Part shown: piece by piece, positions 1 to 50,922 of the stretch | Layout of the letters: each line of letters opens with the position of its first letter | Position numbering within the stretch: position 1 is the stretch's first letter | Source: Escherichia phage AV106 | Sequence record: OR352937.1 | Direction: 5' to 3' (one strand) | Length of the DNA stretch: 50,922 bases | Notes under the pieces: model-generated | The model's input: the letters and a program-made list of their open reading frames with translations, nothing else | Told to the model about the DNA's origin: nothing | Databases searched by the model: none | Program-made: the position numbers and the translations under genes

Positions 1-10
1 ACAAAAAGTG

Positions 11-427
11 CTATTTCGTTAAATCGTATATTGCCAGCTTGAATTGCTCAAATCCGTATGCGACGGCAGAGAATCCTCCGCGATCCCGAACCTTTTTGAG
101 AAACTCCCTTTGCTTATCGCTGACTGGTGATGCCTTTCCTTTGCCGGACTTATTAACCCGCTTTAGTTCGATAGCTGCAAACGGGTAGCGTGAGTTTATA
201 CCAATCAGAATAACAAAGTCTGACACGCCTTTGAGTAATCCAGCCTGTTCATCCCTTAGCGCCGACGTTATTGTTTTTTCACCTTCATTAACTGTGTGCC
301 AAAATAGAAGCTGAGGAAAATTGTATTTCAACCAGGATACGCAATCTACTTGATGAGCGTCCTCCTTTCTCGTGTCGCTAGGATCTCGCTCGTAAAACTC
401 TAAGTAATCGCCTTTGTCTGTAATCAT
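11..427 (-). CDS. VRR-NUC-type nuclease (PD-(D/E)xK fold)
   Basis: 138 aa; GVSDFVILIG...AAIELKRVN resembles the VRR-NUC D...ExK core; 4-nt overlap with the helicase ORF; stop codon lies inside a dyad motif copy. Confidence 0.55.
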   Translation of the reverse strand: MITDKGDYLEFYERDPSDTRKEDAHQVDCVSWLKYNFPQLLFWHTVNEGEKTITSALRDEQAGLLKGVSDFVILIGINSRYPFAAIELKRVNKSGKGKASPVSDKQREFLKKVRDRGGFSAVAYGFEQFKLAIYDLTK

Positions 428-2442
428 TCCGGGATATCCTCCATACCGAAGTCTTTGCGTGAAATAATATCTTCTTTCTTCTGGTTGCGTCTATGAGTAA
501 CACGTACCGGATGCGCTATATGATGAGAGTATTGCACGATCTTGATAGCGTTCTTCATTCCGATAAAGTAGCGACGCATTTTAGGATCTGACACGTGAGG
601 TAATACTCCTTTCGTTTTCCATAGCGTACCGCAGATCTTAGAGTCTGACTCAGGGAAGAACTTTTCATACGCCTTAAACTCATCACCCTCATCGTTAATA
701 AGCGTGTATTTGTATATCACACCTTTTTGGTTTTTGGTTAACGTAACCTCAAAATTCTTGACCTCGTACCAGTCATTCTTAGTGTACGCCTTACCGGATA
801 ACTTAAGGTTAGGATCGACAAGAGAAACATCGCAACAGCGACAGACTCGGGCCACAACATCATTCTCGGCACCGCACCCTTTAACAAGAATTTTCCCGGT
901 ACGTTCATCAACTTGGTCCTCGCAAATCTGAGAAGTCCAGAAATGATCGCAGCGTTCACCGTCGATAACGTTAACGCAACGGCGAGCATAGAAGCTATTT
1001 ACGCAACCACATTTAGGACACGTTTTCGGGTCTTTTCCGTTCTCGAATCGCTTCTGAAACTGAGCCTGCTCAAGTATAGGGTCAAAATAAAGCTGCCCCA
1101 ACTCGTCCATCGTACCAGCAAAATCCCATACCAGATGATCTTGCTTAACCATTCCTTCAGCAACCTGCCAGGATTTAAGAAGTCGCATACCCCTACCCAA
1201 AAGCTGAATCAGCAAGGTAAGAGATCCTATCTTGCGAAGTATTACACTAAAATCCCAATTTGGAACGTTAACGCCAGTAGTTAGCGCCATGACCTGAAAG
1301 GTATATTTAATTTTCCCAGCCCTCACATCATCAAGAATCTTCTTGCGCGTTTTAGTGTCTGTGTCGCCAGTAATAATTGCATATGTGCTTCCTGGTGGTA
1401 GTGCCGCAGCCGCCTCTTTGCAGTGACGCACCCCGGCGCATGTAATCAGAACTGCGTTACGCTCTTCAGCCTTTTTGGCAACCATTTGCATGATTCGCTG
1501 GGTAAGAGATTTATCATGAAGGATCTCATCTTCCATTGCCTTCATATCTTTCTCTGTGAAGTCCTGCACCCCATCCTCGCTTGATGCCTTAAATTTATCA
1601 AGATCGTAGTGAACTCCGTCCGTCGAGCCGAATATAGTCGGAACGACTGAGCCAAACTCAATAAGGTAGTTGGTGTCTATATCAGTAACGCGCTCACGCC
1701 AGAAGCCTAACGCCTTTGGATTCTCAACAAGAATAGGAACTACACCCCTAAATTCAGATCCAGTCATACCAAATATTCTAAGATCGTGACCGTGAACCTC
1801 TTTACAGCGTCGCATCATTTCCATGATTACGATCGTGTACTGACTGCGCTTAGTTCCAAGAAGAGGCTTTCCATCATTACCAATCAGAGGAGTATCACCG
1901 TCCATGATAATTTTCCCTTTCTCTCCCCGCATCTGTTCCATTGTTTCCTTTCCGTCTATGGCTTGCGCAAGGTCTTCCCAATCCACCTGGTGACATTCAT
2001 CTATCCCGATTACGTGAGGGACAAAATCAGCCAACTCATTATTTAAACCATTTGCAACAGTGCCCTCAGAGCCTACCACGATCGGGAAGTAGCAAGACTT
2101 GATTCCAAGTGACGCTGAGAATATAGAGTTAGTCACTCCGAAATTGTCGATCTCTTCACTATCCTGATCGACAATTTCACCCTGGCGTGCCAGCACAAGC
2201 ATTTTCAAGCCCATTTTTTGACACTGCTTTGCAACCATAGCAAAAATGATGGTCTTACCCGCCGATACTGACGCTTTAACAAAGAATGGATGCTCATAAT
2301 TTGATAGGCGTTTTGCGATCTCAGCATAAGCAACAACCTGGTACGGATACGGAACTACCTCACCAACAGTGAATCGTTCTTGAGTGCGTTTTATATAGTC
2401 CTCGCCAAGTAATGCGATTTGCTTTTTGATGTTAATTGTCAC
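424..2442 (-). CDS. SF2 DNA helicase (DECH box) with C-terminal Cys-rich zinc-ribbon-like region
   Basis: 672 aa; Walker A-like SAGKT, GIDECHQ (DExH box); C-terminal CPKCGC...CxxxxxxxxC cluster; GTG start. Confidence 0.7.
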   Translation of the reverse strand: MTINIKKQIALLGEDYIKRTQERFTVGEVVPYPYQVVAYAEIAKRLSNYEHPFFVKASVSAGKTIIFAMVAKQCQKMGLKMLVLARQGEIVDQDSEEIDNFGVTNSIFSASLGIKSCYFPIVVGSEGTVANGLNNELADFVPHVIGIDECHQVDWEDLAQAIDGKETMEQMRGEKGKIIMDGDTPLIGNDGKPLLGTKRSQYTIVIMEMMRRCKEVHGHDLRIFGMTGSEFRGVVPILVENPKALGFWRERVTDIDTNYLIEFGSVVPTIFGSTDGVHYDLDKFKASSEDGVQDFTEKDMKAMEDEILHDKSLTQRIMQMVAKKAEERNAVLITCAGVRHCKEAAAALPPGSTYAIITGDTDTKTRKKILDDVRAGKIKYTFQVMALTTGVNVPNWDFSVILRKIGSLTLLIQLLGRGMRLLKSWQVAEGMVKQDHLVWDFAGTMDELGQLYFDPILEQAQFQKRFENGKDPKTCPKCGCVNSFYARRCVNVIDGERCDHFWTSQICEDQVDERTGKILVKGCGAENDVVARVCRCCDVSLVDPNLKLSGKAYTKNDWYEVKNFEVTLTKNQKGVIYKYTLINDEGDEFKAYEKFFPESDSKICGTLWKTKGVLPHVSDPKMRRYFIGMKNAIKIVQYSHHIAHPVRVTHRRNQKKEDIISRKDFGMEDIPE

Positions 2443-2480
2443 GGCTATTTAATCCTTTAAATCGTTGTATCGTTTACGAT

Positions 2481-2525
2481 ATAATACACGGCATACAGTA
2501 AACGTTTTTAGCAAAAAGTGCTACA
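2481..2525 (-). promoter_or_regulatory. Dyad-motif promoter upstream of the helicase gene
   Basis: Minus strand: TAGCA-N5-TGCTA, then 22 bp, then TATTAT in the loop of hairpin CGTTTAC...GTAAACG. Confidence 0.5.
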
Positions 2526-2536
2526 GGAGAATTAAT

Positions 2537-2989
2537 ATGAATATGAAACGTATCGCAGAGTCTACTGGTGAAATCGATAAACGTCACATCAATGGTAACA
2601 ACGGAACACGACGCGGTAAAGATAAAAAGCCTCGCCAGCGCTGCGGATTTTATATCCATAAAGAAGAAACGCGCGCAGGACTGAGAGCGCGATTGGATGC
2701 TCTTATTGAATATTATGGTGGTCCGGCGGCTTGCGCAAAGGCTCTGAAAGTTAGCAACCAGACGGTTCAAGGGTGGAAGGATCGAAATATGATTTCCTGG
2801 CAAGGCGCTGAAGCGGCGCATCGCGCTTATCGCCGACAGGGTTGCAAAGGATTTCGGGCCGCATGGCTGCGATTCGATCTGAAGTTTGATGGGAACGGCA
2901 AGTGCCTTGAGAAGCGCTGCAAAAACAAGAAGTTTATGCGGGTCGTGAAGAAGGAAGATATTGGAACGACAAATAGCATTTTTAGTTAA
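2537..2989 (+). CDS. HTH DNA-binding protein (Cro/YdaS-like), candidate regulator
   Basis: Start moved to ATG after RBS AGGAGA; GGPAACAKALKVSNQTVQGWKDRNMIS looks like a helix-turn-helix; basic C-terminus; followed by a strong terminator. Confidence 0.4.
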   Translation: MNMKRIAESTGEIDKRHINGNNGTRRGKDKKPRQRCGFYIHKEETRAGLRARLDALIEYYGGPAACAKALKVSNQTVQGWKDRNMISWQGAEAAHRAYRRQGCKGFRAAWLRFDLKFDGNGKCLEKRCKNKKFMRVVKKEDIGTTNSIFS

Positions 2990-3016
2990 AACAAACGACG
3001 CGTAGCGGGTTAACAT
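2971..3016 (+). promoter_or_regulatory. Dyad-motif promoter for the primase gene, embedded in a terminator hairpin
   Basis: AATAGCATTTTTAGTTAAAAC, then 22 bp, then TAACAT in the loop of the 2997..3040 hairpin. Confidence 0.45.
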
Positions 3017-3040
3017 CCTTCTACGCGTTTTTTATTTTGG
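2997..3040 (+). terminator. Intrinsic terminator after the HTH gene
   Basis: Stem ACGCGTAG...CTACGCGT followed by TTTTTTATTTT. Confidence 0.6.
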
Positions 3041-3050
3041 AGATCTGGAA

Positions 3051-3986
3051 GTGAACGAAGAATTTATGATGTTTCAGAAAGAGGACGTTTTACCGTACAT
3101 GAAGGGGTTATGGCGCGAGGCTTTCCAATCAATCTGCGGATTGCCGAATGATGTTTTTAATAAGAAGCACCAACCCTGCCCAAACTGCGGCGGTAAAGAC
3201 CGCTTTCGCTGGACTGATAACCTGAACACCCCGGGCGACGGCGGCGCGATCTGCAACTCATGCGGTAACGACTCTGGTATTGGCTGGCTGATGAAATTAA
3301 CTGGCATGCCGTACAGCGAATGTATAAACATCCTGGGGAGATTTCTCGGCAAGGTTCCGCAGGAATACATTGTCAAGGCAAACAAGAAAGCGCGCCGAAC
3401 TCCGGTATCAGGTGTCAATGTCATGATGGCAGATCATAAGGCGGTAATGAAAGTTATGGAGCGTACAGAGAAGCGAGTAAACACACCTCTAAGTATTTTT
3501 GAGTCACTACCCACTGAATCATTCGACGTTGGCGTAAAGCGTCGAGAAGATGGCGGGGAGAGCGTATTTCACACTATCCCGTGTCAACTTGTGCATGAGG
3601 ATGGGCTTGATGGCGAGTTTTGCAATATTTTGATTATTGACGAGGAAGGAAGGGAGTCATTTTACGCTAAGAAATACACAAGTTGCTCGGTTGCCGTGAC
3701 TGGTAAAACTGAAAAGGCGATCTACTTATGCCTGAACTGGATTGATGCTCAGCATATTGCATTTCACACAAAGCAAGAGGTATGGGCCTGCTTCACTCCT
3801 GAAAACCTAGAAATGGTTGCGTACAGGTATAAAGGTGATCGAGAAGTAAGGGTGGCATGCGAACCTTCGGACAAGGAGACTTTATACATGGCAGACGACC
3901 GACAATTAAAAATAATCATCCCAAATCCGGGAGGATACCGCTCAGGAATGCAATCCAAATTATTCTCAGCAAGCGATCTACTCTAA
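3051..3986 (+). CDS. DNA primase-like protein (zinc-binding N-terminus)
   Basis: 311 aa; CPNCGGKDRFRW...CNSCG zinc-finger-like motif typical of phage/plasmid primases; GTG at 3051 or ATG at 3066. Confidence 0.55.
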   Translation: MNEEFMMFQKEDVLPYMKGLWREAFQSICGLPNDVFNKKHQPCPNCGGKDRFRWTDNLNTPGDGGAICNSCGNDSGIGWLMKLTGMPYSECINILGRFLGKVPQEYIVKANKKARRTPVSGVNVMMADHKAVMKVMERTEKRVNTPLSIFESLPTESFDVGVKRREDGGESVFHTIPCQLVHEDGLDGEFCNILIIDEEGRESFYAKKYTSCSVAVTGKTEKAIYLCLNWIDAQHIAFHTKQEVWACFTPENLEMVAYRYKGDREVRVACEPSDKETLYMADDRQLKIIIPNPGGYRSGMQSKLFSASDLL

Positions 3987-4008
3987 CCGCCTTCGGGCGG
4001 TTTTTTGT
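3984..4008 (+). terminator. Intrinsic terminator after the primase gene
   Basis: CCGCC-ttcg-GGCGG followed by TTTTTT. Confidence 0.65.
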
Positions 4009-4014
4009 TGCCAG

Positions 4015-4043
4015 TTGCAAGACTCATAACACAATGATAAAAT
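4015..4043 (+). promoter_or_regulatory. Sigma70-like promoter for the tail fibre gene
   Basis: TTGCAA, 17-bp spacer, TAAAAT; a dyad-motif copy (4051..4065) lies in the 5' UTR. Confidence 0.5.
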
Positions 4044-4086
4044 CATTGCTTAGCAATTTATGCTATTTACTTAAGGAGTTTATACT

Positions 4087-6189
4087 ATGGCTTTATATAG
4101 ACGCGGTACAGCATCAATGGATGCAGACGGCACGGTTCGCGGAACCGATACGAAATGGAAAGATCAGCTTGCTTTGATTCGAGTCGGTGCAACTATCGTA
4201 TTCCTAGAGCAACCAATTAAGCTGGCGGTAATCAGCGATATTGTGAGCGACACAGAGTTAAAGGCTATCTCTACGGATGGTCAGACTGCCGCTGACGGTA
4301 AGTATGTAATCTTGCTTAACGATTCATTGACCGTTAACGGGCTTGCTCAAAACGTTGCTGAGACTCTTAGATACTATCAAAGCAAAGAGACTGAGATCGC
4401 TGGGGCAATGGATATCATTGCGAGCCTGGATATGGATAACCTTAACCGTATCGTTGAGGAAATTAAGGCGAACAAATCAGCCGCAGAAGCTGCGCAGAAT
4501 CAAGCGGAGCTTGCTCGCGACGCATCTGCTGCAAACCGTGATGCCGCAAGCCAATTTGCAACATCGGCAGAGCAAAGCAAGGATGCAGCAAAGACCAGTG
4601 AAACGAACGCCAACAGCGCTAAGACCGCCGCCGAAACAGCTAAATCTCAGGCCGTAACCGCTAAAGACCAGGCCAAAGGCTTTCGGGACGAGGCTGAAGG
4701 CTTTGCGAACAGCGCGGACGCCTCGAAAAAAGTGCCGTATGCGGGCGTCACTGTCAGCGCGCCGACTGGCATGGCGGATATGCTTAAGCGGTTACGCGAT
4801 TCTGTTAAAGGCGGTTTTTGGCGCGTTGAGGATATTTCGCAGTTCCCATCTGGCGAAACGACCCCCTTCAAATACGGCTCGGGAGTGTGTGGGGGCGCTG
4901 GGGATACATTCTTTGCCGTCAACGTTGATTGGCGGACTTCTCGCGTTAAAGTTTTCTCAGGAAACAATAACGCGATTAACGGCACGTCAGGCAACGTGAG
5001 CGCTATTGAACTGGCGAAGCTGGGTGCTAACGGTGATGTCGCGATCGGAGACGGCGGGACAGGTGCATCGACAGACTATGGAGCGCGCGCAAACCTTCAG
5101 GTCATGCTAGAAAAACAAGCATCATTGACTACGGAAGATCTTAACAGCCTGAAAGGTGATAAGTCTGGATTTTATTATACTGCCGCGAGCGTCAACGCAA
5201 CGCCGGAGCGTAATTATCCCGTTCAGGACGCAGGTTGTCTACTTGTTCAGCGCACTGGCACTAACGATCCTAGAAGCTGCATACAAACGTACACCTCACA
5301 CAGTACCGGTCGAAAATGGATTCGCTGGCTTAGCAATGGAGCAACCGAAGCATGGTCCAAATGGTACGAGATTTATAACTCGGGGTCGTCGCCGACTTTT
5401 TCCGGAGTGGTCACTGGCTCTGCGGTAACAGCTAAGGGCGACAATGCCGAAGCTAGTGTCCGTGTTATTGCCGATACAGGCGGTAAATATAGTGCTCGTA
5501 TTTCTGTAACGAATAACGCTACAAAGAGAAGTGCTAATTTAGACCTCTCTGATGACGGTACGCTAAGCACCCCCCATATAAATTCCGTCGGGGGTATAGA
5601 CAGCCAGGGCGGGATGCTTTTGCACAAAGTGCCGTACCCGGCAATAGGCTTTCGCCCAAACCGGTATACCTCACCAGACACACAACTTGGTGCATTTACT
5701 AAGTTTGAGGTTTCGGGGCAAGATGGGGAGGTGGCGTATGTATCTCTGTCGCGGCATTACGGTACAGGTGCGGCAGAAGGGGCAATGTATGTTATGTTCC
5801 CCAACACAGGCGGCACGTTGGCTTTGCAGGGGACTTCAGGTATTAATTACAAGAAAAACATTGTTGACGCCAAAGTCAACGAGGCTCTCGATAGAATAAC
5901 GGGACAGCGATTGGTAAACTTTGTATATAAAGACGATGAACAGGAGCGCGTTCGCTTCGGTATTATCGCCGAAGAAGCGGAATTAATAGCGCCGCAGTAC
6001 ATCAAGCACCATCAGACACCTTACGAGGATATTATTGACGAAGATGGAAACAAAATCGGAGAGAAAACACGGGATAGACCATCCGTCGATGTAAACCCAA
6101 TCGTCATGGATTTGATGGGGTGCGTTCAATATCTAAATAAGCAGGTGGAGGAATTGAAAGCTGCCTTAGCGGCACTGAATAAAGCATAA
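4087..6189 (+). CDS. Tail fibre protein with C-terminal intramolecular chaperone (peptidase S74-like) domain
   Basis: 700 aa; RBS AAGGAG; Ala/Gln-rich coiled-coil shaft; C-terminal RVRFGIIAEEAELIAPQYI...LNKQVEELKAALAALNKA resembles the self-cleaving chaperone domain of tail spikes; strong terminator follows. Confidence 0.65.
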   Translation: MALYRRGTASMDADGTVRGTDTKWKDQLALIRVGATIVFLEQPIKLAVISDIVSDTELKAISTDGQTAADGKYVILLNDSLTVNGLAQNVAETLRYYQSKETEIAGAMDIIASLDMDNLNRIVEEIKANKSAAEAAQNQAELARDASAANRDAASQFATSAEQSKDAAKTSETNANSAKTAAETAKSQAVTAKDQAKGFRDEAEGFANSADASKKVPYAGVTVSAPTGMADMLKRLRDSVKGGFWRVEDISQFPSGETTPFKYGSGVCGGAGDTFFAVNVDWRTSRVKVFSGNNNAINGTSGNVSAIELAKLGANGDVAIGDGGTGASTDYGARANLQVMLEKQASLTTEDLNSLKGDKSGFYYTAASVNATPERNYPVQDAGCLLVQRTGTNDPRSCIQTYTSHSTGRKWIRWLSNGATEAWSKWYEIYNSGSSPTFSGVVTGSAVTAKGDNAEASVRVIADTGGKYSARISVTNNATKRSANLDLSDDGTLSTPHINSVGGIDSQGGMLLHKVPYPAIGFRPNRYTSPDTQLGAFTKFEVSGQDGEVAYVSLSRHYGTGAAEGAMYVMFPNTGGTLALQGTSGINYKKNIVDAKVNEALDRITGQRLVNFVYKDDEQERVRFGIIAEEAELIAPQYIKHHQTPYEDIIDEDGNKIGEKTRDRPSVDVNPIVMDLMGCVQYLNKQVEELKAALAALNKA

Positions 6190-6193
6190 CGAG

Positions 6194-6222
6194 AAGGGGC
6201 CGTGCGGCCCCCTTTTTTTTAG
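6194..6222 (+). terminator. Intrinsic terminator after the tail fibre gene
   Basis: GGGGCCG-tgc-GGCCCC followed by TTTTTTTT. Confidence 0.7.
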
Positions 6223-6494
6223 TTTGAGTTTTCCCAGTCCATTTTGCGCCGCGCTAGCGGGCTTTCGTATGACAACAAGCTGTTATCTCATATGAGGATT
6301 ACGCTGAGCTTCAAGGTCCGACACCTGACGGTAAGGAACTTATTGGTAAGCAACGATTCTTCCAGGTTGACTACGCGGCTGTGGCAGCTTACGCAGTGCA
6401 GGTGTGTAAAGAGCAGGAGGAAGAGATTATTTCCTCAAGGAATGACGTTGATGAATTGAAATTGATTGTAAAATCGTTGCTTGATAGCAAGTAA

Positions 6495-6526
6495 AATAAA
6501 TCCCCGCAATGCGGGGATTTTTGTTA
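6495..6526. terminator. Bidirectional terminator (SSB end and convergent fibre unit)
   Basis: AAATCCCCGC-aat-GCGGGGATTT with T-runs on both strands. Confidence 0.6.
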
Positions 6527-6937
6527 GAACGGGATATCATCATCAAAAGTTGATTGAGGATTTGGATGTGGCTGTGATTGCGTTCGTTGTTGTTGCTGAG
6601 GTGTTCGTTGTTGATTGCTTTGTCCTCGTTGGCTGAACACCAATTTCGGGAAATCAGCTGGCTGCAATGAGTTGTAAACCGTTCCGTTGTGCTCACGGGA
6701 TGAGATCTTCAACGTTTCGCAAGATACTGAAATTACTCGACCAACCTGAAACGCCTCACGATACCAGTCATCAAGACCAGGCTTTCCACCATCGCTAAAA
6801 AAGAATGTGTAGTTAGTGTATTCACGATCGCCATCACGCGGTTTGTAGCTTTCTGCCAGCTCAATGATGTAAGTATTGCCTCCGTTACGCTCAAGAATCT
6901 TCGGTTCTTTACGGATCTCGCCAGTGATAATATGCAT
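6524..6937 (-). CDS. ssb: Single-stranded DNA-binding protein
   Basis: 137 aa; C-terminus ends in the acidic tip DDDIPF preceded by a Gln/Pro-rich linker, as in bacterial SSB tails; RBS AGGAGAGAAA. Confidence 0.7.
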   Translation of the reverse strand: MHIITGEIRKEPKILERNGGNTYIIELAESYKPRDGDREYTNYTFFFSDGGKPGLDDWYREAFQVGRVISVSCETLKISSREHNGTVYNSLQPADFPKLVFSQRGQSNQQRTPQQQQRTQSQPHPNPQSTFDDDIPF

Positions 6938-6983
6938 AATTTTCTCTCCTAAAATTTATGGGCGACCTAAGCCGCCCTGATGA

Positions 6984-7631
6984 TTATTCGAAGTTTGTGA
7001 TTGATTGAGATTGTACAGGCTTCGCGCTTGTTGCTTCAACCTGTTTTTTCTGTTCTGGTTGTGCAGGTCGAATGCCGCGAGCTTTACCGATCTCAAACTT
7101 AGCCTTTAATGCGTTGTAGTGATCCTGAATGATTGACTTGCTCGCCGTGTCCGTCTGGCGGTAAGCGTTAGCCCATACCTCTTTCAGTGATTCGATATCT
7201 TCACACGCATCAAGTTCTTTTTTCCAGTCCTTGACAGATTTCACTGCAAGCTGAGCATCGTCATCACTCTGGCTAATCCCCAGCGCTGCGGCTAATGAGT
7301 AACGTCGAGCATACGTCATTGCGGAACCTACGCCTTGCGGATCGCGTTTTGCAATCGGCATCATCATGAAGAATTTGGCCCACTGCCCAGATTTATGAAT
7401 CAACATCGTCTCAAGATGGAAGGTCGTTTCCGTGCTTGTATCAAGCATTGATTGCAGGATCATAATATCGTTGTCGGTTAGCGCCGGACTAACTGCTGCC
7501 ATCATCGCATCAAGAGTTGCGTATGAATTCTTCAGGTGATTGTTTTTTGCGTCCTTCTTTGCTTTAGCAAATTTGTTGCGAGCATTGAACAGTGCGGGAA
7601 GGATTTCGTTTGTTTCTGGTGATAATTGCAT
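6984..7631 (-). CDS. erf: ERF-family single-strand annealing protein
   Basis: Start moved to the ATG behind CCAATCAGGAGA; MTYARRYSLAAALGISQSDDDAQ matches the conserved ERF core (P22 Erf SSYARKYCLNGLFGIDDAKD). Confidence 0.75.
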   Translation of the reverse strand: MQLSPETNEILPALFNARNKFAKAKKDAKNNHLKNSYATLDAMMAAVSPALTDNDIMILQSMLDTSTETTFHLETMLIHKSGQWAKFFMMMPIAKRDPQGVGSAMTYARRYSLAAALGISQSDDDAQLAVKSVKDWKKELDACEDIESLKEVWANAYRQTDTASKSIIQDHYNALKAKFEIGKARGIRPAQPEQKKQVEATSAKPVQSQSITNFE

Positions 7632-7705
7632 CTTAACTTCTCCTGATTGGTGTATGAGGTGCATTATAACACCTCATTAATTATTTGTTTAGCTATTTGT
7701 GCCGT

Positions 7706-8770
7706 TTACTTATTTTGATAGCGCACCCATGACGGAGTTTCAAGTTCAATCTCGCTTGCGTCGCCAGCGTATCCAGGCCAAACATCCATTTCAGAGCAAG
7801 CCTTGTAAGTGTGGACTACGCTAATGTACTGGTTACGACCGATCCTGATTTGCTCCATTGTCATACGGTAAGCCAGTGCGATATAAGGCTCTTTTTTCTC
7901 CTGCGCAAGCAATCGAACTACGATCGGAATATCTTCCGGGAAGTTTCCTTCAAAAGCGCCAGCCTGGATTGCGCGACGTAGCAGGTCATGCTGCAATGCC
8001 ATCTTCAGGTAATAGCCGTGATTGTATGCCAGTCTCGGGAACTCTAACGGGTTGGCGCTCATCGTAGTTTTGAAGTCTGTGATAATTAGTGCTTCCGGTA
8101 AAATTACGTCTTCGAATACCGGATCACCATTTTCATCATAACCAGTCAGCACACGACCTGGCACGTTCTCTTTGTAGTCAAGGTGATCGAGTCGAACCTT
8201 AACCTTGACTCCGGATATTTCACCGAAGATTGAGATTTCACGCTGAGCTGTTTCGCTGTTAATGCACGCTTCATGATCGGGATTCTGCTCAAGGATGGCT
8301 CTCATCTTCATGCAAGCATCGTATTTGTCAGCGTCAACCAATTTCTTTCCTTCAGCGCGCGCCTCTGCTTCTGCGATCAGTTCGATCAGATACTGAACGT
8401 TGAGTTCTTCACCGCAATCAATCATCATTTTGATGAGGTCCGGGTATTGCTTTCCGGATGTACCTTTCAGACCAAACGATTTTAATTTTGCAGCCAGTGC
8501 AGTTTGTGACGTAATCAGATCCTTGAACTCTTCCGGAGCCGGACAACGAGCATACGTTGCAGTAAACAGATCACGACTCTCAAAGTTAGTATGCGACTGA
8601 GTGCCAAACTCAAGCGCTTTCGTTGTCTCGTTCTTCTTGAATCGCCAGTTAGCCGGACAAGTCTGATAGATTTCTGCAAGACTCGATCCGCTTACATACT
8701 CTGCCGCCCAACCTTCGTTGCTGTGATACTCGTCATTGGAAAGCTGGCTTGACGTGAATACTTGGAACAT
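7706..8770 (-). CDS. Recombination-associated exonuclease (PD-(D/E)xK family candidate)
   Basis: 354 aa; first gene of the exo-erf-ssb operon; RLDHLDYKEN...ITDFKTT looks like a D...D/ExK motif; RBS AAGGAGA; driven by a sigma70-like promoter. Confidence 0.5.
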   Translation of the reverse strand: MFQVFTSSQLSNDEYHSNEGWAAEYVSGSSLAEIYQTCPANWRFKKNETTKALEFGTQSHTNFESRDLFTATYARCPAPEEFKDLITSQTALAAKLKSFGLKGTSGKQYPDLIKMMIDCGEELNVQYLIELIAEAEARAEGKKLVDADKYDACMKMRAILEQNPDHEACINSETAQREISIFGEISGVKVKVRLDHLDYKENVPGRVLTGYDENGDPVFEDVILPEALIITDFKTTMSANPLEFPRLAYNHGYYLKMALQHDLLRRAIQAGAFEGNFPEDIPIVVRLLAQEKKEPYIALAYRMTMEQIRIGRNQYISVVHTYKACSEMDVWPGYAGDASEIELETPSWVRYQNK

Positions 8771-8801
8771 TGCGTTTATCTCCTTCGTTTACGATGAATC
8801 C

Positions 8802-8829
8802 ATTATAGCCATTAACAGCGTTTAGTCAA
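8802..8829 (-). promoter_or_regulatory. Sigma70-like promoter for the exo-erf-ssb operon
   Basis: Minus strand TTGACT, 16-bp spacer, TATAAT, about 25 nt upstream of the RBS AAGGAGA. Confidence 0.55.
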
Positions 8830-9106
8830 TCGGATACATGTAATTTGTGTGTAATTGCGTGTCTATATCGCTCAAGTTACAACCAGCATTAATAGAATCA
8901 ATTGCTTAAGTCTATTTTTATGCGCTGTCTATCGCGTAACACTTGTAACAGCTTTTTCTTAGAAATACAGAGATACCTACAAATAGAATCAAGATTGATT
9001 AAATTTTGAACATATGTGATAGAAATTTGACGAATCAATCAAATCACCTGTTACACGGTAGACAACTGTTACACAACAATAATTATATATATAAAGCTAA
9101 AATTAA

Positions 9107-9185
9107 ATATTATCTATCTATATATATTATATAGAGTTTTTATCATATCTCTCTGCGGTCGGATGGGGTGGATTTTGTAACACCC
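9107..9185. repeat. AT-rich control module, copy A
   Basis: ATATTATCTATCT, then 52 bp of TA-rich sequence, then ATTTTGTAACACCC; a second copy with identical spacing lies at 40349..40427. Confidence 0.6.
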
Positions 9186-9238
9186 GTTCCGGTTACAAAA
9201 ATAGACACCTGTTACACGAAAAAATTGTAATCGTGCTA

Positions 9239-9267
9239 TTGCAATAAAAGTAAATGCGACATACAAT
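9239..9267 (+). promoter_or_regulatory. Sigma70-like promoter for the Cor-like lipoprotein gene
   Basis: TTGCAA, 17-bp spacer, TACAAT, then RBS GAGGA and ATG at 9297. Confidence 0.55.
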
Positions 9268-9296
9268 GCAATCACACTAACGACGAGGACATACAA

Positions 9297-9527
9297 ATGA
9301 AAAAGTTAATCACCATTATTGCCGCCGCATTCATCCTGACTGGTTGTGCTCAGAATCTTAAGAATGGAGACTGCGTTGCTTACGCTTACGGATCTTGCAT
9401 GATGCGATTCGTTGATGGCAATAAGATTCCGTCTGGCGAGATTGACATGCGATTCAAAGGTCTTTCATCAGACGACAACCAGGGCAACTTTAGCGGTAAG
9501 GTGTCAGTTAAAACTAAGGAGTGGTAA
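9297..9527 (+). CDS. Small outer-membrane lipoprotein, Cor/Llp-like superinfection exclusion candidate
   Basis: 76 aa; lipobox LTGC after a hydrophobic signal peptide; own consensus-like sigma70 promoter; sits beside the tail-tip genes as cor does in FhuA-dependent phages. Confidence 0.5.
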   Translation: MKKLITIIAAAFILTGCAQNLKNGDCVAYAYGSCMMRFVDGNKIPSGEIDMRFKGLSSDDNQGNFSGKVSVKTKEW

Positions 9528-9529
9528 TT

Positions 9530-10486
9530 ATGGGGCAAGGAATATACATAAATCTAAATGACGGTCGTCCAGCAATGGAGATAACCTCGGGACTTCGCGC
9601 CCCGTCATGGTGCGGACCAATACAAGCTGACGGGGTTGATTCATCTGGATCTGTTTTTGATTTTGGTCTGCAAATGAGTCCAGGATCTACCGCTTTTTGC
9701 CTTCCATCTCAGGCTATCTACATAGACGACATGGATTATATCCCGGAGGTGTATTATTTAACCAGCTTTCAGAAGGTTAATGATTCAACAGGGAGAATAA
9801 CGGTAGGTAATTTTAACGGGCACGGTGGAAGGAGGATGAGATTTTATGGCAACTGTTACGAGATCCTCCCCGCTCAGGCTGGTAATCAGGGCATACTCGT
9901 TAACGATTCAACTAACTTCGCGGCGATACCGAATAACGCAAGGTTAATGAGCGCTGCATTTGTTGGAGGTATTCAGGTTAACGGTCAAGCTCAGTTGCCA
10001 GTTCAGGGTGTTCCTTTCGGTATGTGGGATAACCCAAACGTAACACTGGAATCTGACGGGAATACAATATGGTGCAGAGACGCAAACTATAACGGTATTG
10101 ATGACGTTGGCGCGAGCGTATACGTTCAACTCGTAATATTTAATAACACCCCACCACCTCCCGGCCCGGGAATCACTATGAGCAATCCTGCTGGTCAGAT
10201 TGTTTTCTCAAGCGTTCGACGTCCTTTTGTTCTCGGCGGGACTATGGCGATAAATGACGGGTGGCAGTGGTGCGGTGGATTTTTCCCAATACTAAGAACA
10301 GGTACGATATGCAGAGTTACAGGTGGATATAATAACATTCGATACAAGGGAGTGTGTATGAGCGGCGGTAACGTGAGAAGCGCCCCCGGAACAAGAGTAG
10401 GTAATTATTCCACCCAAAGCGGAGCGCGATTCCCATTCAATATAAACATTTCAATGCCAATTCCTTTCACTCCGAACATGTATTAA
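9530..10486 (+). CDS. Hypothetical protein (possible fibre or receptor-associated)
   Basis: Start moved to ATG after RBS AAGGAG; Gly/Asn-rich with PPPPGPG linker and several Cys; bidirectional terminator follows. Confidence 0.4.
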   Translation: MGQGIYINLNDGRPAMEITSGLRAPSWCGPIQADGVDSSGSVFDFGLQMSPGSTAFCLPSQAIYIDDMDYIPEVYYLTSFQKVNDSTGRITVGNFNGHGGRRMRFYGNCYEILPAQAGNQGILVNDSTNFAAIPNNARLMSAAFVGGIQVNGQAQLPVQGVPFGMWDNPNVTLESDGNTIWCRDANYNGIDDVGASVYVQLVIFNNTPPPPGPGITMSNPAGQIVFSSVRRPFVLGGTMAINDGWQWCGGFFPILRTGTICRVTGGYNNIRYKGVCMSGGNVRSAPGTRVGNYSTQSGARFPFNINISMPIPFTPNMY

Positions 10487-10513
10487 AAAAAAGGGGCCAA
10501 TCGGCCCCTTTCT
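10487..10513. terminator. Bidirectional terminator between convergent genes
   Basis: AAAAAAAA-GGGGCC-aatc-GGCCCC-TTT. Confidence 0.65.
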
Positions 10514-10514
10514 G

Positions 10515-13500
10515 TTACCAGACACCAACAACCACTCGGCCCCCGTTAGGTAGGTTAACCGTGATCCCGTTATTGTTTATCTGAACCGTGTTATTGGTTC
10601 CGTTAAATGCGAAGTTGCCGTTATTTGCGTATAGACTACCCCTTACAATTGTGTTATGAAACTCTGAAGTACCTGACTTATTAACACCCCACCCCTGAGA
10701 TCCAGGTACGAAGTTATTTGACTGAATCCATTCCCCAATCATGGCGTTAGTAATAAATCCATCCTTGATGATCGCGCTACTTAGAATAACCTGGCCATTT
10801 TCAACAACGAAGGGGTACTGAGTCTGACCATTCATTCCATTCATGATGGCAAATCGTGATGCCTCAAACAAAATCTGCGCCTTAACCGCAGCTCCGGAAC
10901 CAATCAGAGACATAGCCATTCCTGCACTGTATTCTTGGCCGTTATACTTCAGACCGAGCTTGACGCCGTACATTGCACCAGTCGAATCCGCATTGCTCCA
11001 CGAATCAAGTTTTTGAGAAAGTGCCGCCTCATTATTCCCAAGTCTCGCGCTTAACGACAAGTCAGCTTGAGTTCTCGCCTCAGTCTCGTTTGCTATAGCC
11101 TCTCTAATATCAGTCAAACTTGCCTGGATATCATCACCAATCTCTGCCTTGAGTTGGTCAATTTCACGCGATAGCGCTCCAGTCTCAGTCGCTATAACTT
11201 CACGCAATTCGCTATTGCTTGCGCTAATCTGATCGTCAAAACTTGCCTTCAACTGCTCGATCGACGTCACTCGCGCCTGCGTCTCATCAGCAATAAGTTT
11301 CAGTGATTTCGTGTACTCAGCTTTTCGTTTTCCGTTCTCCTTCTTCATGTAGATCGCGTCTTTATCATTGGCGAGCGCGTTTTCTATTGCTGCCTCTGCG
11401 TTAGCTGCGTTCTGCGCCGCGTTGTCTGTTGCGTTATCAACAAGCCACTCGTAACCAGGCGAGTTTTCGATATCGACAGAAATCTCTCCGATGATATCGT
11501 CAACGTTTGTTGATGCCATACCTCTGACAAAATCAGTCCACTGAGACACGTTACCGATCCTGTCAACCGTCCTTACCCGATACCACACAATATTCCCTCC
11601 AGGCATCGGTGAGTGATAATACTCATGCTGCGGGTACGGAATCAAAGAAAGCAAACTTGCGTTATCCACTGTTCCATCCGGTGACTGTTGCAACTCTGTA
11701 TAGGCCGTATCTCCAGAACCATCAGAGAACCCCCATTTTGTACGGATGCCAAAAACAACATCATCCGTAGCTGTAAGGTTAATAGGTCGTCCCGGCTCAC
11801 CTTGTTTACCCGTCAGCGTCGCAGCTACGATATTTGACCATCCTGAAGTCGTACCTGAGCCAGCTACAGATCGAACGCGAACCTGATAGTTTCCAGCGTA
11901 AATCCCTTCAACGTAAACCTCTTTGTTTGCCGTCTGCGGAACGTTCTGCCAGTTGCCGTTATCCTTTCGCCACTGGACGTCATAGAAAACTGCGTACGGC
12001 ACTTTATCCCAGCTAACAATCATCGTTTCTACGCTCATACCCTGGACGATTCTCGACTCTGAGGACACCTGCACGTTTTCCGGTTTAGGGATCTGATCTG
12101 GCTCAACGATGCTCGTCGGTCGGTCGTCGATGTTAACTCCGTAATCAATCTCATCGTACTTGTTAGGATCGTACTCAACCGCCGTAATCTTGTAGGTAAA
12201 CTCTTCATCATCATCACCCTTGTCGATTTTGGTCACGACGTACTGCTGCAACGCAATGTCGGTACGGTCGATTGCGAATACCGTGTTAGGCTTCACAGGA
12301 AAGCCAAAGCCGATGTTAACCTCTATAGTCTTACCATCCGCACTAACACTTGAGATTGTGCGCTTCACGGGCTTACCATCGGGCTTATTTACGATAATAA
12401 AGTCACCTGCGCGAGCATCAACGCGGAACGGCAGGAAAATCTGACTACCGGATACTTCGAGCAAACGCCCTGACAGGTTCATCGTCAAGTTACTTGACCA
12501 GAAGTTATCAGCTATTGCTACAACATCTCCGATTGTCGGGATCATGCCCTCAAGTCCGGTAGCGAAGTTTACCGTAGTGCTGCGGAGGTTAGTTTTCAGA
12601 ATCCACCTCCCGCGTCGGTTGGCCTCGCTTCGACGTGTGCAACCGATCGCTGTAATACTCGTTACGTTGTTCCCAAAACGTAGAGTAGCCTCACGATCGA
12701 ATACTGGCTCAACGTCCTGCTGATACATGTTTTGTTCATCATCAAACATCACATTACACGTCGTGTACATGCTCTTTTCGCTTGCGAACGTGTAGGAGAA
12801 GTCACCATTAACCACGTTGTCGTTAGTGAAGATGTACGCAGGCTCACGCGGCCTGTCGATGATTACCGAAATGCTTTCGCCATTCCAAAAGCTCATACCT
12901 CGAAAGATTGAGCAAATATCTCGAATAACCTTGTAAGCGTCAGTCTGAGACTGGATTATCACATCGCAAAGGTAGCGAGGTTCCGTCCCGCCCTTCCCAT
13001 CAGGAACCATCTGATCGCAATATTGCGCAGCCTCGTAGAGCGCCCATTTATCGACAGCGATACCAAGCTCTTTCTGATCCAGGCCGTAACGCTGATTAAT
13101 CATCAGGTCATAAAGAACCCACGCCGGATTATTCGTCCATGCTTTTTTGAAAGTGCCATCCCAATTGCCGTTGTATGTTCGAGATTCTGGATCGTAGTTC
13201 GACGGAACGTTTACAATCTTCCAGCGCTTACGAATTGAAATCGTAGGTAACTGGTTGGGGAACATCTTCGAATCGAACTCTACGAAAAGAAGACCAGTCA
13301 GAGGATAACGGAATTTGGCATCAATCACCTCGGCATAGCTTTTCACCTGAATTGCATCAACGACATTCGAATCACTGGAGTCGGGAGTCTTTCGAACAAC
13401 TCTTAATATTACCTGATTGTTGAAGTTAGGAAGGTTTACGCGACGGCTTCGATCATAACCTGACATTGTTTTGCCTTCGATTACGTCAGTAAGAACAGTC

Positions 13501-13967
13501 TCAAACGAACCGCCATCAACCGCTTGCTGCACCTCGTACTCAACTCGAACGCCGTTTTTATCGCCGTTACTTTCAATTCGTACGCCGCGAGGCATGAACA
13601 TTTTGATGCGTATTGCCGATAGTGTTTTATTGGTTACTGAGATCGTGTATGGGTTATCGGTAGTAACCTCACGATTTACAGTTACCTCACTGGAGCTATC
13701 TTCCATGCCCTTGATGTATTCCTGCGTCTGAGTTCCCGGCCTGAACTCAGCCTTTACCCCTTCGAAGTTGAACGATCCATCCTCGTTTTGCACCGGAACT
13801 GAGTTAAACATCAACTGCTTTAGGCTGAATGTTTCGTCAATTTCACCATCAGATACAGCTAACAGGATTTTGATTTTGTTGATTGAGATTAGATTGTCTT
13901 CCATCTCAACTGGGTTATGAGGCTTCTGTGACCCACCCTTAGATCCACTTATCACTTTTTGAATCAT
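10515..13967 (-). CDS. Tail tip / host-specificity protein (lambda J-like)
   Basis: 1150 aa; last gene of the tail module after I/K/L/M-like genes; fibronectin-III-like central region; size and position match lambda gpJ. Confidence 0.8.
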   Translation of the reverse strand: MIQKVISGSKGGSQKPHNPVEMEDNLISINKIKILLAVSDGEIDETFSLKQLMFNSVPVQNEDGSFNFEGVKAEFRPGTQTQEYIKGMEDSSSEVTVNREVTTDNPYTISVTNKTLSAIRIKMFMPRGVRIESNGDKNGVRVEYEVQQAVDGGSFETVLTDVIEGKTMSGYDRSRRVNLPNFNNQVILRVVRKTPDSSDSNVVDAIQVKSYAEVIDAKFRYPLTGLLFVEFDSKMFPNQLPTISIRKRWKIVNVPSNYDPESRTYNGNWDGTFKKAWTNNPAWVLYDLMINQRYGLDQKELGIAVDKWALYEAAQYCDQMVPDGKGGTEPRYLCDVIIQSQTDAYKVIRDICSIFRGMSFWNGESISVIIDRPREPAYIFTNDNVVNGDFSYTFASEKSMYTTCNVMFDDEQNMYQQDVEPVFDREATLRFGNNVTSITAIGCTRRSEANRRGRWILKTNLRSTTVNFATGLEGMIPTIGDVVAIADNFWSSNLTMNLSGRLLEVSGSQIFLPFRVDARAGDFIIVNKPDGKPVKRTISSVSADGKTIEVNIGFGFPVKPNTVFAIDRTDIALQQYVVTKIDKGDDDEEFTYKITAVEYDPNKYDEIDYGVNIDDRPTSIVEPDQIPKPENVQVSSESRIVQGMSVETMIVSWDKVPYAVFYDVQWRKDNGNWQNVPQTANKEVYVEGIYAGNYQVRVRSVAGSGTTSGWSNIVAATLTGKQGEPGRPINLTATDDVVFGIRTKWGFSDGSGDTAYTELQQSPDGTVDNASLLSLIPYPQHEYYHSPMPGGNIVWYRVRTVDRIGNVSQWTDFVRGMASTNVDDIIGEISVDIENSPGYEWLVDNATDNAAQNAANAEAAIENALANDKDAIYMKKENGKRKAEYTKSLKLIADETQARVTSIEQLKASFDDQISASNSELREVIATETGALSREIDQLKAEIGDDIQASLTDIREAIANETEARTQADLSLSARLGNNEAALSQKLDSWSNADSTGAMYGVKLGLKYNGQEYSAGMAMSLIGSGAAVKAQILFEASRFAIMNGMNGQTQYPFVVENGQVILSSAIIKDGFITNAMIGEWIQSNNFVPGSQGWGVNKSGTSEFHNTIVRGSLYANNGNFAFNGTNNTVQINNNGITVNLPNGGRVVVGVW

Positions 13968-14014
13968 GATGTTTACCTTTTTGTGCTATTTATCGGTGGA
14001 CTCATTATACAGGC

Positions 14015-14047
14015 GAAAAAAAACCCGCGCAAGGCGGGTTAATTTTA
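14015..14047 (-). terminator. Intrinsic terminator between the I-like and J-like genes
   Basis: Minus strand ACCCGCC-ttgc-GCGGGT followed by TTTTTTTT; same stem as the 16164 terminator. Confidence 0.6.
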
Positions 14048-14614
14048 ACTCATATCCTCGGCATAAGAACCTGCTGAGAAAGTTGCTCCACCTCCGGCGC
14101 GATATCCATACGGGATCGGGAGAGGGTATCCCGCCGCCGTCGTATTGACAGCACCGCCGAACGCGTACGAAGGTTTATTCTTGCTTGATTGAACTTCAAA
14201 GTTTGCGCCACCAGGCTGAGGTGAAATCATCTGCATCACACCGCCCAGCACCATAGCGCCGCCCATTAAAGCTAGAGACGCGCCGCCAGTATAGAATGCT
14301 GCAACCATTATTGCCGCGCCCAATACAACCTGGAATAGACCTCCTGTCTTAGAGCCAGTAGGGATCGGTACGATTCTTATCTCTTTCGCGCACTTGAATT
14401 TTTCCTCTTCATGGTGGCCCACGTTAACGCCATCCACAAATATTGCAAACTTGCTACGAGATCCTACCTCGCTTTGCATGTACTCCTTAAATCCATCTAC
14501 CTGACTGGATAGCGCCCGGATGGCTTCCGGGTAAGAATCAACAGCGTAACGGTGAAAGACGCCGAAGCGTCTCCCAAGTGAACCTGATAATTTGATTACT
14601 TTTACATCATTCAT
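14045..14614 (-). CDS. Tail assembly protein (lambda I-like)
   Basis: 189 aa; directly downstream of the K-like gene with ATGA overlap; Gly-rich hydrophobic C-terminus. Confidence 0.5.
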   Translation of the reverse strand: MNDVKVIKLSGSLGRRFGVFHRYAVDSYPEAIRALSSQVDGFKEYMQSEVGSRSKFAIFVDGVNVGHHEEEKFKCAKEIRIVPIPTGSKTGGLFQVVLGAAIMVAAFYTGGASLALMGGAMVLGGVMQMISPQPGGANFEVQSSKNKPSYAFGGAVNTTAAGYPLPIPYGYRAGGGATFSAGSYAEDMS

Positions 14615-15345
14615 AATTTAAGATCCTTATGGCGAACGATTAAAACGGTATGATCCTGATACCATCCAGAATAAATATCCCTGCGAGATAGCTTGCCGAA
14701 GGCATGATGCAAGATCTGATTATCTCCCAGGTAAATCCCTGCGTGGTTCCATACCGGAACGTTTTGCCCTATCTGCATGATTACCATATCACCGAATGAA
14801 GGATTATTCTGATCTGGAATCTCAACGAAGCCGTCCTGCTTGTAATAATCCTGATAGAGATTAATTCCGTACTCAGGTTTCCACCATTCAAAATTCAATC
14901 GGCGATCGCGCAATTCTACTCCGTGCTCTTTGTGCCACGCCATAACAAGACCGTAACAGTCGAATGATCCTAATGACCACGGACGACCAATCAGAGGTAA
15001 TTTCTCTGGCTTCACAAATCGCATATCCCCTTCCGGCACGCTAACAATAATCCAGGTAACTTCCATCTCGTTGCACATGCACGTATCGTGAGCGCTTGGT
15101 AGAGTTGTAGCCCCCTCTCCTGTGTGGCTGTGAACAATTGCTATTGTTGTTGATTCCGCATGGTCCTCAATGCAAGCGTATTGTACGGAATCCATCATGA
15201 AATGATTCTCGGGATCACGATGCACATTATCAATGCGATGGTATTTTTGCACGCGGCCCTTTTGGGTTACTACCCCGCAGCATTCGCGGGGGTATTCTTC
15301 CTGAGCGTGAGTCATAATTTCAAGTTTAATTTTTGCACTAATCAT
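14611..15345 (-). CDS. Tail assembly protein (lambda K-like, MPN/JAMM plus NlpC/P60)
   Basis: Start moved to ATG behind RBS AGAGGA; JAMM-like HSHTGEGATTLPSAHD motif; C-terminal Cys/His peptidase-like region. Confidence 0.7.
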   Translation of the reverse strand: MISAKIKLEIMTHAQEEYPRECCGVVTQKGRVQKYHRIDNVHRDPENHFMMDSVQYACIEDHAESTTIAIVHSHTGEGATTLPSAHDTCMCNEMEVTWIIVSVPEGDMRFVKPEKLPLIGRPWSLGSFDCYGLVMAWHKEHGVELRDRRLNFEWWKPEYGINLYQDYYKQDGFVEIPDQNNPSFGDMVIMQIGQNVPVWNHAGIYLGDNQILHHAFGKLSRRDIYSGWYQDHTVLIVRHKDLKL

Positions 15346-16124
15346 TGATTTTTCCTCTGTAGTGAAGCGACAGCGCAACCGCCAAAATCCAATTCATTGT
15401 TTGCGCCGAATCTCAGGCGGCAGGCCGTTACAGTTCCCGGGCAAAAATCCAGCGACGGATCGTCTACAGGATTATTGTCTTTATCGAAGTAACCATTTTG
15501 CCCGTTGTATCCGCAGCCTTTCCCTGTTTTATACCACCCCCTTTGCGCCCAATAGCATACGCTTTGCGTGAGTCGAGATGGGATCATGATTCCATCCATA
15601 TCATACGGAGACGTAAGATCGAACCGGGCAACACTCTTATCGACATAGCTCGGGCGTTCGATATAGTATACCAGTTTGCGGTAAGCTCCGTCAGCGATTG
15701 AGCCGTTAGGTTGAATCAAGTCCTTTTGAGTGATCCAGATAGTCACCTTAGCTTGCATTAGTCCGTTATATGCACGAATCATCGCAGATACGCGACTATC
15801 GATGTTTGCCACCGTTAATTGTGGCTTTGTGGCCTTGCCGGAACTATCAAATGAGATCCCGGATATGCCGAACGGGCGCGCTCCATATTGCTCCCCACGG
15901 AATGTAATTTCTTTCGGCGGCAGCGTTCCAGTTTGCTGGGCCTGCATGATTTCCTCTGGAGTGTACTGGATGTTCTCTCCGTGGAATCGATACACCTGAG
16001 CGCCGAACTTGCTACCATCAACTTCAATAAGGGTGATTATCTCTCCAGGGTATAGTGATTGAAGGCAGTTGTGAAACAGGCTCTTCCCGCTTTCTTCATC
16101 ATAAAGTTTTTTGTTTTCGCTCAT
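15342..16124 (-). CDS. Minor tail protein (lambda L-like)
   Basis: Start moved to ATG behind RBS AAGAGGAAAAG; C-terminal Cys cluster; position between M-like and K-like genes. Confidence 0.55.
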   Translation of the reverse strand: MSENKKLYDEESGKSLFHNCLQSLYPGEIITLIEVDGSKFGAQVYRFHGENIQYTPEEIMQAQQTGTLPPKEITFRGEQYGARPFGISGISFDSSGKATKPQLTVANIDSRVSAMIRAYNGLMQAKVTIWITQKDLIQPNGSIADGAYRKLVYYIERPSYVDKSVARFDLTSPYDMDGIMIPSRLTQSVCYWAQRGWYKTGKGCGYNGQNGYFDKDNNPVDDPSLDFCPGTVTACRLRFGANNELDFGGCAVASLQRKNQ

Positions 16125-16163
16125 TGTCTTTTCCTCTTGTTTAGTTGCAACCATTCTACAGCT

Positions 16164-16195
16164 ACAAAAAAACCCGCGCAAGGCGGGCTTTTGTC
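16164..16195 (-). terminator. Intrinsic terminator between the M-like and L-like genes
   Basis: Minus strand CCCGCC-ttgc-GCGGG followed by TTTTTTT. Confidence 0.6.
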
Positions 16196-16203
16196 ATGAA
16201 GTG

Positions 16204-16557
16204 CTATTCCATAGATGTAAACTGCTCCATAAACGTTACATTAATTTCCATCACGTCGCGTGATACTGGTTTCGCTCCCAAACTATTTGGCTTAACTACC
16301 CATATCCCGACCTTCCCGTCTGGAGGCGTCCATGCGAACGGCTTGATGCGGTGAGAATCGCAGAAGTCGTAAACAGCCATGAAATCTTCCCCAGCATAGA
16401 CAACTGAATACTCGCGCCGAGTGGTGTTAAATCCAGAAGATGCAAGCTGCATGTATCCGTTACCAAACTGTATGGATCTGTCATTGTTGGTAGTGGTAAG
16501 GGAGCCGCCGCCCCCTTGAACCTGCGTACACCAACTGAAAGTATCAAGTGCCGCCAT
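16204..16557 (-). CDS. Minor tail protein (lambda M-like)
   Basis: 117 aa; immediately downstream of the tape measure gene. Confidence 0.5.
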   Translation of the reverse strand: MAALDTFSWCTQVQGGGGSLTTTNNDRSIQFGNGYMQLASSGFNTTRREYSVVYAGEDFMAVYDFCDSHRIKPFAWTPPDGKVGIWVVKPNSLGAKPVSRDVMEINVTFMEQFTSME

Positions 16558-16559
16558 TA

Positions 16560-19433
16560 TTATCCTCCTGTTTTTTCCTGAATGTAATTGTAAACCTCAC
16601 CGCCCTGTGAACAAGACTCTCGAATCATTTTTTTGAACATCATTTCTACGCCCTGAGAAATCCCTCTCGGATCTGAACCGTTGTCAACTTTAACCTCCAT
16701 ACCCCTAACATCAACGACCGTCCCGCCTGCTGACTGGTTCACTGCCTTCGGTGCGGATTTAGATGCGTTGAATCCAGAGGTTGCAACACTACCCGCAGCG
16801 GCAGCAAGCGAGGTAACAGCAACGCCTGAAGATAAAGACCTAAAACCAGAGACGGCAGGCGTAGGAGTTGCCTGTGATGCCGCAGAGTCGCTAGAGGTCA
16901 ATCCACTTGCAAAACTCCATGTCTTACCTCCCGTCATGCCTGAGATCGTATTGAAGATTACCATCTGAGCAATCATCTTGATAATCATGCTAATGATGTT
17001 TTTCGCAAAGTCCTCAAAATTTGCCTTACCTGTAGTCAGGAATTGGGTTATCATATCACTCATTCCGTTAAGTGAACTTGACGCGATATCATATACGTTA
17101 CCATACATATCCATTGCAGAATCGCCGTAATCTGCAAATGCGCTTTCAGCACCTGCCAACCAGTCAGCACGCTTGGCATCTTCCGCAGTATAGTAATCAT
17201 TTTGTGCCTTGATCATGTTCTGGAGTTTTTCATCTCCTTCGCTGCCACCTGCATTAATATAGTCAGTGGTGATCTTAGCCAGCTCCGCTTGTCGCTCCAT
17301 TTCTCTGGTGCTCATCCCGCGAGATGCGTTTAGCTGCTCTGTAGCTGCCGTCAAATCATTGACAAATTTCAGTGATTTATCGGTAAGGGCGTTCAACTGC
17401 TGCTGCTTAACAATCTGATCGCCAATCTCAGCCTTTTGTTTCGCAAGCTCTAAAACCTTCTCTTGGTTTGCAAGTAGTGCTTTTTCTTCCGCAGATAACT
17501 GACGCTTAGAACTAGCTTCTCGAAGAACAGCAATTGTAGCCTCAGTCGTAAACAGCGCCTTTCTCTGTGCTGATAGTTTTTGCCCGATCTCCTTGTGCTC
17601 CTGCAAAACCTTAAGCTGCGCTTTGAGTGAAATTAACTCCTTATCGAATTGCTCTGTAGGTGAGCGTAAAATTTTCGACTGCTTATTTCGTTCGCGGTTT
17701 CGCTTTTCGATCTCTTTAGCTTCTTCCTTGATAGCGTCCTTAGTTTCCTGGCTATACTGCTTTTCAAGAGTACGGCGCTGCTTCATTGCTTCAATGTATC
17801 CCATCTCACCTTTTTCAACACGGGCGTTGATGGCATCAAGCTCTGAAGCTAACTGATCGTAGTTGTCACGAGAACTTTTTACAATATTCTCCTGTTCCTT
17901 TAGTACATCAGCGCCGAAATCACTCATTCCAGGCAGAGACTGCGTAGCCTTAATTGCAGAGGCTATAAAGTTTGAGATGTACTCATCACCCTTCGCCAGA
18001 ATCATTTTTACCTGAATTACCGTACCCTGAACTACGTCAATAATCAGGTTTAATGCTCCTAGAGTATGATCCCCAACCCACCCCCACGCATCAGAGGCCC
18101 ACTGCTTAATATCGTTCCACATTTTTTCAAGAGGCGTGGCATTATCTGCGATCGACTTCATTCGCTTCTCCATAACTTCGGCGAATAATTTCGTTGCTTC
18201 AGACACTGCCTCAGTTTCACCCTTAGTACGGCTTAGCGTATCGATATATGTCAGTTGCCCTTTTTCTAAAAAGTTGTATTGCTCGTTAAGTTTAGCCAGA
18301 CCCTTTACAGGATCGCTTGCGATTTTATCGAACTCAGCGATGATTTTACTTGCTGATTTTCCGGTTGCTGTCGACCACTCAGCGGTAGCCTTTGTGATGT
18401 TCTGGATCTGCTCGCGGGTGTACTTACCAGAACTCGCCAACTCCGTTACAATCTCGCGAATACTCCCAATGGTTGAGTTGCTTGTCTGCGCGATCTTTTT
18501 AGACACTGAATCAAGATCTTCAGCCGTAACACCTGCATAACCGCCAGTCTCAATAAGTGCATTCTGCATATCAGTTATTGACTTGTAAGAGTCATAACCG
18601 GCTTTCGCAAGAAGACCTAAAGAGCCGACAAGAACACCAACACCAACTGTGACCGGATTAATATAGCTGAGCAATACCTTAAATGTATTCCCGATCCCGC
18701 CGAACGAGTCCTTGATTTGACCGCCTTGCTGGATGGCAACCATCCAAACTGGCATACCGGACGCAAGAGATGTAACGACGTCGGTAATCTGCGCGGGAAG
18801 CATTCGCATTGCCTGCCTATATTGCCCCGCGCTAATACCTGCGGCATTCATGGCTCGACCCTGCTCTTTCAGTTTTGCGATCAGTGGCGCTGCTTCATTT
18901 GATAGTCCAAGCTGAGCCGCTTTCAGTTCCATTAACTCTGCGTGAGTTTTGCCAATAGCGTTAACCTGACTGTTCAGGGAATCCATGAACGCTTTGTTTT
19001 TCGCTGCTGCCTGCTCTTTTGCTTTCGCTTCCTGCAATGCTGCCTGCCCCTCTTCAGTAAGCATGGCTCGGCTGCGAGCAAGTTTTGCATTTTGCATGTC
19101 CAGCATTTCACCCAAACGGAAAAATGTTTCATCTGGAACAACGCCCTTTTGCCAGAGTTTATCAAGCTGCTGAGATGCAATCTTCAGCCTTTCCATTTTT
19201 GATACTGTAGGATCGATTGCCTTTTCTACAGCCTCGTACTCTTTGCGCTGGCGCTTAAGTTGCTCTGCGTGTTCTTTAGCCTTCTGCTTTGCAACCTCGG
19301 CCTCATTGATTAAAGACCCCATAGAGTCAGCGGCTTGGTCGTTAGCTTTTGAAAACTCTTTCAATGACTTGACGGCGCGCTGCACTGTCGACACATCAAC
19401 GTCAAGCGATAGACCTGCTACCTTATCAACCAT
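16560..19433 (-). CDS. Tail tape measure protein
   Basis: 957 aa; long Ala/Gln/Lys-rich coiled-coil regions; Gly-rich hydrophobic segment; located after the G/GT chaperone pair. Confidence 0.85.
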
Positions 19434-19448
19434 ATAACCCCCTTATAT

Positions 19449-19473
19449 ACAAAAAAACCGCCAGACGGCGGCT
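19449..19473 (-). terminator. Terminator/attenuator directly upstream of the tape measure RBS
   Basis: Minus strand CCGCC-gtct-GGCGG followed by TTTTTT, then AAGGGGG RBS and ATG. Confidence 0.55.
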
Positions 19474-20107
19474 TAGTTATTCTGCTTAGCAATCATTTCA
19501 AGCGCTTTCGCTTCCATGATCCTAACGTCCTGCAATGCCAGTTCTTCATCTTCTATTTTATAGATTTTAAACAACATAGGCAAAACATTATAGTCAAGAC
19601 CATAAGCGCCAGCGCCTGAACTTCTCCACTGAGTGAGCATTGATGTAAAAACATTCCAAGCCTTCACCATTTCAGCGTCGCCAATTATCGTTTCAGGTTC
19701 CTCGTCTTCATAGTCTGAAAGACTTAAACCAACCGATCGCAATTGTTCCTCTGTTGGCGGCTTCTGATATAACAGATAGACCGCCCTTTTTAGTTTTTTG
19801 CGCGGTGTCCGGCGAGAGCCTTGATGTAAGTTGCTGTCAGGTTGTACGCTGCTGAAGGATAATACTGAACCAGTTTTCGCGCATTTTCTTCGTTAAATTC
19901 TTCTTCAAGGTTCCATCCTGACGCGATCTTGGTAATGAACTCGCTGTCGTTCATTTCTCCCTGGTTGGCATACATATCCTGAACTTCTTTACTGGAAAGG
20001 TGGCGTACAGTGAAAATGATCGTTGCATCTTCACCGTTAGGCATGGTGAAGGTGACTGGAAGTTTGAAGTCTGGAAGTTGACCAAGAACGAAATTAAATT
20101 TAGCCAT
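19473..20107 (-). CDS. Tail assembly chaperone G-T fusion made by programmed -1 frameshift
   Basis: Slippery A_AAA_AAC on the minus strand at about 19799..19793, ending just before the G stop codon; the -1 frame then reads K-L-K-R-A-V-Y-L-L-Y-Q-K-P-P-T-E-E-Q-L-R-S-V-G-L-S-L-S-D-Y and continues through ORF 19473..19742. Confidence 0.6.
19790..20107 (-). CDS. Tail assembly chaperone (lambda G-like)
   Basis: 105 aa; RBS CCAATCAGGAGA; ends in a slippery heptamer directly before its stop codon. Confidence 0.6.
   Translation of the reverse strand: MAKFNFVLGQLPDFKLPVTFTMPNGEDATIIFTVRHLSSKEVQDMYANQGEMNDSEFITKIASGWNLEEEFNEENARKLVQYYPSAAYNLTATYIKALAGHRAKN
19793..19799 (-). other. Programmed -1 ribosomal frameshift slippery site (A_AAA_AAC)
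   Basis: Canonical X_XXY_YYZ heptamer at the 3' end of the G-like ORF, in the position where tailed-phage G/GT frameshifts occur. Confidence 0.6.
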
Positions 20108-20189
20108 GATATTTCTCCTGATTGGTTAATGGCACTTTTTGTTAAAAGAGAATAGTGCAAACTTGATACGATGATTTTACAGAAATGAA

Positions 20190-20212
20190 TAAGGGGGCGC
20201 AAGCCCCCTTGT
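20190..20212 (-). terminator. Terminator-like hairpin after the major tail gene
   Basis: GGGGGC-gcaa-GCCCCC, with a U-rich tract on the minus strand. Confidence 0.5.
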
Positions 20213-20221
20213 GGATATGAT

Positions 20222-20890
20222 TTAGGCACCAGGTGATGCCAGAGCGGATGAAACGAAAGTGAAATCACCCTTCAGGGATACGGCGAGTTGTACCGTTTCC
20301 ATTTCGTTCACTTGCGTAGATGGAATGTCGTTAAAAGACAAGATGCCAGCCCACATGCGCATCTCGTTCGCTTTTGGAACATACATCCGAACCGCAGTTA
20401 CCTGACCAGAAGAATCCAGCTTACGCAGAATAGGGTAGATCGGGTTATCAAATTCGTGCGCGAATGTGTAAGTTAGCGAGATCGCAGATTTAAACGTTGG
20501 GATCTGCTGTTCTTTATCGTCGGACAAGCACTGATAAGTATAATACTGCTGCTCGCCGCCGTCCTGACCAATCTCCTGTACGCAAGGAATCTCAGTCCAG
20601 CCAGTAATTTTTGCAAAGCTCATCGTACCGCCAGCCGGGAAAACAAGAGTATCAGAAGTGTCAATCCCAGCGAGAGTGATGCTTGTTTCCTGAGCGTTAG
20701 TAACAATTAGCACTCGACTGACCATCTTTGCCCAGGTTGACTGAGTTACAATAACGTAATCGCCTTTTACTAAGTCGCCCTTAGATGCAACTGTAGCAAC
20801 AGGATTTTCTGCGTTAGTAATAGCGGTTGCCTCAATCTCTTCTCCGCGAGAGGTTTCCACGAAAATTTGCGCGCCATTTGGTAAGTGCAT
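20222..20890 (-). CDS. Major tail protein
   Basis: Start moved to internal ATG (MHLPNGAQ); position upstream of the chaperone pair; terminator downstream. Confidence 0.5.
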   Translation of the reverse strand: MHLPNGAQIFVETSRGEEIEATAITNAENPVATVASKGDLVKGDYVIVTQSTWAKMVSRVLIVTNAQETSITLAGIDTSDTLVFPAGGTMSFAKITGWTEIPCVQEIGQDGGEQQYYTYQCLSDDKEQQIPTFKSAISLTYTFAHEFDNPIYPILRKLDSSGQVTAVRMYVPKANEMRMWAGILSFNDIPSTQVNEMETVQLAVSLKGDFTFVSSALASPGA

Positions 20891-20892
20891 AA

Positions 20893-21291
20893 TTAAGTCT
20901 CCTTTGTGTCTACTCGTACTGTAAAGCGAACCGGAATCATCCACCCGCTTTCATGTTTAACAATTTGATGCACGATTGCACCCTCGAAAATATAACCAAC
21001 GTTAAGCATTTTACCATCTTTGAAAAAATCAGCAATCTCTTTTGCTTTCAATCTTGCTTCGTCAACTCCGGATCCTGGAGGGAACACTACTCCGATCTGA
21101 ACGATTGCGATGTAAGATTTACACTTTCTGTCAATGGATAGATAAAGCGTATCACCTTCAATGTAGTTGAACCTAAGCCACATCCCGCCATCCTTCGGCG
21201 GTATGAAATTTCTGTTTTCCATGTAGTGAGGAAAGTCTCTGTACTTTGATAGAAAAGCGGCTCGCGCCGCCGCTGATAACTCATAGTGCAT
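20893..21291 (-). CDS. Tail completion / tail terminator-like protein
   Basis: 132 aa; position between the head-tail joining genes and the major tail gene. Confidence 0.35.
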   Translation of the reverse strand: MHYELSAAARAAFLSKYRDFPHYMENRNFIPPKDGGMWLRFNYIEGDTLYLSIDRKCKSYIAIVQIGVVFPPGSGVDEARLKAKEIADFFKDGKMLNVGYIFEGAIVHQIVKHESGWMIPVRFTVRVDTKET

Positions 21292-21724
21292 TTTGCTGTC
21301 TCCTTGCCTGCTTGATTGCGTCAGCCATATATGATCTCAGCCTTAATGCCACAAGGCCGACAACGCCGCTCGGTGCTTGCTGTGAATGACCGTACTCAAG
21401 AGCGTTTGCATAAATCAACATGTTTGAAAAGTGAACGGATGTTATCGCGCCGCCACGGCTGAACATGCCATAAGTTTTTGCCTGTTCCTCACCCCTGACG
21501 ACACCGCCAGTTTTATCGTATCGGTTTAATGCGTGGTTAGGGATTTCGTTAAAAGTTATCTGCCAGTTACCCTTGAATCGACCTGTATCAACAGGGGATC
21601 GGCTAACAAGAGCGTCGTGAACATCCCTTACGAATATTTCAATGGCATGTTCTAACGTGCTTTCAGCGACCTTAATCCACGCATCAATCTCGCCTTGAAA
21701 TCTACGAATCTGATAATTAGCCAC
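21281..21724 (-). CDS. Head-tail joining / neck protein
   Basis: Start moved to a GTG that overlaps the upstream stop codon (GTGGCTAA), RBS GGAGGG; the longer track ORF would overlap the upstream gene by about 100 nt. Confidence 0.35.
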   Translation of the reverse strand: MANYQIRRFQGEIDAWIKVAESTLEHAIEIFVRDVHDALVSRSPVDTGRFKGNWQITFNEIPNHALNRYDKTGGVVRGEEQAKTYGMFSRGGAITSVHFSNMLIYANALEYGHSQQAPSGVVGLVALRLRSYMADAIKQARRQQNAL

Positions 21725-22097
21725 CGACTGATACCCTCCGTAATACTGGACGATAGGCGACTGGTTCCAGTGACGCCTGAACCGGGCGAGCATCAACGAC
21801 AACATGACGAATGCCATCAATCTCTATATAGTCACCTTCGTTTATTTCATGATCATTATTGAAGATCCCCAAAATATCTGAGGCGCGGATAGTTTCCCCG
21901 TCAATCTCACGCGCGTTCGGTCTTCTCGTCGCGCCGGATATTGGAATAACCTGTTCCATCTGTTGGATCTCGAATCCGTTTTCATCATATCCGTATTCAC
22001 CTTGCTTTATCAGGTTCATAGGTCTTGACGGATCTGTGAAGAAAGCCACGCCTTTGCGAGCCATTCTTTCAATCTGTGAGTAGTTCATTAGTGGCAT
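21717..22097 (-). CDS. Head closure / head-tail adaptor-like protein
   Basis: 126 aa; position in the connector module. Confidence 0.35.
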   Translation of the reverse strand: MPLMNYSQIERMARKGVAFFTDPSRPMNLIKQGEYGYDENGFEIQQMEQVIPISGATRRPNAREIDGETIRASDILGIFNNDHEINEGDYIEIDGIRHVVVDARPVQASLEPVAYRPVLRRVSVGG

Positions 22098-22498
22098 CCT
22101 CCACGGAGTCCTGTCATTAATGCGAATCTACCACGGCGTCGCGCTTTAAGCTGTTCGAACATCTTACCCCACGGCGTCGAAAGCATCATGTTTCCTGACT
22201 GGTTCTTCGTAACCTCTCCGAAAGTCTGGCTAAATTCACCGCTCAGTGAGAATGACGTAACTCGTCGTGAGTACGATTCCAGATCCTCATCTTCACCTTT
22301 TAGCGCCCCGTCAAGGAAAGCAAGGTGCAATGCATAAAGAGCGAGCGCTTTGACGTATGCGTCTTTAAAGGTCTTCTGGCATACAAAAAGCTCAGCCATT
22401 TCTACCCACGCATAAAGCGTTTCGTCTGGAACCTTACGAAGTGCCGGAACCAGCTTTCGCATTTGCTCAACAACTGCAATTAAAGTTTCTTGATTCAT
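22088..22498 (-). CDS. Head-tail connector-like protein
   Basis: 136 aa; preceded by a terminator-like hairpin and RBS. Confidence 0.35.
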   Translation of the reverse strand: MNQETLIAVVEQMRKLVPALRKVPDETLYAWVEMAELFVCQKTFKDAYVKALALYALHLAFLDGALKGEDEDLESYSRRVTSFSLSGEFSQTFGEVTKNQSGNMMLSTPWGKMFEQLKARRRGRFALMTGLRGGCH

Positions 22499-22510
22499 AA
22501 TTTACCACCA

Positions 22511-22540
22511 TAAAAAAAGGCGCTACATGAGCGCCTTGAT
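22511..22540 (-). terminator. Attenuator hairpin
   Basis: Minus strand AAGGCGCTC-atg-TAGCGCCTT followed by TTTTTTTATGG. Confidence 0.5.
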
Positions 22541-22542
22541 GA

Positions 22543-22830
22543 TTAATATTCGCCGCCGTCTTCAAGCTCTTTTACGCTCATTTTATCCCACGGATCTGGC
22601 TTCGTGATCTTTGCCATTTCAGCGCGGATTTTGCGGTTGGTTGCACTGTCGTCTTTAACTTCGATTTCTTCGCGAGCAATTAAGCAACGCAGGCCAGGTA
22701 AATCAAGAACGGAAGCCGGAAGCGTGACCTCTTCATCTGGAAGAACTTTAGCAAAGGAACCATCTTCAAGACGGAACATCTGAAGAGCTACACCAACGTT
22801 TACGATAACAACAGTTTTTTCTTTAGCCAT
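22543..22830 (-). CDS. Hypothetical small structural protein
   Basis: 95 aa; RBS GGAGAAATC; between the major capsid gene and the connector genes. Confidence 0.35.
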   Translation of the reverse strand: MAKEKTVVIVNVGVALQMFRLEDGSFAKVLPDEEVTLPASVLDLPGLRCLIAREEIEVKDDSATNRKIRAEMAKITKPDPWDKMSVKELEDGGEY

Positions 22831-22841
22831 TTTGATTTCTC

Positions 22842-22873
22842 CAATAAAAAAGGGACTAACTAAGTTAGCCCCT
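22842..22873 (-). terminator. Terminator after the major capsid gene
   Basis: Minus strand GGGGCTAACT-tag-TTAGTCCC followed by TTTTTTATT. Confidence 0.6.
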
Positions 22874-22879
22874 ATAATA

Positions 22880-23839
22880 TTACACGCCAGTGATTAAGAC
22901 AATAGTCATCGGGCGATAAATTGTAAGACCAGTACACTTAGAGGTGCAAGGCACTTTAAAGTGCAAGTCTTTCGGTTGTGCTGGCAGCATGTTAAATGCT
23001 TCCGGGATCTCGATGGACATGTTCATCGGATTCTTTTCGTACACCAGTACGCCTTTGGTGCCTGCGCCGTCAATATCCTCAAGCTCTGCGATAGAGTCGA
23101 TTTCGATACCTGAGTTCTGAGACTTGAAATAGTCCAGATAAGACATGGTAGTCTCAGGCATACGAATCGCCAGCACCTTACGCATGGACGGCGGGATCAG
23201 AATGTTGGTAGCTCGGTGCTGGCCTCGAGTAATCGTCTCGATGGTTTCGATCGCCTGAGTCAATTCCGCTTCAGCCGTTTCCGGTTTCTGAGTTGCGCCA
23301 TCCATCCACTTACCGGAGGTAATTTTGGTGATGTTCGGATGATTGAACACGGACACAATCTTGTGCGGCGCGGAACCTTTGAACACCAGGCGGTTAACAA
23401 GCTGATCATGAGCCAACTGGCACGCACTTGCCTTACGGGTTGACAGTGGGCGACCAGTTGCCTGACCTGCTTTGATTTCGTCGATTGAGATCAGATACGC
23501 GTTACCCAGACGGAACACCTTGCCAAACTCAGAAGTACCCAGGGCGTCAACCAGCGGAAGATCGTCGGTGTAGTCTGCGATAATCTGAGCCGTACCAACC
23601 TTGTCAAAGGTCATGTATTCAAACGTCTTATCAGTCGGAGAAAGATCGGTTGTAACCGGGAATACGCGTAGAGCGGAGCCGACCGGGTAGTCTTCTTCAT
23701 AGGACTGGCTTTTAATGCGGTGTAGTTCCTGAGCGGTCCAGATACCCATCGTTGCGGCTGCATCCTGTTTTACGCCAGCCTGGATCAGATACATTTCAAC
23801 ATTGCTCTTATCTGCTTCGTCAAATTTTTTAGTAGTCAT
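22880..23839 (-). CDS. Major capsid protein
   Basis: 319 aa; RBS AAGGAGAAG; position after scaffold and decoration genes; flanked by attenuator hairpins as expected for the most highly expressed structural gene. Confidence 0.75.
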   Translation of the reverse strand: MTTKKFDEADKSNVEMYLIQAGVKQDAAATMGIWTAQELHRIKSQSYEEDYPVGSALRVFPVTTDLSPTDKTFEYMTFDKVGTAQIIADYTDDLPLVDALGTSEFGKVFRLGNAYLISIDEIKAGQATGRPLSTRKASACQLAHDQLVNRLVFKGSAPHKIVSVFNHPNITKITSGKWMDGATQKPETAEAELTQAIETIETITRGQHRATNILIPPSMRKVLAIRMPETTMSYLDYFKSQNSGIEIDSIAELEDIDGAGTKGVLVYEKNPMNMSIEIPEAFNMLPAQPKDLHFKVPCTSKCTGLTIYRPMTIVLITGV

Positions 23840-23930
23840 GATTACTTCTCCTTAGTTAATAAAAAAGCCGTGATTATGTTCACAGCTTCAATAATAGCAC
23901 TTTTTGTTAAAGCGTCAAAGTGTTTTTGTG

Positions 23931-24947
23931 TTATGGGGCAGGTTCAGCAGCGATGGTTAACTCAGCCTGACCACTAACACCAGAGCCATCCGCAGCAGTC
24001 CAGATAACATTAACTGTACCAGCAGCAATCGTGGTTACGAGTCCGGTAGCAGCGTCTACAGTCGCCAAAGCGGTATCAGACACAGACCAGGAGCCAGATT
24101 TGTTTGTAGCATTCTCTGGAGTCACAGCCACACTAGCTTGTACGGTTTCGCCAGCAGTTGCAGAATCTGCAGCAAGGCTTACAGCAGCGCCAGTAACATT
24201 AACGACAGCTTTTTCGAATCGATATGCGATTGTCTCACTAGTCTCACTTGCATCATTTGCAGTCCACGTCACATTAACGTTTCCAAACACATCACCACCG
24301 ACAGGGGTTAGCTTTCCAGTCTGATCAATAGTTGCAATGTTCGTAGCATCAACAGACCATGCGCCAGTTTTATCAGTTGCGTCATCTGGTTTTACGGTAA
24401 CGCTGCATTGTACGGGTGCATTGTTTGGCTGTGGGCTTGTCTTGTTAGTAGTGATTGTTGCAGAATCAACAAGAACAACCGGAGGCGGTGGGGGTGGAGT
24501 AATGAAAGCATTTTGTTTCACCTGAACCTCAATAATGTGCCCGTCTTCGTGCTTAACAAAGCCACCCGCGAAGGTCCAGCCTACAGATCCAGCGCCACCA
24601 GTGACAACCCCACCAGCTCCAAACTCTAACTTTGAGAACAAATCAGGAGCTTCATCAAGAGAAGTAAGCGCCCAGGCGCGACCGTGAGAAACGACGTTAC
24701 ACACTTCACCATCAAGGATTTTACCGCTCAGGTGTTCGTATTGGGAACGAAAAGCGATACCGTAAGGTGTTCCACCATCAGCAAGCGCCGTTACAACTTT
24801 CATTCCGTCAACGATCCCGATAACTTGGACTGCCGCGCCGAACTCAATATCACCTTGAGCCACACAAGCGCCATCAATGTTATAGGTTGAAGTATCAGAA
24901 AGATTACCCGGACACGCGGGGCGCAAGAACAAATTTTCGTAAGCCAT
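23931..24947 (-). CDS. Capsid decoration-like protein with two C-terminal Ig-like (BIG2-type) domains
   Basis: 338 aa; N-terminal 150 aa paralogous to ORF 25009..25488; PPPPPP linker; two tandem repeats of about 60 aa (SVTVKPDDATDKTGAWSV... and SVAVTPENATNKSGSWSV...) that look like bacterial Ig-like domains. Confidence 0.55.
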   Translation of the reverse strand: MAYENLFLRPACPGNLSDTSTYNIDGACVAQGDIEFGAAVQVIGIVDGMKVVTALADGGTPYGIAFRSQYEHLSGKILDGEVCNVVSHGRAWALTSLDEAPDLFSKLEFGAGGVVTGGAGSVGWTFAGGFVKHEDGHIIEVQVKQNAFITPPPPPPVVLVDSATITTNKTSPQPNNAPVQCSVTVKPDDATDKTGAWSVDATNIATIDQTGKLTPVGGDVFGNVNVTWTANDASETSETIAYRFEKAVVNVTGAAVSLAADSATAGETVQASVAVTPENATNKSGSWSVSDTALATVDAATGLVTTIAAGTVNVIWTAADGSGVSGQAELTIAAEPAP

Positions 24948-24957
24948 AATAATTTCT

Positions 24958-24996
24958 CCATAAAAAAAAGGGACTATCCAAAAGGATAGCCCCTAT
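24958..24996 (-). terminator. Terminator after decoration gene 25009..25488
   Basis: Minus strand GGGGCTATCC-tttt-GGATAGTCCC followed by TTTTTTTT. Confidence 0.6.
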
Positions 24997-25008
24997 ATTA
25001 AATGCTAA

Positions 25009-25488
25009 TTACAGTTGATGCAACTGAACTTCTACAAGCTGAATATCTTTATATTTGGCAAAGCCGCCAGCGTAAGTCCAGTTAGTAGTGATTGTGCCAT
25101 CAGATTTTTCCTGACCATCAACATCAAGTTTAACGGCAGTGCCGAAAATTGGTGTGTCGGTGGATTTTGAAAGCATCCAAACTCGACCGGAGGTCATTAC
25201 GTTGATTGCGCCGCCTTCTTCATAAACCATCTGGCCTTGAGAATTAACAGTCTGCCAGTGAGAGCGAATCGCTACACCGTAGGGGTATTTTTCTGCTTCC
25301 ATACCCTTAATGAGTTTATGACCATCAGCCGCTTGCGCTGCGACAACCTGCACGGCAGATCCAACAAAAACAGAACCCCCCTCACTAACAACGCAAGCGC
25401 CGTCAACGTTGTATTTAGAGGTATCCGAAATCATGCCCGGGAGGGCGATCGCCATGTCGCGCTGATAAGATGCGTTAATCTGTGCCAT
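25009..25488 (-). CDS. Capsid decoration-like protein (short paralog)
   Basis: 159 aa; shares SDTSxYNxDGACV and downstream blocks with the N-terminus of ORF 23931..24947. Confidence 0.5.
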   Translation of the reverse strand: MAQINASYQRDMAIALPGMISDTSKYNVDGACVVSEGGSVFVGSAVQVVAAQAADGHKLIKGMEAEKYPYGVAIRSHWQTVNSQGQMVYEEGGAINVMTSGRVWMLSKSTDTPIFGTAVKLDVDGQEKSDGTITTNWTYAGGFAKYKDIQLVEVQLHQL

Positions 25489-25499
25489 GATATTTCTCC

Positions 25500-26612
25500 T
25501 TACATTACTTTGCTTAAACGTGAATTTGGCGTAACAGGAGCGGCGTCGTTTTTCTCTTCCGGCTTACCGCCTTCGATAGAGTCGCCTTTTACTGCTTTAC
25601 GCTGAATAGCCATGATATCAGAATCTTTAGCAACATCAAACATAGCGTCGATATATGCGTCTGATTTTTCACTAACATCTTTATCAAGCATGGCTTTAAC
25701 TACGGCAATCTTGACGTCTTTGATATCAAGACCATCATGTTTGACGCCTGCGGTTTCTGCTACTGCGGTAACTTCTGCGCGTGCGGCGGCATCGGCTTTT
25801 TGCTTCTCTACCTCTGCCTTCACAAGTTCCGGCAGAGAGTCAACCTTAACCTTCAGCGCATCGCGCTCAGCTTCGAAGCCATCAGCTTTCCCCTGAATGG
25901 TGGCAATCTGCGCGGTTAATTTTTCGATATGGTTCGCAACGTCTTCGGTTACTTCCACATCAACTGAGTCGATCTTAATTTTTTTCATTTGCTTGTCCTC
26001 GTTAGTTAATTGAACGTTATTATCATACGGGAACTCCTGTTCGGCATCAAGATTTAATTTAGCAATTCCCGCACGACCTTTAAAAACTAGGGCAATATGG
26101 TTGACCTTGATATTAGTTTGTACCGCGTCGAATTTCACCCAACCTTCAGGTGGCGCTTCGTCCTGTTTCATATCCTCTTCGAAGATATATTCTCCAGTCT
26201 CATTTGAACCCCAGCCGGGCTTATCAATATCTACCGACGTATACCCTACAGATAATTCCCCGGCCTCCTTCGCTTTAGCTTTGCTGATCGCGTAGTCGCT
26301 GTAAATACTCAAAGGAACTTCAACGCCAACCCCTGAAGCAATACCAGCGCCAGCACACGATCCGACAACAACGTCCTTAGCATTTTGGGGTGTCACCGTT
26401 ACGTGACCGACTGTTATCGGCTTGCCTGCAAAACTTTGCAAGGAATCTTGCTTGAAAACTTCGGACGCCGGACGGAACTCAACTCGATCGCCGTGAGGCG
26501 TTTTGTAAACCTGAGCGCCGATTCGCGCCACGATTGGGCGGTCAACTAAAAAACCGTTATCATCAAAGTGAGCCTTGATTTTTACTGAATCGAATCTTTG
26601 CTTTGCCTTCAT
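25500..26612 (-). CDS. Prohead scaffolding protein (possible scaffold/protease fusion)
   Basis: Start moved to ATG behind RBS AGGAGA; C-terminal half is Lys/Glu/Ala-rich coiled coil; position between the head morphogenesis and capsid genes. Confidence 0.45.
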   Translation of the reverse strand: MKAKQRFDSVKIKAHFDDNGFLVDRPIVARIGAQVYKTPHGDRVEFRPASEVFKQDSLQSFAGKPITVGHVTVTPQNAKDVVVGSCAGAGIASGVGVEVPLSIYSDYAISKAKAKEAGELSVGYTSVDIDKPGWGSNETGEYIFEEDMKQDEAPPEGWVKFDAVQTNIKVNHIALVFKGRAGIAKLNLDAEQEFPYDNNVQLTNEDKQMKKIKIDSVDVEVTEDVANHIEKLTAQIATIQGKADGFEAERDALKVKVDSLPELVKAEVEKQKADAAARAEVTAVAETAGVKHDGLDIKDVKIAVVKAMLDKDVSEKSDAYIDAMFDVAKDSDIMAIQRKAVKGDSIEGGKPEEKNDAAPVTPNSRLSKVM

Positions 26613-26614
26613 TT

Positions 26615-27376
26615 TTAATCTCCTGTAGAAAAGTCTGGAACAGCCCAACAGCGGCAGTTGTATTCTTCACCCGGGAATACGTGATCGGAATCTACCGCTA
26701 TGCGCTTACCTTCCCATCTTACATGTTTTTCACGTTCGCGTAAATCCATCACCCCGCGCCAGAAATAGTAAGATACACCAGCGTCTTTTATGCGCTGCCG
26801 CATCAGTCTACTGTTCCAGGTTCCGACAATTCCCGACGCTCTATTTTTGGCCCAGCTACGGTAAATACCAAATCGCTCCTTAGCAAGTTCAACAACAAAA
26901 TCCTTGCTTTTACCCTGACCGGATGCCGCACGAAGTTTATCAGTGAAATCAGTAACCATGTTGGCGGCAAATTTCCTGATAGAAGTAGTCACCTGCGATC
27001 GCCACAGATTATATTGTCCTGAGTACCAGCTTTCGGCAGCGGTAGGACCAATCAGGGCAAGTAGCATTACGGCTTGATTCTTCTTACCTCCAGCATTTCT
27101 AGCTATTCGCAACCACTGCTTAGAGTTGAATTTATAGATAGTTAGCGCGACGGATGATAGAGATCCGATAATCGGCGCGATTAGAGATTCGACGTAATCA
27201 AGCAATGACCTTTCTGTCTGATCTATCTCTTCGTCAGTAGCGTCAAATTTCATCGGCTTTAATTCGTCACGCATTTTTTCAGTTAGTTTGGCTGCAACAT
27301 CCTGTAGGGAGCGCGACATTGCGCGCTCGCTCATTTCAGGATAGCGCCACTGTGTTGCAACGCCATTAATTTTCAT
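26615..27376 (-). CDS. Head morphogenesis protein (SPP1 gp7 / Mu F-like)
   Basis: 253 aa; C-terminal PGEEYNCRCWAVPDFS matches the conserved motif of this family; directly follows the portal gene. Confidence 0.7.
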   Translation of the reverse strand: MKINGVATQWRYPEMSERAMSRSLQDVAAKLTEKMRDELKPMKFDATDEEIDQTERSLLDYVESLIAPIIGSLSSVALTIYKFNSKQWLRIARNAGGKKNQAVMLLALIGPTAAESWYSGQYNLWRSQVTTSIRKFAANMVTDFTDKLRAASGQGKSKDFVVELAKERFGIYRSWAKNRASGIVGTWNSRLMRQRIKDAGVSYYFWRGVMDLREREKHVRWEGKRIAVDSDHVFPGEEYNCRCWAVPDFSTGD

Positions 27377-28649
27377 CTTCTAACTTCTCCCCTAATCCCG
27401 GCTCCGGTTCGGTTGTTTCTTCCGGTTCGCGAATGTTGATGTTATTACCATCCTTGAGTTTGAACTCAGGGGCAATGGATCGCAACGTGTCGCGAGCTTC
27501 TTCCAGATCGATGATTTGCTCAGTGATAGCTTTCGTAACCGACTCAACGTTATTCTTCGTGATCTCTGATTCCTCTTTCTTACTCGGAACAGACAAAGGC
27601 TCAAACTCGATCGACCACTCTTCCTCATCAACAATGAACGGCAACAAGAACTCAAGAAGCGGCCTGTAATCTTCCTCTCGTTTGCGATCGACTAGCTTAT
27701 AGAAAGTCTCAAGCGCTGTGTTTTGGCTCGCTGATACGCCGCCTACGTTCTTATTCTTGATGATAATCTCATGAATCCCGGATAGGGAGACGATGCGGTC
27801 CATCTTGCTTGATAAGAACTCAGGAACTCCGCTGATATCAGAGTTGAGAACGTCATACTCCTCAGTCTCAGCATCGATACCGATCGCACGGCCCACGCCG
27901 GAGTTATCATCAACCTGAGCAAGTCGCAGGCGCGCGGCATACTGAGCGTCATCATCATCACACATTTCGGCAAGACCTTTGACCTTCCATACAGCCTGTT
28001 GCTTACGTCTCAAGATCTGAGTAGCCAGAGATTCACAGTAATCATAGTCACAGATTGCATCAATCAGTGACTTATTCAATACCGAAGCTCCCCATCCTTG
28101 ATTCTGCTTTCTTGCCTGTTGCGTTACTCGTTCACCATCAGCAATAAAGACTCTTGAGTGATGAATCAGGTACGGCTGCATATTGTCGCCAGGGGATACC
28201 TTGTAAATTTCAGGCTCACCATAGCGAGGAGATCTTGCATTGGTGACTCGCTTTTCAACAGTGATAGCAAATCGATCATAAACTCTGACGCCTTCAAGTT
28301 TAGCTCCAGACTTTGCCTGACTGGTTAACATCCGGTTGTCTTTGATGATTGCCACCATCGCCGCGCCACCGTAAAGACGTGCCCAACAAAGAAGATCCAC
28401 CAGACTTGAATCAAGTTTGTAGCTATCCCATAAAGACTTGAACTCTTTTTCATCCTTAACGCCTGACATTTTAAAACCAGCCGTCACCATCTCTTCCGGG
28501 ATAACATCCACAATTCGCTTCGCGGTTGCGTTGTCGTTGTAGAAAGAACCGACGTGATATGATGCATCAGACATAAAGAATGGCTTAGGCGATCCGTCCG
28601 CGCCGCCGTTAAAGATATCGTTATATCCATCATGCTTAACAATTTTCAT
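27366..28649 (-). CDS. Portal protein
   Basis: Start moved to ATG behind RBS GGAGGAAAC; about 427 aa; immediately downstream of the large terminase gene. Confidence 0.7.
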   Translation of the reverse strand: MKIVKHDGYNDIFNGGADGSPKPFFMSDASYHVGSFYNDNATAKRIVDVIPEEMVTAGFKMSGVKDEKEFKSLWDSYKLDSSLVDLLCWARLYGGAAMVAIIKDNRMLTSQAKSGAKLEGVRVYDRFAITVEKRVTNARSPRYGEPEIYKVSPGDNMQPYLIHHSRVFIADGERVTQQARKQNQGWGASVLNKSLIDAICDYDYCESLATQILRRKQQAVWKVKGLAEMCDDDDAQYAARLRLAQVDDNSGVGRAIGIDAETEEYDVLNSDISGVPEFLSSKMDRIVSLSGIHEIIIKNKNVGGVSASQNTALETFYKLVDRKREEDYRPLLEFLLPFIVDEEEWSIEFEPLSVPSKKEESEITKNNVESVTKAITEQIIDLEEARDTLRSIAPEFKLKDGNNINIREPEETTEPEPGLGEKLEDEN

Positions 28650-28661
28650 GTTTCCTCCAAT

Positions 28662-28687
28662 AAAAAGGGCCGTCAATTGACAGCCCT
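28662..28687 (-). terminator. Attenuator between the large terminase and portal genes
   Basis: Palindrome GGGCTGTCAATTGACGGCCC followed by TTTTTATT, then RBS. Confidence 0.5.
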
Positions 28688-28703
28688 GATTATATCTCAT
28701 TTA

Positions 28704-30272
28704 TTACCGCTTAACCATCCCGGCTAGTCGCTTCATTCGCTCGATAGGATCGTCAATTGTCAGTAGTTCAATGTTAGCCGCATCCATGAAGTTATCGACA
28801 ATATCATCATGCGGGTGAGTGTCATCGTAAGTGAAGGCGCTATGTTCTGCGATGATTTCCGCAAGCATAGGGTGCTCTTCTGGAAGAACCACGCGACCAG
28901 CCTTAATGACTGGCTGAGCATCCATCGCTCGGGTAACTTTATCCTTGTTACGCTGCAATGGAGTGATAGAGATCGGAGTCTTCTTCCTGAGATTCTGGAT
29001 TAAGCCCGTACCGCTTGCTTTGTCTTCCACGTAGATTTTACGAAGTACCCCCATTGATTTATTGTGCCTCCATGCCTGATTGACGAAAGCTGTAAATTGC
29101 CTCTCCATATCCGGCGCTTCCCACTTTCCGCGAATGCCGTCGATAAAGTAAACCTTATCATTCTTCTTGCCCCACAAACAAAATACCGTGTAGTCGTTTA
29201 GCTCACCTGTCTTCTGAGCGGTATCGGCAGTGATGAATCGGTAATCATATTTACCCGGATCTGGCTCGTCAGCGTCAAGACTGCTGCCGTAATAAGTCCA
29301 CCACTCTGAGTTAAACACGGAGCCACCCAGCGCGATCGGTTTCTGCTGATACTGAGAATCAAAGGTATACTGATCTGCTTCTCGTAACGCTAACAGGTCG
29401 TGAACGCTTTCCTTGCTGGGCCAAAAAGAGTAATGCTTAACGCCATCCAATTCTACATACTCAGACGATAAAACATCACGCTCAAAGTAAGGCTGCAACC
29501 AATCAGGAAGTGTCTTTCCGTATTCTTCCGTCACCAGCGCCGGTATTGAGATTTGGTCAAACTCAATACCCATCCCGCCATTCATCATGAACCATGTTGA
29601 ATCCTGAGCATGTAGTCGTTGCTGAATTGCAATAATAGGCGTCTCGTTATGCATGCGACGGGATCGAATGGTGTTTTTCAATAGCATGTGTGTACGCTCA
29701 CGCTTAACCTTTGAGAACATATCATCAGGCTTGTCGATATCGTCGAGCATTACCATACCTGAGAATCCCGGCGTCATGTAGCCACCACGCGAACCAGTAA
29801 TACGACCGCCAGCCGCTGCGGATATCAACTCAAACCAAACCTTTCCATCTTCGTTAAGAACCTGCATCTCCTCGTCTTTCGATGTGCCGAACTTGCAAGG
29901 CCATAGCTCTTGAAATTCGTTGCTACTGATAATCTCACGGACGCGCTTACTGTTACGCTTAACCAAGCTGTCAGCAAACGACACGTTAAGGTTTCGCACC
30001 TTCTTACACTTGAGCATTGCGTAAACAGGAAGGTGAATTGAGAACACTTCAGTTTTACCGGAACCTGGCGTGACGTTAAAGATTGTATTCCCTCGTCGGC
30101 CTGCAATAATTTCCTCCACTTCGTGACATAGGTAAAGGTGATGCCAGTTAGGCTGGAACTGCTGAGCCTGCATAAGCTGGAACCAGATCCGAATCATTTT
30201 TTCGAAATTGGCCTCGCTCATTTTCTTGATCGCTAACTTCTGCGTTGCGTTAAGGTCTTCCCATTGAATCAT
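28704..30272 (-). CDS. Terminase large subunit
   Basis: Start moved to second ATG behind RBS GGGAGA; Walker A-like TPGSGKT; conserved nuclease-domain acidic residues in the C-terminal half. Confidence 0.85.
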   Translation of the reverse strand: MIQWEDLNATQKLAIKKMSEANFEKMIRIWFQLMQAQQFQPNWHHLYLCHEVEEIIAGRRGNTIFNVTPGSGKTEVFSIHLPVYAMLKCKKVRNLNVSFADSLVKRNSKRVREIISSNEFQELWPCKFGTSKDEEMQVLNEDGKVWFELISAAAGGRITGSRGGYMTPGFSGMVMLDDIDKPDDMFSKVKRERTHMLLKNTIRSRRMHNETPIIAIQQRLHAQDSTWFMMNGGMGIEFDQISIPALVTEEYGKTLPDWLQPYFERDVLSSEYVELDGVKHYSFWPSKESVHDLLALREADQYTFDSQYQQKPIALGGSVFNSEWWTYYGSSLDADEPDPGKYDYRFITADTAQKTGELNDYTVFCLWGKKNDKVYFIDGIRGKWEAPDMERQFTAFVNQAWRHNKSMGVLRKIYVEDKASGTGLIQNLRKKTPISITPLQRNKDKVTRAMDAQPVIKAGRVVLPEEHPMLAEIIAEHSAFTYDDTHPHDDIVDNFMDAANIELLTIDDPIERMKRLAGMVKR

Positions 30273-30311
30273 GATTAAGTCTCCCATGCGGGCGCTCGCG
30301 CGCCCCTAACG

Positions 30312-30836
30312 TTAAAGCATATCAAGAATGCTGTTTACCGCCTCTTTCATCGCATCCTCAGTAGTGGCGACTACTGTCGATGCGGAAGCTGACGAGTTTT
30401 CGATATTGATTGAGGTTGGCTTATCGATTCCGAGATCCTTACCGATAAAGGAGGCATTAATAACACCGTTGGCGGCAAGCTGGAATTTTTGCTCATTGAT
30501 TACCGATTCCACAAACTCCATAACCTCGCTGTATTCTTCCTCTCGCTTCCACTTAATGATCGCGGCCTCGCTTGCACCGATGAATAGTCGGTATCCGGTC
30601 CAGGTGAAGACGCGCGGCTTATGAACTAGCGATTCATAAACGCCACCCTGAAAGCTGGCTGATTCTGACGCCTTGATTGCGTTGTCCTCAGCCCATTCGA
30701 AATACTTAACTGACAGATCGAATAGTTGCTCAGGCGTCATTGCCCGGTTTTTAGCAAGAACAGTGCCGAACTTTTTCTTGTATAGCTCTTTGAAATTGCC
30801 TCCCTGGACTACGGGGGCGTTCTTAGGTTCACTCAT
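30312..30836 (-). CDS. Terminase small subunit
   Basis: Start moved to ATG behind RBS AAAGAGGATGG; directly upstream of the large terminase gene; preceded by a dyad motif and a terminator. Confidence 0.5.
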   Translation of the reverse strand: MSEPKNAPVVQGGNFKELYKKKFGTVLAKNRAMTPEQLFDLSVKYFEWAEDNAIKASESASFQGGVYESLVHKPRVFTWTGYRLFIGASEAAIIKWKREEEYSEVMEFVESVINEQKFQLAANGVINASFIGKDLGIDKPTSINIENSSASASTVVATTEDAMKEAVNSILDML

Positions 30837-30888
30837 AAATCCATCCTCTTTGTTTAACATTTAGTGCTATTTTACCATATTGCAGGCA

Positions 30889-30915
30889 TAAAAAAACCCG
30901 CCGAAGCGGGTTAGT
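30889..30915 (-). terminator. Terminator at the end of the early minus-strand array
   Basis: Minus strand CCCGC-ttcg-GCGGG followed by TTTTTTT. Confidence 0.6.
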
Positions 30916-30920
30916 ATTTA

Positions 30921-31148
30921 TCACGATAATCGTCGTTTAATGCCTTTAGGGTGGGTCTGAGCTTTAGAGTAGCAGTGAGCAAGGTCGCCAGTCATTTCCC
31001 ATTGATCCTTCTTAGGCGAGTAGGTCAGCCATACACCAGTTTTATCCTTCGCGTCCATCGCAATTGCTGCCGCCACAAGTGCGAAGCCAGCAAACAAACC
31101 AGCACCAAAAATAATGACACCAGCGATAATCAATAAAAAAATTGTCAT
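30921..31148 (-). CDS. Small membrane protein
   Basis: 75 aa; N-terminal transmembrane helix MTIFLLIIAGVIIFGAGLFAGFALVAAAIA; RBS AGGAGA; last gene of the early minus-strand array. Confidence 0.45.
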   Translation of the reverse strand: MTIFLLIIAGVIIFGAGLFAGFALVAAAIAMDAKDKTGVWLTYSPKKDQWEMTGDLAHCYSKAQTHPKGIKRRLS

Positions 31149-31149
31149 G

Positions 31150-31335
31150 TTAAATCTCCTTTATTAATTCAATATTTATTTTGTGAGTGTCAAGGTTAGC
31201 GCCGGAAAGTTTTTTTGCTTTCGCGATGGCTTCTGCCTGACTGGTTGCTGATAATTCAGTTTCGAAAGATTGCTTGCACGACTGGCAAAACATTCCCATC
31301 TTTCGAATAATTAATTTAACTTTGAATCGCTTCAT
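31150..31335 (-). CDS. Hypothetical small protein
   Basis: 61 aa; CxxC pair; start overlaps the 3' end of the small ORF upstream. Confidence 0.35.
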   Translation of the reverse strand: MKRFKVKLIIRKMGMFCQSCKQSFETELSATSQAEAIAKAKKLSGANLDTHKINIELIKEI

Positions 31336-31477
31336 CTTCCTGCGCCTTAATCATAACGCCAGCAATGCGACCAATAACAGCCTCGCCAGGATTTAATCGT
31401 TTTTTATAACGAGTGGTTTCACCGTTGCGAGTTACTTTAATTTCGATTTTGACTGATTCGTTTTTGATATTTTGCAT
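31316..31477 (-). CDS. Hypothetical small protein (53 aa, absent from the ORF track)
   Basis: ATG behind RBS AAGAGGA; translates MQNIKNESVKIEIKVTRNGETTRYKKRLNPGEAVIGRIAGVMIKAQEDEAIQS; below the track length cutoff. Confidence 0.35.
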   Translation of the reverse strand: MQNIKNESVKIEIKVTRNGETTRYKKRLNPGEAVIGRIAGVMIKAQEDEAIQS

Positions 31478-31641
31478 TACGCAATCCTCTTGAATTGTTG
31501 CCGCTTACGGGTCTGCGGCGTTGCTTAACCACTATGCAACCGAGCTTGTTAGCTGGAAGTGTGAGAATCGTCTCACGCGTTGCGCTTATTTGCGCCTCGT
31601 CTGTCTACGGGATTAATACTATCACCGCTCAGAGATTCAGG

Positions 31642-31845
31642 TCAATCATTAATTTCAAATTGGCCCTTAGTAATATCCTGCGGGTAGTCAATCTCATGAA
31701 TATTTCCATCGTCTCCGTATACAAATACGAGTCTCTTTGCTTTACTTACTTTTTCAACGTCATACAAGCATCCAGCTGAGAAAGCATCACCATTGCGTGA
31801 TGTAACACATCGAACCTGATCGCCTTTCTTCGGTAAGTTAGCCAT
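31642..31845 (-). CDS. Hypothetical protein
   Basis: 67 aa; RBS GAGGGG; coupled to the upstream gene. Confidence 0.4.
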   Translation of the reverse strand: MANLPKKGDQVRCVTSRNGDAFSAGCLYDVEKVSKAKRLVFVYGDDGNIHEIDYPQDITKGQFEIND

Positions 31846-32075
31846 TATTCGTAATCCCCCTCTTTGTTACCTACGCGCCCTGCAATATATCCGGCAGTCC
31901 AGACAAATTTGTAGCGGTCGATGAGTAGCTCGACCTTTTTGTGGTGAGCCGAGATTACATCAATCATGATCTTGTCATTTTTACGATCTTCTTTCTTCAT
32001 GCCGCTGACGAATTTATTCAGTTCCTTCGCTGCGCGCTTTACTACGTTCCATTCTGCTTCACTTAAACCGAACAT
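31845..32075 (-). CDS. Hypothetical protein
   Basis: 76 aa; TAATG stop/start overlap with the upstream gene. Confidence 0.4.
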   Translation of the reverse strand: MFGLSEAEWNVVKRAAKELNKFVSGMKKEDRKNDKIMIDVISAHHKKVELLIDRYKFVWTAGYIAGRVGNKEGDYE

Positions 32076-32419
32076 TATTTATCACCTTTGAATGAAAAAC
32101 CTACACCTAAAACCTGATTGCAAACTGATTCCATGTATCGCAACTGGTATTGAGCAACATTTGAAGGACTTAATTCATCGGCAAATAAACTCTCAACATT
32201 GATTTCTTTTTTATGCTTGCGCTTCCATGCCTTGATGATATTTGGCAGGATGCGCTCGCTCTTCCAGGCTGCAAACTCAGCTTGATTCGTTGAAACAGGA
32301 GTAAGTTGCTTTTCGATCTGGTTGAGCAACTCGGCAGTTGCTCCTTTTACGTGCAATTGGTCGCCGATCGCATCAAGGATTTCACGAGCTTGCTTCTCTG
32401 ATAGGTTAATCGTAATCAT
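32075..32419 (-). CDS. Hypothetical protein
   Basis: 114 aa; RBS AAGAGGA. Confidence 0.4.
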   Translation of the reverse strand: MITINLSEKQAREILDAIGDQLHVKGATAELLNQIEKQLTPVSTNQAEFAAWKSERILPNIIKAWKRKHKKEINVESLFADELSPSNVAQYQLRYMESVCNQVLGVGFSFKGDK

Positions 32420-32424
32420 TCCTC

Positions 32425-32625
32425 TTATCCTTCATTTTCGATCGGTGTAAAAAACTGAGTGTTCACTGCCGGGTTATAATAAACTCCGTCGTCATAGTCG
32501 CTTTTTTTCACCTCGATAAAAACGTCGCAACCGTCATGCATGAAGTCACCATCATCAGTTTCAATAAGTTCGAATACTTCAGAAGTTTTATTGCATTTAA
32601 ACAACTTTCCAGCATATAACATCAT
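32425..32625 (-). CDS. Hypothetical acidic small protein
   Basis: 66 aa; preceded by the dyad motif, a hairpin and a -10 element. Confidence 0.4.
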   Translation of the reverse strand: MMLYAGKLFKCNKTSEVFELIETDDGDFMHDGCDVFIEVKKSDYDDGVYYNPAVNTQFFTPIENEG

Positions 32626-32657
32626 TTCGATTTTCTCTCTTTGTTGTCGATGAGGTA

Positions 32658-32703
32658 ACTATATCAAATCACCCCACCGACGTTTTAGCAATTCGCGCTA
32701 TTT
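32658..32703 (-). promoter_or_regulatory. Dyad-motif promoter
   Basis: AATAGCGCGAATTGCTAAAAC, 22 bp, TATAGT in a hairpin loop; upstream of ORF 32425..32625. Confidence 0.55.
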
Positions 32704-33270
32704 GTTGATGACCGTAGCGGCTATGTGCTGAGCGGTAATTTCTGGATGACCTTCGACAGAGAAGAAATCACACTCCTGATAACCATTAACCCCGATCATA
32801 TCTTCCAGGTAAATATAATCACGACTGTCGTTGTCAAAGTTGCAGCCTTTGCGGTGGATTCGGCATAGCTTGACCTGGATATCACCTTCAATCATCTGCA
32901 ATACCTCATCTTTGAATCCACCATCAGTAAATACTGACAGAGAATATGACTCTTTGACCTTGCTTTCCGCTCGCATACCGAAGAATCGATTTCCGAACTG
33001 TGGCTTGATGACTTCCTCGCTAATCCAGATCATAAACTGGCGAGGGCTTTTACCGTTCAGGATTGACGCTGGCTCTTCTTTGTAACGACGATCCTCATAC
33101 AAGAACATGAAATACTCGTAGTTAGTCTCACCCAGGATTGCCCGAGCAATCTCAAACATTGGTTCTTTGAAGCTGCGCAAAGCTACATGATCGTAAGTGT
33201 CAGCCAGGATGCATCCGATAGTGTCCTTGCCTGCTCCAGGGGCGCCGTTTAAAATGATAGCTGTTTTCAT
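32698..33270 (-). CDS. Deoxynucleoside monophosphate kinase (T4 gp1-like)
   Basis: 190 aa; P-loop NGAPGAGKDT; ILNGKSPRQFMIWISEE resembles T4 dNMP kinase YLNGKSPIKGVFVFDDE. Confidence 0.65.
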   Translation of the reverse strand: MKTAIILNGAPGAGKDTIGCILADTYDHVALRSFKEPMFEIARAILGETNYEYFMFLYEDRRYKEEPASILNGKSPRQFMIWISEEVIKPQFGNRFFGMRAESKVKESYSLSVFTDGGFKDEVLQMIEGDIQVKLCRIHRKGCNFDNDSRDYIYLEDMIGVNGYQECDFFSVEGHPEITAQHIAATVINK

Positions 33271-33271
33271 A

Positions 33272-33382
33272 TCAGTATCTCCCTAAAAATAATTTTGCCA
33301 TATTGATAATAGTGTGATTGATGATTAGCAGGATGATAACCGTCAATGCCGGATGTGCTGCAATAAATTCGTATAGGTTCAT
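33272..33382 (-). CDS. Hypothetical small hydrophobic peptide (36 aa, absent from the ORF track)
   Basis: ATGA overlap with the HAD gene stop; translates MNLYEFIAAHPALTVIILLIINHTIINMAKLFLGRY; its stop abuts the kinase start. Confidence 0.3.
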   Translation of the reverse strand: MNLYEFIAAHPALTVIILLIINHTIINMAKLFLGRY

Positions 33383-33912
33383 TTCTCTACCCCGTGCGAT
33401 TTTAAATGATCGTGAACGTTGTCGCCATAGTCAACTACAGCATATGTGGTTATTCCAAGCGACCGGAATAATGGAATAATTTGCGGTGAATCATCCCAAG
33501 CCGCGAGGATGTTTTCAATACCGATCGCTCGCACAGCTTCCTCTTTCATCACTGTGTCTTTCCGGTTGTCTGTGTGCGGTCGCATGACTAAGTAATCATA
33601 TCGCGCACCGTGATGCTTAAGCCACAACTCAGATGCGTAACGAACCTCATCACTTCGCCCGGTTAAAACTATTACGTGATACCCAGCGGCAAACATAGAG
33701 TTCATCACCTCAATCGTGCTCTGGATGGGGTTATCAAATATTGCGGCTCGATTAAACTCAGACCAGCTTTCAGTCAAGTGCAAATCCTTTGTTGGCAACA
33801 GGTGAAGGCGCTTTGATCCATCACTCAGTGTTCCGTCAAAGTCAAAGATTGCGACGCGGCGCGGACCGAGAAACAGGTTGATAGTTTGACCCCAAATTGT
33901 AATTTTATCCAT
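33379..33912 (-). CDS. HAD-superfamily phosphatase (nucleotidase-like)
   Basis: 177 aa; motif I FDFDGT near the N-terminus and downstream acidic motifs typical of HAD hydrolases. Confidence 0.6.
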   Translation of the reverse strand: MDKITIWGQTINLFLGPRRVAIFDFDGTLSDGSKRLHLLPTKDLHLTESWSEFNRAAIFDNPIQSTIEVMNSMFAAGYHVIVLTGRSDEVRYASELWLKHHGARYDYLVMRPHTDNRKDTVMKEEAVRAIGIENILAAWDDSPQIIPLFRSLGITTYAVVDYGDNVHDHLKSHGVEK

Positions 33913-33952
33913 TATTTATTCCTATGATTGGTTGCTTAACTCAACGAAGGGC

Positions 33953-33998
33953 ATTCTATCAAATGCCCTTGAGCAAGTTTTAGCAATTAGTGCTATTA
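33953..33998 (-). promoter_or_regulatory. Dyad-motif promoter
   Basis: AATAGCACTAATTGCTAAAAC, 22 bp, TAGAAT (preceded by TGa) in the loop of AAGGGCAT...ATGCCCTT; upstream of the HAD gene. Confidence 0.55.
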
Positions 33999-34442
33999 CC
34001 AGTAATCTACCTCGTAGTCAGCCCAGGCGTCAAAATCACTTTGGCAGAATGTGCCGCTATAATTTTCCATCATTTCATCGATCAGGAAGTAGCAGGACTC
34101 ACCGTTACGATAGAAGTATGAATCAGCAACGTTACGCGCCCAGCGCCCAGCATCCTTCTTGCTCATCTTCCAGTGCTTCATGGCGATTTTCTTAAATGCG
34201 CGAACAATACGCTTGCGGATCTTGACATTCTTGTACACAGCGTTGCATCCGTAAGCCATATATTCATTGTTGCCAAGATTCTGCATGATGTACGGATTAA
34301 CGTCTTTTGACGTAATCATCAGATCGCCATCGCCGCGACGCGCATCATAAATGCTTGCTGTCATGTAGTGGCCTTTGAACATTCCAATGCCGTGCAGAGT
34401 GTGTTCATCGTTAGGCGTTTCAATGCAGATTAAGTGTTTCAT
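33996..34442 (-). CDS. Hypothetical protein
   Basis: Start moved to ATG (MKHLICIE) behind RBS GAGGAAG; the track's N-terminal extension reads through the promoter hairpin. Confidence 0.45.
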   Translation of the reverse strand: MKHLICIETPNDEHTLHGIGMFKGHYMTASIYDARRGDGDLMITSKDVNPYIMQNLGNNEYMAYGCNAVYKNVKIRKRIVRAFKKIAMKHWKMSKKDAGRWARNVADSYFYRNGESCYFLIDEMMENYSGTFCQSDFDAWADYEVDYW

Positions 34443-34472
34443 GATCGCTTCCTCGTTTGTTGGTGTAGGGGA

Positions 34473-34518
34473 ATCATAGCGCATCCCCCTTGATAGGTTT
34501 TAGCAATTCGTGCTATTC
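34473..34518 (-). promoter_or_regulatory. Dyad-motif promoter
   Basis: AATAGCACGAATTGCTAAAAC, 22 bp, TATGAT in the loop of GGGGGA...TCCCC. Confidence 0.55.
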
Positions 34519-34718
34519 GTTTTAATAGTGATGCAAAAATAATTTTTTAAGCACGTTACCACGCGCGCTGAATCGACTTGTGGGAGCCTCAAAATTTCGT
34601 GGACCAATTGCACTGCCGACACCTCAGATTTGTAGTAGTGTGCGATTCTGGAGGTGTTTGGGCGCATTCCTTCCACCGCGTCACGCGCTGCATCTTCTGC
34701 TGTCATGATAGTAGCCAT
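34500..34718 (-). CDS. Hypothetical protein
   Basis: 72 aa. Confidence 0.35.
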   Translation of the reverse strand: MATIMTAEDAARDAVEGMRPNTSRIAHYYKSEVSAVQLVHEILRLPQVDSARVVTCLKNYFCITIKTNSTNC

Positions 34719-34821
34719 AAAACACCCTTAAGAGATAATGTCAGGACTAGGAGGCAGAATAGCAACTCCTGAAATGATGGCGGCTCGTTATTCCAGTTAT
34801 AAAAGTCTGGCATAGTGTTTT

Positions 34822-34860
34822 CTCCAAAAGAAAGGGGAACAGCTCAGAGTCGATTCCCCG
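34822..34860 (-). terminator. Terminator after ORF 34867..35505
   Basis: Minus strand GGGGAA...TTCCCC followed by TTTCTTTT. Confidence 0.45.
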
Positions 34861-34866
34861 TTAAAA

Positions 34867-35505
34867 TTACATGATGAACATCAGCGAAATCGAAGCTACC
34901 AGGAGAACAAGAGCAATAGCTAGGCCAGACAAGTCTGCTTTCTCTTCAAACTTCATTGCTGGCTTGCGGTCAACATTAATAGGCTTGACGTTGCTAATCT
35001 TGCTGGTGTTGATCTTGCCGTTGACGCGGAAAGTGCGATTGCGCTTCTTACCGAAAGTTGCGAACTTAGTGCCGCCACTGTTCCAACGAAGGCCTTCGCC
35101 ATTGTGAGTTACGGTTGCAATGCGGTGTCGGCCCGTGTCGTCGGTCAGCGCTACAGTGTGCTTTGCGTGCTCAGTAGGCACGTCGTAGATTTTGCCAACG
35201 GTAAATTTTTTGGTGTTATCACTGATACATTCGAATTTCATAAATCTTACCTCTTTATTATGCAGTTGGTTGATTGCTTCGATTACGTCGTTAAATTTAA
35301 CACCATCCACGATTCGATGGAAGATATATTTTGAGCTACCGCCATAAGGCAGGAAAATTTCCTGATATTCGTGACGCCGTACAACGTTCACGTTGCAACC
35401 GTTCTCATCAGTAATGATGAAGCTGTCATCATTTACGCGAACACCTTTGTAAGTTTTTCCCCACTTAAAACCAGATCCGCTACTTGATACGCACTCAAAT
35501 TTCAT
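34867..35505 (-). CDS. Membrane-anchored protein with internally duplicated domain
   Basis: 212 aa; two tandem domains starting MKFECVSSSGSGFKWGKTY and MKFECISDNTKKFTVGKIY; C-terminal transmembrane helix LSGLAIALVLLVASISLMFIM; terminator downstream. Confidence 0.45.
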   Translation of the reverse strand: MKFECVSSSGSGFKWGKTYKGVRVNDDSFIITDENGCNVNVVRRHEYQEIFLPYGGSSKYIFHRIVDGVKFNDVIEAINQLHNKEVRFMKFECISDNTKKFTVGKIYDVPTEHAKHTVALTDDTGRHRIATVTHNGEGLRWNSGGTKFATFGKKRNRTFRVNGKINTSKISNVKPINVDRKPAMKFEEKADLSGLAIALVLLVASISLMFIM

Positions 35506-35789
35506 GGTCTAACCTTCCTGTAAGGCTTGATTGATAACATCACGTATTGCGTGAAGTCGCATTCTTGCTCGTCATAACCGCGATTGATGTATGGCGTCAC
35601 GTCTGTAACATCGGACACCATGGCGTGAACTTCCCACCCGGTAAACTCGTCACGATCGAACTCGCGTAGCTCAAGGATATCACCAACCTGGAAGTTGCGG
35701 TCATTGACGCGGAACTCTGCCGTTTTGGTTCCGTTCATTACACCAATGAAATGTACCGGGGAGATTTTTAACTTATGAGTTTTGCTCAT
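35502..35789 (-). CDS. ASCH/DUF3850-like small protein
   Basis: 95 aa; N-terminal HKLKISPVHFIGVMNGTKTAEFRVNDRNFQVGDILELRE matches the ASCH-like pattern. Confidence 0.45.
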   Translation of the reverse strand: MSKTHKLKISPVHFIGVMNGTKTAEFRVNDRNFQVGDILELREFDRDEFTGWEVHAMVSDVTDVTPYINRGYDEQECDFTQYVMLSIKPYRKVRP

Positions 35790-36057
35790 CTTTCTTTACC
35801 TCGAATGTCACGTTCCAGAATTTATTGCCGCATGAGTGATAGATTACGTCCTGAGACGTGAGTTCGTGCAATGCGTGCCCGATAATCTCCATTCGGTCAT
35901 TCGGCGTCAGTCCGCGAAGCGATTCACGAAGGCGTGAGGCCTTGTCGTAAATCTGCCACTGCGTGAGTCGTGCAGCCATAGCTAATTCCTTATTTGCAAA
36001 ACGGGCAGGTTGATTTATTTCCGCTGCCGCCATGATTAGGGCAGCACACTTTCTCAA
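35773..36057 (-). CDS. Hypothetical protein (start uncertain)
   Basis: 94 aa in the track with a TTG start; first ATG is 8 codons in; overlaps a 25-aa Cys-rich ORF that carries the canonical leader. Confidence 0.3.
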   Translation of the reverse strand: MRKCAALIMAAAEINQPARFANKELAMAARLTQWQIYDKASRLRESLRGLTPNDRMEIIGHALHELTSQDVIYHSCGNKFWNVTFEVKKDEQNS

Positions 36058-36107
36058 TTGGTGTCATAACTGATTCCTCTGATTGGTTGCCATGCTTCAA
36101 TAAGGCC

Positions 36108-36153
36108 ACTATATCAAATGGCCTTGCGGAAGGTTTAGCAATTCGTGCTATCG
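36108..36153 (-). promoter_or_regulatory. Dyad-motif promoter
   Basis: GATAGCACGAATTGCTAAACC, 22 bp, TATAGT (preceded by TGa) in a hairpin, then leader AACCAATCAGAGGAATCAGTT-ATG. Confidence 0.55.
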
Positions 36154-36297
36154 TTTAACGCACATAGTTTTTACTTCATATCCGAACGGCTTGTTTTCTG
36201 CAATCACCTCCCGAGCTTTTTCGCATGATTGCTGACTTTCCATGTATACGTGATCCGGCCCGGTGCTCATCAAGATAATCAAGACCCATGCAGCCAT
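36148..36297 (-). CDS. Hypothetical small protein with hydrophobic N-terminus (49 aa, absent from the ORF track)
   Basis: TAATG overlap with the upstream gene; translates MAAWVLIILMSTGPDHVYMESQQSCEKAREVIAENKPFGYEVKTMCVKR; stop codon lies inside a dyad motif. Confidence 0.3.
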   Translation of the reverse strand: MAAWVLIILMSTGPDHVYMESQQSCEKAREVIAENKPFGYEVKTMCVKR

Positions 36298-36803
36298 TAT
36301 TTCACCTCATAGCGGACGAGCGTTCCGCGCTTAATGCTGATTTCACCTGACACAGTCTTGTTCTTGAAGCCGCCGTGATGCAATAGAATCGTGATGATAT
36401 CGTCGTGCACCTCAATAGTTTTTGGTGTCGCGGTAATCTCAATCCAAGAATCGCTGCTAATCTGGACACCTTTTATCGTTGCGCTAAGTGGCATGTTCTC
36501 GATCTGAGAGCACTGTAACGATGGTTTGATTTCTGGCGTTGCAGCCTTGAATATCGAGCCTCCAATCTTCCAGCTATCATACAAGCTGTAAGCATTATTA
36601 CCTTCACTCATAATGTAGTGGTAGTCCTTATTTGGTGAGTTTTCTTTATTCACTTCGTTATGTCTGGCAATAAACCACTCCAGCTTAAGTTGAGACACCT
36701 CATCAGTGGCCCACGTTCCCTTATCTTCACTGGTGAACGTAATTTCACCACATCCCATGCTGATAAATTTGATCGGGAATTTGACATCTTCTAATTTCAA
36801 CAT
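36297..36803 (-). CDS. Hypothetical protein
   Basis: 168 aa; RBS AAGAGGAAA; preceded by dyad motif and TGgTACAAT. Confidence 0.45.
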   Translation of the reverse strand: MLKLEDVKFPIKFISMGCGEITFTSEDKGTWATDEVSQLKLEWFIARHNEVNKENSPNKDYHYIMSEGNNAYSLYDSWKIGGSIFKAATPEIKPSLQCSQIENMPLSATIKGVQISSDSWIEITATPKTIEVHDDIITILLHHGGFKNKTVSGEISIKRGTLVRYEVK

Positions 36804-36831
36804 AATGATTTCCTCTTAGTGGTTGATATGG

Positions 36832-36879
36832 GGATTGTACCAGTCAGGACGAATCCCCTTTTAACAATTCGTGCTTAGT
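36832..36879 (-). promoter_or_regulatory. Dyad-motif promoter (24-bp spacing variant)
   Basis: CTAAGCACGAATTGTTAAAAG, 24 bp, TACAAT (preceded by TGg) in the loop of GGGGATT...AATCCCC. Confidence 0.5.
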
Positions 36880-37363
36880 AGACTAGCTCGCACTCAATAG
36901 AGAACGGTTCGGAGTCGCGATGGAAGAAGCAAAACGCTTCTTTATACATGCCACCAACAAATCCAACAGCCTTAAGTTGCTCATGGCTAACGTAGACAAG
37001 GTTGTTGGTAATTTCCTCAAAGTCAACAATAACCGGGAACGTGCGATTCTCATAACCAGGGCGCATAGGATACCCGCCATTGTTGAGAAGTCGAACCTTT
37101 CGCGGCTTGATGTTTGCCTGGACTTCCCATTCAAAAAAGAACATCGTTCCATCATTTTCGTTGAAGTCAGCCGGGCCAAATACTGGACTAACCGATAGGC
37201 CGTAATCCAGATCGTACACGCCAGCTTTTACAAGGTCGTCAACCTTGACGCGGTAGCCGCCAGTGCTATCATCGCACTTCACGGCGTCAACGATAATCGG
37301 GTCAGCTTCCAGGTCGCGAGTAAAGCCTTTGTAACCGCCAGTGCACAGTAATTTAATTTTCAT
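36875..37363 (-). CDS. Hypothetical protein
   Basis: 162 aa; RBS GAGGACGAG; preceded by dyad motif and TATAGT in a hairpin loop. Confidence 0.45.
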   Translation of the reverse strand: MKIKLLCTGGYKGFTRDLEADPIIVDAVKCDDSTGGYRVKVDDLVKAGVYDLDYGLSVSPVFGPADFNENDGTMFFFEWEVQANIKPRKVRLLNNGGYPMRPGYENRTFPVIVDFEEITNNLVYVSHEQLKAVGFVGGMYKEAFCFFHRDSEPFSIECELVY

Positions 37364-37394
37364 GTTCTCGTCCTCATTCGTTGTCGATGTGGTT

Positions 37395-37440
37395 ACTATA
37401 TCGCAACCACATGATCGCGTTTTAACAAAAAGTGCTATTC
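37395..37440 (-). promoter_or_regulatory. Dyad-motif promoter
   Basis: AATAGCACTTTTTGTTAAAAC, 22 bp, TATAGT in the loop of ATGTGGTT...AACCACAT. Confidence 0.55.
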
Positions 37441-37626
37441 TTTAATTTCGAAGCAATCCGTATCTTCATAGAATACCCAGGTATCGCCATTATCATCAAG
37501 CAATGAGATGTTACCGAAGCTGGTTAGCGAAGCGTTATAAGGCTTGTTGACAGTAAAGCACTCCTTTACTTCCTCATCTTCGCTACCTTTGAATAATGCA
37601 ATCATTTGGTGCATAAAATCAGCCAT
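37435..37626 (-). CDS. Hypothetical protein
   Basis: 63 aa. Confidence 0.4.
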   Translation of the reverse strand: MADFMHQMIALFKGSEDEEVKECFTVNKPYNASLTSFGNISLLDDNGDTWVFYEDTDCFEIKE

Positions 37627-37635
37627 TTTTAAATC

Positions 37636-37809
37636 CTATTTGCAAGTGATCTCATTTGATGTGATTGGTAGCAAAACGTTGCCAACCATCACAAACGTAG
37701 TAACCTGGTTCCCGGTCTTATGACAGCTATCTCTGACCTCTCCGCATCCTGACACTACCAGGATAGCCAGGGCGACCGCCGCCATCATGCAAATCAATAT
37801 TCGCATCAT
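37636..37809 (-). CDS. Small lipoprotein (57 aa)
   Basis: Start moved to ATG-ATG; signal peptide MMRILICMMAAVALAILVVSGC with lipobox LVVSGC; mature part has further Cys; ATGA overlap with the upstream peptide. Confidence 0.4.
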   Translation of the reverse strand: MMRILICMMAAVALAILVVSGCGEVRDSCHKTGNQVTTFVMVGNVLLPITSNEITCK

Positions 37810-37916
37810 TCGAACGCCCCAGCACACAGGAGAAGCATTACCACGATGCCGACCATAACGTGACCCATGCAGAAGAACCAGACGGCAGACCATAGAGCTA
37901 TTGTATTGAAGTTCAT
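37806..37916 (-). CDS. Small hydrophobic membrane peptide (36 aa, absent from the ORF track)
   Basis: ATGA overlap with stop of ORF 37913..38140, RBS GAGGTG; translates MNFNTIALWSAVWFFCMGHVMVGIVVMLLLCAGAFE; stop overlaps the lipoprotein start. Confidence 0.3.
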   Translation of the reverse strand: MNFNTIALWSAVWFFCMGHVMVGIVVMLLLCAGAFE

Positions 37917-38140
37917 TTTAGCACCTCGATCTTGTTGTCGCCGATTGAGTTTTCTACTACCGATTGCGGATCATCACCAGGAACGCGCATGTAAAAATTA
38001 CTCACCGCCGTGAAGTTCCATTGACCGCGCCACTTGAAATATAATCCGTTCTTTGCGCCTTTCGCGAAGTGAGTAGATTTAGCCGGGATCATGTGCCCGT
38101 TGACGCGGATTAGTTTGGTTAGGTTGCTGTAACGTGGCAT
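37913..38140 (-). CDS. Hypothetical protein
   Basis: 75 aa; RBS GAGGAA. Confidence 0.4.
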   Translation of the reverse strand: MPRYSNLTKLIRVNGHMIPAKSTHFAKGAKNGLYFKWRGQWNFTAVSNFYMRVPGDDPQSVVENSIGDNKIEVLK

Positions 38141-38146
38141 AATTAT

Positions 38147-38410
38147 TTATTCCTCAATTAAAGTGCTTATATCATCATAGCCCTGAAATTCACCATTCCA
38201 GATCAAGAAGCTAGTTACGCCCTCAATCTCAATCCACTTGCCATTCTCCTCTCGATACTCCTTGTAAATGTATGGGGAAAGCTCAATCACTGCATAGCGG
38301 CGATACTGCAAGCCACCATTGATGCTTGAGCAGTAGCGAGAAATGAAAATCGCGTGTTGCTTGTTGTGGCGAGTAGCTTCAATTGCGTTTCTATTCTTGA
38401 CGATTGACAT
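38147..38410 (-). CDS. Hypothetical protein
   Basis: 87 aa; leader CCAATCAGAGGA; preceded by dyad motif and TATAGT. Confidence 0.45.
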   Translation of the reverse strand: MSIVKNRNAIEATRHNKQHAIFISRYCSSINGGLQYRRYAVIELSPYIYKEYREENGKWIEIEGVTSFLIWNGEFQGYDDISTLIEE

Positions 38411-38449
38411 GGTGAATCCTCTGATTGGTATCTCGTTTTGATGGGGTAA

Positions 38450-38495
38450 CTATAGCAAGATACCCCGATCCGTTTTTAACAATTCGTGCTATTTG
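38450..38495 (-). promoter_or_regulatory. Dyad-motif promoter
   Basis: AATAGCACGAATTGTTAAAAAC, 22 bp, TATAGT (preceded by TGc) in the loop of GGGGTA...TACCCC. Confidence 0.55.
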
Positions 38496-38956
38496 GTAAG
38501 ATACTTCACGTTACTACCAGCAACCTCATTCCAGCCGTCATCAAAGAACACGCTGTAGCATGTTTCTGAGCGCTGTCGAATCTTCGATACGGTCCTCCAC
38601 ACTTTACGACCTGAGTAACCAGTCAGCACACGCATCCCTGGCAACAACTCACCAGACTTTCTCGCCTTAATGGTCACATCAGAATCAAGATCGAAAGACT
38701 CAAGATAGACCGGGTTAATCATATCGCACATGCGGCGCTCTTGCTCATCTTCACAATCGCAGCCATTGTTCGCCTTGATAGCTCCAATGAAGCAACCCAG
38801 CTTTTCAGTAAGTGAGCCTGCGCGGTATGAGTTGATATCAATAACCGTGTAGTGGCTGTACATGTGCCAGTGCGATCCGGTTTTGTGCTCAAACGCGAAG
38901 AATGACATTTCGCCATCAATCTCATCTTTAGCCAGGAATACGGTAATGGTTGTCAT
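38489..38956 (-). CDS. Hypothetical protein
   Basis: 155 aa; several Cys (CDCED...C). Confidence 0.4.
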   Translation of the reverse strand: MTTITVFLAKDEIDGEMSFFAFEHKTGSHWHMYSHYTVIDINSYRAGSLTEKLGCFIGAIKANNGCDCEDEQERRMCDMINPVYLESFDLDSDVTIKARKSGELLPGMRVLTGYSGRKVWRTVSKIRQRSETCYSVFFDDGWNEVAGSNVKYLTK

Positions 38957-38958
38957 GA

Positions 38959-39153
38959 TTATGCCTCAGCAAAGTAAGTGTTAAATCCTTTGAGTTTGTA
39001 GTCGCTACCTACGCGCACCACGTTCCAGGCAAGTCCCGAGTGATATGCAACCATATCCTCAAGGTCGATCGTGATTTCGGTTCCTTTCTTGAACAGACCC
39101 TTTTCATGAGTTGAGTCGCGCTGAACAACCACTACGTCAATTTGCGTTTCCAT
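38959..39153 (-). CDS. Hypothetical small protein
   Basis: Start moved to ATG (METQIDVV) behind RBS GAGGAAAAGAAG; the track's N-terminal extension covers the promoter. Confidence 0.4.
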   Translation of the reverse strand: METQIDVVVVQRDSTHEKGLFKKGTEITIDLEDMVAYHSGLAWNVVRVGSDYKLKGFNTYFAEA

Positions 39154-39185
39154 CTTCTTTTCCTCTGTATCGTGTCGATGAGAAG

Positions 39186-39231
39186 ATAATACCCGATCCG
39201 CTCGACCGGGCTTTAACAAAAAGTGCTATTC
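39186..39231 (-). promoter_or_regulatory. Dyad-motif promoter
   Basis: AATAGCACTTTTTGTTAAAGC, 22 bp, TATTAT; upstream of ORF 38959..39153. Confidence 0.55.
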
Positions 39232-39486
39232 CATCAAAGTGAAGCAGCGAATTTTATTTGGCTTGAATAGGAATAGCTGGATGCCTTGCACCTTACCAAG
39301 ACTGATCATCTCTACGCCAAACTGTTTACGCACATACCGGACCAGCTCATCGGCTGGCGAACTCATCTGTAGTCCGAGGTGATGGAAACCGACAAACCCG
39401 TATGTTTCGGGGTTAAGCTGGAATGCCTCACCTGGATTGAGTTGCATCAATACACCTTTCAGGGAGTCATGCTTAATTTTGCTCAT
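39226..39486 (-). CDS. Hypothetical protein
   Basis: 86 aa; RBS GAGGAGAAG. Confidence 0.4.
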   Translation of the reverse strand: MSKIKHDSLKGVLMQLNPGEAFQLNPETYGFVGFHHLGLQMSSPADELVRYVRKQFGVEMISLGKVQGIQLFLFKPNKIRCFTLME

Positions 39487-39488
39487 GA

Positions 39489-40064
39489 TTACTTCTCCTC
39501 ATCCAGTAAATGTGAGCGGAATTGCTCGACCAGCTTATTGAGATCGGACACCGAGATATTGCTACCTTCAAAATCCCTCAAATCGATTTTGAACGCCTCA
39601 ACCTTCGCATTGAACACGTCGGCTATGCTCTTTCGCTTCCTACCTCTCTTGCCCTGTTTAGCTTCGCCTATGGCCTTCTCTGCTTCCTCGCCTTCGAGTT
39701 CGGTTATGAATATCGTCACCCCGTCAACCTGATCGCGGTTGATTCGCACAGATACGGCCTTATTGTGCGCCTTGAGCATGTGGCGCTTGATGATATTGGA
39801 CACGTACGACGCGGTGAGTCTCTCGAGCAACCAGGCTGATCGAGATGTGTACTCGTTAACGACTGCCTCATCGATCTGGTCATCGTTAAGTTCCACGCCC
39901 TGAGTAGCCTTTACAATCTCGGCCTGCTCATTGACGTACACTTCAACCATTTGCTTTCCAGTGACTGAGAAGTCATTCCCTGATTGGTGGATTTCAATCG
40001 CCTTTCGAATATAGTCCGGCAGGTTGAGTTCAAATTCTGTCACTTCTTTAAGCTGAGTTTTCAC
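39489..40064 (-). CDS. Hypothetical protein, first gene of the minus-strand early array
   Basis: 191 aa; GTG start with RBS GAGGT; C-terminal basic patch KQGKRGRKRK; adjacent to the repeat-rich control region. Confidence 0.4.
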   Translation of the reverse strand: MKTQLKEVTEFELNLPDYIRKAIEIHQSGNDFSVTGKQMVEVYVNEQAEIVKATQGVELNDDQIDEAVVNEYTSRSAWLLERLTASYVSNIIKRHMLKAHNKAVSVRINRDQVDGVTIFITELEGEEAEKAIGEAKQGKRGRKRKSIADVFNAKVEAFKIDLRDFEGSNISVSDLNKLVEQFRSHLLDEEK

Positions 40065-40111
40065 TTGTCTATACCTCGTTGTCTATGGGTGTAACTTTCA
40101 ACTTCGAAAAA

Positions 40112-40141
40112 CATGTTACAGCTACAACGTCAGGCGCGTCA
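40112..40141 (-). promoter_or_regulatory. Candidate sigma70-like promoter for the first minus-strand early gene
   Basis: Minus strand TTGACG, 18-bp spacer, TAACAT, about 40 nt upstream of the GTG start at 40064. Confidence 0.35.
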
Positions 40142-40348
40142 ATGTCTATAGCTGCATTTTTTATTTTTGTAACCAGTGCAACCGATGCAACCGACTTTTT
40201 CTATAAAAGTAAGCACATCTATTTATGCGCGCGGAATAGTATGTTTTTTATACTATGCATCACGAAATATATGCCACCATCAAAAAATGCGGTTGCACCT
40301 ATTACGCCGATTACATACCAATATATAATATAATAAATAAATAAATAT

Positions 40349-40427
40349 ATATTATCTATCTTATTATTATATATAGATATTTTATTATATATAGGCCCAT
40401 CGACTCGCTGGCCATTTTGTAACACCC
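40349..40427. repeat. AT-rich control module, copy B
   Basis: Same two anchor sequences (13 bp and 14 bp identical) with the same 52-bp spacing as copy A. Confidence 0.6.
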
Positions 40428-40677
40428 CTGATGGTATACAACTATTACGACAATTACAACTACCGCATAGACGAATAGCACGTTTTGCTAAAAATGGAGA
40501 TGACTACAAGGCGAACCGGGTAACACTAGATCCTCCCTCTCACAATCATTGCATTCCAAGCAACAATCACATCAACAGTTGCACATCATGCAACAATCAC
40601 ATTTCATCATTCGGGATCAATCAGGATCGCAATTATTCCAGATATTCCATTGCTGGTGGAATAATGAGCAACTATTG

Positions 40678-40724
40678 GAATAGCATTTTTTGCTAACGAC
40701 TTGGTCAGGCTGGCAGTGTATGAT
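40678..40724 (+). promoter_or_regulatory. Dyad-motif promoter for the C5-methyltransferase gene
   Basis: AATAGCATTTTTTGCTAACG, 23 bp, TATGAT, then leader CATCAACCAATCAGTAGGAGA. Confidence 0.5.
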
Positions 40725-40757
40725 TCATCACATCAACCAATCAGTAGGAGATTTGCA

Positions 40758-41462
40758 ATGAAATTAATCTGGTCGCTATTCGACGGTTCCGGTCTTGCTG
40801 GTCATGAACTGGCTAAGCAAGGTCACAAGGTGATGTGCTTCAACTTTGACGGAGCCGATCACGGGGATTATGCAAAGTACAATGCCCGGGTGGAGCATCC
40901 GAACATTGAGTATGTGAACGTGTTCATTGACGCAGCGTTTGAGCGTGATGCTATCGCTGGCGTGTATGGCAAGCCGGATTTCATTATGGCCTTCCCGCCG
41001 TGCACTGACCTGGCTGTTAGTGGTGCCGCTCACTTCGCAAGAAAGCGTGAACGCGATCCGTTATTCCAGGAGAAGGCTGTTGCCACCGCCCGGATTACTG
41101 CAAATATTGGCGACGCCCTGGGCGTGACTTACATCATTGAGAATCCGGTTAGCGTCCTGTCATCTGCCTGGAGAAAACCAAATCACTCCTTCAATCCCTG
41201 GGAGTATGGCGGCTATCTTCCTGAGAATGACTCACACCCCTGGTTCCCTATGTATATTGCGCCGCGCGATGCTTACCCGAAGAAAACTTGTCTGTGGACC
41301 TCTGACGATTTTGTCATGCCTGAAAGAAAACCTGTAAGCCTACCTGACGGGTACTCTGCACAGCACAGTAAGCTAGGCGGCAAATCTGCCAAAACTAAGT
41401 TGATACGATCCCTGTCGCCGCGTGGATTTTTCAAAGCGATCGCAAATAGCACTTTTTGTTAA
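40758..41462 (+). CDS. DNA (cytosine-5) methyltransferase, short Dcm-like
   Basis: Start moved to ATG behind a dyad-motif promoter and leader; motif I LFDGSGLAG (FxGxG), motif IV FPPC (catalytic Pro-Cys), motif VI IENPV (ENV-like). Confidence 0.55.
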   Translation: MKLIWSLFDGSGLAGHELAKQGHKVMCFNFDGADHGDYAKYNARVEHPNIEYVNVFIDAAFERDAIAGVYGKPDFIMAFPPCTDLAVSGAAHFARKRERDPLFQEKAVATARITANIGDALGVTYIIENPVSVLSSAWRKPNHSFNPWEYGGYLPENDSHPWFPMYIAPRDAYPKKTCLWTSDDFVMPERKPVSLPDGYSAQHSKLGGKSAKTKLIRSLSPRGFFKAIANSTFC

Positions 41463-41489
41463 AACTCGATCGGTGTGATTTGGCATAAT
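41445..41489 (+). promoter_or_regulatory. Dyad-motif promoter
   Basis: AATAGCACTTTTTGTTAAAAC, 22 bp, CATAAT; overlaps the 3' end of the methyltransferase ORF. Confidence 0.55.
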
Positions 41490-41522
41490 TACCTCATCGA
41501 AACGAGATTGAGGAAAAACAAA

Positions 41523-41708
41523 ATGGCACGTCGCATCACTAAAGACCTTAAAGTTCTGAACAAAGAAAACGTAGTTAAAATTCTGGTTATTTGGGGGTAC
41601 AACGAAGAATCAGCAAAGCAGAAGGTAGAAGCGGGTTACGATCTGGCTGTCAAAGCGATGCCTAACGACGACGCAAAAGGCATTGCAAACTATGTATCAT
41701 TCTTTTAA
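41523..41708 (+). CDS. Hypothetical small protein
   Basis: Start moved to ATG (MARRITKDL) after dyad motif, CATAAT and RBS GAGGAAAAA. Confidence 0.4.
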   Translation: MARRITKDLKVLNKENVVKILVIWGYNEESAKQKVEAGYDLAVKAMPNDDAKGIANYVSFF

Positions 41709-41723
41709 TTAACGGGCTAACAA

Positions 41724-41909
41724 ATGAAAACGAAATTAGTGCATAAATCAGAAATCAAGATAGGCGACACTGTGATTCACAACGGAGAGCTTAGAACTGT
41801 TGGTAAGGAGTCAATAACCAAAGATGAATTTATGGGGTTATTGTTGTTCGGCGACTCTTATCGCTTGGGTTACAAAATGGTTGAGCTTGTTGAGGAAGTA
41901 AAATTCTAA
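41724..41909 (+). CDS. Hypothetical small protein
   Basis: 61 aa. Confidence 0.35.
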   Translation: MKTKLVHKSEIKIGDTVIHNGELRTVGKESITKDEFMGLLLFGDSYRLGYKMVELVEEVKF

Positions 41910-41953
41910 ATAGCACGAATTGCTAAACGCCCCGAGGGGAATCGGGGTATAGT
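41908..41953 (+). promoter_or_regulatory. Dyad-motif promoter
   Basis: AATAGCACGAATTGCTAAACG, 22 bp, TATAGT in the loop of CCCCGA...TCGGGG, then leader CATCAACCAATCAGGAGA. Confidence 0.55.
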
Positions 41954-41984
41954 GAACACATCAACCAATCAGGAGAATCGCCAG

Positions 41985-42215
41985 ATGGCAATCAAACATC
42001 CCGGATTAAAGAAAGCAATCCAGCGAGCAAATGACGAGGGATTTATTGTATATCGCACACATTACGGTCACATGGGTGGACTTAAAGAGCATCATACAAA
42101 GGTTGAGCTTGTGGACTTGTGGGAGGATTACGATACATTCCAGTACATCGCCACGTCTGACGTAGAGGCGCAAGTGAAATACATCAATGACACTATTGAT
42201 AGCTTCAGAGGGTAA
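41985..42215 (+). CDS. Hypothetical protein
   Basis: Start moved to ATG (MAIKHPGL) behind leader AACCAATCAGGAGAATCGCCAG; dyad motif and TATAGT upstream. Confidence 0.45.
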   Translation: MAIKHPGLKKAIQRANDEGFIVYRTHYGHMGGLKEHHTKVELVDLWEDYDTFQYIATSDVEAQVKYINDTIDSFRG

Positions 42216-42219
42216 TTAT

Positions 42220-42591
42220 ATGTTTAAGCATTTCACAGATCTGGACTTCTCAGCCAGCACAGCAATCCAGACTGACGAGAAAGAAAGCGTAGCGATCGAG
42301 AACATCGCGCGCAAGATTTACAATAAGCAAGAGAAGGCCGTGAGAGCAGCTCTAACCGCCTATTATGGTGTAAGTGATGCAATGGAGTGCGTGAACCGAG
42401 TAACGCGCGTGGTGGACCATTCTGGCGTTTCTCGCTTCGTCGATAAAGATACTGGCGAGACAATCATTCAGCTAAACAATCCATCAATGCGTACTGAGTT
42501 AGGAAATATTGCACTGTGGGGAGTTGCTAACTATTCAATCACCGTTAACTCATGTGTAGCGGATCGCGTTAAGGAGGCATTGTATGAGTGA
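42220..42591 (+). CDS. Hypothetical protein
   Basis: Start moved to ATG (MFKHFTDL) behind RBS AGAGGG. Confidence 0.4.
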   Translation: MFKHFTDLDFSASTAIQTDEKESVAIENIARKIYNKQEKAVRAALTAYYGVSDAMECVNRVTRVVDHSGVSRFVDKDTGETIIQLNNPSMRTELGNIALWGVANYSITVNSCVADRVKEALYE

Positions 42592-42798
42592 TAATATTTA
42601 CCGCGTAGTGGCGATCTCACGTAAGACTCAGAAAAAAGTAATTGCCTACATGGGGAATAGCGCCATTGAAGCTACAGACGCTTTCGAATTGCTAAAGAAT
42701 AACGAATGATTTATGAACACGTTCCGAGTTCGACTTGAGCGCCTTGAACCTGTTATTATTGACGAATCGAGAAAGCTATCCTGACTGGTTAGGGGGGG

Positions 42799-43122
42799 AT
42801 GATGAACCACACTTACAAAATCACAACGAAATCACCGAAGATTAACGGAAGTACGGTAGTCGCACTGAATAACGCGGCAGCAATCCACGAAAAAAACATC
42901 ATGGAGCGCGTTAAGGCGGCGGTGGGCCGATTCTACGGAATAAACGCTGATATTGCCGACAGCAAACGACTGTTCAAATACGTGCCAGGCCATCCGTACA
43001 GTCGGATGATCGACATTAAGCATGATAAAGAACTGGTTAGAATCGGATCGCTTAGCATTGACGAGTTCGACCATAACATTAACCTTGTAACGGCGTATCA
43101 AACTTGGGACGGTAAAAAATGA
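42799..43122 (+). CDS. Hypothetical protein
   Basis: 107 aa; RBS GGGGGGATG. Confidence 0.4.
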   Translation: MMNHTYKITTKSPKINGSTVVALNNAAAIHEKNIMERVKAAVGRFYGINADIADSKRLFKYVPGHPYSRMIDIKHDKELVRIGSLSIDEFDHNINLVTAYQTWDGKK

Positions 43123-43260
43123 TTTATATTCACACTTTCTATACTGGCAAATTTAACAGAGTAAAAAATGTTCGCGTTTACGATAGCCACCAAAAAGCAA
43201 TGATGCAGAAAGTAGTTCTAGGTGGAACAATCAAAGAGTGCAAAGTAATTTCTGAGTACT

Positions 43261-43306
43261 GATAGCACGAATAGCTAAAGACAATAAATAGGGAGTAAGG
43301 TATATT
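43261..43306 (+). promoter_or_regulatory. Dyad-motif promoter
   Basis: GATAGCACGAATAGCTAAAG, 23 bp, TATATT. Confidence 0.5.
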
Positions 43307-43338
43307 ACTCACACACCAAACAAACAAAGGAATTAAAA

Positions 43339-43563
43339 ATGAGCATTAAAGTTGAGAATATCATCAAGCACCTGAACGCGAAAGGCCGTGTAGTTATAAA
43401 AATGGATAAGTCTTCCGGCTTTATTTCAATGACGGTAACTAAGACTCGTAACGGTAATAACGTTATCGGCAGCACGCCAGGCTCGCGCTTAGTAAATGCA
43501 ACAGATGCCGATGTTCGTGCTACGCTTGAAGCAAACTCAATTTATATTAATTCGTGGAGTTAA
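43339..43563 (+). CDS. Hypothetical protein
   Basis: 74 aa; dyad motif and TATATT upstream. Confidence 0.4.
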   Translation: MSIKVENIIKHLNAKGRVVIKMDKSSGFISMTVTKTRNGNNVIGSTPGSRLVNATDADVRATLEANSIYINSWS

Positions 43564-43566
43564 TTA

Positions 43567-43776
43567 ATGGAGCAGGATAATTTTTGGACCCGTTATTTTG
43601 CAGCGCTTGATGCTGGACTTAGTGCCGAATGGTGCATCAAGGTTGCATATAAAGAAATAACACTTGATGAGGCTCTTGGCGATATGGATATGAATGCTGA
43701 AAGCGAATACGATCCTAACTTTGAATTACCTAGTGATGATATTAATGAAGACGACGACGATTATACTCCCTGGTAA
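43567..43776 (+). CDS. Hypothetical acidic protein
   Basis: 69 aa; very acidic C-terminus (EDDDDYTPW). Confidence 0.4.
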   Translation: MEQDNFWTRYFAALDAGLSAEWCIKVAYKEITLDEALGDMDMNAESEYDPNFELPSDDINEDDDDYTPW

Positions 43777-43820
43777 ATAGCACGATTTGTTAATATTGCC
43801 GTAAGGTCATTTGATAAAGT
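43776..43820 (+). promoter_or_regulatory. Dyad-motif promoter
   Basis: AATAGCACGATTTGTTAAT, 22 bp, TAAAGT (preceded by TGa) in the loop of AAGGTCA...TGACCTT, then leader AACCAATCAGGAATT. Confidence 0.55.
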
Positions 43821-43856
43821 GACCTTATTCAAGATAACCAATCAGGAATTAACGAA

Positions 43857-44273
43857 ATGAAATCCATCAAACTGAAATGTACTCACGCAGATAAAATCAC
43901 AGGATTTGAAGTAAACAACATATACAAAGGTCGTGAGCGCTATGATGGCACTCGCGAAGTAAAATTAAAATGCGGGAAGTATTTAAAACTTGAAAAGCAT
44001 GATGAATTACAGATTCACGGATCTGATGAAATTTTCTTCGCGAAGTTCACTGAGTTGAAAACAAAGACGCTCAAGTGCACCGGGCTTGACCATCGCAACC
44101 CAATGAAAAAATCATTCAAAGTTGGCAAGCGTTACCAGGTTGAAAGCGGTCGCGCTCTCGGTGGCGTAGCTGGTTACATCTTTGATGAAGATGGTTGTCG
44201 CTGGACCTTATTTCGCGAAGAGGTTGGTTTTAGTATCGCAGACGGCACAACCTTTGAGGCCAAATACTTATAA
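43857..44273 (+). CDS. Hypothetical protein
   Basis: 138 aa; leader AACCAATCAGGAATTAACGAA; dyad motif and TAAAGT upstream. Confidence 0.45.
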   Translation: MKSIKLKCTHADKITGFEVNNIYKGRERYDGTREVKLKCGKYLKLEKHDELQIHGSDEIFFAKFTELKTKTLKCTGLDHRNPMKKSFKVGKRYQVESGRALGGVAGYIFDEDGCRWTLFREEVGFSIADGTTFEAKYL

Positions 44274-44275
44274 CC

Positions 44276-44320
44276 AATAGCACTTTTTGCAAAACGCGTG
44301 TACCATTGGCGGTGTATCAT
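44276..44320 (+). promoter_or_regulatory. Dyad-motif promoter
   Basis: AATAGCACTTTTTGCAAAACG, 22 bp, TATCAT in the loop of CGGTGTA...TACACCG. Confidence 0.55.
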
Positions 44321-44349
44321 TTACACCGTCAACTAAGGAGTTTATTGTG

Positions 44350-45918
44350 ATGTTTAATATTAAGCCAAAACTGAATTACCAACAGATTATTGAGATCGCC
44401 AATAGCACTGGAGTTAATCCGGTGGCGATCGCAATTCGTGAAAACAGCTATGGTGACTCAGTTTCATTTTGGCAAGATCCGATCGATATCAATAGCGGCA
44501 ACGATAAGTTCCCTCTGATTTCGTTAGGTGGCGATAACCTGGTATTCGAATATGCAAAAGCAAAGGCCGAGTCTGTACAGTTCCCTGTTTCGTCTGCGTA
44601 CGCTCATTTCATTGGGTGCATATCAGCCGCGATGCTCGGGAAGTTTTGGGTGCAATATCACGGAGAAGAACAACCAACCGCTCTTTACATGGTAATCAGC
44701 CAGCCACCGTCAACAGGTAAATCTGCGATTAACTCCGCAGCGATTACGCCTATGCGCGCAGAGATTCAGCGACTGAATGAAGAGCGAAAAAAGGAACGTA
44801 TCCGTTTAACCAGTCAGCTACGTCAGGTCGAGAAGGAAATTAAAAACGACCCGAAGGGTAACACGACGGCAGCGCTATACGAGGACAAGGAAAAACTGGA
44901 AGAAAAGATCAAGAAGATGGCTGATATTGTTTTCGCTGTATCAGATCCTACACCTGAAGGTCTTGCGAAGGTGGCGGCTGTTCAAGGTCACTTCTCAGTA
45001 ATCTCTGATGAGGCGACAGCAATCAACACATTGCTCGGCCTGACTTATGGCGGCTCTGATAAGAAATCAAACAGCGAACTTATCCTTAAGGCGTGGGATA
45101 AAAACCATATGGAGGTCGCGCGTTCAAACCAAGACAACAACTTATCTCTTTGCCCGGTCGGTTCGATCTGCGTCATTGCGCAGGATGAAACAATCAAGGG
45201 TATCATGGACGCAGGCCAGCGAGGCATCGGCGTATCTGAGCGTTTCCTTTTAGTTCGTGAGGAGCCGCTTTTAGGTACTCGTATTCTTTGTGATGAAAAT
45301 GGTGATGCGCTGTATAAGGAAGTCGATCGAGGATTGGTGAGTAAATATTATCGACTCGTGCACAACATCATGAAAGAGGATAACGTTGTTCTCTCTGTAA
45401 GCCGTAATGCTATGCGTGAATTAAACCTTGCGCGTCAGGCTATGGAACCGGATTTCGCCGCAGGTGGGAAATACTCTCACTCAATGCTACGCGGTCATCT
45501 CGGCAAGTTCGATAAGCACGCCTTGCGTATTGCTTCAGTTCTCCACACGATCAAAAATTGGGATGGTGAATCACCGAACCGTTCCAACCGTGAGATTGAC
45601 CTTGAAACGATGCAGGAAGCAATCATGATCTTCAATGAGCTTTCCAGGACTTATCTGTCGTCTGCCAGCGCTGCCGGGTATGCAGGTGATGAGGCTGAAT
45701 CTCGTAAGCTGATTGATGTTATCACTGAGATCGCGAAGAAGAACAAAGGCCGCGCACCTATTCATAGCATCGTTGCAAAGTGCCGGAACGTTACTCCGTT
45801 CAACGGTCAACAGAAAGTATCTGAGAGAATAGATAGCCTGCTGATCACGCTCGAAGAGATGAACTACACTTGCCGCATTGATGATATTGTTTTCATCAAT
45901 CCTAGACTGATGGGTTAA
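44350..45918 (+). CDS. P-loop NTPase, candidate replication or helicase-loader ATPase
   Basis: Start moved to ATG behind RBS AAGGAG; Walker A-like QPPSTGKSA; long Lys/Glu-rich helical segment. Confidence 0.4.
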   Translation: MFNIKPKLNYQQIIEIANSTGVNPVAIAIRENSYGDSVSFWQDPIDINSGNDKFPLISLGGDNLVFEYAKAKAESVQFPVSSAYAHFIGCISAAMLGKFWVQYHGEEQPTALYMVISQPPSTGKSAINSAAITPMRAEIQRLNEERKKERIRLTSQLRQVEKEIKNDPKGNTTAALYEDKEKLEEKIKKMADIVFAVSDPTPEGLAKVAAVQGHFSVISDEATAINTLLGLTYGGSDKKSNSELILKAWDKNHMEVARSNQDNNLSLCPVGSICVIAQDETIKGIMDAGQRGIGVSERFLLVREEPLLGTRILCDENGDALYKEVDRGLVSKYYRLVHNIMKEDNVVLSVSRNAMRELNLARQAMEPDFAAGGKYSHSMLRGHLGKFDKHALRIASVLHTIKNWDGESPNRSNREIDLETMQEAIMIFNELSRTYLSSASAAGYAGDEAESRKLIDVITEIAKKNKGRAPIHSIVAKCRNVTPFNGQQKVSERIDSLLITLEEMNYTCRIDDIVFINPRLMG

Positions 45919-45922
45919 TAAT

Positions 45923-46330
45923 ATGCTTCTTCTTTTAGATCTGTTCAGGTTCTGCGAAGGTTACGACAAATACACTCGACAGCACATAGCGAAATTTATA
46001 TACGCCCACAAGGAAAGTGAGCGTTTTGCTAAGGCTGCTGGAATGACTCGCCGTGAATTTACAAGCGCGCTATCTAAGGAGTTTTGCGCTCGTTGCGTGA
46101 CTGAGGGTTACTTAGATCGCAATGATGGAGTTTACTGGTGCAAGGGAAAGATTAAGCGCCCGGTAATGATGAAGCTGATGTGTATTGATGGCTACAACAA
46201 TCGGTATACGTGGGAAATGATGCACATTGGAGAGATGAGTGATGAAGATTTGTTTGGCGAACGTAGAAACATTGATAGATCGGAACGTCGAATTGTGCGC
46301 AAGGCTCCAGCTTACGAAAGAAGAATTTGA
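45923..46330 (+). CDS. Hypothetical protein
   Basis: 135 aa; several Cys (CxxC-like). Confidence 0.35.
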   Translation: MLLLLDLFRFCEGYDKYTRQHIAKFIYAHKESERFAKAAGMTRREFTSALSKEFCARCVTEGYLDRNDGVYWCKGKIKRPVMMKLMCIDGYNNRYTWEMMHIGEMSDEDLFGERRNIDRSERRIVRKAPAYERRI

Positions 46331-46442
46331 GCAAGGGTTGTTGAGTCTGTTACTCACTTCAATGAGGGCCAGTAACGAAAGCGAGCATAATCTTTGCGAT
46401 AAGGAGGGGGAGTTACTCCTTCATGTGAAAAGGTACAAATAA

Positions 46443-46470
46443 GAAAGGAGGCTTAGCCTCCTTTTTTTCC
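46443..46470. terminator. Bidirectional terminator between the convergent plus early array and lysis cassette
   Basis: AGGAGGC-tta-GCCTCCT followed by TTTTTTT. Confidence 0.6.
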
Positions 46471-46857
46471 GTTCTTACGAAGTGAAAAATAAATCATCAA
46501 CAGGCCAATAAAAACGAGAGTCCACCCTACAATTGCATCGTACCAGTTCCCCGGTTTTGTTACCGTGATGCTTTCAGCGTTAACCGTGTTAGCCTGAATG
46601 GTTGACACTTCTACAGACTTCTTGACGGATGAGTCAATCTTGCCAATATTTGAATCACTCACCTTCACTTCTCGCTTATCGTCGGCCTTTGCAGTAACTC
46701 CCGCCAGTTGCTTCGTGTTCTCAGCGCCAACCTGCGCAGTAACATCCGGGGAGTCAGAAAGTAAACCGCTCAGAGCAGATGCCGTCGAGCAACCGGATAG
46801 AGAAATAACACCAACAGCCACTGCAATCGCAATGCACGTTTTCTTCAGTTTCATCAT
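46453..46857 (-). CDS. Unimolecular spanin (lipoprotein with C-terminal transmembrane anchor)
   Basis: 134 aa; N-terminal signal peptide with lipobox LSGC and C-terminal helix [19 protein letters not shown], the topology described for T1 gp11; directly downstream of the endolysin. Confidence 0.6.
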
Positions 46858-47342
46858 AATTCCTTAACGCAATACGCGTATTCTTCAGCGCGTCGGTTCT
46901 TTAGTCCTCTAGACACTTCGCGCTTTTTGGTTTTTGGGTTGTAGTAGTATACCCATCGCCATAACTGATTGCACGCTTCCTTGTGCTTACTCTGATTTAT
47001 TAGCTTAAGCATTGTAGAAGATCCGAACGCGCCAGTACCGACGTTGAAAGTGAAGCTGTACAGTGACGCGCGCATCGTTACCGGAATATCAACATTCACC
47101 TTTTTGTCAACGTATCGCTGAGCGACTCCGATATGTTTTATCAGCAATGCATCGCATTCTCGCTTAGTGTATTTCTTGCCAGGTATGACGTCCGGCCCGG
47201 TTATTCCGCTGCATACTGTAGGGACTCCGGCTATATCGTAATACACCTCGTATTCTATCCCTTCGATTCGTTCCAGTAGTGTAGGTGTCAACGTCAAAGC
47301 GGCCCCGATCGATGCGCCTATAACGTTATTTTTTAAGCTCAT
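46854..47342 (-). CDS. SAR endolysin (phage lysozyme with signal-anchor-release N-terminus)
   Basis: 162 aa; Gly/Ala-rich weakly hydrophobic N-terminus [17 protein letters not shown] followed by the conserved lysozyme core (EGxxY...VPTVCSG...YSFTFNVG); resembles P21-type R lysozymes; RBS GGAGATA. Confidence 0.75.
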
Positions 47343-47557
47343 TATCTCCCCCTGATCTTAAGCGCCTTATTTAGATCGCCATCGTTTAACGCTTCCTGAA
47401 TCGCCTTGCTATCACGATACTTCCAGTATGCTCCCCAAGCACCAAAAAGCAGAAAGCAAATGAATGTAGCGCCAGCAATGTAAAGTTGCCCGGTAGCGGC
47501 CCCGACTAATGAAGCGCCGCCCGTGCTGGACGTCGCAGCGGTTAAAAATTCTTTCAT
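47342..47557 (-). CDS. Holin, pinholin-like with two transmembrane segments
   Basis: Start moved to ATG (MKEFLTAA) behind RBS GGTGAG; TMD1 Gly/Ala-rich (SAR-like), TMD2 [14 protein letters not shown], charged C-terminus; directly upstream of the SAR endolysin. Confidence 0.55.
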
Positions 47558-47675
47558 AATCTCACCATATATTTTTTGAACAAGTGAGTCGATTTTAACC
47601 TTCAAATTTATTTTATACAACGCAAAAAGGCCAGCATGTAAATCATGCCAGCCCGTAAGGTTATGAATGATATTG

Positions 47676-47852
47676 TTAATCTAGCTCAATAAATTCCAGG
47701 TAATGACCATTCAGAGGAGCTTGGATTGTTGAACCTCTACCATCGTAAATCTCAAACAATCCACCTCCGAAATCATAACCAACACTATAGATCTGATTTA
47801 CGCGGAATGGAAGCGTTTTGGAATCATTTCGGATGCACTTAACTCGTTTCAT
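47676..47852 (-). CDS. Hypothetical small protein (58 aa, absent from the ORF track)
   Basis: ATG behind RBS AAAGAGGG, with a degenerate dyad motif and TATATT 22 bp apart upstream; translates MKRVKCIRNDSKTLPFRVNQIYSVGYDFGGGLFEIYDGRGSTIQAPLNGHYLEFIELD. Confidence 0.35.
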   Translation of the reverse strand: MKRVKCIRNDSKTLPFRVNQIYSVGYDFGGGLFEIYDGRGSTIQAPLNGHYLEFIELD

Positions 47853-47881
47853 GAAATACCCTCTTTGTTTTCTATGTGGTC

Positions 47882-47924
47882 AATATACCCGAATCCCTTC
47901 GGGAATTTTTGGCGATTAGTGCGA
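47882..47924 (-). promoter_or_regulatory. Degenerate dyad-motif promoter upstream of small ORF 47676..47852
   Basis: GATCGCACTAATCGCCAAAAA, 22 bp, TATATT; hairpin CCCGAA...TTCGGG. Confidence 0.4.
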
Positions 47925-49067
47925 TCCTGTCATTTCTGGACGATAGATGAATCGACCGATTTCACCAAACTGTTTATCGTAAACGATTACCGCCGCCTGG
48001 CGATATGAGCGCCACCCGCCTCGCGCTGCGTATGCATCTTTCGCGCCTAACTGCCCGTGAACCTCATCAATACCTAACGAGTGCTCAGTGATTGTCTGAT
48101 GATGCCAGTGTCCGCTATGCGTGTACACGTATTTGCTTTCACCAAAATCTGCGCGGAAATCTGCTGCCATAGCTGCGAGTCGAGTCTCTGCTTTTTTCAT
48201 CGTGTGACCGTGAGTATATCCCAGCAAAGTATTTCCCCAGCGAGTCTTATGTAGAACCATAGGGCTTACGTCAACGAATACTCTTGGCTCGTCTTCATAG
48301 TATGCAGCCATTGCGGCGCGCAACCAAATCATCCCGGCCTGGTCGTGGTTTCCTTCGACAACCTGAACTTCGACCTCTTTGTGTTTAGTCAGCATTTTGT
48401 CGATAGCTCGTCGCACCGATCGAATAGCCACATGCACCAATTTCGCATATCGTGAATCCTGATCCAGAACGTGACCACTTGCCGGGGTAACAGCATCAAG
48501 ACCGTCTGAGTGAAGGAAGTCGCCGCCGATTAACAGAACAGCCTTCTCTGCGTTCGGGGCAATATCGATCGCGTAGTTAAAGAAGTCATTCAGCACTTTT
48601 TCCGCTACGTCTGTAGAGTAGTTCTCTCCGCATTCATGCTTGTGAGCAAGCGCGCCAATGTGAAGATCGAACACCGGGTAGAGTGCTAGCTTGCCAATAG
48701 CGGTTGTAAGCCCTTGCGAGGTGAGTAGCTCAGTTGGTTTTGCTCGCGGCAAGTCTTCACAGAATGCAATACGCGCTGCTTCCATCATTGCAGCAATCTT
48801 CTCTCGGTCCTGATCGGTCTTAACCCATCGCACTACCTCGGTCCCATCGCCGCGAATCATCGTTGATGTGCCTTTTACCATGAATCCTTCCGGTACGTTC
48901 TTAGCAACATGCTCGTTACCGTGGAAGTGACCTTCTTTTGCAAGTTTGGCGTGACGCGCTTCAACTGTGCGGATGTGCATACCGTACTTTTCCGCGATCT
49001 CGCGAAGTGTAAGGCCGCTCATGCGCTCTTCGATAAGTTGCTCGGTAGTGATTTTAGCTTGTGACAT
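47916..49067 (-). CDS. Calcineurin-like metallophosphoesterase with N-terminal HTH domain
   Basis: 383 aa; N-terminal LTLREIAEKYGMHIRTVEARHAKL (HTH-like); phosphoesterase motifs GDFLHSD, GNHD, GHWHH. Confidence 0.6.
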   Translation of the reverse strand: MSQAKITTEQLIEERMSGLTLREIAEKYGMHIRTVEARHAKLAKEGHFHGNEHVAKNVPEGFMVKGTSTMIRGDGTEVVRWVKTDQDREKIAAMMEAARIAFCEDLPRAKPTELLTSQGLTTAIGKLALYPVFDLHIGALAHKHECGENYSTDVAEKVLNDFFNYAIDIAPNAEKAVLLIGGDFLHSDGLDAVTPASGHVLDQDSRYAKLVHVAIRSVRRAIDKMLTKHKEVEVQVVEGNHDQAGMIWLRAAMAAYYEDEPRVFVDVSPMVLHKTRWGNTLLGYTHGHTMKKAETRLAAMAADFRADFGESKYVYTHSGHWHHQTITEHSLGIDEVHGQLGAKDAYAARGGWRSYRQAAVIVYDKQFGEIGRFIYRPEMTGSH

Positions 49068-49145
49068 ATTTTAATCCTTACATGATAATGAAATACATTA
49101 CTGAAAATGAAATTAGCGGTGTTAATACTACAGCAAAATAAAGAT

Positions 49146-49547
49146 TCATGCCACAGCCTTTAACCAGAATCCTAGATCTGACGATTTAAACTCAACCAGC
49201 TTTCCGTCAACCTCAAGCATCATACTGTTTCTACCAGGTGAGTAATAACCTATATGCAACTCCTGATCGATCCCTATGGTACACAGCACGTTTGCGAAGT
49301 CAGGAGGCAACCAATCAGAGAAAGGTATTTTCTTAACCTGCTTCTTTCCGATCCATATGGTCTGGTAATCGTCTTCGTTAATGTTTAAGCCTGGAAGGCT
49401 TGTTGTTCTTTGCTGCTTTTCGTTCTCTCTCAATTCTCTTTCCCTCTTCACGATAAAACTCAAGTGACGGAGTTGCTGGCACTCTATGCATTTTTCTCGG
49501 CATATCTTCCATAAATGAAATCTTGCCATTTGAGATAATGCTAACAT
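49146..49547 (-). CDS. Hypothetical protein (start uncertain)
   Basis: 133 aa in the track; overlaps ORF 49378..49650 in another frame and a dyad-like sequence lies inside the overlap. Confidence 0.3.
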   Translation of the reverse strand: MLALSQMARFHLWKICREKCIECQQLRHLSFIVKRERELRENEKQQRTTSLPGLNINEDDYQTIWIGKKQVKKIPFSDWLPPDFANVLCTIGIDQELHIGYYSPGRNSMMLEVDGKLVEFKSSDLGFWLKAVA

Positions 49548-49627
49548 CCTTTATATAGAAATATTTCGCTATTAGTGCTATATCGTCTGAGATTCCGCAT
49601 TCCTTCGCGTGCTCCCAAACCTCTCGT

Positions 49628-49837
49628 TTACCTTGTTTTTTTATCAGCATTGGTTAGTTTCTCCACGCTTTCAATAAAACACTCAACATCTTTGACTGAG
49701 CAGAGGTAATAAGCCATTTTAAGGAAGTTCATAGCAATATCCCAATCAAAGTTACCGCCTTTCTTGTCAGTGATATGAACAGCCATTTTTGCGGACTGTT
49801 GAGCGATATTGAAAAAGTTTGCGTTAATGCGTGCCAT
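49628..49837 (-). CDS. Hypothetical protein
   Basis: 69 aa; RBS GAGGAATAAGAAG; dyad motif and TATAGT upstream. Confidence 0.4.
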   Translation of the reverse strand: MARINANFFNIAQQSAKMAVHITDKKGGNFDWDIAMNFLKMAYYLCSVKDVECFIESVEKLTNADKKTR

Positions 49838-49869
49838 CTTCTTATTCCTCGTTTCGTTTTGATGAAATA

Positions 49870-49915
49870 ACTATACCCGACTTTCGCCGGGTAGTTTTAG
49901 CAATTAGTGCTGTAA
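49870..49915 (-). promoter_or_regulatory. Dyad-motif promoter
   Basis: TACAGCACTAATTGCTAAAAC, 22 bp, TATAGT in the loop of ACCCGG...CGGGT. Confidence 0.55.
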
Positions 49916-50155
49916 GATCGTGTCGGATTTAAGTTCTTCTACGTCTTTCTGAATGATTGAAGGCCAATGCTCGATGTGTTTATTCTTTATCTCATCGAAC
50001 GACATATCAAGAGAACTTGTAAACTCCCATAAATCGCAACCAATAACATCTTTAGTTAATCCGTTTCGCTCCATAATTTCGCAGCACGTAGCGCGATAAA
50101 GAAGCCATAACCCTTGATCAGTTAATTTAACAGGAACCATTTTTTCGCTCATCAT
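49904..50155 (-). CDS. Hypothetical protein
   Basis: 83 aa; ATGA overlap with the methyltransferase gene. Confidence 0.4.
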   Translation of the reverse strand: MMSEKMVPVKLTDQGLWLLYRATCCEIMERNGLTKDVIGCDLWEFTSSLDMSFDEIKNKHIEHWPSIIQKDVEELKSDTILQH

Positions 50156-50865
50156 ACTTTTCTCACCTTTGCTCGTTTGTTTTTAACGGAAGGACAAATA
50201 CTTGTGATTGGGATGTAGTGAGTCTGTTGCGTCTCACCTTCTTTAAGTTCGCGCATAATAAAAATAACCGAACCTTTGTTGTTGCCGTCTACGGCTTTTC
50301 CAGTTTCACCGGATATGAAAGCTAGACGACCGGATCGTGCGTATTCATTGCCGTCAATATCCTCAGTCAAATCAGCTTCAATCCAGATGATTTCAGCCGC
50401 GTGCTGTCGAGCCTCAGTAAACCACGCCGTCGAGTTATCGGCAGGTAAAAGAATATCGATCTGGTTGTTGTGCTCCATTTCCTCAATCGCTTTCTTGACG
50501 AATATATCAGGTCGACTGTAAGGAGGATTTAACCATACGTGCTTATTTTTACCCCACCAACGTTTTAAGCAGTTTGTTTCCTGGGAATAAAACTTCTCGC
50601 AAACTTTATTTTCTTCGCTTGCCGCAGCGTCGAGGTCATATTTTCCGTAGCGACCCTCAAGGTATGCGATAACCTCGCGTGGGGTTGACCATAAATCACG
50701 AACTGCGTCAGGTGTATTGGTTCCCTTGTATCGACGTCCTGAAATCTCTTTGCAGGTTGGCGTTTTCAATGCTTGATAATAAACTCCTGATGCTATTGCT
50801 TCGCGAGTGAATGAGCACCCAGTTTCTGCAAAGTCGATTGTTTCGATATCATTAAAGTCTTTCAT
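50152..50865 (-). CDS. DNA N6-adenine methyltransferase (Dam-like, NPPY motif)
   Basis: 237 aa; catalytic WLNPPYSR and upstream DLDAAAS AdoMet-binding-like motif; RBS GAGAGGA. Confidence 0.7.
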   Translation of the reverse strand: MKDFNDIETIDFAETGCSFTREAIASGVYYQALKTPTCKEISGRRYKGTNTPDAVRDLWSTPREVIAYLEGRYGKYDLDAAASEENKVCEKFYSQETNCLKRWWGKNKHVWLNPPYSRPDIFVKKAIEEMEHNNQIDILLPADNSTAWFTEARQHAAEIIWIEADLTEDIDGNEYARSGRLAFISGETGKAVDGNNKGSVIFIMRELKEGETQQTHYIPITSICPSVKNKRAKVRKV

Positions 50866-50922
50866 TTTTAATCCTCTCGTTTCGGTGAGATAATAATGCC
50901 AGATTCCATTCCGGCAGTTTTA

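Follow-up and report, generated by a model that had tools for sequence, protein, structure and literature searches.

A T1-family direct repeat split by the ends of the Escherichia phage AV106 genome sequence, and its resemblance to the marbox

T1-like phages package their DNA by a pac-headful mechanism, have three to four permuted variants and no fixed ends, and their genomes are oriented by convention (PMC11447400, PMC5238451, PMC7718038, PMC13164509). Packaging is processive and starts at the pac site, which gives rise to terminal redundancy and partial permutation (PMC11447400). These phages also carry a 21-nt direct repeat. Its function was left open in the TLS paper, where a stoperator, enhancer or UP-like role was suggested and almost no sigma-70 promoters were reported (PMC11447400). 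No function has been assigned to the repeat since the genomes of T1 and TLS were published, and the marbox match described below could matter more than the closure of the genome with which this analysis began.

The stretch analysed here, referred to as the window, comprises 50,922 nt of Escherichia phage AV106 (OR352937.1). We are highly confident that it represents the complete, unit-length genome of a T1-like Tunavirus, given in linear form and opened at an arbitrary point, a routine reading that corresponds to known biology. Nucleotide identity to T1 (NC_005833), pSf-2, SH6, Shfl1 and XJA18-XJ-2024 is about 90-93% (approximately 93% for pSf-2 and SH6), and no phage record in our searches reached 99% over the whole genome. 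In a whole-genome alignment, T1 positions 1449-48675 run along the window from 38493 down to 1 and then from 50922 down to 42219, that is, once around the circle, and the window must therefore be considered one complete unit genome. All T1 modules are present and in order, and the only gaps correspond to the three HNH endonuclease genes of T1, which the window lacks, to the host-range genes and to the variable left-end region. The latter (38.5-42.2 kb) is longer than that of T1 and different from it, and includes a methylase-like ORF; the C-terminus of the tail fibre has also diverged, and the 700-aa tail-fibre protein was absent from the records searched. Additionally, the window is reversed with respect to the T1 record and opens at the equivalent of T1 38966|38967, while T1 opens at its own left end. 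The length of 50.9 kb fits the family range of 49-51.5 kb. An earlier note on this sequence had proposed a linearised complete genome of about 50.9 kb, a proposal borne out by the colinearity with T1 and by the contiguity of the junction in relatives.

The window terminates in ...CCGGCAGTTTTA and starts with ACAAAAAGTGCTATTTCG, and the joined ends give TAACAAAAAGTGCTA at 50919..50922 plus 1..11. Read on the minus strand (16..1 followed by 50922..50918), the junction is AAATAGCACTTTTTGTTAAAA, which matches the published T1-like 21-nt direct repeat at 21 of 21 positions, so the restored motif copy described in the earlier note is real. The copy has no mismatches to the TLS direct repeat aaATAGCACnnnTTGnTAAAA and is identical to TLS DR1/6/12/14/16 (PMC11447400). 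The bases on either side of the join are truly contiguous. When the last 1500 and the first 1500 bases were put together as a synthetic 3-kb junction, this aligned over 100% of its length, in one piece of ungapped length, within 58 phage records that start at different points; in the best of them, XJA18-XJ-2024, 3000 nt correspond to a span of 3000 nt with 99.6% identity. Window positions 1 and 50922 correspond to T1 38966 and 38967, a 60-nt junction is found exactly, and internally, in the IMG/VR relative L012, and the intergenic region between the VRR-NUC nuclease gene and dam is conserved in Tunavirus relatives. No plausible ORF was found across 50922|1, and neither edge gene is truncated, in agreement with the earlier note, both having the length of their T1 counterparts. 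The opening point lies inside the 67-bp gap between these genes and passes through one copy of the repeat, between its positions 16 and 17. Because a random cut would hit one of the roughly 23 copies in only about 1% of cases, the break point may reflect the behaviour of an assembler at a repeated 21-23-mer.

The packaging genes are those of T1, as TerL is identical at 527 of 527 positions and TerS, which has a P22 gp3-like domain and actually begins at Met9 of the ORF as listed, at 173 of 174. Headful packaging with terminal redundancy, as had been suggested in the earlier note, is consequently expected in AV106, with redundancy and permutation deduced from the homology of the terminase (T1-identical TerL, 99% for TerS) and from the literature on T1-like phages. 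In such a scheme, a pac-initiated headful terminase would cut the virion DNA from concatemers; the molecules would therefore be terminally redundant and partly permuted, their reads would tile the circle, and an assembly would close on itself. The T1 record annotates a 2.8-kb terminal repeat from its position 1, and the sequence spanning its end and start has a homologue in the window, with 89.7% identity over 263 nt. Six records (T1, JMPW1, JMPW2, phi2457T, Chapo and FCWL1) begin or end exactly at the equivalent of 40594|40595. The palindrome GTTGCAtgatgTGCAAC lies here at 40594..40578, and ATGTGATTGTTGC occurs twice, at 40602..40590 and at 40572..40560. By homology with T1, the pac-proximal end is predicted at about 40594, with packaging towards decreasing coordinates, and for annotation the sequence could be rewritten to open at 40594, the equivalent of the T1 left end. 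The P22 gp3 domain of TerS is shared with the pac headful packaging of the P22/Sf6 type. In P22, the pac site lies within the terS gene. By contrast, the T1-type end of AV106 is found about 9.7 kb from terS, in a divergent early intergenic region, and not next to terS, where the earlier note had recommended a search. If the capsid capacity equals that of T1 (48.8 + 2.8 kb) or of TLS (49.9 + ~1 kb), a rough estimate leaves about 0-0.7 kb of redundancy for a unit of 50.9 kb, which is tight for a headful phage and counts against the explanation that we favour.

These data also bear on two other ways to understand the ends of the window. The ends could be true virion ends, either cos ends or fixed direct terminal repeats, with the restored motif being a coincidence. 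Nothing specific speaks for this, beyond the fact that the break does coincide with a conserved regulatory repeat, and it is contradicted by several observations: the window ends share no direct terminal repeat (no common terminal sequence of at least 8 nt), the break cuts through a promoter element that is conserved, T1 and the 58 other records have the junction as unbroken internal sequence, the terminase is the pac/headful enzyme of T1, the T1-type left end maps elsewhere, at 40594, and T1-like phages lack cos ends according to the literature (PMC7718038). Fixed ends are thus extremely improbable, and the point at which the window opens is arbitrary and does not mark the physical ends of the virion DNA. 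It could also be argued that the circle was closed falsely, through the joining of two copies of the repeated 21-23-mer by the assembler, so that the window would lack a segment or be chimeric. The break does fall within a 23-nt exact repeat whose second copy lies, inverted, at 41444, and a cut inside a repeat has the low prior probability given above. Nevertheless, the VRR-NUC and dam flanks are adjacent in T1 and the 58 relatives, with the 3000-nt span unchanged, and the module content and total length are those of a complete member of the family, which makes false closure highly improbable as well.

Table 1. Features of the AV106 window discussed in the text
Feature	Coordinates	Strand	Remarks
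VRR-NUC nuclease gene, 138 aa, complete	11..427	-	PF08774; length as T1 ST21
dam, DNA N6-adenine methyltransferase gene, 237 aa, complete	50152..50865	-	PF05869, E 1.9e-68; length as T1 ST20
Repeat positions 1-16, AAATAGCACTTTTTGT	1..16	-	matches TLS DR1/6/12/14/16
Repeat positions 17-21 (TAAAA)	50918..50922	-	match to the 21-nt repeat
Hairpin TGCCGGAatggaaTCTGGCA, then TTATTAT	50897..50916	-	terminator-like; MFE -9.9, z -2.2
Extended -10, TGgCATTAT	50893..50901	-	TG 50901..50900, hexamer CATTAT 50898..50893; fixed offset common to other copies
Transcription start (A), inferred	50886..50886	-	7 nt after the -10; from column conservation, not mapped
Shine-Dalgarno sequence, GAGAGGA	50872..50878	-	6 nt before the dam ATG
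Terminase large subunit (TerL)	28704..30287	-	Terminase_6C domain; 527/527 identical to T1 TerL
Terminase small subunit (TerS), P22 gp3-like	30312..30836	-	173/174 identical to T1 TerS
Homologue of the T1 record end/start (T1-convention left end)	40560..40608	-	break at 40595/40594
Cro-like HTH protein (T1 ST23)	2465..2989		candidate regulator if the motif were an operator

The restored copy belongs to an ordered cassette upstream of dam, in which the oriented repeat is followed by a hairpin, a TGn-extended -10, a predicted A start some 7 nt further on, a ribosome-binding site and the dam ATG (Table 1). The first 16 positions of the repeat overlap the VRR-NUC stop codon (13..11), and a marbox-like 15-mer core of the GCACTTTTTGTTAAAA type covers 11..1 plus 50922..50919. 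The hairpin lies in the spacer that separates the repeat from the -10 and probably terminates the upstream VRR-NUC transcript; its T1 orthologue (38973..39001) is annotated as a rho-independent terminator, and compensatory stem changes are observed in two relatives (L013 and L044). T1 shows the same arrangement of VRR-NUC, repeat, hairpin, -10 and dam at 38951..39024. The distances given in the earlier note hold on measurement: the motif, placed there about 55 bp upstream of the methyltransferase start at 50865, lies at 54 nt, and the -10-like hexamer, said to be 22-25 bp away as at other copies, is CATTAT, which begins 22 nt after TTGTTA. Counted from the 21-mer, CATTAT starts after 19 nt, an offset that is held at other copies. 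The cassette is whole once the ends are joined, and an annotation should not mark the dam promoter as truncated.

The 21-mer AAATAGCACTTTTTGTTAAAA has exactly one further copy in the circle, on the + strand at 41444, and the family to which it belongs is considerably larger. With up to one mismatch, TAACANNNNNTGCTA yields 27 strand-hits vs 3.3 expected, a count reached by none of 100 shuffles, and 23 copies in the window match the 21-nt consensus with up to three mismatches. As described for TLS, the repeats are intergenic, follow the direction of transcription and precede the start codon by some 76 nt; the dam ATG is at position 74 of the cassette, and the start codons of most copies at 73-87. 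The AV106 repeats differ from the TLS description in that a TGn-extended -10 follows them at a fixed distance of 19 nt, with A as the predicted start. Over the 23 copies, this register is apparent in G39 (20/23), T41 (19/23), A42 (21/23) and T46 (18/23), and A is found at position 53 in 20 of the 23 (and in 18 of 22 in T1). The register is conserved in the window, in T1 and in 44 related loci. One copy of the repeat adjoins the ribosome-binding site of terS and has no -10, and some others are antisense in the late region.

The earlier note had described the restored motif as a full dyad, and only part of this description stands, as the motif is indeed restored but the dyad is imperfect and strictly oriented. 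On a rival view of its function, the split motif would serve a dimeric phage regulator, such as the Cro-like HTH protein of Table 1, as a palindromic operator or stoperator, and host factors would not read it. About half of the copies have TAGCA/TGCTA arms that make up a 5+5 dyad, there is a weak P22_Cro hit in the window, the authors of the TLS paper proposed a stoperator, enhancer or UP-like role (PMC11447400), and the terS copy without a -10 and the antisense late copies would suit such a function. The pattern of conservation, by contrast, is asymmetric: G6 is invariant (23/23) but either C or T stands at the mirror position 16, and C9 (21/23) is mirrored by T13 (20/23), not by G, so that the two are not complementary. 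Moreover, the element strictly follows the direction of transcription and keeps a fixed register to the -10, and all of its conserved bases equal the marbox consensus. This asymmetry and orientation speak against a palindromic operator, and we regard a phage-encoded dimeric regulator as unlikely, if still worth considering. The split motif is an oriented upstream promoter element and not a true dyad.

TTGNTA was rejected as a sigma-70 -35, for its spacer of 22 bp to the -10 exceeds the usual length by about half a helical turn, and a scan of the window for canonical TTGACA-N16-18-TATAAT promoters gave no enrichment (33 found vs 35 expected). A sigma-54 promoter (TGGCAC-N5-TTGC) was discarded, as AG replaces GG and the spacing is 2 bp short; the conserved TGn-TAnnnT and A sit 20 nt downstream. 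The MotA box of T4 is centred at -30, and the position of the AV106 element is wrong for it.

The repeat also resembles the binding site of the E. coli activators MarA, SoxS and Rob. It equals the marbox core GCAnnWWnTGnnAAA at 11 of 11 specified positions, and exact matches to this core number 18 in the window, or 19 with the junction copy, vs 0.94 expected; two copies match the marbox consensus gcactaattgctaaa at 15 of 15 positions. It is evenly balanced, in our judgement, whether the approximately 20 repeats found here, together with those across the Drexlerviridae, are consensus class II marboxes, through which the extended -10 promoters of early and DNA-metabolism genes, including dam, would recruit Rob, MarA or SoxS. 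In Klebsiella, the recruited activator could be RamA, and the terminator hairpin would be packed into the spacer between marbox and -10. A MarA homologue encoded by the phage was discarded, as a tblastn search of the window with E. coli MarA gave nothing (best E 7.6). Our literature search found no link between T1-like repeats and the marbox, MarA, SoxS or Rob, though one could exist elsewhere. If the marbox reading is true, phage expression would be wired to the mar/sox/rob stress and antibiotic-resistance regulon of the host, replicating phage DNA might titrate Rob, MarA and SoxS, and a family of virulent coliphages would be linked to this regulon, which might affect how phages and antibiotics interact.

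Unlike the class II promoters activated by MarA, SoxS or Rob in E. coli, the marbox-like sites are phage-borne and reach some 19 per 51 kb, and the AV106 cassettes add an extended -10 and a spacer hairpin to the marbox-like core, in which they differ from class II promoters of the micF type. The cores are in forward orientation and overlap the -35 region, with the site centred at about -40/-41 relative to the inferred start, within the class II range of -36 to -55. The spacing between marbox and -10 is approximately similar in fumC, the -10 of which is ambiguous. In micF, the core ends at 151 and the -10 starts at 172, a gap of 20 nt equal to that of the cassette (core 6-20, -10 41-46), and the repeat has its GCAC at about -47..-44, the position it also takes in the Rob-micF complex.

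When the two ends of the window are joined, its last bases (...CCGGCAGTTTTA) and its first bases (ACAAAAAGTGCTATTTCG) give TAACAAAAAGTGCTA at 50919..50922 + 1..11, which on the minus, coding strand is contained in AAATAGCACTTTTTGTTAAAA (16..1 + 50922..50918). The restoration of a motif, as described in the earlier note, is thus confirmed, and so is its statement that no gene is truncated at either edge, as the VRR-NUC and dam genes flanking the 67-bp gap where the junction falls are both complete. Examination of the junction revealed no plausible ORF spanning it, and end-to-end comparison found no repeat common to both ends.

By nucleotide identity, the window is a Tunavirus (T1-like, Drexlerviridae) genome, the first half being ~93% identical to Shigella phages pSf-2 and SH6 and the second 91-93% identical to DELF2, IME18 and XJA18. 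It is colinear with T1 (NC_005833), in opposite orientation, and, as the alignment leaves window 1 at T1 38966 and re-enters at window 50922 at T1 38967, the two ends are neighbouring bases in T1. A 3-kb synthetic sequence built across the junction was recovered in one unbroken stretch spanning 100% of that length (3000 nt to 3000 nt), with 58 records counted at coverage of at least 80%; these alignments were internal to records with many differing start points, and the top match was XJA18-XJ-2024 (99.6% identity). Additionally, a 60-nt junction was found exactly in the interior of an IMG/VR relative, and the VRR-NUC/dam intergenic region is kept base for base in Tunavirus relatives. Such contiguity excludes false closure through a repeated motif. 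Together with the T1 colinearity, it supports the proposal of a linearised complete genome, and the alignments show a single complete unit genome, whose 50,922 bp fall within the family range of 49-51.5 kb. This is a property expected of any assembled T1-like genome; the finding as stated is ordinary and already known, and the motif that the join restores has been published before.

TerL is identical to that of T1 (527/527) and TerS nearly so (173/174), and the pair carries the Terminase_6C and P22-gp3 domains. In T1-like phages, packaging proceeds by pac-initiated headful cutting, virion DNA is terminally redundant with three or four partly permuted classes, and genomes are without fixed ends, their orientation being a convention after T1 (PMC11447400; PMC5238451; PMC7718038; PMC13164509). 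Given these terminases, the suggested headful packaging with terminal redundancy of a linearised genome appears right. By contrast, the pac-type site sought near terS is not where the homology points: the T1-type left end lies instead in the divergent early intergenic region, away from terS. In the T1 record, a terminal repeat of 2.8 kb is annotated from position 1, and the record's end and start (...GATGTGATT followed by GTTGCATGGTGTGCAAC...) are preserved on the minus strand at 40595/40594, which is the exact beginning or end of six independent records (T1, JMPW1, JMPW2, phi2457T, Chapo and FCWL1). Thus, the window ends would be ~40.6 kb from the predicted pac end, along the packaging direction, and are an arbitrary linearisation point. 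T1 (48.8 + 2.8 kb) and TLS (49.9 + ~1 kb) suggest a headful size of ~51-51.6 kb, with which a 50.9-kb genome would carry little redundancy.

The T1 left-end homologue (40560-40608, minus) includes the palindrome GTTGCAtgatgTGCAAC as well as ATGTGATTGTTGC in duplicate at a 30-bp spacing, the T1 record starting inside the first copy, and ~200 bp away there is an 80-bp block of 92% A+T (40310-40389); all of these may belong to a pac site or origin. Of the surrounding early region (38493-42219), only the repeats can be aligned with T1, and its length is 3.7 kb where T1 has 1.6 kb. The ORF at 40701-41462 (+; 253 aa) had no Pfam match at 1e-3, but its annotation in relatives is DNA methylase or Dcm-like C5 methyltransferase. 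The T1 HNH endonuclease genes ST63, ST15 and ST8 are all absent, with their flanks joined almost seamlessly (33270-33442, 47889-47931 and 44271-44276).

The motif family is well above chance, with 27 strand-hits for TAACANNNNNTGCTA at up to 1 mismatch (3.3 expected) and 23 copies of the 21-nt consensus, at up to 3 mismatches, in the circularised window. Judging from its match, the split motif is the published direct repeat shared by T1-like phages (21 nt; consensus aaATAGCACnnnTTGnTAAAA), present in TLS as 18 intergenic copies, all running the same way as transcription and ~76 nt before start codons, and reported for T1, Rtp and Rogue1 (PMC11447400). Its copy at the junction has the same sequence as TLS DR1/6/12/14/16. 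The earlier reading as a full dyad must be abandoned, as the element is oriented, always as the gene, and its conservation is asymmetric: G6 is invariant in the 23 copies while mirror position 16 is C or T, and C9 and T13 are non-complementary.

Ungapped alignment of the 23 copies defines a fixed cassette with T38 (14/23), G39 (20/23), a -10 hexamer at positions 41-46 (T in 19/23, A in 21/23, last T in 18/23), A at position 53 (20/23) and start codons at 73-87. The AT-rich hexamer noticed previously 22-25 bp away, as at other copies, is borne out. T1 cassettes follow the same pattern, among them the one orthologous to the junction copy, which precedes dam at 38951. Canonical -35/-10 promoters occur no more often in the window than expected (33 vs 35), in agreement with the view of the TLS authors. 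A conserved leader/RBS context, (C)AACCAATCAG(A)GGA, recurs 5′ of unrelated small early genes, for instance in the leaders of the cassettes at 38494, 36153 and 33998 (-) and at 41908, 43775 and 40678 (+).

Coordinates of the dam cassette and of other features
Feature	Position	Strand	Remark
Repeat (dam cassette)	16..50918	minus	
Hairpin TGCCGGAatggaaTCTGGCA (dam cassette)	50916..50897	minus	terminator-like
Extended -10 TGgCATTAT (dam cassette)	50901..50893	minus	
A, inferred start (dam cassette)	50886	minus	column conservation
GAGAGGA (dam cassette)	50878..50872	minus	
ATG of dam	50865	minus	
dam gene	50152..50865	minus	complete
VRR-NUC gene	11..427	minus	complete
terS	30312..30836		
Marbox-matching site	41449-41463	+	gcannwwntgnnaaa

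The MarA/SoxS/Rob site of E. coli (marbox) is the non-palindromic 5′-gcannwwntgnnaaa-3′, and class II sites are forward and overlap the -35, with their centre between -36 and -55 (PMC12052159); a consensus 5′-gcactaattgctaaa-3′ has also been given (PMC5684230). Wherever the marbox consensus specifies a base, the conserved bases of the repeat (GCAC...TTG.TAAA) agree with it. In the linear window the degenerate pattern is matched exactly 18 times, with the junction copy in addition, where 0.94 were expected (0/100 shuffles reached 18), and two sites, 33979-33993 and 49896-49910, both minus, match the consensus at 15/15. The archetypal class II promoter, that of E. coli micF, has 20 nt between its core GCACTGAATGTCAAA and the -10 TAGAAT; the phage cassette has the same orientation and also a 20-nt gap (core 6-20, -10 at 41-46). 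Reckoned from the inferred start, GCAC occupies -47..-44, in agreement with the contacts of Rob with -47G and -45A in the Rob-RNAP-micF structure (PMC9178005) and with the centre of a RamA site at ~-41 (PMC8811837).

Related dam loci, 44 in number and some of them from Klebsiella-type phages with a Dam only 62% identical, have the cassette too; across their 161 kb there are 88 exact marbox cores, each oriented as the genes are. The match is one at the level of sequence, and we give roughly even chances to the use of the repeats by Rob, MarA or SoxS. The main rival is that a phage-encoded regulator, such as the Cro-like protein at 2465..2989, reads the repeat; no MarA homologue was found encoded in the window. 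Our literature search found no paper linking T1-like repeats to the marbox, and this marbox reading, cheap to test, is the only part deserving specialist attention.

In most cassettes, a hairpin whose sequence varies lies within the spacer or encloses the -10 (mean z ~-2.6, many -4 to -5.5). That of dam scored as terminator-like, its T1 orthologue is annotated as a terminator, and its stem shows compensatory changes in more distant relatives (GCCGGA/TCCGGC in relative L013, GTGCA/TGCGC in relative L044). Where the hairpin stops immediately ahead of the T-rich -10, it resembles a terminator embedded in a promoter. Hairpin cassettes were observed at 32703, 33998, 34518, 36153, 36879, 37440, 38494, 39231, 49915 and 16 (-) and at 41444, 41908, 43775 and 44275 (+); their stems covary among paralogues and relatives while their place, between repeat and -10 or around the -10, is fixed, and those enclosing the -10 are without a U-tract.

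Two repeat copies, 20127-20147 (+) and 23892-23912 (+), are antisense to late structural genes, in the gaps that follow the gene regions of the major tail and major head; the former has a good extended -10 (TGaTACGAT), and equivalents exist as TLS DR7 and at T1 15088 and 18852. Both could act as promoters reading antisense within the late operon. Another copy, 30852-30872 (-), conserved in T1 (8360), lies 15 nt before the terS ATG (30836), directly against the terS RBS, and lacks a -10 at its usual offset.

Follow-up and report, generated by a model that had tools for sequence, protein, structure and literature searches.

Marbox-like promoter modules upstream of early genes in the T1-like phage AV106 suggest use of a host stress-response activator

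Class II marbox promoters and intergenic cassettes of phages

The marbox is an asymmetric site for one monomer of the host AraC-family proteins MarA, SoxS or Rob (RamA in Klebsiella and Salmonella), and micF is a class II promoter for which structures have been solved with SoxS, Rob and RamA. In promoters of this type, a forward 20-bp asymmetric marbox centered near -41 takes the place of a recognisable -35 element and is followed after 18 bp by an ordinary sigma-70 -10 element (PMC9638938, PMC10268841); the SoxS site is located at -41.5 and the RamA site at about -41 (PMC9638938, PMC8811837). In phages TLS, T1, Rtp and Rogue1, a "21-nt intergenic direct repeat" (aaATAGCACnnnTTGnTAAAA), directed with transcription and preceding start codons by about 76 nt, has been described; its function was posed as an open question, with stoperators, enhancer-binding sites or UP elements suggested by the TLS authors (PMC11447400, 2024). 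The promoter-early stem-loops (PeSLs) of the T4-type phages RB49 and phi1 are short intergenic cassettes that precede small early ORFans at mosaic junctions, mediate gene shuffling and combine a promoter with a stem-loop that separates the promoter elements or covers the -10 (PMC2839356).

The window analyzed here, a stretch of 50,922 nt, is the complete genome of the Tunavirus AV106 (T1-like, Drexlerviridae), and the element that recurs in it is the same as the 21-nt repeat, for which we additionally describe the similarity to the marbox, a fixed spacing of 18 bp to the -10 and a hairpin. The modules share the micF-type layout, whereas, unlike host class II promoters, they occur in a virulent phage, with about 20 boxes per 51-kb genome, and the boxes are far nearer the consensus than host marboxes and fused to a hairpin; activator dependence is putative in this case. 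The resemblance to PeSLs extends to position and anatomy, but AV106 cassettes carry a marbox instead of a canonical -35, and terminator or recombination roles are putative here. The analogy with T4 middle promoters (MotA box at -30 plus AsiA) drawn in a preliminary description of this DNA holds in that a -35 is missing and a bound activator would substitute for it; unlike the T4 system, which employs phage-encoded factors and sigma appropriation, AV106 appears to carry the site of a host activator, with no homologue in the phage.

The promoter module and its distribution

Exact matches to TAGCA-N5-TGCTA number 8 in the genome, compared to 0.04 expected from shuffles, and a weight matrix derived from 17 box copies detects 25 sites at a cut-off of at least 14 bits. 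Altogether, the genome contains about 22 promoter modules and about 6 orphan boxes, far over chance (Table 1). The preliminary description listed 18 copies upstream of early genes and oriented with them; all 18 intervals indeed hold the element in that orientation, with coordinates that agree with the recomputed box-to--10 spans to 1-2 bp. Copies absent from that list have a -10 at 17-18 bp (7686-7705(-), 49562-49581(-) and 20129-20148(+)) or at 29 bp (16188-16207(-)), or lack a correctly spaced -10 (4047-4066(-), 23894-23913(+), 30851-30870(-) and 40475-40494(+)).

A -10-like hexamer (score at least 4.5; background chance 0.011 per position) starts exactly 18 bp past box position 20 at 18 of the 25 sites and at 19 bp in two more, equivalent to the 22 (23) bp previously counted from TGCTA. 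In the modules, the box always points towards the gene, no -35 element is found at the canonical distance, in agreement with the earlier observation, and a TGn extended -10 is present in 8 of the 19 best modules (42%). The early region shows no surplus of canonical -35/-10 promoters, with a count of 38 vs 38.4 expected. In E. coli micF, the forward box is located exactly 18 bp from TAGAAT and the annotated start is 7 nt past the hexamer, which puts the box center at -41.5; with the same spacing, the center of the phage box would fall near -41, in place of the missing -35, so that the class II activator geometry proposed earlier stands.

The exact 18-bp spacing is found in 15 of 22 modules in T1, 16 of 20 in TLS, 18 of 21 in Rtp and 13 of 14 in Webervirus. 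The same module is present in four Drexlerviridae lineages and in two unrelated genera of P22-like podoviruses, Murrayvirus IME_EC2 (59% GC) and Hungariovirus C130_2, which have in common with Drexlerviridae only replication, recombination, methylase and lysis genes, at 29-47% identity. The element is not specific to one phage but family-wide, reaches beyond the family and had been described as an unexplained repeat (PMC11447400). Most of the modules bear a GC-rich hairpin on the spacer or the -10: among 78 modules, 74% reach a folding energy of -10 kcal/mol or below, compared to 11% of random genomic 44-mers (mean z-score of the modules -3.0), and the stem sequences vary from copy to copy.

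Table 1. Modules, orphan boxes and associated promoters in the AV106 genome
Positions	Strand	Box	Spacing to -10 (bp)	-10 element	Context
2481..2524	-	GTAGCACTTTTTGCTAAAAA (2505-2524)	18	TATTAT (2481-2486)	predicted to drive helicase gene (424-2442); box overlaps 5'UTR of divergent HTH gene
2973..3016	+	ATAGCATTTTTAGTTAAAAC	18	TAACAT	-10 in terminator-hairpin loop; MFE -17.3, z -5.2; upstream of primase gene
7663..7705	-	ACGGCACAAATAGCTAAACA	17	TATAAT	upstream of Erf-like gene; hairpin ATGAGGTG/CACCTCAT around -10; box has 0 mismatches vs Martin consensus
16153..16207	-	ATAGCACTTCATGACAAAAG	29	TAGAAT	forward box, terminator between; spacing resembles zwf (box 30 bp from TACAGT)
20129..20172	+	ATGGCACTTTTTGTTAAAAG	18	TGA-TACGAT	antisense to late genes; terminator ~30 nt downstream; counterpart kept in T1 at 18850(-)
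32658..32701	-	ATAGCGCGAATTGCTAAAAC	18	TGA-TATAGT	MFE -22.4
33953..33996	-	ATAGCACTAATTGCTAAAAC	18	TGA-TAGAAT	upstream of polynucleotide kinase gene
34473..34516	-	ATAGCACGAATTGCTAAAAC	18	TATGAT	consensus box
36108..36151	-	ATAGCACGAATTGCTAAACC	18	TGA-TATAGT	hairpin AAGGCCA/TGGCCTT either side of -10
36834..36877	-	TAAGCACGAATTGTTAAAAG	18	TGG-TACAAT	
37395..37438	-	ATAGCACTTTTTGTTAAAAC	18	TATAGT	T1 homology breakpoint at 37440
38449..38492	-	ATAGCACGAATTGTTAAAAA	18	TGC-TATAGT	T1 homology breakpoint at 38493
39186..39229	-	ATAGCACTTTTTGTTAAAGC	18	TATTAT	spacer hairpin abuts -10
40680..40724	+	ATAGCATTTTTTGCTAACGA	19	TATGAT	first gene of rightward early arm
41446..41489	+	ATAGCACTTTTTGTTAAAAC	18	TGG-CATAAT	
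41910..41953	+	ATAGCACGAATTGCTAAACG	18	TATAGT	
43262..43306	+	ATAGCACGAATAGCTAAAGA	19	TATATT	
43777..43820	+	ATAGCACGATTTGTTAATAT	18	TGA-TAAAGT	
44277..44320	+	ATAGCACTTTTTGCAAAACG	18	TATCAT	upstream of DNA helicase gene; breakpoints 44271, 44276
47882..47925	-	ATCGCACTAATCGCCAAAAA	18	TATATT	breakpoint at 47931
49538..49581	-	ATAGCACTAATAGCGAAATA	18	TGT-TAGCAT	weaker module; kept in T1 at 40308
49870..49913	-	ACAGCACTAATTGCTAAAAC	18	TATAGT	spacer hairpin CCCGGC/GTCGGG abuts -10
23891..23918	-			TTGACG-16-(TGc)TATTAT	canonical sigma-70 promoter of major head gene, kept in T1 and TLS; reverse-oriented box 23894-23913(+) occupies spacer and -10
30851..30870	-	ATAGCACTAAATGTTAAACA			orphan forward box, roughly +1 to +20 of terS promoter (conserved extended -10, TGgTAAAAT); box at this promoter only in both Tunavirus genomes (AV106, T1)
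40475..40494	+	ATAGCACGTTTTGCTAAAAA			strong orphan box (29 bits), divergent region between early arms; no -10 at 17-19 bp; counterpart at T1 position 120(-)
4047..4066	-	ATAGCATAAATTGCTAAGCA			reverse-oriented, 20 nt upstream of tail-fibre start codon; kept in T1 at 34902

Marbox match and asymmetry of the box

The box consensus is an asymmetric 20-mer, ATAGCAC(G/T)WWTTGYTAAAAC, that agrees with published E. coli marbox definitions, derived independently of the phage copies, at all specified positions except one. The definition GCANNWWNTGNNAAA (PMC12052159) has 18 exact matches in the genome vs 0.94 in shuffled sequence, AYNGCACNNWNNRYYAAAY has 19 matches with at most one mismatch vs 1.1 expected, and GCAHWWWWTGYYAAA (PMC6900184) has 9 vs 0.03 expected. 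Such enrichment, with 12-20 exact matches each, was also detected in T1, TLS, Rtp and Klebsiella Webervirus, compared to zero in the unrelated coliphage HK578. Reciprocally, a matrix constructed from the phage copies only and run over E. coli control regions identifies the known marbox as the single best site both in the micF region (ACAGCACTGAATGTCAAAAC, 14.4 bits; runner-up 2.5) and in the mar region (ATGCCACGTTTTGCTAAATC, 15.5 bits; runner-up 0.7), and also selects the fumC box, given at -39 in PMC12052159. The motif, initially considered unlike any recognised host-factor site, instead fits the published MarA/SoxS/Rob marbox definitions; to the extent of our literature search, this interpretation of the 21-nt repeat is new.

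Symmetry was analyzed in 87 modules from five genomes. The box contains only five complementary mirror pairs, one of them in just 57% of the modules; among the flanking positions, the best conserved ones (A1, C7, T11, A17 and A18) are mirror-complementary in only 0-14%, and the position mirroring the invariant G4 is occupied by C 50 times and by T 34 times. These non-complementary conserved positions do not support the symmetric dyad for a dimeric protein that had been proposed; the asymmetric conservation fits a monomeric protein with two HTH motifs. G4, C5 and G13 show little or no variation (87/87), C7 is present in 78/87, and A3, T11-T12, T15 and A19 are near-fixed. This conservation is tighter than that of host marboxes, which might point to another protein reading the box, instead or in addition, and counts against recognition by a host factor.

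Candidate readers of the box

Given the consensus and the geometry, the early-gene boxes are probably host MarA/SoxS/Rob marboxes in class II promoters, where they would replace -35 recognition; the comparison suggests that the phage runs its early genes via a host antibiotic- and stress-response factor. Under this model, every copy forms a compact promoter cassette with a near-optimal marbox, and the bound activator would contact sigma-70 region 4 and the alpha C-terminal domain, as at class II micF, or, alternatively, might arrive pre-bound to RNA polymerase (pre-recruitment), substituting for -35 recognition in front of about 20 early transcription units. Owing to its constitutive abundance, Rob would most likely serve as the default factor, and MarA, SoxS or RamA might boost early expression under stress. 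The GC-rich hairpin over the spacer, -10 or start site probably dampens transcription that reads through from the preceding unit; an RNA starting inside or after the hairpin would lack the complete stem and hence escape attenuation, a design shared with T4-type PeSLs.

Several points count against a host factor. Little MarA or SoxS is present in unstressed cells, and most of the Rob pool is sequestered. To our knowledge, rob, marA and soxS are not implicated by classic T1-resistance genetics, a silence that could be explained by factor redundancy together with basal extended -10 activity. A so far unrecognised phage protein lacking AraC-like sequence might read the box instead; all three phage groups weakly share a small T1 gp19-like protein. 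A near-copy of C130_2 has been deposited as a Stutzerimonas phage (UNVERIFIED_ORG).

The uniformity of the box, beyond that of host marboxes, and its 5-bp palindromic core would also be compatible with a phage-encoded sequence-specific protein unrelated to AraC, either an activator replacing the -35 (cf. MotA) or a many-site repressor (cf. L5 stoperators), with the marbox resemblance due to coincidence or mimicry. Drexlerviridae possess a conserved Cro-like HTH protein and many uncharacterised early proteins, and the TLS authors proposed stoperators or enhancer-binding sites (PMC11447400). We regard such a reader as unlikely: the marbox agreement spans consensus, orientation and the exact 18-bp micF spacing, conservation is asymmetric, and canonical promoters, which would be needed to make a phage activator in the first place, are not over-represented in the early arms. 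Neither of the regulators nominated in the preliminary description is supported. The protein encoded at 2537-2989 contains only a weak Cro/YdaS-type single HTH, its recognition helix differs between subfamilies whereas the box does not, and the T1-type HTH protein is absent from the module-bearing IME_EC2 and C130_2. The supposed HTH-phosphoesterase (47916-49067) has no Pfam match, and its relatives are annotated as DNA repair exonuclease. A search of 888 six-frame phage ORFs for MarA/SoxS/Rob homologues (MarA query checked against PDB 1BL0) returned none (best E about 1), and no recognisable regulator common to Drexlerviridae, IME_EC2 and C130_2 was found. Of the original interpretation, the class II promoter modules without a -35 hold up; a dimeric protein binding a dyad and the two candidates encoded by the phage are not supported.

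A protein-free role, in which an A/T-rich UP-like or bent-DNA element boosts extended -10 promoters via the alpha C-terminal domain, appears improbable. The position of the box at -50 to -31, overlapping the proximal UP subsite, the A/T-rich central tract (TTTTT or GAATT) with an AAAA run, the frequency of the TGn extension and the mention of UP elements by the TLS authors are all in its favor, but the near-invariant G and C positions are unfit for an A/T-only UP element and the conserved pattern equals the two marbox recognition elements.

Finally, the cassettes could chiefly serve mobile early genes as intervening linkers for recombination or as terminators, with a secondary promoter look, given that 7 of the 24 AV106-vs-T1 homology breakpoints fall within 80 bp of a module (vs 7.9% expected), several of them only 1-6 bp away, and that T4-type PeSLs mediate such shuffling (PMC2839356), but this is very improbable as the main role because indels in intergenic DNA are expected anyway, and the fixed -10 spacing, gene co-orientation and a start region that is conserved (CATCGAAAC) indicate transcription. 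Linker or terminator and promoter roles are not exclusive.

Repeated early modules and their asymmetry

The window comprises the complete genome of a T1-like siphovirus, whose nearest relatives are vB_EcoS-DELF2, IME18 and Sfin-1 (~91-93% identity; DELF2 is classified in Drexlerviridae, Tunavirinae, Tunavirus). The late structural genes occupy the minus strand from ~4 to 31 kb, and many small early genes are distributed over two arms that diverge around 40.5 kb and over a segment that crosses the window ends. The exact dyad TAGCA-N5-TGCTA is present in 8 copies compared to 0.04 expected, and all 18 intervals reported for it in the preliminary description contain the element in the orientation of the downstream gene. 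A weight matrix built from 17 window copies, with the consensus ATAGCAC(G/T)(A/T)(A/T)TTG(C/T)TAAAAC, confirmed the element and slightly extended the list, to 25 sites at the threshold of at least 14 bits. Downstream of this 20-bp box, a strong -10-like hexamer starts at exactly 18 bp in 18 of the 25 sites and at 19 bp in 2 more, the background probability of such a hexamer at a given position being 0.011; the 22 or 23 bp originally counted from TGCTA are the same distances. The -10 elements (TATAGT, TATGAT, TAGAAT and similar) are as initially described, with a TGn extension in 8 of the 19 best modules, and there is indeed no -35 element: AAAACN occupies the 17-bp position, with 2-3 matches out of 6, as in micF. 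Canonical -35/-10 promoters (38 found, 38.4 in shuffles) and simple intrinsic terminators (18 vs 17.9) are not enriched in the early region, and an Rfam scan of the whole window yielded no family.

The repeat itself has been noticed before. The 2024 re-annotation of phage TLS reported a 21-nt direct repeat, aaATAGCACnnnTTGnTAAAA, in 18 intergenic copies that follow the direction of transcription ~76 nt upstream of start codons and are also found in T1, Rtp and Rogue1; stoperators, enhancer-binding sites and UP elements were suggested as possible roles, and the function of the repeat was named as one of the questions still open for this group of T1-like phages (PMC11447400). We found the same boxes with the same 18-bp spacing in four other Drexlerviridae genomes, where a -10-like hexamer lies at exactly 18 bp in 15 of 22 sites (T1), 16 of 20 (TLS), 18 of 21 (Rtp) and 13 of 14 (a Klebsiella Webervirus). 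Across the five genomes, the spacing is 18 bp, at times 17 or 19, in 70-90% of the sites, and the spacer sequences vary freely among copies. No boxes were detected in the Dhillonvirus HK578.

The reading of the box as a symmetric operator for a dimeric regulator did not survive the analysis of 87 canonical modules from the five genomes. Mirror symmetry is confined to positions 2-6 and 12-16, and even there the 4/14 pair is complementary in just 57% of the modules, with G4 invariant and C or T at its mirror position. For the nearly invariant A1, C7, T11, A17 and A18, complementarity with the mirror position is limited to 0-14% of the modules, and the GCAC half is distal to the -10 in all of them. 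Such asymmetry is characteristic of an oriented site for a monomer, as with a protein that has two HTH motifs, and not of a dimer operator.

Match to the marbox and class II geometry

The preliminary description did not recognize the motif as the site of any host factor; the box matches definitions of the marbox, the binding site of the AraC-family activators MarA, SoxS and Rob, that come from the E. coli literature and are independent of the phages. The pattern gcannwwntgnnaaa (PMC12052159) has 18 exact matches in the window compared to 0.94 in shuffles, the classical AYnGCACnnWnnRYYAAAYn has 19 matches with at most one mismatch (1.1 expected), and GCAHWWWWTGYYAAA (PMC6900184) has 9 (0.03 expected); the consensus box agrees with the marbox definition at every specified position except 19. 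In the reverse test, the phage-derived matrix was run over 601-bp regions of E. coli K-12. The best match in the micF region is the known marbox ACAGCACTGAATGTCAAAAC (14.4 bits, runner-up 2.5) and in the mar region, the known marbox ATGCCACGTTTTGCTAAATC (15.5 bits, runner-up 0.7). The top match at fumC, with a low score of 5.7 bits, is the box placed at -39 by PMC12052159, the known zwf box also ranks first with only 2.6 bits, and the sodA and fpr promoters gave nothing convincing. Because these weaker host boxes score poorly, the phage boxes resemble the best rather than the average host sites. Tentative boxes at inaA and nfo were dropped because they could not be validated against PMC12052159, which gives a different inaA site.

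The preliminary description was correct in inferring class II geometry, which is defined by a forward box centred at about -41 and the lack of a -35. The 18-bp spacing of the phage modules is identical to that of micF, the archetypal class II promoter, whose box is centred at -41.5, given an annotated MicF 5' end that is 7 nt past the hexamer. If transcription starts 7 nt after the hexamer, the phage box, in the forward orientation and overlapping the -35 position, is predicted to be centred at ~-40.5. Cryo-EM structures of SoxS and RamA class II complexes show the site positioned as in micF (PMC9638938; PMC8811837), and all properties described for class II promoters in genome-wide work on Salmonella are also present in the phage modules.

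Two other explanations of the motif fail on the sequence of the box: a sigma-54 promoter (TGGCAC-N5-TTGC) would require GG where the box has AG and 5 nt rather than 3 between GCAC and TTGC, and an UP element, which consists only of A/T between -40 and -60, is contradicted by the invariant G4, C5 and G13 and the conserved C7. At the sequence level, the box can be identified as a functional-grade marbox with much greater confidence than infection can be said to depend on the respective factors.

Distribution of the modules and candidate readers of the box

A scan of IMG/VR with ATAGCACKWWTTGYTAAAA retrieved at least 120 stretches, and the matches listed are mostly T1-sized contigs. Some of the loci lack T1-like proteins and belong to Enterobacteria phage IME_EC2 (NC_047742; Murrayvirus, 59% GC) and Escherichia phage C130_2 (NC_048067; Hungariovirus, 55% GC), P22-like podoviruses outside Drexlerviridae. 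IME_EC2 contains six clear modules, all six co-oriented with the downstream genes when read against the annotation, and C130_2 contains about seven. Both podoviruses encompass a T1-like replication and recombination gene block (29-47% identity). The same modules as in C130_2 are present in OR754315.1, labelled Stutzerimonas phage STP9 (UNVERIFIED_ORG), which is 87.7% identical to C130_2 over 56% of a 5.3-kb early segment; a Stutzerimonas host, if true, would challenge the involvement of an enterobacterial host factor, and the label looks doubtful.

Profile and phmmer searches for a phage-encoded AraC-family activator, with MarA, SoxS and Rob as queries and the MarA query checked against PDB 1BL0, found no MarA/SoxS/Rob-like sequence among the 888 six-frame ORFs of the window (best E ~1). 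The two regulators proposed in the preliminary description fare little better. The 383-aa protein has no Pfam match. The Cro-like HTH protein is conserved across Drexlerviridae (51-55% identity) and contains a weak Cro/YdaS-type HTH, whose presumed recognition helix varies (NQTVQGW, LKTVWGW, PQAVEEW, IQVVQQW) whereas the box is invariant; moreover, no homolog was detected in IME_EC2 or C130_2 (tblastn E >=0.5), where the HTH proteins are of other kinds. The genes that the podoviruses have in common with Drexlerviridae, namely those for primase, helicase, exonuclease VIII, Erf, methylases and endolysin along with a few tiny weak matches, include no recognizable regulator. In addition, promoters that do not rely on the box, and that could supply the first molecules of a phage activator, are not overrepresented in the early arms. 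Given that there is no MarA-like ORF, no well-supported HTH candidate, no recognizable common regulator and no such excess of promoters, a host factor is the most economical reader of the box; the alternative is that this role may belong to a phage protein of an unrecognized kind.

The promoters of the Cro-like HTH and helicase genes are arranged back to back in the window (2470-2540), with overlapping -10 elements, such that a factor bound to the helicase box could favour one direction over the other.

Table. Coordinates of modules and associated features in the window
Feature	Position	Strand	Remarks
-10 TATAAT	2480-2485	+	serves Cro-like HTH gene
-10 TATTAT	2481-2486	-	serves helicase gene
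Helicase box	2505-2524		inside 5'UTR of HTH gene
Cro-like HTH protein	2537-2989		regulator candidate of the preliminary description
Erf-like gene, start region	7629-7668		in-frame ATG 7631 after GGAGAAG; mechanical ORF start ATG 7664
Recurrent leader (examples)	7637-7650; 36085-36100; 40730-40748; 41960-41975		in 5'UTRs
Antisense module and terminator region	20129-20215	+	box + 18 bp + TGA-TACGAT; conserved in T1 (18850-)
Bidirectional terminator	20191-20210		~30 nt past antisense module
Terminator-like hairpin	23889-23864		directly after major head promoter, over expected start site
Reverse box	23894-23913		fills spacer and start of -10 of major head promoter
Major head promoter	23918-23891	-	TTGACG-16-(TGc)TATTAT; best canonical promoter in late region
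terS region	30836-30920	-	
Homology breaks with T1 exactly at box edges	37440; 38493		
Homology breaks with T1 exactly at box edges	44271-44276; 47889-47931		HNH endonuclease genes of T1 (ST8, ST15), absent from window
383-aa protein	47916-49067		regulator candidate of the preliminary description

Considering their sequence and geometry together, the early modules of these phages are probably class II promoters driven by host MarA, SoxS or Rob (RamA). Host RNA polymerase with sigma-70 would engage the -10 element, often an extended one, and a monomer of Rob, MarA or SoxS (RamA in Klebsiella) at -50 to -31 would replace the -35 contacts. Because Rob is constitutively abundant, it would be the likeliest default factor; under drug, oxidant or bile stress, MarA, SoxS or RamA would raise expression. 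Alternatively, the factor could already be bound to the polymerase on arrival, as in the pre-recruitment or "co-sigma" model (PMC9638938). The repeat was already known, as is the mechanism in the host. Within the literature searched, which leaves out most subscription journals, we found no link of marboxes, MarA, SoxS or Rob with phage promoters or with Drexlerviridae, and no transcription-start data for this family; the class II marbox cassette, its micF-like spacing, the associated hairpin and the occurrence outside Drexlerviridae are new in this scope, and earlier publication is possible.

The marbox reading makes a twenty-year-old annotation puzzle directly testable by a few simple experiments. 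If it is correct, a large, therapeutically used phage family that includes the Klebsiella weberviruses and the T1-like phages of E. coli and Shigella depends on, or is tuned by, the clinical multidrug-resistance regulators MarA, SoxS, Rob and RamA, and would be a clear case of virulent phages outsourcing -35 recognition to a host activator instead of using a factor of their own. Mutations in marR, soxR or ramR, as well as exposure to bile, salicylate or oxidants, would then be predicted to affect the productivity of the phages, the activators MarA, SoxS, Rob and RamA could be soaked up by phage DNA, and the modules might be usable as compact stress-inducible synthetic promoters.

Boxes in other positions, hairpins and leaders

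Several boxes are located outside the canonical early modules. The combination of the major head promoter with the reverse box is conserved in T1 (about 15050-15140) and TLS (about 15010-15072, where the promoter is TTGAAC-16-TATATT). Repression at this promoter is a reasonable idea because MarA represses pbpG from a box that overlaps the spacer (PMC12052159); by this analogy, the factor that switches on the early promoters may act as a repressor through the head-promoter box. At terS, a strong terminator followed by an extended -10 without a -35 (TGgTAAAAT, TGgTATAAT or TGgTATACT) and without an upstream box is present in all five Drexlerviridae genomes, and a box over the start region (about +1 to +20) is found only in the window and T1, the two Tunavirus genomes among the five. 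Reverse boxes also precede the start codons of the tail-fibre and gp40-like genes by ~20 nt. One forward box and its -10 are separated by 29 bp that contain a terminator, a distance resembling the 30-bp spacing of zwf. Where the early arms diverge, there is a strong orphan box with a conserved counterpart at T1 position 120. The full module that lies antisense to the late genes would, given the terminator that follows it, produce a ~40-nt transcript; it may yield a small antisense RNA; alternatively, its box, which overlaps the leader of the gp40-like gene, may influence that gene.

A far more speculative proposal, which we consider unlikely, is that a single host factor from the Mar/Sox/Rob family serves T1-like phages, and at least two genera of podoviruses, as both stress sensor and developmental timer. 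Under this scenario, ~20 optimal class II boxes would switch on the early genes, an effect enhanced in cells that are stressed or multidrug-resistant and overproduce MarA, SoxS or RamA, and the boxes at the major head, tail-fibre, gp40-like and terS genes, in repressing positions, would hold the late genes down. Genome replication would then multiply the high-affinity boxes and titrate the factor, which would also disarm the mar/sox/rob response of the host.

The modules are further associated with stable hairpins. For 78 modules, we folded the 44-nt segment that begins at box position 19 and ends 18 nt downstream of the -10 and obtained a mean energy of -12.3 kcal/mol compared to -6.3 for random genomic 44-mers; 74% of the modules and 11% of the controls reach -10 kcal/mol or lower, and the mean z relative to shuffles is -3.0. 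The stems differ among copies (AAGGCCA/TGGCCTT, AAGGGCA/TGCCCTT, GGGGTA/TACCCC, CCCGGC/GTCGGG), so that it is the structure of the hairpin and not its sequence that is conserved. In the commonest layout, the six nucleotides that follow the -10 pair with spacer nucleotides 7-12 (23 of the 78 modules vs 0-8 in shifted registers); alternatively, the entire hairpin is contained in the spacer and adjoins the -10. Since transcription is predicted to start within the hairpin or downstream of it, the module's own transcript would lack the complete stem. In IME_EC2 and C130_2, a GC-rich hairpin is usually located in the 5'UTR and not over the -10.

The PeSL cassettes of T4-type phages have the same anatomy, an intergenic promoter with a stable stem-loop at the promoter elements; their stem-loop, which either covers the -10 or separates it from the -35, stops transcription arriving from upstream and is a mark of recombination junctions (PMC2839356). 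Among the 24 homology breakpoints between the window and T1, 7 are within 80 bp of a module, compared to 7.9% expected, and four are within 1-6 bp of a box, an association that is no more than suggestive, as indels are in any case favoured in intergenic DNA. The breaks that fall exactly at box edges, two of which correspond to HNH endonuclease genes, are included in the table.

A recurrent leader, ACCAATCAG(G)AG, found in 5'UTRs of the window, and the conserved start region CATCGAAAC or CATCAACCA follow many modules across subfamilies, with TACCCCATCGAAAC common in Rtp and Webervirus; these segments may function as a translation enhancer or represent an initial transcribed sequence that is conserved. 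In the Erf-like gene, the mechanically predicted start codon, equivalent to the annotated start in T1, overlaps the TATAAT -10 of a module. The in-frame ATG preceded by GGAGAAG is a more plausible start, and the annotation of Erf-like proteins in the T1 family may accordingly be 11 codons too long.

Follow-up and report, generated by a model that had tools for sequence, protein, structure and literature searches.

A primase promoter of a repeat-based class is predicted within the terminator hairpin of the upstream regulator transcript in a T1-like phage

About 70 bp between a Cro-like regulator gene and the primase gene of Escherichia phage AV106 (OR352937.1) probably hold two transcription signals at once: a terminator and, nested within it, a factor-dependent promoter of a class defined by a dispersed 21-nt repeat. 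The stretch of DNA that we analysed, called the window throughout, is a Tunavirus (T1-like) genome of 50,922 nucleotides. In the arrangement that we propose (features in Table 1), the terminator, a hairpin followed by a U-run, would end the regulator transcript; RNA polymerase arriving from upstream would transcribe both arms of the hairpin and the U-run, and then stop. Transcripts beginning at the predicted start, A3023, would by contrast lack the 5' arm; therefore, they would form no hairpin and would read through a U-rich leader of 28 nt into primase. Primase would thereby be uncoupled from the immediate-early regulator transcript and put under a repeat-binding factor, most likely an activator of the class II type and possibly the regulator itself. 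From sequence comparison we infer that the nested promoter is active, that it is subject to activation and which protein may be the factor; some read-through of the regulator transcript may also contribute to primase expression.

Table 1. Features of the regulator-primase region, in window coordinates.
Feature	Position	Strand	Basis or detail
Regulator promoter, canonical sigma-70 type	2456..2485	+	TTTAAA-N18-TATAAT; 10/12 matches (promoter scan)
Repeat copy of the helicase promoter	2508..2524	-	in the regulator 5' UTR; same layout in TLS and RAD2
Regulator gene, 150 aa, Cro-like helix-turn-helix	2537..2989	+	Pfam, AF2, Foldseek, T1 record
Repeat copy at the primase junction, aaATAGCATTTTTAGTTAAAA	2971..2991	+	-52..-32 of the predicted promoter; core centred at -42
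Terminator hairpin	2997..3029	+	folding, public annotation, covariation
Predicted -10 hexamer, TAACAT	3011..3016	+	unpaired in the terminator loop; G3009 = -14
Predicted transcription start, A after a T	3023..3023	+	third base of the 3' arm; family columns
T-run, TTTTTTATTTT (T6AT4)	3028..3038	+	terminator tail of upstream transcripts; U-rich leader of primase transcripts
Shine-Dalgarno sequence of primase, GGAG	3039..3042	+	RBS annotated in T1
Primase gene, GTG start, 311 aa, zinc-ribbon primase domain	3051..3986	+	PF08273, E = 5.6e-16

Transcripts stopped at the primase junction would originate at the regulator promoter, the equivalent of which is also canonical in phages TLS (TTGACT-17-TATCAT; P57) and RAD2 (TTGTCA-16-TATAAT). 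Its -10 lies face to face with, and overlaps, the -10 hexamer of the helicase promoter (2486 to 2481). The regulator, whose T1 orthologue is described in the T1 record as a 'transcriptional regulator', carries a conserved basic N-terminal arm. Its match to the Pfam family P22_Cro (E = 5.5e-5) falls short of the curated cut-off, and a sequence search against solved structures gave no significant match. The AF2 model of the protein (pLDDT 81) resembled Xfaso-1 Cro and N15 Cro in Foldseek, with TM scores of 0.70-0.74 and weak E values of 0.02-0.2. Judged by this model, the Cro-like regulator is possibly the factor that binds the repeat; the phage encodes further HTH proteins besides it.

The repeat was described in the reannotation of phage TLS as a dispersed 21-nt direct repeat with the consensus aaATAGCACnnnTTGnTAAAA, co-oriented with transcription and some 76 nt upstream of the start codon (PMC11447400). 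That study recognized only three canonical promoters, left about 20 conserved repeats unexplained and kept open whether they function as stoperator, enhancer or UP element (PMC11447400). The copy at the primase junction is the identical element and the orthologue of TLS DR10: it agrees with the T1-like repeats in match (0 mismatches to the degenerate pattern ATAGCAYNNNTWGNTAA at 2973-2989), in orientation (+ strand) and in its distance from the start codon (78 nt before the GTG at 3051). Matches to the pattern number 31 in the window against 4.3 expected, and the AGCA of the repeat is invariant in 27 relatives. The core of the repeat consensus is a dyad, TAGCA-N5-TGCTA, centred in the family at -42. 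The primase copy has a degenerate right half-site, such that its half-sites, TAGCA and AGTTA, agree at only three of five positions. The earlier note on this DNA had described a dyad that overlaps the stop codon of the HTH gene. The overlap stands, since the TAA of the regulator ORF (2987-2989) lies within AATAGCATTTTTAGTTAAAAC (2972-2992), but no inverted repeat was detected in that segment and we reject a local dyad; rather than being unique, the element is one member of a family of dispersed repeats.

The repeat is not confined to a single position relative to promoters. A copy occupies +1 to +17 of the canonical promoter TTGCAA-17-TAAAAT before gene 4087, another lies inside the spacer of the capsid-gene promoter, a further copy is found in the regulator 5' UTR, and the repeat also occurs inverted and upstream of the local start site. 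These positions suggest that the repeat behaves like an operator. A reading of AGCAC...TTGC as a sigma-54 element was dropped, given that the essential GG is missing.

The terminator at the junction is real, and its fold is non-random. The hairpin has a folding energy of -17.2 kcal/mol, with z = -4.3 for 44 nt and z = -2.8 for 86 nt, and a rho-independent terminator is annotated at the junction in the GenBank records of T1 and SA30RD; the TLS counterpart is T57. Its outer stem pairs 2997-3005 with 3021-3029, with ACGCGTAG (2998-3005) complementary to CTACGCGT (3021-3028), and its inner stem pairs 3007-3009 with 3017-3019 below an apical loop at 3010-3016. Like other intrinsic terminators, it is a GC-rich hairpin directly before a U-rich run, and compensatory changes are seen in relatives, which carry 18 distinct covarying stems at the primase junction. 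Covariation was assessed by per-sequence folds and by an arm-swap test, in which a stem's own arms were complementary at 6.94 of 7 positions as opposed to 3.54 of 7 for swapped arms. Sense-specific G.U pairs are present in 17 of the 18 stems, and a T-run or T-rich tail is kept in all 18 stem lineages. On a MAFFT alignment, in which the stems do not fall into register, RNAalifold accordingly returned 0 pairs, and a simple terminator scan missed the hairpin owing to its loop-size limit alone. The loop is indeed unusually large, with 15 nt between the outer arms compared to 3-6 nt in most T1 terminators. Typical T1 terminators also lack a central TAnnnT hexamer; the sole other T1 terminator with a hexamer across its loop is that of the capsid gene (CATAAT), itself nested with a promoter. 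Rfam 15 gave no match at gathering score in the window and only chance-level matches within 2900-3100, and we found no Term-seq, 3'-end or 5'-end mapping for T1-like phages in the literature searched, where the TLS reannotation was the sole result for transcriptomes of these phages or for the motif. A resemblance of GGGTTAACATCC to a tRNA T-loop or anticodon loop was dropped, as loop length and key bases vary by lineage.

The predicted -10 hexamer TAACAT lies, as the earlier note had placed it, in the loop between the paired arms, with the T-run after the stem. Its distance from TAGTTA (2983-2988) is exactly 22 nt, the usual spacing of the family; the figure of exactly 22 bp given previously holds when counted from the end of this motif or from the stop codon, but from the end of the 21-mer it is 18 nt. 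The hexamer matches the consensus at four of six positions, including the A at position 2 and the T at position 6. In 27 diverged junctions (primase identity 52-98%), A-11 and T-7 never vary and T-12 is kept in at least 90%, the variants being TAGAAT, TAAACT, TATCAT, TAAAGT, TAGATT, TATATT, TATTAT, TATGAT, TAATAT, TACTAT and CATTAT. The stems change from lineage to lineage but the loop hexamer stays in all of them, which supports the proposal that termination and initiation would use the same DNA. TGn precedes the hexamer in the L020-L034 lineages and at the L035 and L037 junctions, and much better cores, e.g., TGGTATCAT, are found at the primase junctions of other lineages. The base at +1 in these relatives is mostly a purine (T or C in L015, L016, L023 and L041). 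In the window copy, the TG of an extended -10 at -15/-14 is absent (GGT, with only G-14), the -35 hexamer, AAAACA (2988-2993), matches at three of six positions, and the primase promoter falls below the threshold of a consensus scan. The promoter that the scan did call, TTAACA (3010-3015)-N17-TATTTT (3033-3038), was rejected, since a start near 3045 would remove the RBS and its '-35' varies among relatives, with GTAACA in L012 and unrelated loops elsewhere. Downstream, GGAG and the GTG, 23 nt past the stem, bear out the earlier placement of the primase RBS and start within 25 bp, and the T1 primase CDS has the same start. TLS has the same nested design in DR10 and T57.

Four genomes from three genera together hold 71 repeat copies with a TAnnnT hexamer at 22±1 nt downstream of the repeat, 64 of them with a spacing of exactly 22, and A is found at +1 in 61 of the 71. 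Within the window, 21 of the 31 pattern matches have [TC]AnnnT at a spacer of 21-23, compared with a background rate of 0.10. Columns outside the selection are also conserved among 53 copies, namely G-14 (43/53), T-10 (42/53) and C-3 (41/53), as are those of the start site, with a pyrimidine at -1 in 49 and A at +1 in 46. The conserved positions agree with the sigma-70 -10 information profile and the start-site rule. Positions -35 to -30 read AAAAcn, leaving no usable -35, and roughly one in two of the family copies in the window has a full TGn extended -10. The repeat starts 70-84 nt before an RBS-bearing start codon in the window, and leaders measure 20-34 nt. A repeat-type promoter is accordingly described here by TAnnnT 22±1 nt after TWGnTA, G-14, a pyrimidine at -1, A at +1, which would lie 7 nt beyond the hexamer, and a leader of 20-34 nt, with the 21-bp repeat core centred at -42. 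The copy at the primase junction answers to this description (spacer 22, ggt-TAACAT, T3022/A3023, leader 28 nt), yet it is among the weakest members of the family: its core score of 3.7 bits, where 15-22 is typical, puts it at rank 49 of 53. About 20 look-alike phage promoters, of predicted activity, appear to be built on the repeat. The claim that primase is governed by an upstream factor element gains support from the 22±1 register in the 71 copies and from the operator-like positions of the repeat.

Hairpins are distributed within the family in a manner that separates them from the promoter proper. In three copies, the hairpin lies wholly in the spacer and the hexamer is still 22 nt from the repeat; therefore, the position of the hexamer is set by the repeat and not by the loop. 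Copies that stand first in an operon have no hairpin (n=8, mean z -0.47) and keep repeat, hexamer and +1, whereas 52 of 63 internal copies have a hairpin at z < -2 (mean z -3.28; p = 3.5e-5). That hairpins are missing from first-in-operon copies indicates that they serve the upstream transcripts rather than the promoter. Hairpin stability is greater on the sense strand in 56 of the 71 copies. A T-run is rare in the family; T1 41957 has another clear one, and TLS T62 (39625) has a short T-run ahead of the hexamer. On comparative grounds, the nested design is the family norm and not a peculiarity of primase. What is new relative to the TLS study (PMC11447400) is the link of the repeat to a -10 at a fixed 22 nt, to a dyad at -42, to hairpins and to T57.

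Several well-studied systems resemble parts of this design. Class II promoters, such as those acted upon by lambda cI at PRM and CRP at galP1, have a dyad near -42, a poor -35 and a -10 that is often extended, and the consensus of the window family likewise has a -42 dyad, which in the primase copy is degenerate in its right half, no or a poor -35 and often an extended -10. The dimer site of class II promoters is expected near -41.5. The family differs in that the sequence of its site is unrelated to cI and CRP sites, in its number of copies (about 20 per 50-kb genome) and in that its activator is putative. The middle promoters of T4 combine a MotA box centred at -30 with a sigma-70 -10 and need sigma remodelled by AsiA; in both cases the -35 of many promoters gives way to a phage-specific upstream box paired with a host-type TAnnnT -10, but the box of the window family is a dyad and lies at -42. 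In phage N4, hairpin DNA is recognised as a promoter by a phage RNA polymerase. Here, too, a hairpin is associated with a promoter, but T1-like phages encode no RNA polymerase, and we rejected an N4-like DNA hairpin promoter since first-in-operon copies do without the hairpin, which is biased towards the sense strand.

The simplest alternative, that the junction is a plain attenuating terminator, with primase kept low and expressed solely from regulator-promoter transcripts that partly read through, while hexamer and repeat are irrelevant to initiation there, seems to us quite unlikely. It would account for the strength and conservation of the terminator and for the poverty of the local core promoter, both by sigma-70 criteria and within the family. 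The stop codon is 7 nt from the hairpin, and a terminating ribosome may therefore weaken termination and allow read-through. There is also a parallel in the rpsU-dnaG-rpoD operon of E. coli, where a terminator precedes the primase gene; in both, a GC-rich hairpin with a U-run right after a stop codon limits transcription into primase, although the loop in the window is unusually large at 15 nt and carries a conserved promoter element. Attenuation leaves unexplained, however, why A-11 and T-7 stay fixed in the loop through 18 changes of the stem, why the hexamer keeps its fixed distance from the repeat and why other lineages have a near-consensus extended -10, and the hexamer-bearing loop sets this terminator apart from typical T1 terminators. 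A nested promoter whose repeat-binding protein is a repressor, with the extended -10 used unaided by host RNA polymerase and primase and the other early genes silenced later, is unlikely as well, if less so. The authors of the TLS reannotation proposed a stoperator-like role for the repeats (PMC11447400), at other promoters the repeat is placed where a bound protein would clearly repress, and with G-14 widespread and a full TGn in many copies, about half might fire without a factor. Against repression, the rigid 22-nt spacing and the -42 centre suggest a stereospecific contact with RNA polymerase that steric repression would not need. Moreover, primase and other copies without TG and -35 should be nearly inactive on their own, and a protein on the repeat in the divergent region would shift the balance from the regulator promoter towards the helicase promoter.

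Two further readings dispense with initiation at the junction. A terminator with a DNA site and a -10-like element close by recalls an antitermination loading site of the Q or AlpA kind, at which a repeat-bound factor would engage a sigma-70-paused polymerase and carry it into primase. Lambda Q is an antiterminator that acts from a DNA site, and DNA-site antiterminators of phages and prophages exist, AlpA among them. We consider this very unlikely here, given that the regulator promoter lies about 530 nt upstream of the site, a distance at which sigma-70 retention is low, that most family copies have no terminator and that the conserved Y-1/A+1 and the short leaders fit initiation and not pausing. 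At a lambda Q-type site, the factor binds within the promoter, a sigma-dependent pause element follows in the initially transcribed region and the terminator is downstream of the start; here the hexamer is far removed from the upstream promoter, and the predicted start falls inside the 3' arm of the terminator. Lastly, the repeat and loop motif could be recognised in the regulator mRNA as an element for processing or stability, or as a nut-like site, with no initiation at all. The sense-strand bias of the hairpins and their dependence on an upstream co-directional gene would suit such an element, but it is likewise very improbable: the repeat also occurs inverted and upstream of the local start site, the conserved positions follow the sigma-70 profile and start-site rule, first-in-operon copies lose only the hairpin, and Rfam gave no match at gathering score.

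A nested terminator and factor-dependent promoter at the primase junction, as we propose, would be a natural packing of two opposing transcription signals into one 70-bp element, of which primase is the clearest case. Such an element may be of interest as a compact synthetic insulator because loop mutations should separate termination from initiation. A broader generalization, which we regard as rather improbable, is that T1-like phages use a gene-junction cassette in which 3'-end hairpins are wrapped around the -10 of the next factor-dependent promoter. Polymerase would be stopped, or its transcript processed, at every junction, possibly via sigma-70 pausing at a hexamer that replaces the U-run, and a single Cro-like protein would act at -42 to activate about 18 promoters and at +1 to +20 to repress late ones. 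If true, a single-operator logic would underlie the entire temporal programme of a classic T phage.

T1 belongs to the original T phages, and Drexlerviridae are widely used in phage therapy and in defence-system screens. If the repeats are the upstream half of a promoter class, a testable map of early and middle transcription would follow across the Drexlerviridae, and our reading supplies a candidate master regulator together with its putative operator.

In the segment between the regulator and primase genes of Escherichia phage AV106, the predicted -10 hexamer of a primase promoter lies in the apical loop of a terminator hairpin. An earlier note had proposed this arrangement, and all the strings it quoted, including TAACAT in the loop, were found where it placed them. 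The hairpin folds at -17.2 kcal/mol (z = -4.3 against shuffles; z = -2.8 over 86 nt). The records of T1 and SA30RD list it as a rho-independent terminator, and TLS has it as T57; none of them annotates a promoter at the junction. A simple terminator scan missed the hairpin solely because of the scan's loop limit, and an Rfam search returned no matching family. The 1.2 kb around the segment is 89-94% identical to most of 67 matching phage records, among them T1, the Shigella Sfin phages and SA30RD. The regulator has a canonical promoter, which in TLS is one of only three of that kind.

Features of the regulator-primase locus, with predicted promoter elements
Feature	Position	Strand	Detail
Helicase gene	424-2442	minus	
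Divergent control region	between helicase and regulator genes		
Regulator canonical promoter	-10 at 2480-2485	plus	TTTAAA-18-TATAAT
Helix-turn-helix regulator gene	2537-2989	plus	150 aa
Segment studied	between regulator and primase genes		
TAGTTA of repeat	2983-2988		followed by 22-nt spacer
Regulator stop codon	2987-2989		TAA
Hairpin stem	2998-3005 with 3021-3028		ACGCGTAG pairs with CTACGCGT; extends to G2997.T3029
Inner stem			GGG/CCT
Apical loop	3010-3016		TTAACAT
Predicted -10 hexamer	3011-3016		TAACAT; G at -14
Predicted -1/+1	T3022/A3023		28-nt leader
T-run tail	3028-3038		TTTTTTATTTT
Primase Shine-Dalgarno	3039-3042		GGAG; start GTG 3051
Primase gene	3051-3986	plus	GTG start; zinc-ribbon primase domain, E = 5.6e-16

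The 21-mer upstream of the hairpin had been taken for a dyad, a reading that did not hold, as no local inverted repeat was found there; it is one copy of the 21-nt direct repeat, aaATAGCACnnnTTGnTAAAA, described at 21 places in the TLS reannotation (PMC11447400). Those repeats are oriented with transcription, about 76 nt upstream of start codons, and are shared by T1, Rtp and Rogue1. The roles suggested for them were stoperator, enhancer or UP element (PMC11447400). TLS repeat DR10, at the TLS regulator-primase junction, is the orthologue of our copy. A degenerate form of the pattern matches 31 times in the window, with 4.3 matches expected. The stop codon of the upstream ORF usually falls within or just before the repeat (aTAGcac or ttgcTAA), and the variable C-terminal tail of the regulator homologues (...STNS*) is translated repeat (2971-2989). 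Since the ORFs of some lineages stop before the repeat, its DNA is conserved across reading frames.

We infer a class of promoters whose upstream half is this repeat. In the window, 21 of 31 matches have [TC]AnnnT 21-23 nt after TWGnTA (background rate 0.10), and the spacing is exactly 22 nt in 18 of those 21. Across four genomes, the window, T1, TLS (Tempevirinae) and Klebsiella phage RAD2 (Webervirus), 71 copies combine repeat and hexamer, with a 22-nt spacer in 64/71 and an A 7 nt after the hexamer in 61/71. Columns that played no part in selecting copies are also conserved, both around the hexamer (G-14 in 43/53, T-10 in 42/53, C-3 in 41/53) and at the start site (pyrimidine -1 in 49/53, A+1 in 46/53). 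From the start of the repeat to a start codon with an RBS is 70-84 nt, leaving leaders of 20-34 nt. The information profile peaks at T-12, A-11 and T-7, and both it and the start-site rule match sigma-70 promoters. The family consensus contains no -35 element (-35 to -30 reads AAAAcn), and the repeat core is a dyad, TAGCA(-49..-45)-N5-TGCTA(-39..-35), centred at -42. Lambda cI at PRM and other class II activators sit at this same position.

The predicted primase promoter has the family register, and the primase GTG lies 78 nt after the repeat start. Within the family it is weak (rank 49/53), as it is by canonical criteria: TAACAT matches at 4/6 positions, TG is absent and the -35 position reads AAAACA. 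In 27 distinct junctions, taken from relatives with primase identities of 52-98%, the repeat's AGCA, A-11 and T-7 never change, and T-12 conservation is at least 90%. Hexamer changes (TAGAAT, TAAACT, TATCAT, TAAAGT, TAGATT, TATATT, TATTAT, TATGAT, TAATAT, TACTAT) are confined to positions where -10 elements vary, and several lineages carry a full extended -10, e.g. TGGTATCAT. The stem occurs in 18 different sequences, each still complementary (own arms 6.94/7 positions versus 3.54/7 for swapped arms), with a T-run or T-rich tail 3' of the hairpin in all 18 lineages; G.U pairs in 17/18 stems indicate a hairpin formed by sense-strand RNA. The loops of 17 annotated T1 terminators are mostly 3-6 nt and lack a central TAnnnT hexamer, except that of the capsid gene, which has CATAAT across its loop and is also nested with a promoter. 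More distant sequences (L079-L083, ~2400-2500, primase ~30% identical, including Salmonella phage Segz_1) do not have the regulator-terminator junction, and their control system appears to differ: ahead of primase, L081-L083 have two direct repeats (GTTTCATGT-type) beside a canonical TACAAT -10, and the upstream sequence of L079 and L080 is unrelated. In one Webervirus contig (L060, 2380-2500), coding-looking sequence abutting the primase start replaces the junction, with repeat, hairpin and T-run all absent.

Hairpins that enclose or closely precede the hexamer characterise the family (z < -2 in 15/20 window copies versus 5/60 control segments); at the primase junction the hairpin comes with a full U-run. 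Three copies have the hairpin entirely inside the spacer, with the hexamer still 22 nt from the repeat. The 8 copies without a co-directional upstream gene have no hairpin (mean z -0.47), compared with hairpins in 52/63 internal copies (mean z -3.28; Mann-Whitney p = 3.5e-5), and in 56/71 copies folding is better on the sense than on the antisense strand. Together, these results show that the hairpin is a signal separate from the promoter, serving the RNA of the upstream gene, and that the promoter does not need it. At most internal window copies (e.g. 32701-, 33996-, 37438-, 43777+), a strong hairpin has its arms on either side of the -10 and lacks a U-run, as also occurs in T1, TLS and RAD2; such hairpins may bring 3'-end protection, processing or weak termination to upstream transcripts. 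A second type of overlap, in T1 (L084, 41957-42000) and TLS (L086, T62, 39625-39670), places the hairpin inside the 22-nt spacer and the TATTAT hexamer within, or directly after, the T-rich tail of the annotated terminator.

The repeat behaves like an operator, since it is found at several positions relative to promoters. It is centred at -42 of ~18 promoters and lies at +1..+17 of a canonical TTGCAA-17-TAAAAT promoter (with TG) before the tail-fibre-like gene 4087, where it is an operator in repressor position (4015-4066). This promoter lies 3' of the primase terminator (3985-4002), and its repeat copy is a perfect palindrome, TTAGCAATTTATGCTAT, which, taken on the minus strand, faces back into the primase gene. 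At the major-capsid-gene promoter, TTGACG-N16-TATTAT (window 23864-23918, minus strand; T1 15062-15121), an inverted copy occupies the spacer; a 10-bp terminator hairpin follows directly 3', so that the predicted start falls inside its 5' arm, making this another putative nested promoter-terminator design, with a canonical promoter. Two further copies (30854-30870 and 13973-13989, both minus strand) directly precede the terminase small-subunit and J-like tail-fibre genes, 5-19 nt from the start codons, too near to be family-type promoters; each overlaps either the RBS or the start predicted for an extended -10-like site (TGGTAAAAT, TGTATAAT) that comes after a terminator.

The regulator is a candidate for the repeat-binding factor. 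Its model is confident (pLDDT 81), and the core resembles all-alpha Cro proteins (Xfaso-1, N15 Cro) at TM 0.70-0.74, with E only 0.02-0.2. All-alpha Cro-type proteins bind dyad operators as dimers. The repeat in the regulator's own 5' UTR (2508-2524, about +17..+33 of its transcript) is that of the divergent helicase promoter, and the helicase -10 TATTAT (2486->2481, minus strand) overlaps the regulator -10 face to face. This layout (2456-2524), conserved in TLS and RAD2, is a switch-like, autoregulatory geometry. The factor could conceivably act by repression; the rigidity of the 22-nt spacing speaks for activation by way of a contact with RNA polymerase.

Both the terminator and the repeat family had been described before. 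In the accessible literature we found no fixed-spacing link between repeat and -10 hexamer, no -42 dyad geometry, no nested terminator-promoter design and no dependence of hairpins on upstream genes, and a search for transcript-end, protein-DNA binding or expression data found none. We place the design among known kinds of element, sigma-70 promoters of the activator type and intrinsic terminators, rather than in a category of its own. In the following model we infer that a promoter is active at 3023, how well the terminator works, in which direction regulation goes and which protein is the factor. Polymerase from the regulator's canonical promoter would transcribe both arms and the U-run and then terminate. 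Polymerase recruited to the nested promoter would begin near A3023, within the 3' arm; the resulting RNA could not form the hairpin, and the enzyme would run on along the U-rich leader into primase. This would uncouple primase expression from the immediate-early regulator transcript and make it depend on the repeat-binding factor.

Follow-up and report, generated by a model that had tools for sequence, protein, structure and literature searches.

The region described here carries the exo-erf-ssb operon of a T1-like lytic coliphage (Tunavirus, Drexlerviridae), and we hold the account of its genes, expression and mechanism given below, taken as a whole, with high confidence. The DNA analysed was a stretch of 50,922 nt from Escherichia phage AV106 (OR352937.1), which we call the window. 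T1-like phages are a very common coliphage family and are notorious as laboratory contaminants. The recombination module is ordinary in itself and is already known and annotated, because T1 and its relatives are 92–95% identical to it in DNA and carry the annotated genes. The sequence further suggests that the element before erf is something other than a plain sigma-70 promoter and belongs to a dispersed family of direct repeats (DR) with a geometry like that of class II marbox promoters. The features, in the order of transcription, are the following.

8802 to 8829, minus strand: P1, a putative sigma-70-type promoter (TTGACT-16-TATAAT) 5' of exo, matching at 11/12 positions.
7706 to 8770, minus strand: exo, 354 aa, by homology a RecE-family PD-(D/E)XK 5'-3' exonuclease (T1 ORF29, 'exodeoxyribonuclease VIII').
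7687 to 7707, minus strand: DR box (the T1/TLS direct repeat), AAACGGCACAAATAGCTAAAC, with a 15-nt core at 7702-7688, fitting the marbox consensus AYnGCACnnWnnRYYAAAY.
7654 to 7677, minus strand: hairpin ATGAGGTG / CACCTCAT, whose 8-nt loop holds a -10 hexamer, TATAAT (7668-7663), with TGT before the hexamer.
6984 to 7631, minus strand: erf, 215 aa from Met12, an ERF-family single-strand annealing protein by homology; the long ORF extends to 7664.
6960 to 6977, minus strand: GC-rich hairpin between erf and ssb, which may terminate leakily or stabilise the 3' end of the mRNA; the SA12KD annotation has it as a terminator.
6524 to 6937, minus strand: ssb, 137 aa, with a predicted divergent OB fold, a Q/P-rich disordered linker and the host-type C-terminal tip FDDDIPF.
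6498 to 6520, minus strand: predicted intrinsic terminator closing the operon, a 10-bp stem followed by a T-run, annotated in T1 and SA12KD.

The initial annotation had described three co-directional genes, and all three ORFs do lie on the minus strand (8770..7706, 354 aa; 7664..6984, 226 aa from the first ATG; 6937..6524, 137 aa). By sequence, exo, erf and ssb are orthologous to T1 ORFs 29, 28 and 27, respectively. DNA identity was 92% with these T1 ORFs and 95% with vB_EcoS_ULIM2, T1 and relatives carry annotations of the three genes, and the equivalent unit of TLS has been described as 'P51-gp51-DR9-gp52-T52' (PMC11447400). A search with the single Erf protein returned near-identical phages only; the diverse homologous loci were obtained by tblastn on a phage collection and by a DNA pattern scan, the 107 matches of which were mostly chance occurrences without the hairpin. 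The synteny exo-(small ORF)-erf-ssb was kept in Tunavirinae, Tempevirinae, Braunvirinae and a Skatevirus. This synteny, the nuclease residues, the RecE matches, Erf and the SSB-like OB protein bear out the phage recombination module that had been proposed; the description 'self-contained' was too strong, as T1-type genomes encode a resolvase and an SbcD-like nuclease at other loci. No paper on the genetics of T1 recombination (grn, genes 3.5/4) turned up in our literature search. Ritchie et al. in 1980 and Pugh and Ritchie in 1984 are said to have described T1 genes that are required for general recombination and concatemer formation, and the host RecE pathway can reportedly replace those genes.

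The exo product shared 98% identity with T1 ExoVIII and matched Pfam PF12684 (DUF3799; 8e-16, 58.9 bits, cut-off 26) and PHROG 412 (6e-102). The nuclease motifs on which the exonuclease assignment hung were in place, as H60, D195 and D232-x-K234 were invariant in an alignment of 21 homologues with identity down to 49%. The profile search for the exonuclease family found RecE (PDB 3h4r, E = 2.5e-5), with ITDyK aligned to IMDVK of RecE and the catalytic residues aligned with 3h4r chain residues H51, D158 and K160, which we take to be H652, D759 and K761 of RecE. The same structure was the top PDB match of the AF2 monomer model in Foldseek (pLDDT 91; E = 5.5e-8, TM(target) 0.66). A single-sequence phmmer search of PDB sequences gave no match, so that the profile and the predicted fold were needed, and the score of the NCBIfam RecE equivalog (33 bits against a cut-off of 1269) indicated that the protein is not a full-length RecE. 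Our results suggest that exo encodes a RecE-type PD-(D/E)XK nuclease, for which family membership would predict a toroid and processive 5'-3' dsDNA exonuclease activity.

The ERF assignment of the second gene held up well, with a Pfam match to PF04404 (1.2e-23, 84.2 bits, cut-off 25), a PHROG 155 match (8e-49) and a match of residues 12-226 of the long ORF to Gp77 in PDB 9y6u (E = 1.2e-71). The start of erf is best placed at Met12 of the long ORF (7631), because the Gp77 alignment begins there, an AGGAG lies 7 nt upstream, and the upstream ATG of IME347 runs into a stop. The first codons of the long ORF, which are overlapped by the hairpin, are probably untranslated. Gp77 of SECphi27 forms a 24-mer ring and is essential for that phage (Nature 2026, PMC13017515). 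By homology, ssDNA annealing and ring assembly may be assigned to the AV106 protein.

In the third gene, the acidic SSB tip (DDDIPF) had been called unambiguous, a word that is too strong for the protein as an SSB. The DDDIPF tip was confirmed; FDDDIPF is identical to the tip of E. coli SSB and nearly invariant in 29 homologues, among which D132, I135, P136 and F137 did not vary at all. As an SSB by sequence the protein was not confirmed beyond this tail. The Pfam search found no SSB (PF00436) match, TIGR00621 scored 19.9 bits against a cut-off of 53.95 on the tail only, and BLASTP against E. coli SSB aligned the last 22 residues and nothing else. No Pfam domain occurred in any of the 120 homologues listed, and a single-sequence search of PDB sequences gave no match; the protein matched PHROG 44 at 9e-20. 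The OB fold comes from the predicted structure, in which residues 1-103 form the fold (pLDDT ~90; pTM 0.63) and residues 105-132 are disordered (pLDDT <50). Nearly all of the 50 PDB matches listed by Foldseek were SSBs (4dam, 8uzt, 1qvc, 1eyg and others), at modest similarity (best E = 1.6e-4, TM 0.45-0.6). On this model, the 137-aa protein would be a divergent OB-fold SSB. We consider it very unlikely that it is an adaptor or decoy rather than a working SSB, with FDDDIPF recruiting or titrating host SSB-interacting proteins for Erf and Exo. Such a role would agree with the lack of SSB-family similarity outside the last ~20 residues, with the restriction of the family, among the homologues listed, to T1-like contigs of ~50 kb, and with the tip and a few aromatic residues being the best-conserved part. 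However, the predicted barrel resembles bona fide SSBs, many invariant aromatics (Y40, Y43, F45-47, W58, Y59, F63, Y88) fit stacking on ssDNA, and an OB fold followed by a disordered linker and an acidic tip is the layout of an SSB.

The TTGACT-N16-TATAAT sequence noted ahead of the genes is present 32 nt upstream of the exo ATG. It is the sole 11/12 match in the 50.9-kb window, and by itself the match is not above chance, the expected number being 1.24. What lends P1 weight as a promoter is where it lies and that it is conserved across subfamilies: TTGACTAAA-N13-TAnAnT is kept in T1, IME347, tonnikala, SECphi27 and Klebsiella phage K50 while the flanks diverge. The T1 and SA12KD annotations also list the element as a promoter. 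The idea that unmodified host polymerase transcribes the operon immediately on entry is compatible with the predicted P1 only. Sigma-70 matches of at least 10/12 numbered 15 in the window against 19 expected, and TLS has also been described as otherwise without sigma-70 promoters (PMC11447400). At the other end of the unit, the predicted terminator at 6498-6520 had an MFE of -16.1 (z = -4.6). The hairpin between erf and ssb had an MFE of -14.4 (z = -2.8), and relatives retain its stem with different sequences and a variable T-tract. An Rfam scan of 6300-9300 gave only sub-threshold, terminator-like noise.

The DR box precedes the erf ATG by 76 nt and is oriented with transcription; the DRs of TLS, with the consensus aaATAGCACnnnTTGnTAAAA, are likewise found about 76 nt ahead of start codons (PMC11447400). 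It is a slightly deviant copy of the repeat and stands at the same place as TLS DR9, and every Drexlerviridae copy retains it as AAATAGCTAAAC. The pattern GCACN5GCWAAA had 36 matches in the window against 7.9 expected. The erf box had 0 mismatches to the marbox IUPAC pattern, a consensus that reportedly goes back to Martin et al. 1999, and the window contained 19 matches with at most 1 mismatch, where 1.02 were expected. A PWM independent of this consensus string, built from the 87 Salmonella ChIP-seq sites in Table 1 of PMC10268841, gave the erf box 16.4 bits and placed 25 sites at 14 bits or more, where 0.54 would be expected.

About 17 near-consensus marbox copies of the DR face forward in the window. 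The distance from the DR core to the -10 hexamer is 20 nt in 14 of these 17 copies and 19 nt at erf, and a conserved CAT stands 7 nt downstream of the linked -10. In E. coli micF, the core is also 20 nt from the -10, the annotated 5' end follows after 7 nt, and the marbox is centred at -41. Class II marbox promoters are known to have a forward box overlapping the -35 position (PMC10268841, PMC12052159). These likenesses lead us to infer that the DR boxes are predicted marboxes, which would depend on the host activator MarA, SoxS or Rob. We did not accept TTGCTA/TTGTTA within the DR box as a -35 hexamer, because it lies 22 bp from the -10. The promoter at erf has a spacing of 19 nt in place of 20 nt. 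It also has a -35-like TAAACA (4/6) at 17 bp and an extended -10, so that it might fire without any activator.

The initial annotation had also noted a dyad-like element before erf with TATAAT in a hairpin loop. The element is real and TATAAT does lie in the loop, but its placement at 7665-7705 was displaced: the hairpin occupies 7654-7677, and the box at 7707-7687 is separate. As RNA, the hairpin had an MFE of -17.2 kcal/mol (z = -3.1). It covaries across Drexlerviridae by our alignment of 19 distinct sequences, with 88% of positions paired against 73% when shuffled and 38-60% when slid, 5 of the 8 pairs changed on both sides, and a sense-strand bias of 17 G.T to 4 A.C in the stem; the rows were selected for stems of at least 6 bp, and these counts are inflated because the sequences are related. 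Hairpins at DR sites were class-wide in the AV106 window and in phage Sazh (0 of 2000 permutations reached the observed value), and about half of the DR sites carry a similar one. Over the whole genome, hairpins with a -10-like loop and a stem of at least 6 bp numbered 17 against 17.4 in shuffles, so that the excess appears only when they are anchored to a DR. We rejected the hairpin as an intrinsic terminator on either strand: the sense strand has no U-tract, the stem running into ACACCAAUCAGG, and on the opposite strand the T-rich run is not conserved in relatives. The start point of the erf-proximal promoter (P2) is predicted near 7655. Because a transcript begun 7 nt past the -10 excludes the 5' arm, the hairpin would matter only in read-through RNA or in DNA. 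Most likely, it acts in the P1 read-through RNA as a stabiliser or a processing signal between cistrons.

Taken together, these data lead us to propose, tentatively and as a reading that could well prove wrong, that in Drexlerviridae ~17-20 class II promoters, in which the DRs are optimised marboxes, drive most early and middle transcription, that of erf-ssb included. The phages would borrow host MarA, SoxS or Rob, most plausibly the constitutive Rob, instead of using a sigma factor, polymerase or activator of their own, and the covarying -10 hairpin at about half of the promoters would be a second layer. Rob is reported to be largely sequestered in unstressed cells (PMC12052159), and our literature search found no paper linking marboxes to T1-like phages. 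A phage-encoded regulator may bind the DR boxes at erf and its ~20 sisters instead, the DR acting as a site for enhancement or activation, or blocking read-through as a 'stoperator', and the marbox likeness being convergent or incidental; we regard this as unlikely, while giving it serious consideration. The authors of the TLS study proposed stoperator, enhancer-site and UP-element roles (PMC11447400), and the phage encodes three HTH proteins as alternative candidates for DR binding, T1-type genomes having a C2-like regulator and two more HTH proteins. The DR copies (ATAGCAC...TTGnTAAAA) are also far more uniform than host marboxes, as would be expected for a dedicated factor. On the other hand, neither a homologue of MarA, SoxS or Rob nor any other AraC/MarA-type protein was detected in the window (best tblastn E = 2.5; no Pfam HTH_18 in the HTH candidates). 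The agreement extends to every specified marbox position, to the orientation and to the exact spacing of micF, which makes an accident improbable, and a stoperator would have no need of a fixed distance to a -10 hexamer.

The dyad before erf can also be read as an RNA element of the P1 transcript and not a promoter, with TATAAT conserved as a loop sequence. The element could stabilise the 3' end of exo mRNA or weakly terminate it, or it could be a hairpin of the erf leader at which the RNA is processed or bound by a protein. We give this reading little credence. The compensatory stem changes, the preference for G.T over A.C on the sense strand, the z-score of the fold and the comparable hairpins at about half of the DR sites all suit an RNA function, as does the loss of the 5' arm from a P2 transcript, which would make the structure relevant solely to read-through RNA or DNA. 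However, the missing U-tract argues against an intrinsic terminator. The loop hexamer with a TG two bases ahead of it, its constant spacing from the box and the conserved CAT 7 nt downstream agree with a promoter grammar and recur at 17 sites, in a genome otherwise short of sigma-70 promoters. The RNA element is, moreover, compatible with a promoter role, and both may hold.

In the mechanism that we propose, the recombination steps are drawn from family membership and the expression scheme from sequence. The RecE-type exonuclease would resect DNA ends 5'-3', Erf, which is a large ring in the solved homologue, would anneal the exposed complementary 3' strands, and the phage OB-fold SSB would cover single strands while its FDDDIPF tip could dock on the partners of host SSB. 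Single-strand annealing would then circularise or concatenate the terminally redundant, headful-packaged genome for replication and packaging. The conserved sigma-70-type P1 would drive exo, and P2, a second promoter of the dispersed DR type 76 nt before erf, would combine a near-consensus marbox centred near -40 with an extended -10 and a conserved CAT start, the covarying hairpin bracketing its -10. The GC hairpin with its weak T-tract would separate erf from ssb, and the strong terminator would close the unit. Most likely, erf-ssb, like ~16 other early and middle units, would be boosted by a host marbox-binding activator, because the DR boxes have the same geometry as the micF promoter, which belongs to class II and is activated by MarA/SoxS/Rob; Rob is the constitutive candidate.

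The operon offers one more Exo/Erf/SSB set for recombineering and adds little otherwise, except that AV106 Erf is related to the ring-forming Erf by which the RAZR defence system is triggered. Should the DR boxes function as marboxes, the T1/TLS repeat would gain a function, the near-absence of sigma-70 consensus promoters in T1-like phages would be explained, and infection would be expected to depend on the host mar/sox/rob regulon or to respond to it. Phage development would then be tied to the antibiotic and oxidative-stress regulon of the host.

The nearest known system is coliphage T1 (GenBank AY216660), where ORF29 (exodeoxyribonuclease VIII), ORF28 (recombinase) and ORF27 (SSB) match AV106 in genes, order and strand arrangement, with 87-99% protein identity. 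The units of T1 and TLS share the promoter, the internal DR box and the terminators with AV106. In AV106 the ssb linker is a few residues shorter, and the C-terminus of the adjoining tail-fibre gene is swapped. TLS and Warwickvirus have an additional small ORF, absent from AV106, that separates the DR box from erf. SECphi27 Gp77 (PDB 9y6u/9y9c) has the ERF fold and shares with AV106 Erf 52% identity over the full 215 aa and the N-terminus, and an SSB-like gene adjoins erf in both phages. The RAZR-contacting residues differ, being N19, K20, A22 and N31 in AV106 Erf and S19, L20, V22 and S31 in Gp77, in which RAZR is no longer activated after substitution L20R or V22R (PMC13017515). P22 Erf also has the ERF fold in common with AV106 Erf.

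The Rac prophage RecE/RecT and lambda Red (Exo/Beta) systems likewise pair a 5'-3' PD-(D/E)XK exonuclease with a ring- or filament-forming annealase, but their annealase is RecT or Redbeta, whereas that of AV106 is of the ERF family. AV106 exo lacks the long N-terminal region of RecE and has an insertion of ~25 residues, a beta-hairpin between the two catalytic Asp, that RecE lacks. The AV106 operon also contains a dedicated SSB, unlike RecE/RecT and lambda Red, and no Gam was seen in it. For the promoters, the closest counterpart is the class II MarA/SoxS/Rob promoter of micF, which shares with the phage DR promoters a forward marbox at the -35 position, no consensus -35 and a start 7 nt past the -10, the phage starts being predicted. 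The phage differs in having ~17 such promoters within 51 kb, with boxes that are unusually uniform and high-scoring compared with those of host class II promoters, and in the inverted repeat that brackets the -10 in about half of them, which micF does not have.

The three co-directional genes that the initial annotation had placed behind TTGACT-N16-TATAAT were borne out by the open reading frames and the consensus scan, and the observation is confirmed; the strand, which had been left unstated, is minus.

Features of the exo-erf-ssb module (promoter-like sites, hairpin and terminator from the consensus scan)
8829..8802, minus strand: P1, predicted promoter before exo, TTGACT-16-TATAAT, 11/12 match
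8770..7706, minus strand: exo, RecE-type exonuclease, 354 aa
7691..7663, minus strand: second promoter-like site, TAAACA-17-TATAAT, TG upstream
7664..6984, minus strand: erf long reading frame, ERF-family annealase, 226 aa counted from the first ATG
6977..6960, minus strand: GC hairpin between erf and ssb
6937..6524, minus strand: ssb, SSB-like protein, 137 aa, C-terminus FDDDIPF
6520..6498, minus strand: terminator with a 10-bp stem

P1 is the sole 11/12 sigma-70 match in the window, against 1.24 in shuffles; about one such match is expected by chance. Sites matching at least 10/12 were not enriched either (15 against 19 expected), which agrees with the report that TLS has only three sigma-70 consensus promoters (PMC11447400). 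P1 becomes more credible because it lies 32 nt before the exo ATG and TTGACTAAA-N13-TAnAnT is retained in T1, IME347, tonnikala, SECphi27 and a Klebsiella phage, despite divergent flanks. Very AT-rich non-coding stretches with short TATATA/ATAGATA-type repeats were seen at ~40300-40400 and ~9060-9140, possibly serving as an origin, a pac site or bent DNA. One of them falls within the 470 bp that separate P1 from a divergent lipoprotein (cor-like) gene at 9297.

The dyad-like element noticed before erf does exist, but its placement at 7665-7705 was off, as the hairpin is at 7654-7677 and a conserved box at 7707-7687. This box, AAATAGCTAAAC, lies 18 nt before TATAAT and is one copy of a dispersed motif, GCACN5GCWAAA, which has 36 occurrences in the window (7.9 expected). 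The motif is the 21-nt direct repeat (DR) of TLS, with the consensus aaATAGCACnnnTTGnTAAAA, which is also reported from T1 and Rtp; it points with transcription ~76 nt before start codons, and roles as a stoperator, an enhancer site or an UP element have been proposed (PMC11447400). Counted back from the ATG at 7631, the distance to the start of the erf copy is exactly 76 nt. About 17 units in the window follow the order (A)ATAGCAC-N5-G(C/T)TAAA(A), 20 nt, -10 hexamer, 7 nt, CAT, Shine-Dalgarno and ATG, and they are concentrated in the early and replication regions rather than among the structural genes.

DR-type copies in the window, by box start
2507, 7688, 33979, 34499, 36134, 36860, 37421, 38475, 39212, minus strand: full promoter-like units
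41449, 41913, 43265, 44280, plus strand: full promoter-like units
47908, 49896, 50528, minus strand: full promoter-like units
32684, minus strand: pattern match only
20132+, 23897+, 30853-, 40478+, strand as signed: box without the rest of the unit

The same sequence words occur in a ChIP-seq table of MarA/SoxS/Rob/RamA sites (PMC10268841). With at most one mismatch allowed, the window holds 19 matches to the marbox consensus for these activators (1.02 expected), and the erf copy has no mismatch. On a weight matrix built solely from the 87 Salmonella ChIP-seq sites, whose own median is 11.2 bits, 25 sites in the window reach 14 bits (0.54 expected) and 10 reach 16 bits (0.02 expected), and by score the boxes would be near-optimal marboxes. 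All 17 copies are forward, with a -10 hexamer (5-6/6) at a near-fixed distance (20 nt in 14, 19 nt at erf) and a conserved CAT 7 nt after it. Forward marboxes that overlap the -35 position, with a peak near -41, define class II (PMC10268841, PMC12052159). In micF, a textbook class II promoter of E. coli, the core is likewise 20 nt before TAGAAT; the annotated 5' end of the RNA follows after another 7 nt, which centres the core at -41. Our reading of the element before erf is that of a predicted DR-type promoter with class II marbox geometry. Immediate transcription by unmodified host polymerase, as initially proposed, is probably an incomplete reading for erf-ssb.

No MarA-like protein was detectable in the phage by tblastn of the window or by Pfam searches of the HTH candidates. 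We infer on good grounds that host activators may be used at DR promoters. Alternatively, the phage's own HTH proteins might bind DR. The erf copy might also fire unaided, as it has an extended -10 and a 4/6 -35-like hexamer. No link between marboxes and T1-like phages was found in the literature searched, which covered few subscription journals and not the T1 genome paper of 2004; the marbox reading offers a testable new view of a known repeat.

The hairpin before erf, ATGAGGTG-N8-CACCTCAT, has a predicted energy of -17.2 kcal/mol (z = -3.1). Its location is kept across Drexlerviridae while the arm sequences vary (CGGGGTG/CACCCCG, GGTTGGTG/CACCAACC, CGTGGTG/CACCACG, GATGCGTG/CACGCATC and ATGGAGGT/GCCTCCAT), and a -10-like hexamer is retained in the loop of every version. 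Among 19 distinct sequences, which are related and were kept only with stems of at least 6 bp (two excluded genuine copies show the hairpin by eye), 88% of cells were paired, where shuffles gave 73% and slid registers 38-60%, and five of the eight stem pairs had changes on both sides. These patterns suggest a structure under selection. DR promoters as a class show inverted repeats around the -10: in the window stems averaged 4.8 and 41% reached 6 bp, against 3.45 and 9.6% when arms of different promoters were cross-paired, and the distant phage Sazh (19 sites) gave 5.3 and 53% against 3.5 and 9.6%; in both phages none of 2000 permutations reached the observed value. About half of the DR promoters have a repeat of at least 6 bp around the -10, such as 33979-, 34499-, 36134-, 37421-, 38475- and 44280+, and in other copies (41913+, 47908-, 49896-) the hairpin lies wholly inside the spacer.

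As for its role, an intrinsic terminator was ruled out, there being no U-tract after the stem. The excess of G.T over A.C stem pairs (17 against 4) points to the sense strand acting as RNA or single-stranded DNA. Because a transcript starting 7 nt after the -10 leaves out the 5' arm, the hairpin would matter only in P1 read-through RNA or in DNA. Our best guess, held with low confidence, is that the hairpin stabilises the RNA between cistrons or marks it for processing, and must fit with the promoter into the short gap between the genes; alternatively, it may be a DNA structure sensitive to supercoiling.

By the initial annotation, the recombination module would have been refuted had the exonuclease lacked nuclease motifs. 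These motifs are kept: H60, D195, D232 and K234 do not vary among 21 homologues with identities as low as 49%. The product matched DUF3799, a PD-(D/E)XK-like domain, in Pfam (8e-16) and 'exonuclease VIII' in PHROGs (6e-102). A single-sequence search against PDB sequences gave no match, and a profile from the alignment matched RecE 3h4r (E = 2.5e-5), aligning ITDyK with IMDVK and GTQSH with GTAFH. RecE was also the best PDB match of the AlphaFold model (pLDDT 91; E = 5.5e-8). Between the catalytic D195 and D232 the protein carries a beta-hairpin insertion of ~25 residues (~198-225). RecE lacks it, as do shorter homologues (P0061, P0068, P0107-P0120), in which the catalytic Asp pair is ~10-20 residues apart.

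The ERF identity was upheld by Pfam (84 bits, cut-off 25) and by the match to SECphi27 Gp77 (PDB 9y6u, E = 1.2e-71). Four observations place the start of erf at 7631, with a predicted product of 215 aa: AGGAG lies 7 nt upstream, the upstream ATG leads into a stop in IME347, several GenBank records annotate the short form, and the alignment with the Gp77 N-terminus begins at Met12 of the long frame. Gp77, an essential protein of SECphi27, assembles into a 24-mer ring, has a putative SSB gene adjacent and triggers the defence nuclease RAZR, which it contacts through S19, L20, V22 and S31; activation is lost with L20R or V22R, and mutants with S19R or S31R escape (PMC13017515). In contrast, the window Erf (7631-6984, minus strand, numbered from Met12) has N19, K20, A22 and N31, and RAZR may fail to sense this T1-type Erf.

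The acidic SSB tip had been called unambiguous. The DDDIPF tip is real and FDDDIPF is conserved among homologues, but to call the protein an unambiguous SSB is too strong: neither the product nor any listed homologue matched Pfam, only its last 22 residues align with E. coli SSB by BLASTP, and the NCBIfam ssb model matched the tail only, far under the cut-off, which leaves it outside the SSB sequence family. The predicted structure has an OB barrel (1-103) and a disordered Q/P-rich linker (105-132). Nearly all of the 50 PDB fold matches listed are genuine SSBs, with modest scores (best E = 1.6e-4, TM 0.45-0.6). We filed it as a putative divergent SSB-like protein with a host-type tip that would work like an SSB. 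Homologues P0166, P0197, P0218 and P0235 carry ASVGLQYGKHRIYAL beyond the tip, and one cluster of these represents 178 sequences. Since SSB partners are not expected to bind a tip in internal position, the extension is either an artefact of read-through or assembly or a genuine variant.

The recombination-module reading is supported. Judging from the families, the exonuclease would resect DNA ends 5'-3', Erf would anneal complementary 3' tails, and the SSB-like protein would coat single strands while FDDDIPF could engage host SSB partners. For a terminally redundant, headful-packaged genome, the outcome would be circles or concatemers for replication and packaging. Ritchie and co-workers (1980-84) reportedly found that T1 genes are required for general recombination and concatemer formation, and that the host RecE pathway is able to substitute for them.

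Beyond the ssb terminator, 6273-6494 (plus strand) is a dead 3' remnant of a tail-fibre gene, translating to ...VDYAAVAAYAVQVCKEQEEEIISSRNDVDELKLIVKSLLDSK* with stops upstream and homologous to the SA12KD fibre C-terminus. The live fibre ORF (4087-6189), with its own terminator at 6196-6211, differs from the T1 fibre in its C-terminal half. The remnant resembles what a swap of receptor-binding cassettes would leave behind.

The 2.8-kb region matches 81 phage records, with 95% identity to Escherichia phage vB_EcoS_ULIM2 and 92% to T1. The T1 record annotates ORF29 as exodeoxyribonuclease VIII, ORF28 as a recombinase and ORF27 as a single-stranded DNA-binding protein, with promoter and terminators as in the window, and in the SA12KD record the internal promoter and the hairpin between erf and ssb are marked as well. 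From this identity and annotation, the window is a Tunavirus genome and its exo-erf-ssb module is already known. The order exo-erf-ssb, in some with a small ORF after exo, is common to Tunavirinae, Tempevirinae, Braunvirinae and a Skatevirus. An extra ORF of 85-96 aa separates exo and erf in Warwickvirus, Tlsvirus and a Klebsiella phage (L018, L020, L021, L023), where the DR box and hairpin adjoin the exo stop codon, away from erf; Tunavirus, including the window, is without it. In TLS the counterpart is 'P51-gp51-DR9-gp52-T52', the sole clear transcription module of its re-annotation (PMC11447400).

Follow-up and report, generated by a model that had tools for sequence, protein, structure and literature searches.

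Gene content of the locus

The locus described here lies in Escherichia phage AV106 (sequence record OR352937.1), in a stretch of 50,922 nucleotides that was analyzed as a whole and is hereafter called the window. AV106 is a T1-like phage (Tunavirus) with 92-95% nucleotide identity to the Shigella and Escherichia phages SH6, pSf-2, Shfl1, and SA32RD. Two open reading frames, encoding a small lipoprotein and a 318-amino-acid protein, form a module transcribed toward the end of the J (tail-tip) gene of this T1-like siphovirus. Both are genuine genes, with Pfam matches of the lipoprotein to PF24052 (1.4e-24) and of the 318-residue protein to PF20051 (1.2e-126). Gene structure and synteny were observed directly, and the features are as follows.

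8771-9296, between divergent genes: AT-rich control region (GC about 30%) separating a recE-like operon (minus strand) from the lipoprotein-RBP operon (plus strand)
9239-9267, plus strand: candidate sigma-70 promoter of the lipoprotein-RBP operon, TTGCAA-17-TACAAT, matching 9 of 12 consensus positions
9297-9527, plus strand: predicted superinfection-exclusion lipoprotein precursor of the Rtp45 family (PF24052, phrog_4281, 9rps_D)
9297-9344, plus strand: lipoprotein signal peptide, codons 1-16, with lipobox LTGC; residues 1-17 are those of T1 Cor
9515-9520, plus strand: Shine-Dalgarno sequence AAGGAG of the RBP gene, within the 3' end of the lipoprotein gene and 9 nt upstream of the ATG at 9530
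9530-10486, plus strand: receptor-binding protein (RBP), DUF6453, predicted LptD binder (PF20051, 9rpt_C, AlphaFold2 model)
10490-10511, both strands: bidirectional intrinsic terminator common to the RBP operon and the convergent J gene, a hairpin flanked by an A-run and a T-run
10515-13967, minus strand: J-like central tail-fiber/tail-tip protein of 1150 amino acids, convergent with the RBP gene (PF09327, PF24801, PF13550, phrog_31)
10518-10711, minus strand: C-terminal ~65 codons of J, part of the swapped module; T1 homology resumes only at 10712

The same order of lipoprotein gene and RBP gene, convergent with J across a terminator, was found in Rtp, JeanPiccard, Oekolampad, mEp021, and 17 IMG/VR loci. 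An original prediction for this locus had described both open reading frames as they are found here, but erred in the length of the second protein (319 amino acids were claimed, a count of codons that includes the stop) and in calling the promoter strong. Several of its details were borne out by the sequence: the 76-residue lipoprotein precursor with lipobox LTGC at 9297-9527, the 2-nt gap between the genes ("tt" between the TAA at 9525-9527 and the ATG at 9530), the PPPPGPG linker (9530-10486 contains NNTPPPPGPGITM), and the Gly/Asn-rich composition of the second protein (13.2% G plus 8.8% N, 22%, versus 15.4% in J).

Transcription and translation signals

The promoter at 9239-9267 had been described as near-consensus. 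This description is unsupported because 9/12 matches are no more common than expected by chance in the AT-rich spacer; seven were observed within 8600-10800, versus 5.6 +/- 1.8 in shuffled sequences. Both hexamers are unchanged in T1 and SA32RD, the latter having one spacer difference. Two further 9/12 candidates lie upstream on the plus strand (9202-9231 and 9059-9086), and the promoter annotated in SA32RD corresponds to about 9202-9231. Only one spacer site reaches 11/12; it lies on the minus strand (8829-8802) and serves the recE-like operon. Some promoter must still sit within the 526-bp divergent spacer, and co-transcription of the two genes from a host-type promoter there is predicted from homologues. 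The control region, which contains a cluster of GTTACA motifs, shares 92-95% identity with the cor-recE spacer of T1.

At the other end of the module, the terminator hairpin GGGGCC-AATC-GGCCCC (stem 10493-10498/10503-10508) was folded manually, with energies on the plus and minus strands of -16.6 and -18.9 kcal/mol, respectively. An automated terminator scan found none, although the hairpin is clear on manual folding, and the SA32RD annotation has a terminator on both strands. An Rfam scan of the whole window returned no family at the gathering score. For translation, the sequence GAGGA lies 7 nt upstream of the lipoprotein ATG. A GTG at 9521 was considered as the RBP start and rejected in favor of the ATG at 9530, since homologues start with M-x-x-G-I and AAGGAG is positioned 9 nt upstream.

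The 318-residue receptor-binding protein

Family membership and predicted fold of the 318-residue protein were observed directly. It scored 422 bits against PF20051 and matched PDB 9rpt_C, the Oekolampad RBP bound to LptDE, over its full length (residues 1-318, 45% identity, E 1.8e-66). The AlphaFold2 model (pLDDT 84.5, pTM 0.83) is all-beta, with no helices or hydrophobic spans. A Foldseek search of the PDB with this model returned 9rpt_C (E 1e-20, target-normalized TM 0.91, rmsd 2.8 A) and, besides it, nothing below E 0.9. Besides that of Oekolampad, its homologues include the RBPs of SH6 (99.1% identity), OzMSK (68.1%), and Rtp (Rtp44, 40%). The earlier suggestion of a fiber-associated protein is supported by this homology to an LptDE-bound RBP; the alternative suggestion of a co-exclusion component is not, the protein being the RBP itself.

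Selection on the RBP is very strongly purifying, with for example 74 synonymous versus one non-synonymous codon change, and such constraint matches expectation for the ligand of an essential, constrained receptor. Conservation is highest in the first 30 residues, where pLDDT is low for the protein modeled alone, and across the DUF6453 family it is lowest in the tip loops that contact the receptor.

The predicted exclusion lipoprotein

The precursor begins MKKLITIIAAAFILTGC... and comprises 76 amino acids, of which 60 (6.6 kDa) form the mature protein. Its lipobox L-T-G-C, with the Cys17 codon at 9345-9347, predicts lipidation at Cys17; Ala-Gln follows, and Ala rather than Asp at position +2 suggests sorting to the outer membrane. 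The score against PF24052 (Phage_lipoprotein) was 86.3 bits (cutoff 27), within the range of Rtp45 (128), Lpp021 of mEp021 (107), and the Oekolampad exclusion protein (76). A match to phrog_4281 (2e-35) and one to PDB 9rps_D, Rtp45 itself (E 2.9e-8, at a modest 32% identity), were also obtained. Cys26 and Cys34 align with the Rtp45 disulfide Cys30-Cys38, with the same spacing of 8, and the C-terminal KEW agrees with the K/R-E-W end that is a conserved feature of the family. The method of search affected the number of relatives found: a word-indexed search gave only 12 close ones, and tblastn against phage genomes gave 267 records.

The cryo-EM structure of Rtp45 on the periplasmic face of LptDE accounts for superinfection exclusion (PMC12685063), and the same paper reports that structure prediction does not succeed for lipoproteins of this type and is wrong for Rtp45. 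Lpp021 was measured to exclude its own phages (PMC11893012). Thus the exclusion function originally proposed is supported as a class by a family with a solved mechanism (Rtp45) and a phenotype (Lpp021). By homology to Rtp45, the AV106 lipoprotein is predicted to bind the periplasmic face of LptDE and to exclude the cognate phage.

A cassette swapped relative to T1

Relative to T1, the DNA from the lipobox Cys codon (9346) to a point about 65 codons inside J (10712) has been swapped. These mosaic boundaries were observed directly. At the DNA level, homology to T1 stops at 9346, the position reached by every Tunavirus match to 8950-9346. Because the cassette starts at the lipobox Cys codon, T1 Cor and the lipoprotein share their promoter region and an identical signal peptide. 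The J-like protein is 93% identical to T1 J over residues 1-1132; its last ~40 residues match J of Rtp, JeanPiccard, Oekolampad, FritzHoffmann, and mEp021 but not that of T1. This J C-terminus travels together with the RBP. The motif adjoins the RBP gene in 79 of 79 informative DUF6453 loci, and among Tunavirus J relatives it occurs in all eight loci with the RBP and in none of seven with Cor. Judged from the sequence, the last ~40 residues of J are likely the segment on which the RBP docks.

These observations slightly favor the view that the exchangeable unit of receptor specificity in T1-like phages extends beyond the RBP locus to a three-part cassette, in which a docking adaptor formed by the last ~40-65 residues of J is joined by the RBP and the mature exclusion lipoprotein. 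The recombination joints may lie inside two coding sequences, one of them at the lipobox Cys codon. If so, a fixed promoter and signal peptide would serve any exclusion protein swapped in, and a single transfer of 9347-10711 into T1 would change its receptor from FhuA to LptD together with its exclusion specificity. The cassette boundaries with respect to T1 and the co-movement of the J C-terminus with the RBP are what the present analysis adds.

Alternative interpretations

The original prediction had called the lipoprotein Cor-like; on this reading a Cor/Llp-type protein would inactivate FhuA or a similar TonB-dependent receptor, and the downstream protein would have an accessory or co-exclusion role. 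The resemblance arises because the gene occupies the slot and orientation of T1 cor, with the T1 upstream region and an identical 17-residue signal peptide; the size also agrees, and there is a weak match to the PHROG Cor family (phrog_1119, 1.7e-6). That match, however, spans residues 1-33 only, essentially the signal peptide, and Cor membership was rejected; BLASTP against T1 Cor gave 26 identities, of which 17 are in the signal peptide. The NCBIfam Cor model NF047972 recovered T1 Cor as a positive control (55.8 bits, cutoff 31) but did not match the lipoprotein at E <= 0.01, and T1 Cor scored 17.7 bits against PF24052, under the cutoff. Similarity to T1 runs out at the lipobox Cys codon, and the mature protein shows no Cor features but has the Cys pair of Rtp45 and a C-terminal KEW. 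The locus has no FhuA-type cassette (cor and two membrane-protein genes following J), DUF6453 taking its place, and Cor and DUF6453 are mutually exclusive in Tunavirus loci (seven with Cor, eight with the RBP, none with both). The downstream protein, in turn, has a homologue, itself an RBP, whose solved structure places it on the extracellular side of LptDE. A Cor/Llp-type protein is therefore highly improbable here, the family being PF24052 instead. It is just as hard to credit that the 318-residue protein is a host-takeover "membrane protein" or moron with no role in the virion. RefSeq records do name it "membrane protein", and phrog_1265 carries that label in the moron category, but the label was rejected because the model is all-beta and a homologue is a soluble RBP, purified as such and binding LptDE from outside. 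The mEp021 homologue is annotated "virion structural protein", and the gene always adjoins J, following it directly on the same strand in prophage-type loci.

A more serious question is whether the same module uses another outer-membrane receptor, such as OmpA or another porin, which the lipoprotein would then mask in place of LptD. The tip loops of the family are variable, identity to the structurally characterized RBP is only 45%, and for mEp021 and mEp515, which encode members of both families (DUF6453 and PF24052), a strong but incomplete dependence on OmpA was reported. Insofar as these phages are OmpA-dependent, the receptor may not be determined by DUF6453/PF24052 membership alone, or an earlier step may involve OmpA; lptD, being essential, was beyond the reach of the mEp021 study. 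On the other side, phages with the module were LptD-dependent in every reported LptD test, across 33-40% pairwise identity. Resistance to seven BASEL phages from four groups arose by host mutations in lptD (PMC8594841), and an LptD loop deletion confers resistance to OzMSK (PMC13035648), the closest validated relative at 68% identity. The SH6 RBP appears as a predicted LptD binder in a published listing, and Rtp44 is 96% identical to the RBP of the LptD-validated AugustePiccard. The AV106 RBP falls inside the validated sequence range, since Rtp-type (Rtp44) and Oekolampad RBPs share only 33% identity. A receptor other than LptD is thus unlikely, and LptD is, by analogy with these homologues, the most likely receptor. 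FhuA, the example receptor named originally, does not apply. The functional class first proposed for this locus has held, whereas the Cor family, FhuA as receptor, and the co-exclusion role have not.

Predicted function and significance

Very probably, the two genes form a host-recognition module consisting of an LptD-binding RBP and an Rtp45-family exclusion lipoprotein. The RBP would be the terminal receptor-binding protein, with two beta-sandwich domains linked by PPPPGPG. We infer that its conserved N-terminal base docks non-covalently on the last ~40 residues of J, by analogy with homologues, and that its variable tip loops would enter the extracellular mouth of the LPS translocon LptD/LptE; insertion there would lead to irreversible adsorption and DNA ejection. 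The lipoprotein would be exported, cleaved, and lipidated at Cys17, and its final location would be the inner leaflet of the outer membrane. As predicted from Rtp45, it would bind the periplasmic side of LptDE and push a hairpin up the LptD lumen, which would displace extracellular loop 4. With this loop displaced, neither incoming phages nor progeny that encounter cell debris could bind through their RBP.

Modules of this type have already been described in phages, and the finding is real but ordinary. Current understanding is unchanged because the module type, receptor, and exclusion mechanism were published between 2021 and 2025. The analysis does correct the labels "membrane protein", "hypothetical protein", and "Cor-like" that databases attach to the locus. 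The predicted terminal receptor, LptD, is an essential and conserved protein, and the prediction bears on host range, on lysis of fhuA (T1-resistant) laboratory strains, and on ideas for phage steering. The cassette boundaries and the co-varying J C-terminus provide a practical recipe for retargeting T1-like phages.

Comparison with known systems

Essentially the same locus is present in the Tunavirus phages SH6, Shfl1, pSf-2, Sfin-1, and SA32RD, with 93-95% identity at the nucleotide level, 99.1-99.7% for the RBP, and about 92% for the lipoprotein; only point differences were seen, and those in the RBP gene are almost all synonymous. The nearest characterized systems are the rtp44/rtp45 locus of Rtp and its equivalents in AugustePiccard, JeanPiccard, and Oekolampad, described as an LptD-type "bona fide RBP locus" (Maffei 2021; Dunbar 2025, PDB 9RPT/9RPS). 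These loci and that of AV106 share PF24052 and DUF6453, the lipoprotein-then-RBP order convergent with J across a terminator, the J C-terminal motif, the lipoprotein Cys pair, and the RBP fold. They differ in sequence, with the RBP 40% identical to Rtp44 and 45% to that of Oekolampad; for the lipoprotein, identity is 32% with Rtp45 and about 65-67% with Oekolampad-type counterparts. The AV106 backbone is that of a Tunavirus, whereas theirs is Rtpvirus or Dhillonvirus, and AV106 has the signal peptide and promoter region of T1 cor.

Cor of T1, phi80, and N15 is likewise a small outer-membrane lipoprotein with a role in superinfection exclusion, a role that is predicted for AV106. The slot, orientation, upstream region, and 17-residue signal peptide are identical to those of T1 cor, but the mature sequence is unrelated and the predicted target is LptDE rather than FhuA. 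In T1, cor is a lone gene facing two membrane-protein genes close to J, whereas the AV106 lipoprotein gene is probably co-transcribed with that of the RBP. The Llp/pb5 pair of T5, which targets FhuA, provides a further parallel in that the gene for a dedicated RBP, located at the central fiber tip, adjoins that for a cognate lipoprotein of the periplasmic face; no sequence or fold relationship to it was found. Llp exerts a long-range allosteric effect on a TonB-dependent transporter, whereas proteins of the Rtp45 type physically displace loop 4 of LptD through the lumen.

Locus organization

The window is the genome of a T1-like siphovirus (Drexlerviridae, Tunavirus). Two adjacent plus-strand ORFs are predicted, with high confidence, to encode a receptor-binding protein (RBP) and its cognate exclusion lipoprotein. 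The features of the region are as follows.

7706-8770, minus strand: recE-like exonuclease gene; an Erf-like gene also lies on this strand
8771-9296: AT-rich spacer of 526 bp between the recE-like gene and the lipoprotein ORF
9297-9527, plus strand: lipoprotein ORF, 76 aa, start MKKLITIIAAAFILTGC, canonical lipobox
9530-10486, plus strand: RBP ORF, 318 aa, ATG at 9530, two bases past the lipoprotein TAA
10515-13967, minus strand: J-like tail-tip gene, 1150 aa, convergent with the two preceding ORFs

Good Shine-Dalgarno sequences precede both the lipoprotein and RBP ORFs. The second protein, which is 318 and not 319 aa long as originally counted, includes NNTPPPPGPGITM, and Gly and Asn together make up 22% of its residues. 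Escherichia phage SA32RD and Shigella phages SH6, Shfl1, pSf-2 and Sfin-1 are 93-95% identical to the window at 9100-10600 and about 92-93% identical over its first 25 kb, and T1 can be aligned over most of the window at 80-93%.

The 318-aa protein and its predicted receptor

The 318-aa protein is a full-length member of the RBP family DUF6453 (Pfam; 1.2e-126). Its sole match in a sequence search of the PDB was chain C of 9RPT, 9RPW and 9RQI (E 1.8e-66, residues 1-318 against 1-321), the RBP of phage Oekolampad, which cryo-EM shows lodged in the lipopolysaccharide translocon LptDE from its extracellular side (PMC12685063). An AlphaFold2 model built from 36 homologues was all-beta (pLDDT 84.5, pTM 0.83), and the one significant structural match to it was 9rpt_C (E 1e-20, target-normalised TM 0.91). 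Identity was 40% to Rtp44, the RBP of phage Rtp, 38-40% to the proteins of JeanPiccard, TheodorHerzl and FritzHoffmann, 68% to the annotated OzMSK RBP and 99.1% to the SH6 RBP. Maffei et al. tied this 'bona fide RBP locus' to LptD through sequenced resistant mutants for seven phages from Drexlerviridae, Dhillonvirus, Nonagvirus and Seuratvirus (PMC8594841). Black et al. found that an engineered LptD loop deletion conferred OzMSK resistance, and listed SH6 (Tunavirinae) among predicted LptD-dependent phages (PMC13035648). Identity among validated LptD-targeting RBPs goes down to 33%, which puts the window protein well within the validated range. Judged from these homologues, LptD is the likely receptor of this phage, with the caveat that variability in the DUF6453 family falls in the loops that contact the receptor. 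Compared with five close relatives, the RBP gene carries 34-74 synonymous and only 1-3 non-synonymous codon differences, a very tight constraint that is in keeping with an essential, conserved receptor.

The predicted exclusion lipoprotein and exchange of cassettes

The lipoprotein matches Pfam PF24052 (86 bits, cutoff 27) and phrog_4281. The Pfam family also takes in Rtp45 (the exclusion lipoprotein of Rtp), the Oekolampad exclusion protein bas18_0026 and mEp021 gp81 (Lpp021). Its sole PDB relative is Rtp45 itself (9RPS chain D, E 2.9e-8), and the nearest subtype is that of Oekolampad and Dhillonvirus (about 65-67% identity). The family signature can be traced in the alignment: a Cys pair spaced by eight residues and disulfide-bonded in the Rtp45 structure (Cys26/Cys34 in the window, Cys30/Cys38 in Rtp45), the segment G-x-x-[VI]-P-[SA]-G-[ED], and [KR]-E-W at the C-terminus. 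As published, the structure has Rtp45 between LptE and LptM on the periplasmic face of LptDE, from where it sends a hairpin up the LptD lumen, shifting extracellular loop 4 by up to 20 Å and blocking RBP binding (PMC12685063). Plasmid-expressed Lpp021 excludes mEp021 and mEp515 (PMC11893012). In the 76-codon lipoprotein gene, 13-19 synonymous and 6-9 non-synonymous differences separate the window from the five close relatives.

The original prediction had called this lipoprotein Cor-like, and that identity was rejected. The NCBIfam Cor model NF047972 gave 55.8 bits for T1 Cor and no match for the window lipoprotein; the PHROG Cor match covered residues 1-33 only; and BLASTP against T1 Cor placed 17/26 identities within the signal peptide. 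The signal peptides are alike because the window and T1 share slot, upstream region and first 17 codons. T1 cor occupies exactly the same slot and orientation, the 526-bp upstream spacer is about 92-95% identical, and there is an exact match in the hexamers and spacer of the proposed promoter, in the Shine-Dalgarno sequence and over the first 17 codons. DNA homology to T1 breaks off within the lipobox Cys codon (9346) and returns at 10712, leaving roughly the last 65 codons of J outside it. A second segment non-homologous to T1, at 4528-6480, corresponds to the distal part of the lateral tail-fibre gene, known as the hypervariable host-range locus. A search with 8950-9346 retrieved 63 Tunavirus records, some with Cor and some with the window-type lipoprotein, and the matches reached 9346. 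The limits of homology and this mixed pattern therefore indicate two alternative cassettes exchanged by recombination within coding sequence: one, Cor plus two membrane-protein genes, is associated with FhuA use (PMC13164509), and the other is an Rtp45-like lipoprotein plus DUF6453. The common promoter region and signal peptide stay in place with either cassette.

The J C-terminus as part of the module

Over residues 1-1132 window J shares 93% identity with its T1 counterpart, but its last 40 or so residues (YANNGNFAFNGTNNTVQINNNGITVNLPNGGRVVVGVW) are unlike T1. This tail is nearly identical to that of Rtp J, although the whole proteins are only 60% identical, and is also present in JeanPiccard, Oekolampad, FritzHoffmann and mEp021. 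An HMM of the tail was positive in the adjacent J gene at 79 of 80 IMG/VR loci retrieved with the RBP alignment, the single exception being cut by a contig end. Among close relatives of window J, the tail was positive in all eight DUF6453 loci (seven at 104-112 bits), and no match was found in any of seven Cor loci even at E <= 10. Conservation in the RBP is highest over the N-terminal 30 or so residues, which are modelled poorly on their own; Black et al. place invariant RBP residues at the base (PMC13035648). The J C-terminus belongs to the module, and from the co-occurrence and the conserved base together we infer that the base of the RBP docks non-covalently on this tail. The eighth DUF6453 locus, the IMG/VR copy of Shigella phage vB_SsoS_008 (L103), has a weak tail motif (26 bits) and an RBP gene seemingly split into three ORF fragments, which may reflect sequencing error or decay of the module.

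Regulatory sequences

A strong near-consensus promoter had been proposed, but TTGCAA-17-TACAAT (9239-9267) agrees with consensus at only 9/12 positions. Matches of this quality are not enriched in the region (7 observed against 5.6 +/- 1.8 in shuffled sequence). Two further 9/12 candidates lie upstream, and the SA32RD annotation places a promoter at the equivalent of one of them (about 9202-9231). The spacer 8771-9296 must hold some promoter, for which 9239-9267 is one candidate. A GC-rich hairpin with flanking A-run and T-run at 10490-10511 is a bidirectional terminator serving the lipoprotein-RBP operon and J.

Within the spacer, 8876-9216 holds 7 of the 30 window copies of GTTACA in 341 bp, and all three TGTTACAC octamers. 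Two repeats lie in the spacer as well: the 21-nt TAGACAnCTGTTACAC recurs in direct orientation (9059-9079 and 9202-9222), and TTTTGTAAC-N10-GTTACAAAA (9173-9200) forms a perfect inverted repeat. The GTTACA-cluster region is kept in T1 and may be an operator/iteron array governing the divergent recE and lipoprotein-RBP operons, or a replication origin. An 80-nt AT-only element occurs twice at 71% identity (9069-9148 and 40311-40390), both times in a divergent intergenic region and followed by ATTTTGTAACACCC, with GTCTAT...GTAAC motifs close by. The second copy lies about 200 bp ahead of 40594/40595, the point from which the window is again homologous to the T1 record ends; the stretch in between had no match in the window-T1 alignment. 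The inverted repeat TAGCA-N5-TGCTA occurs 22 times in the window (up to one mismatch; 1.5 expected), for example at 2509, 4051, 33981, 34501, 36136, 40476, 40681 and 41911. Copies are mostly intergenic, often with a hairpin just before (a 55-nt repeat family), and the same window-wide search placed none in the spacer upstream of the lipoprotein gene. The Rtp genome paper reportedly describes about 10 conserved inverted repeats as sites of a phage transcriptional regulator, Rtp52, the homologue of T1 gp23.

Comparison with known systems

Other arrangements of the family exist. On IMG/VR contigs of prophage type (L024-L087; for example L041, 2486-4601; RBP 45-47% identical) the gene for the DUF6453 protein comes straight after J and on its strand, with a tail-fibre gene after it (a 387-aa tail-fibre-like gene, then an integrase), and no PF24052 lipoprotein was found within 2.5 kb of the DUF6453 gene. 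An adjacent lipoprotein is likewise absent in FritzHoffmann. Phage mEp021 (L005, 1762-2915) has both the PF24052 lipoprotein and the DUF6453 protein, as does mEp515. The two were published as strongly but incompletely OmpA-dependent, with J the presumed RBP of mEp021, in work where LptD could not be probed by knockout. The explanation is either that OmpA has a role at a different step or that the receptor has shifted in some members of the family, and given the LptD findings the terminal receptor of mEp021 may need re-examination.

This locus represents the already known rtp44/rtp45-type LptD module in its Tunavirus form. GenBank already contains near-identical copies, among them that of SH6, for which LptD binding has been predicted in print. 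The present analysis adds the precise positions of the mosaic joints, the sharing of a promoter region and signal peptide with cor, and a quantitative link between J tail and RBP.
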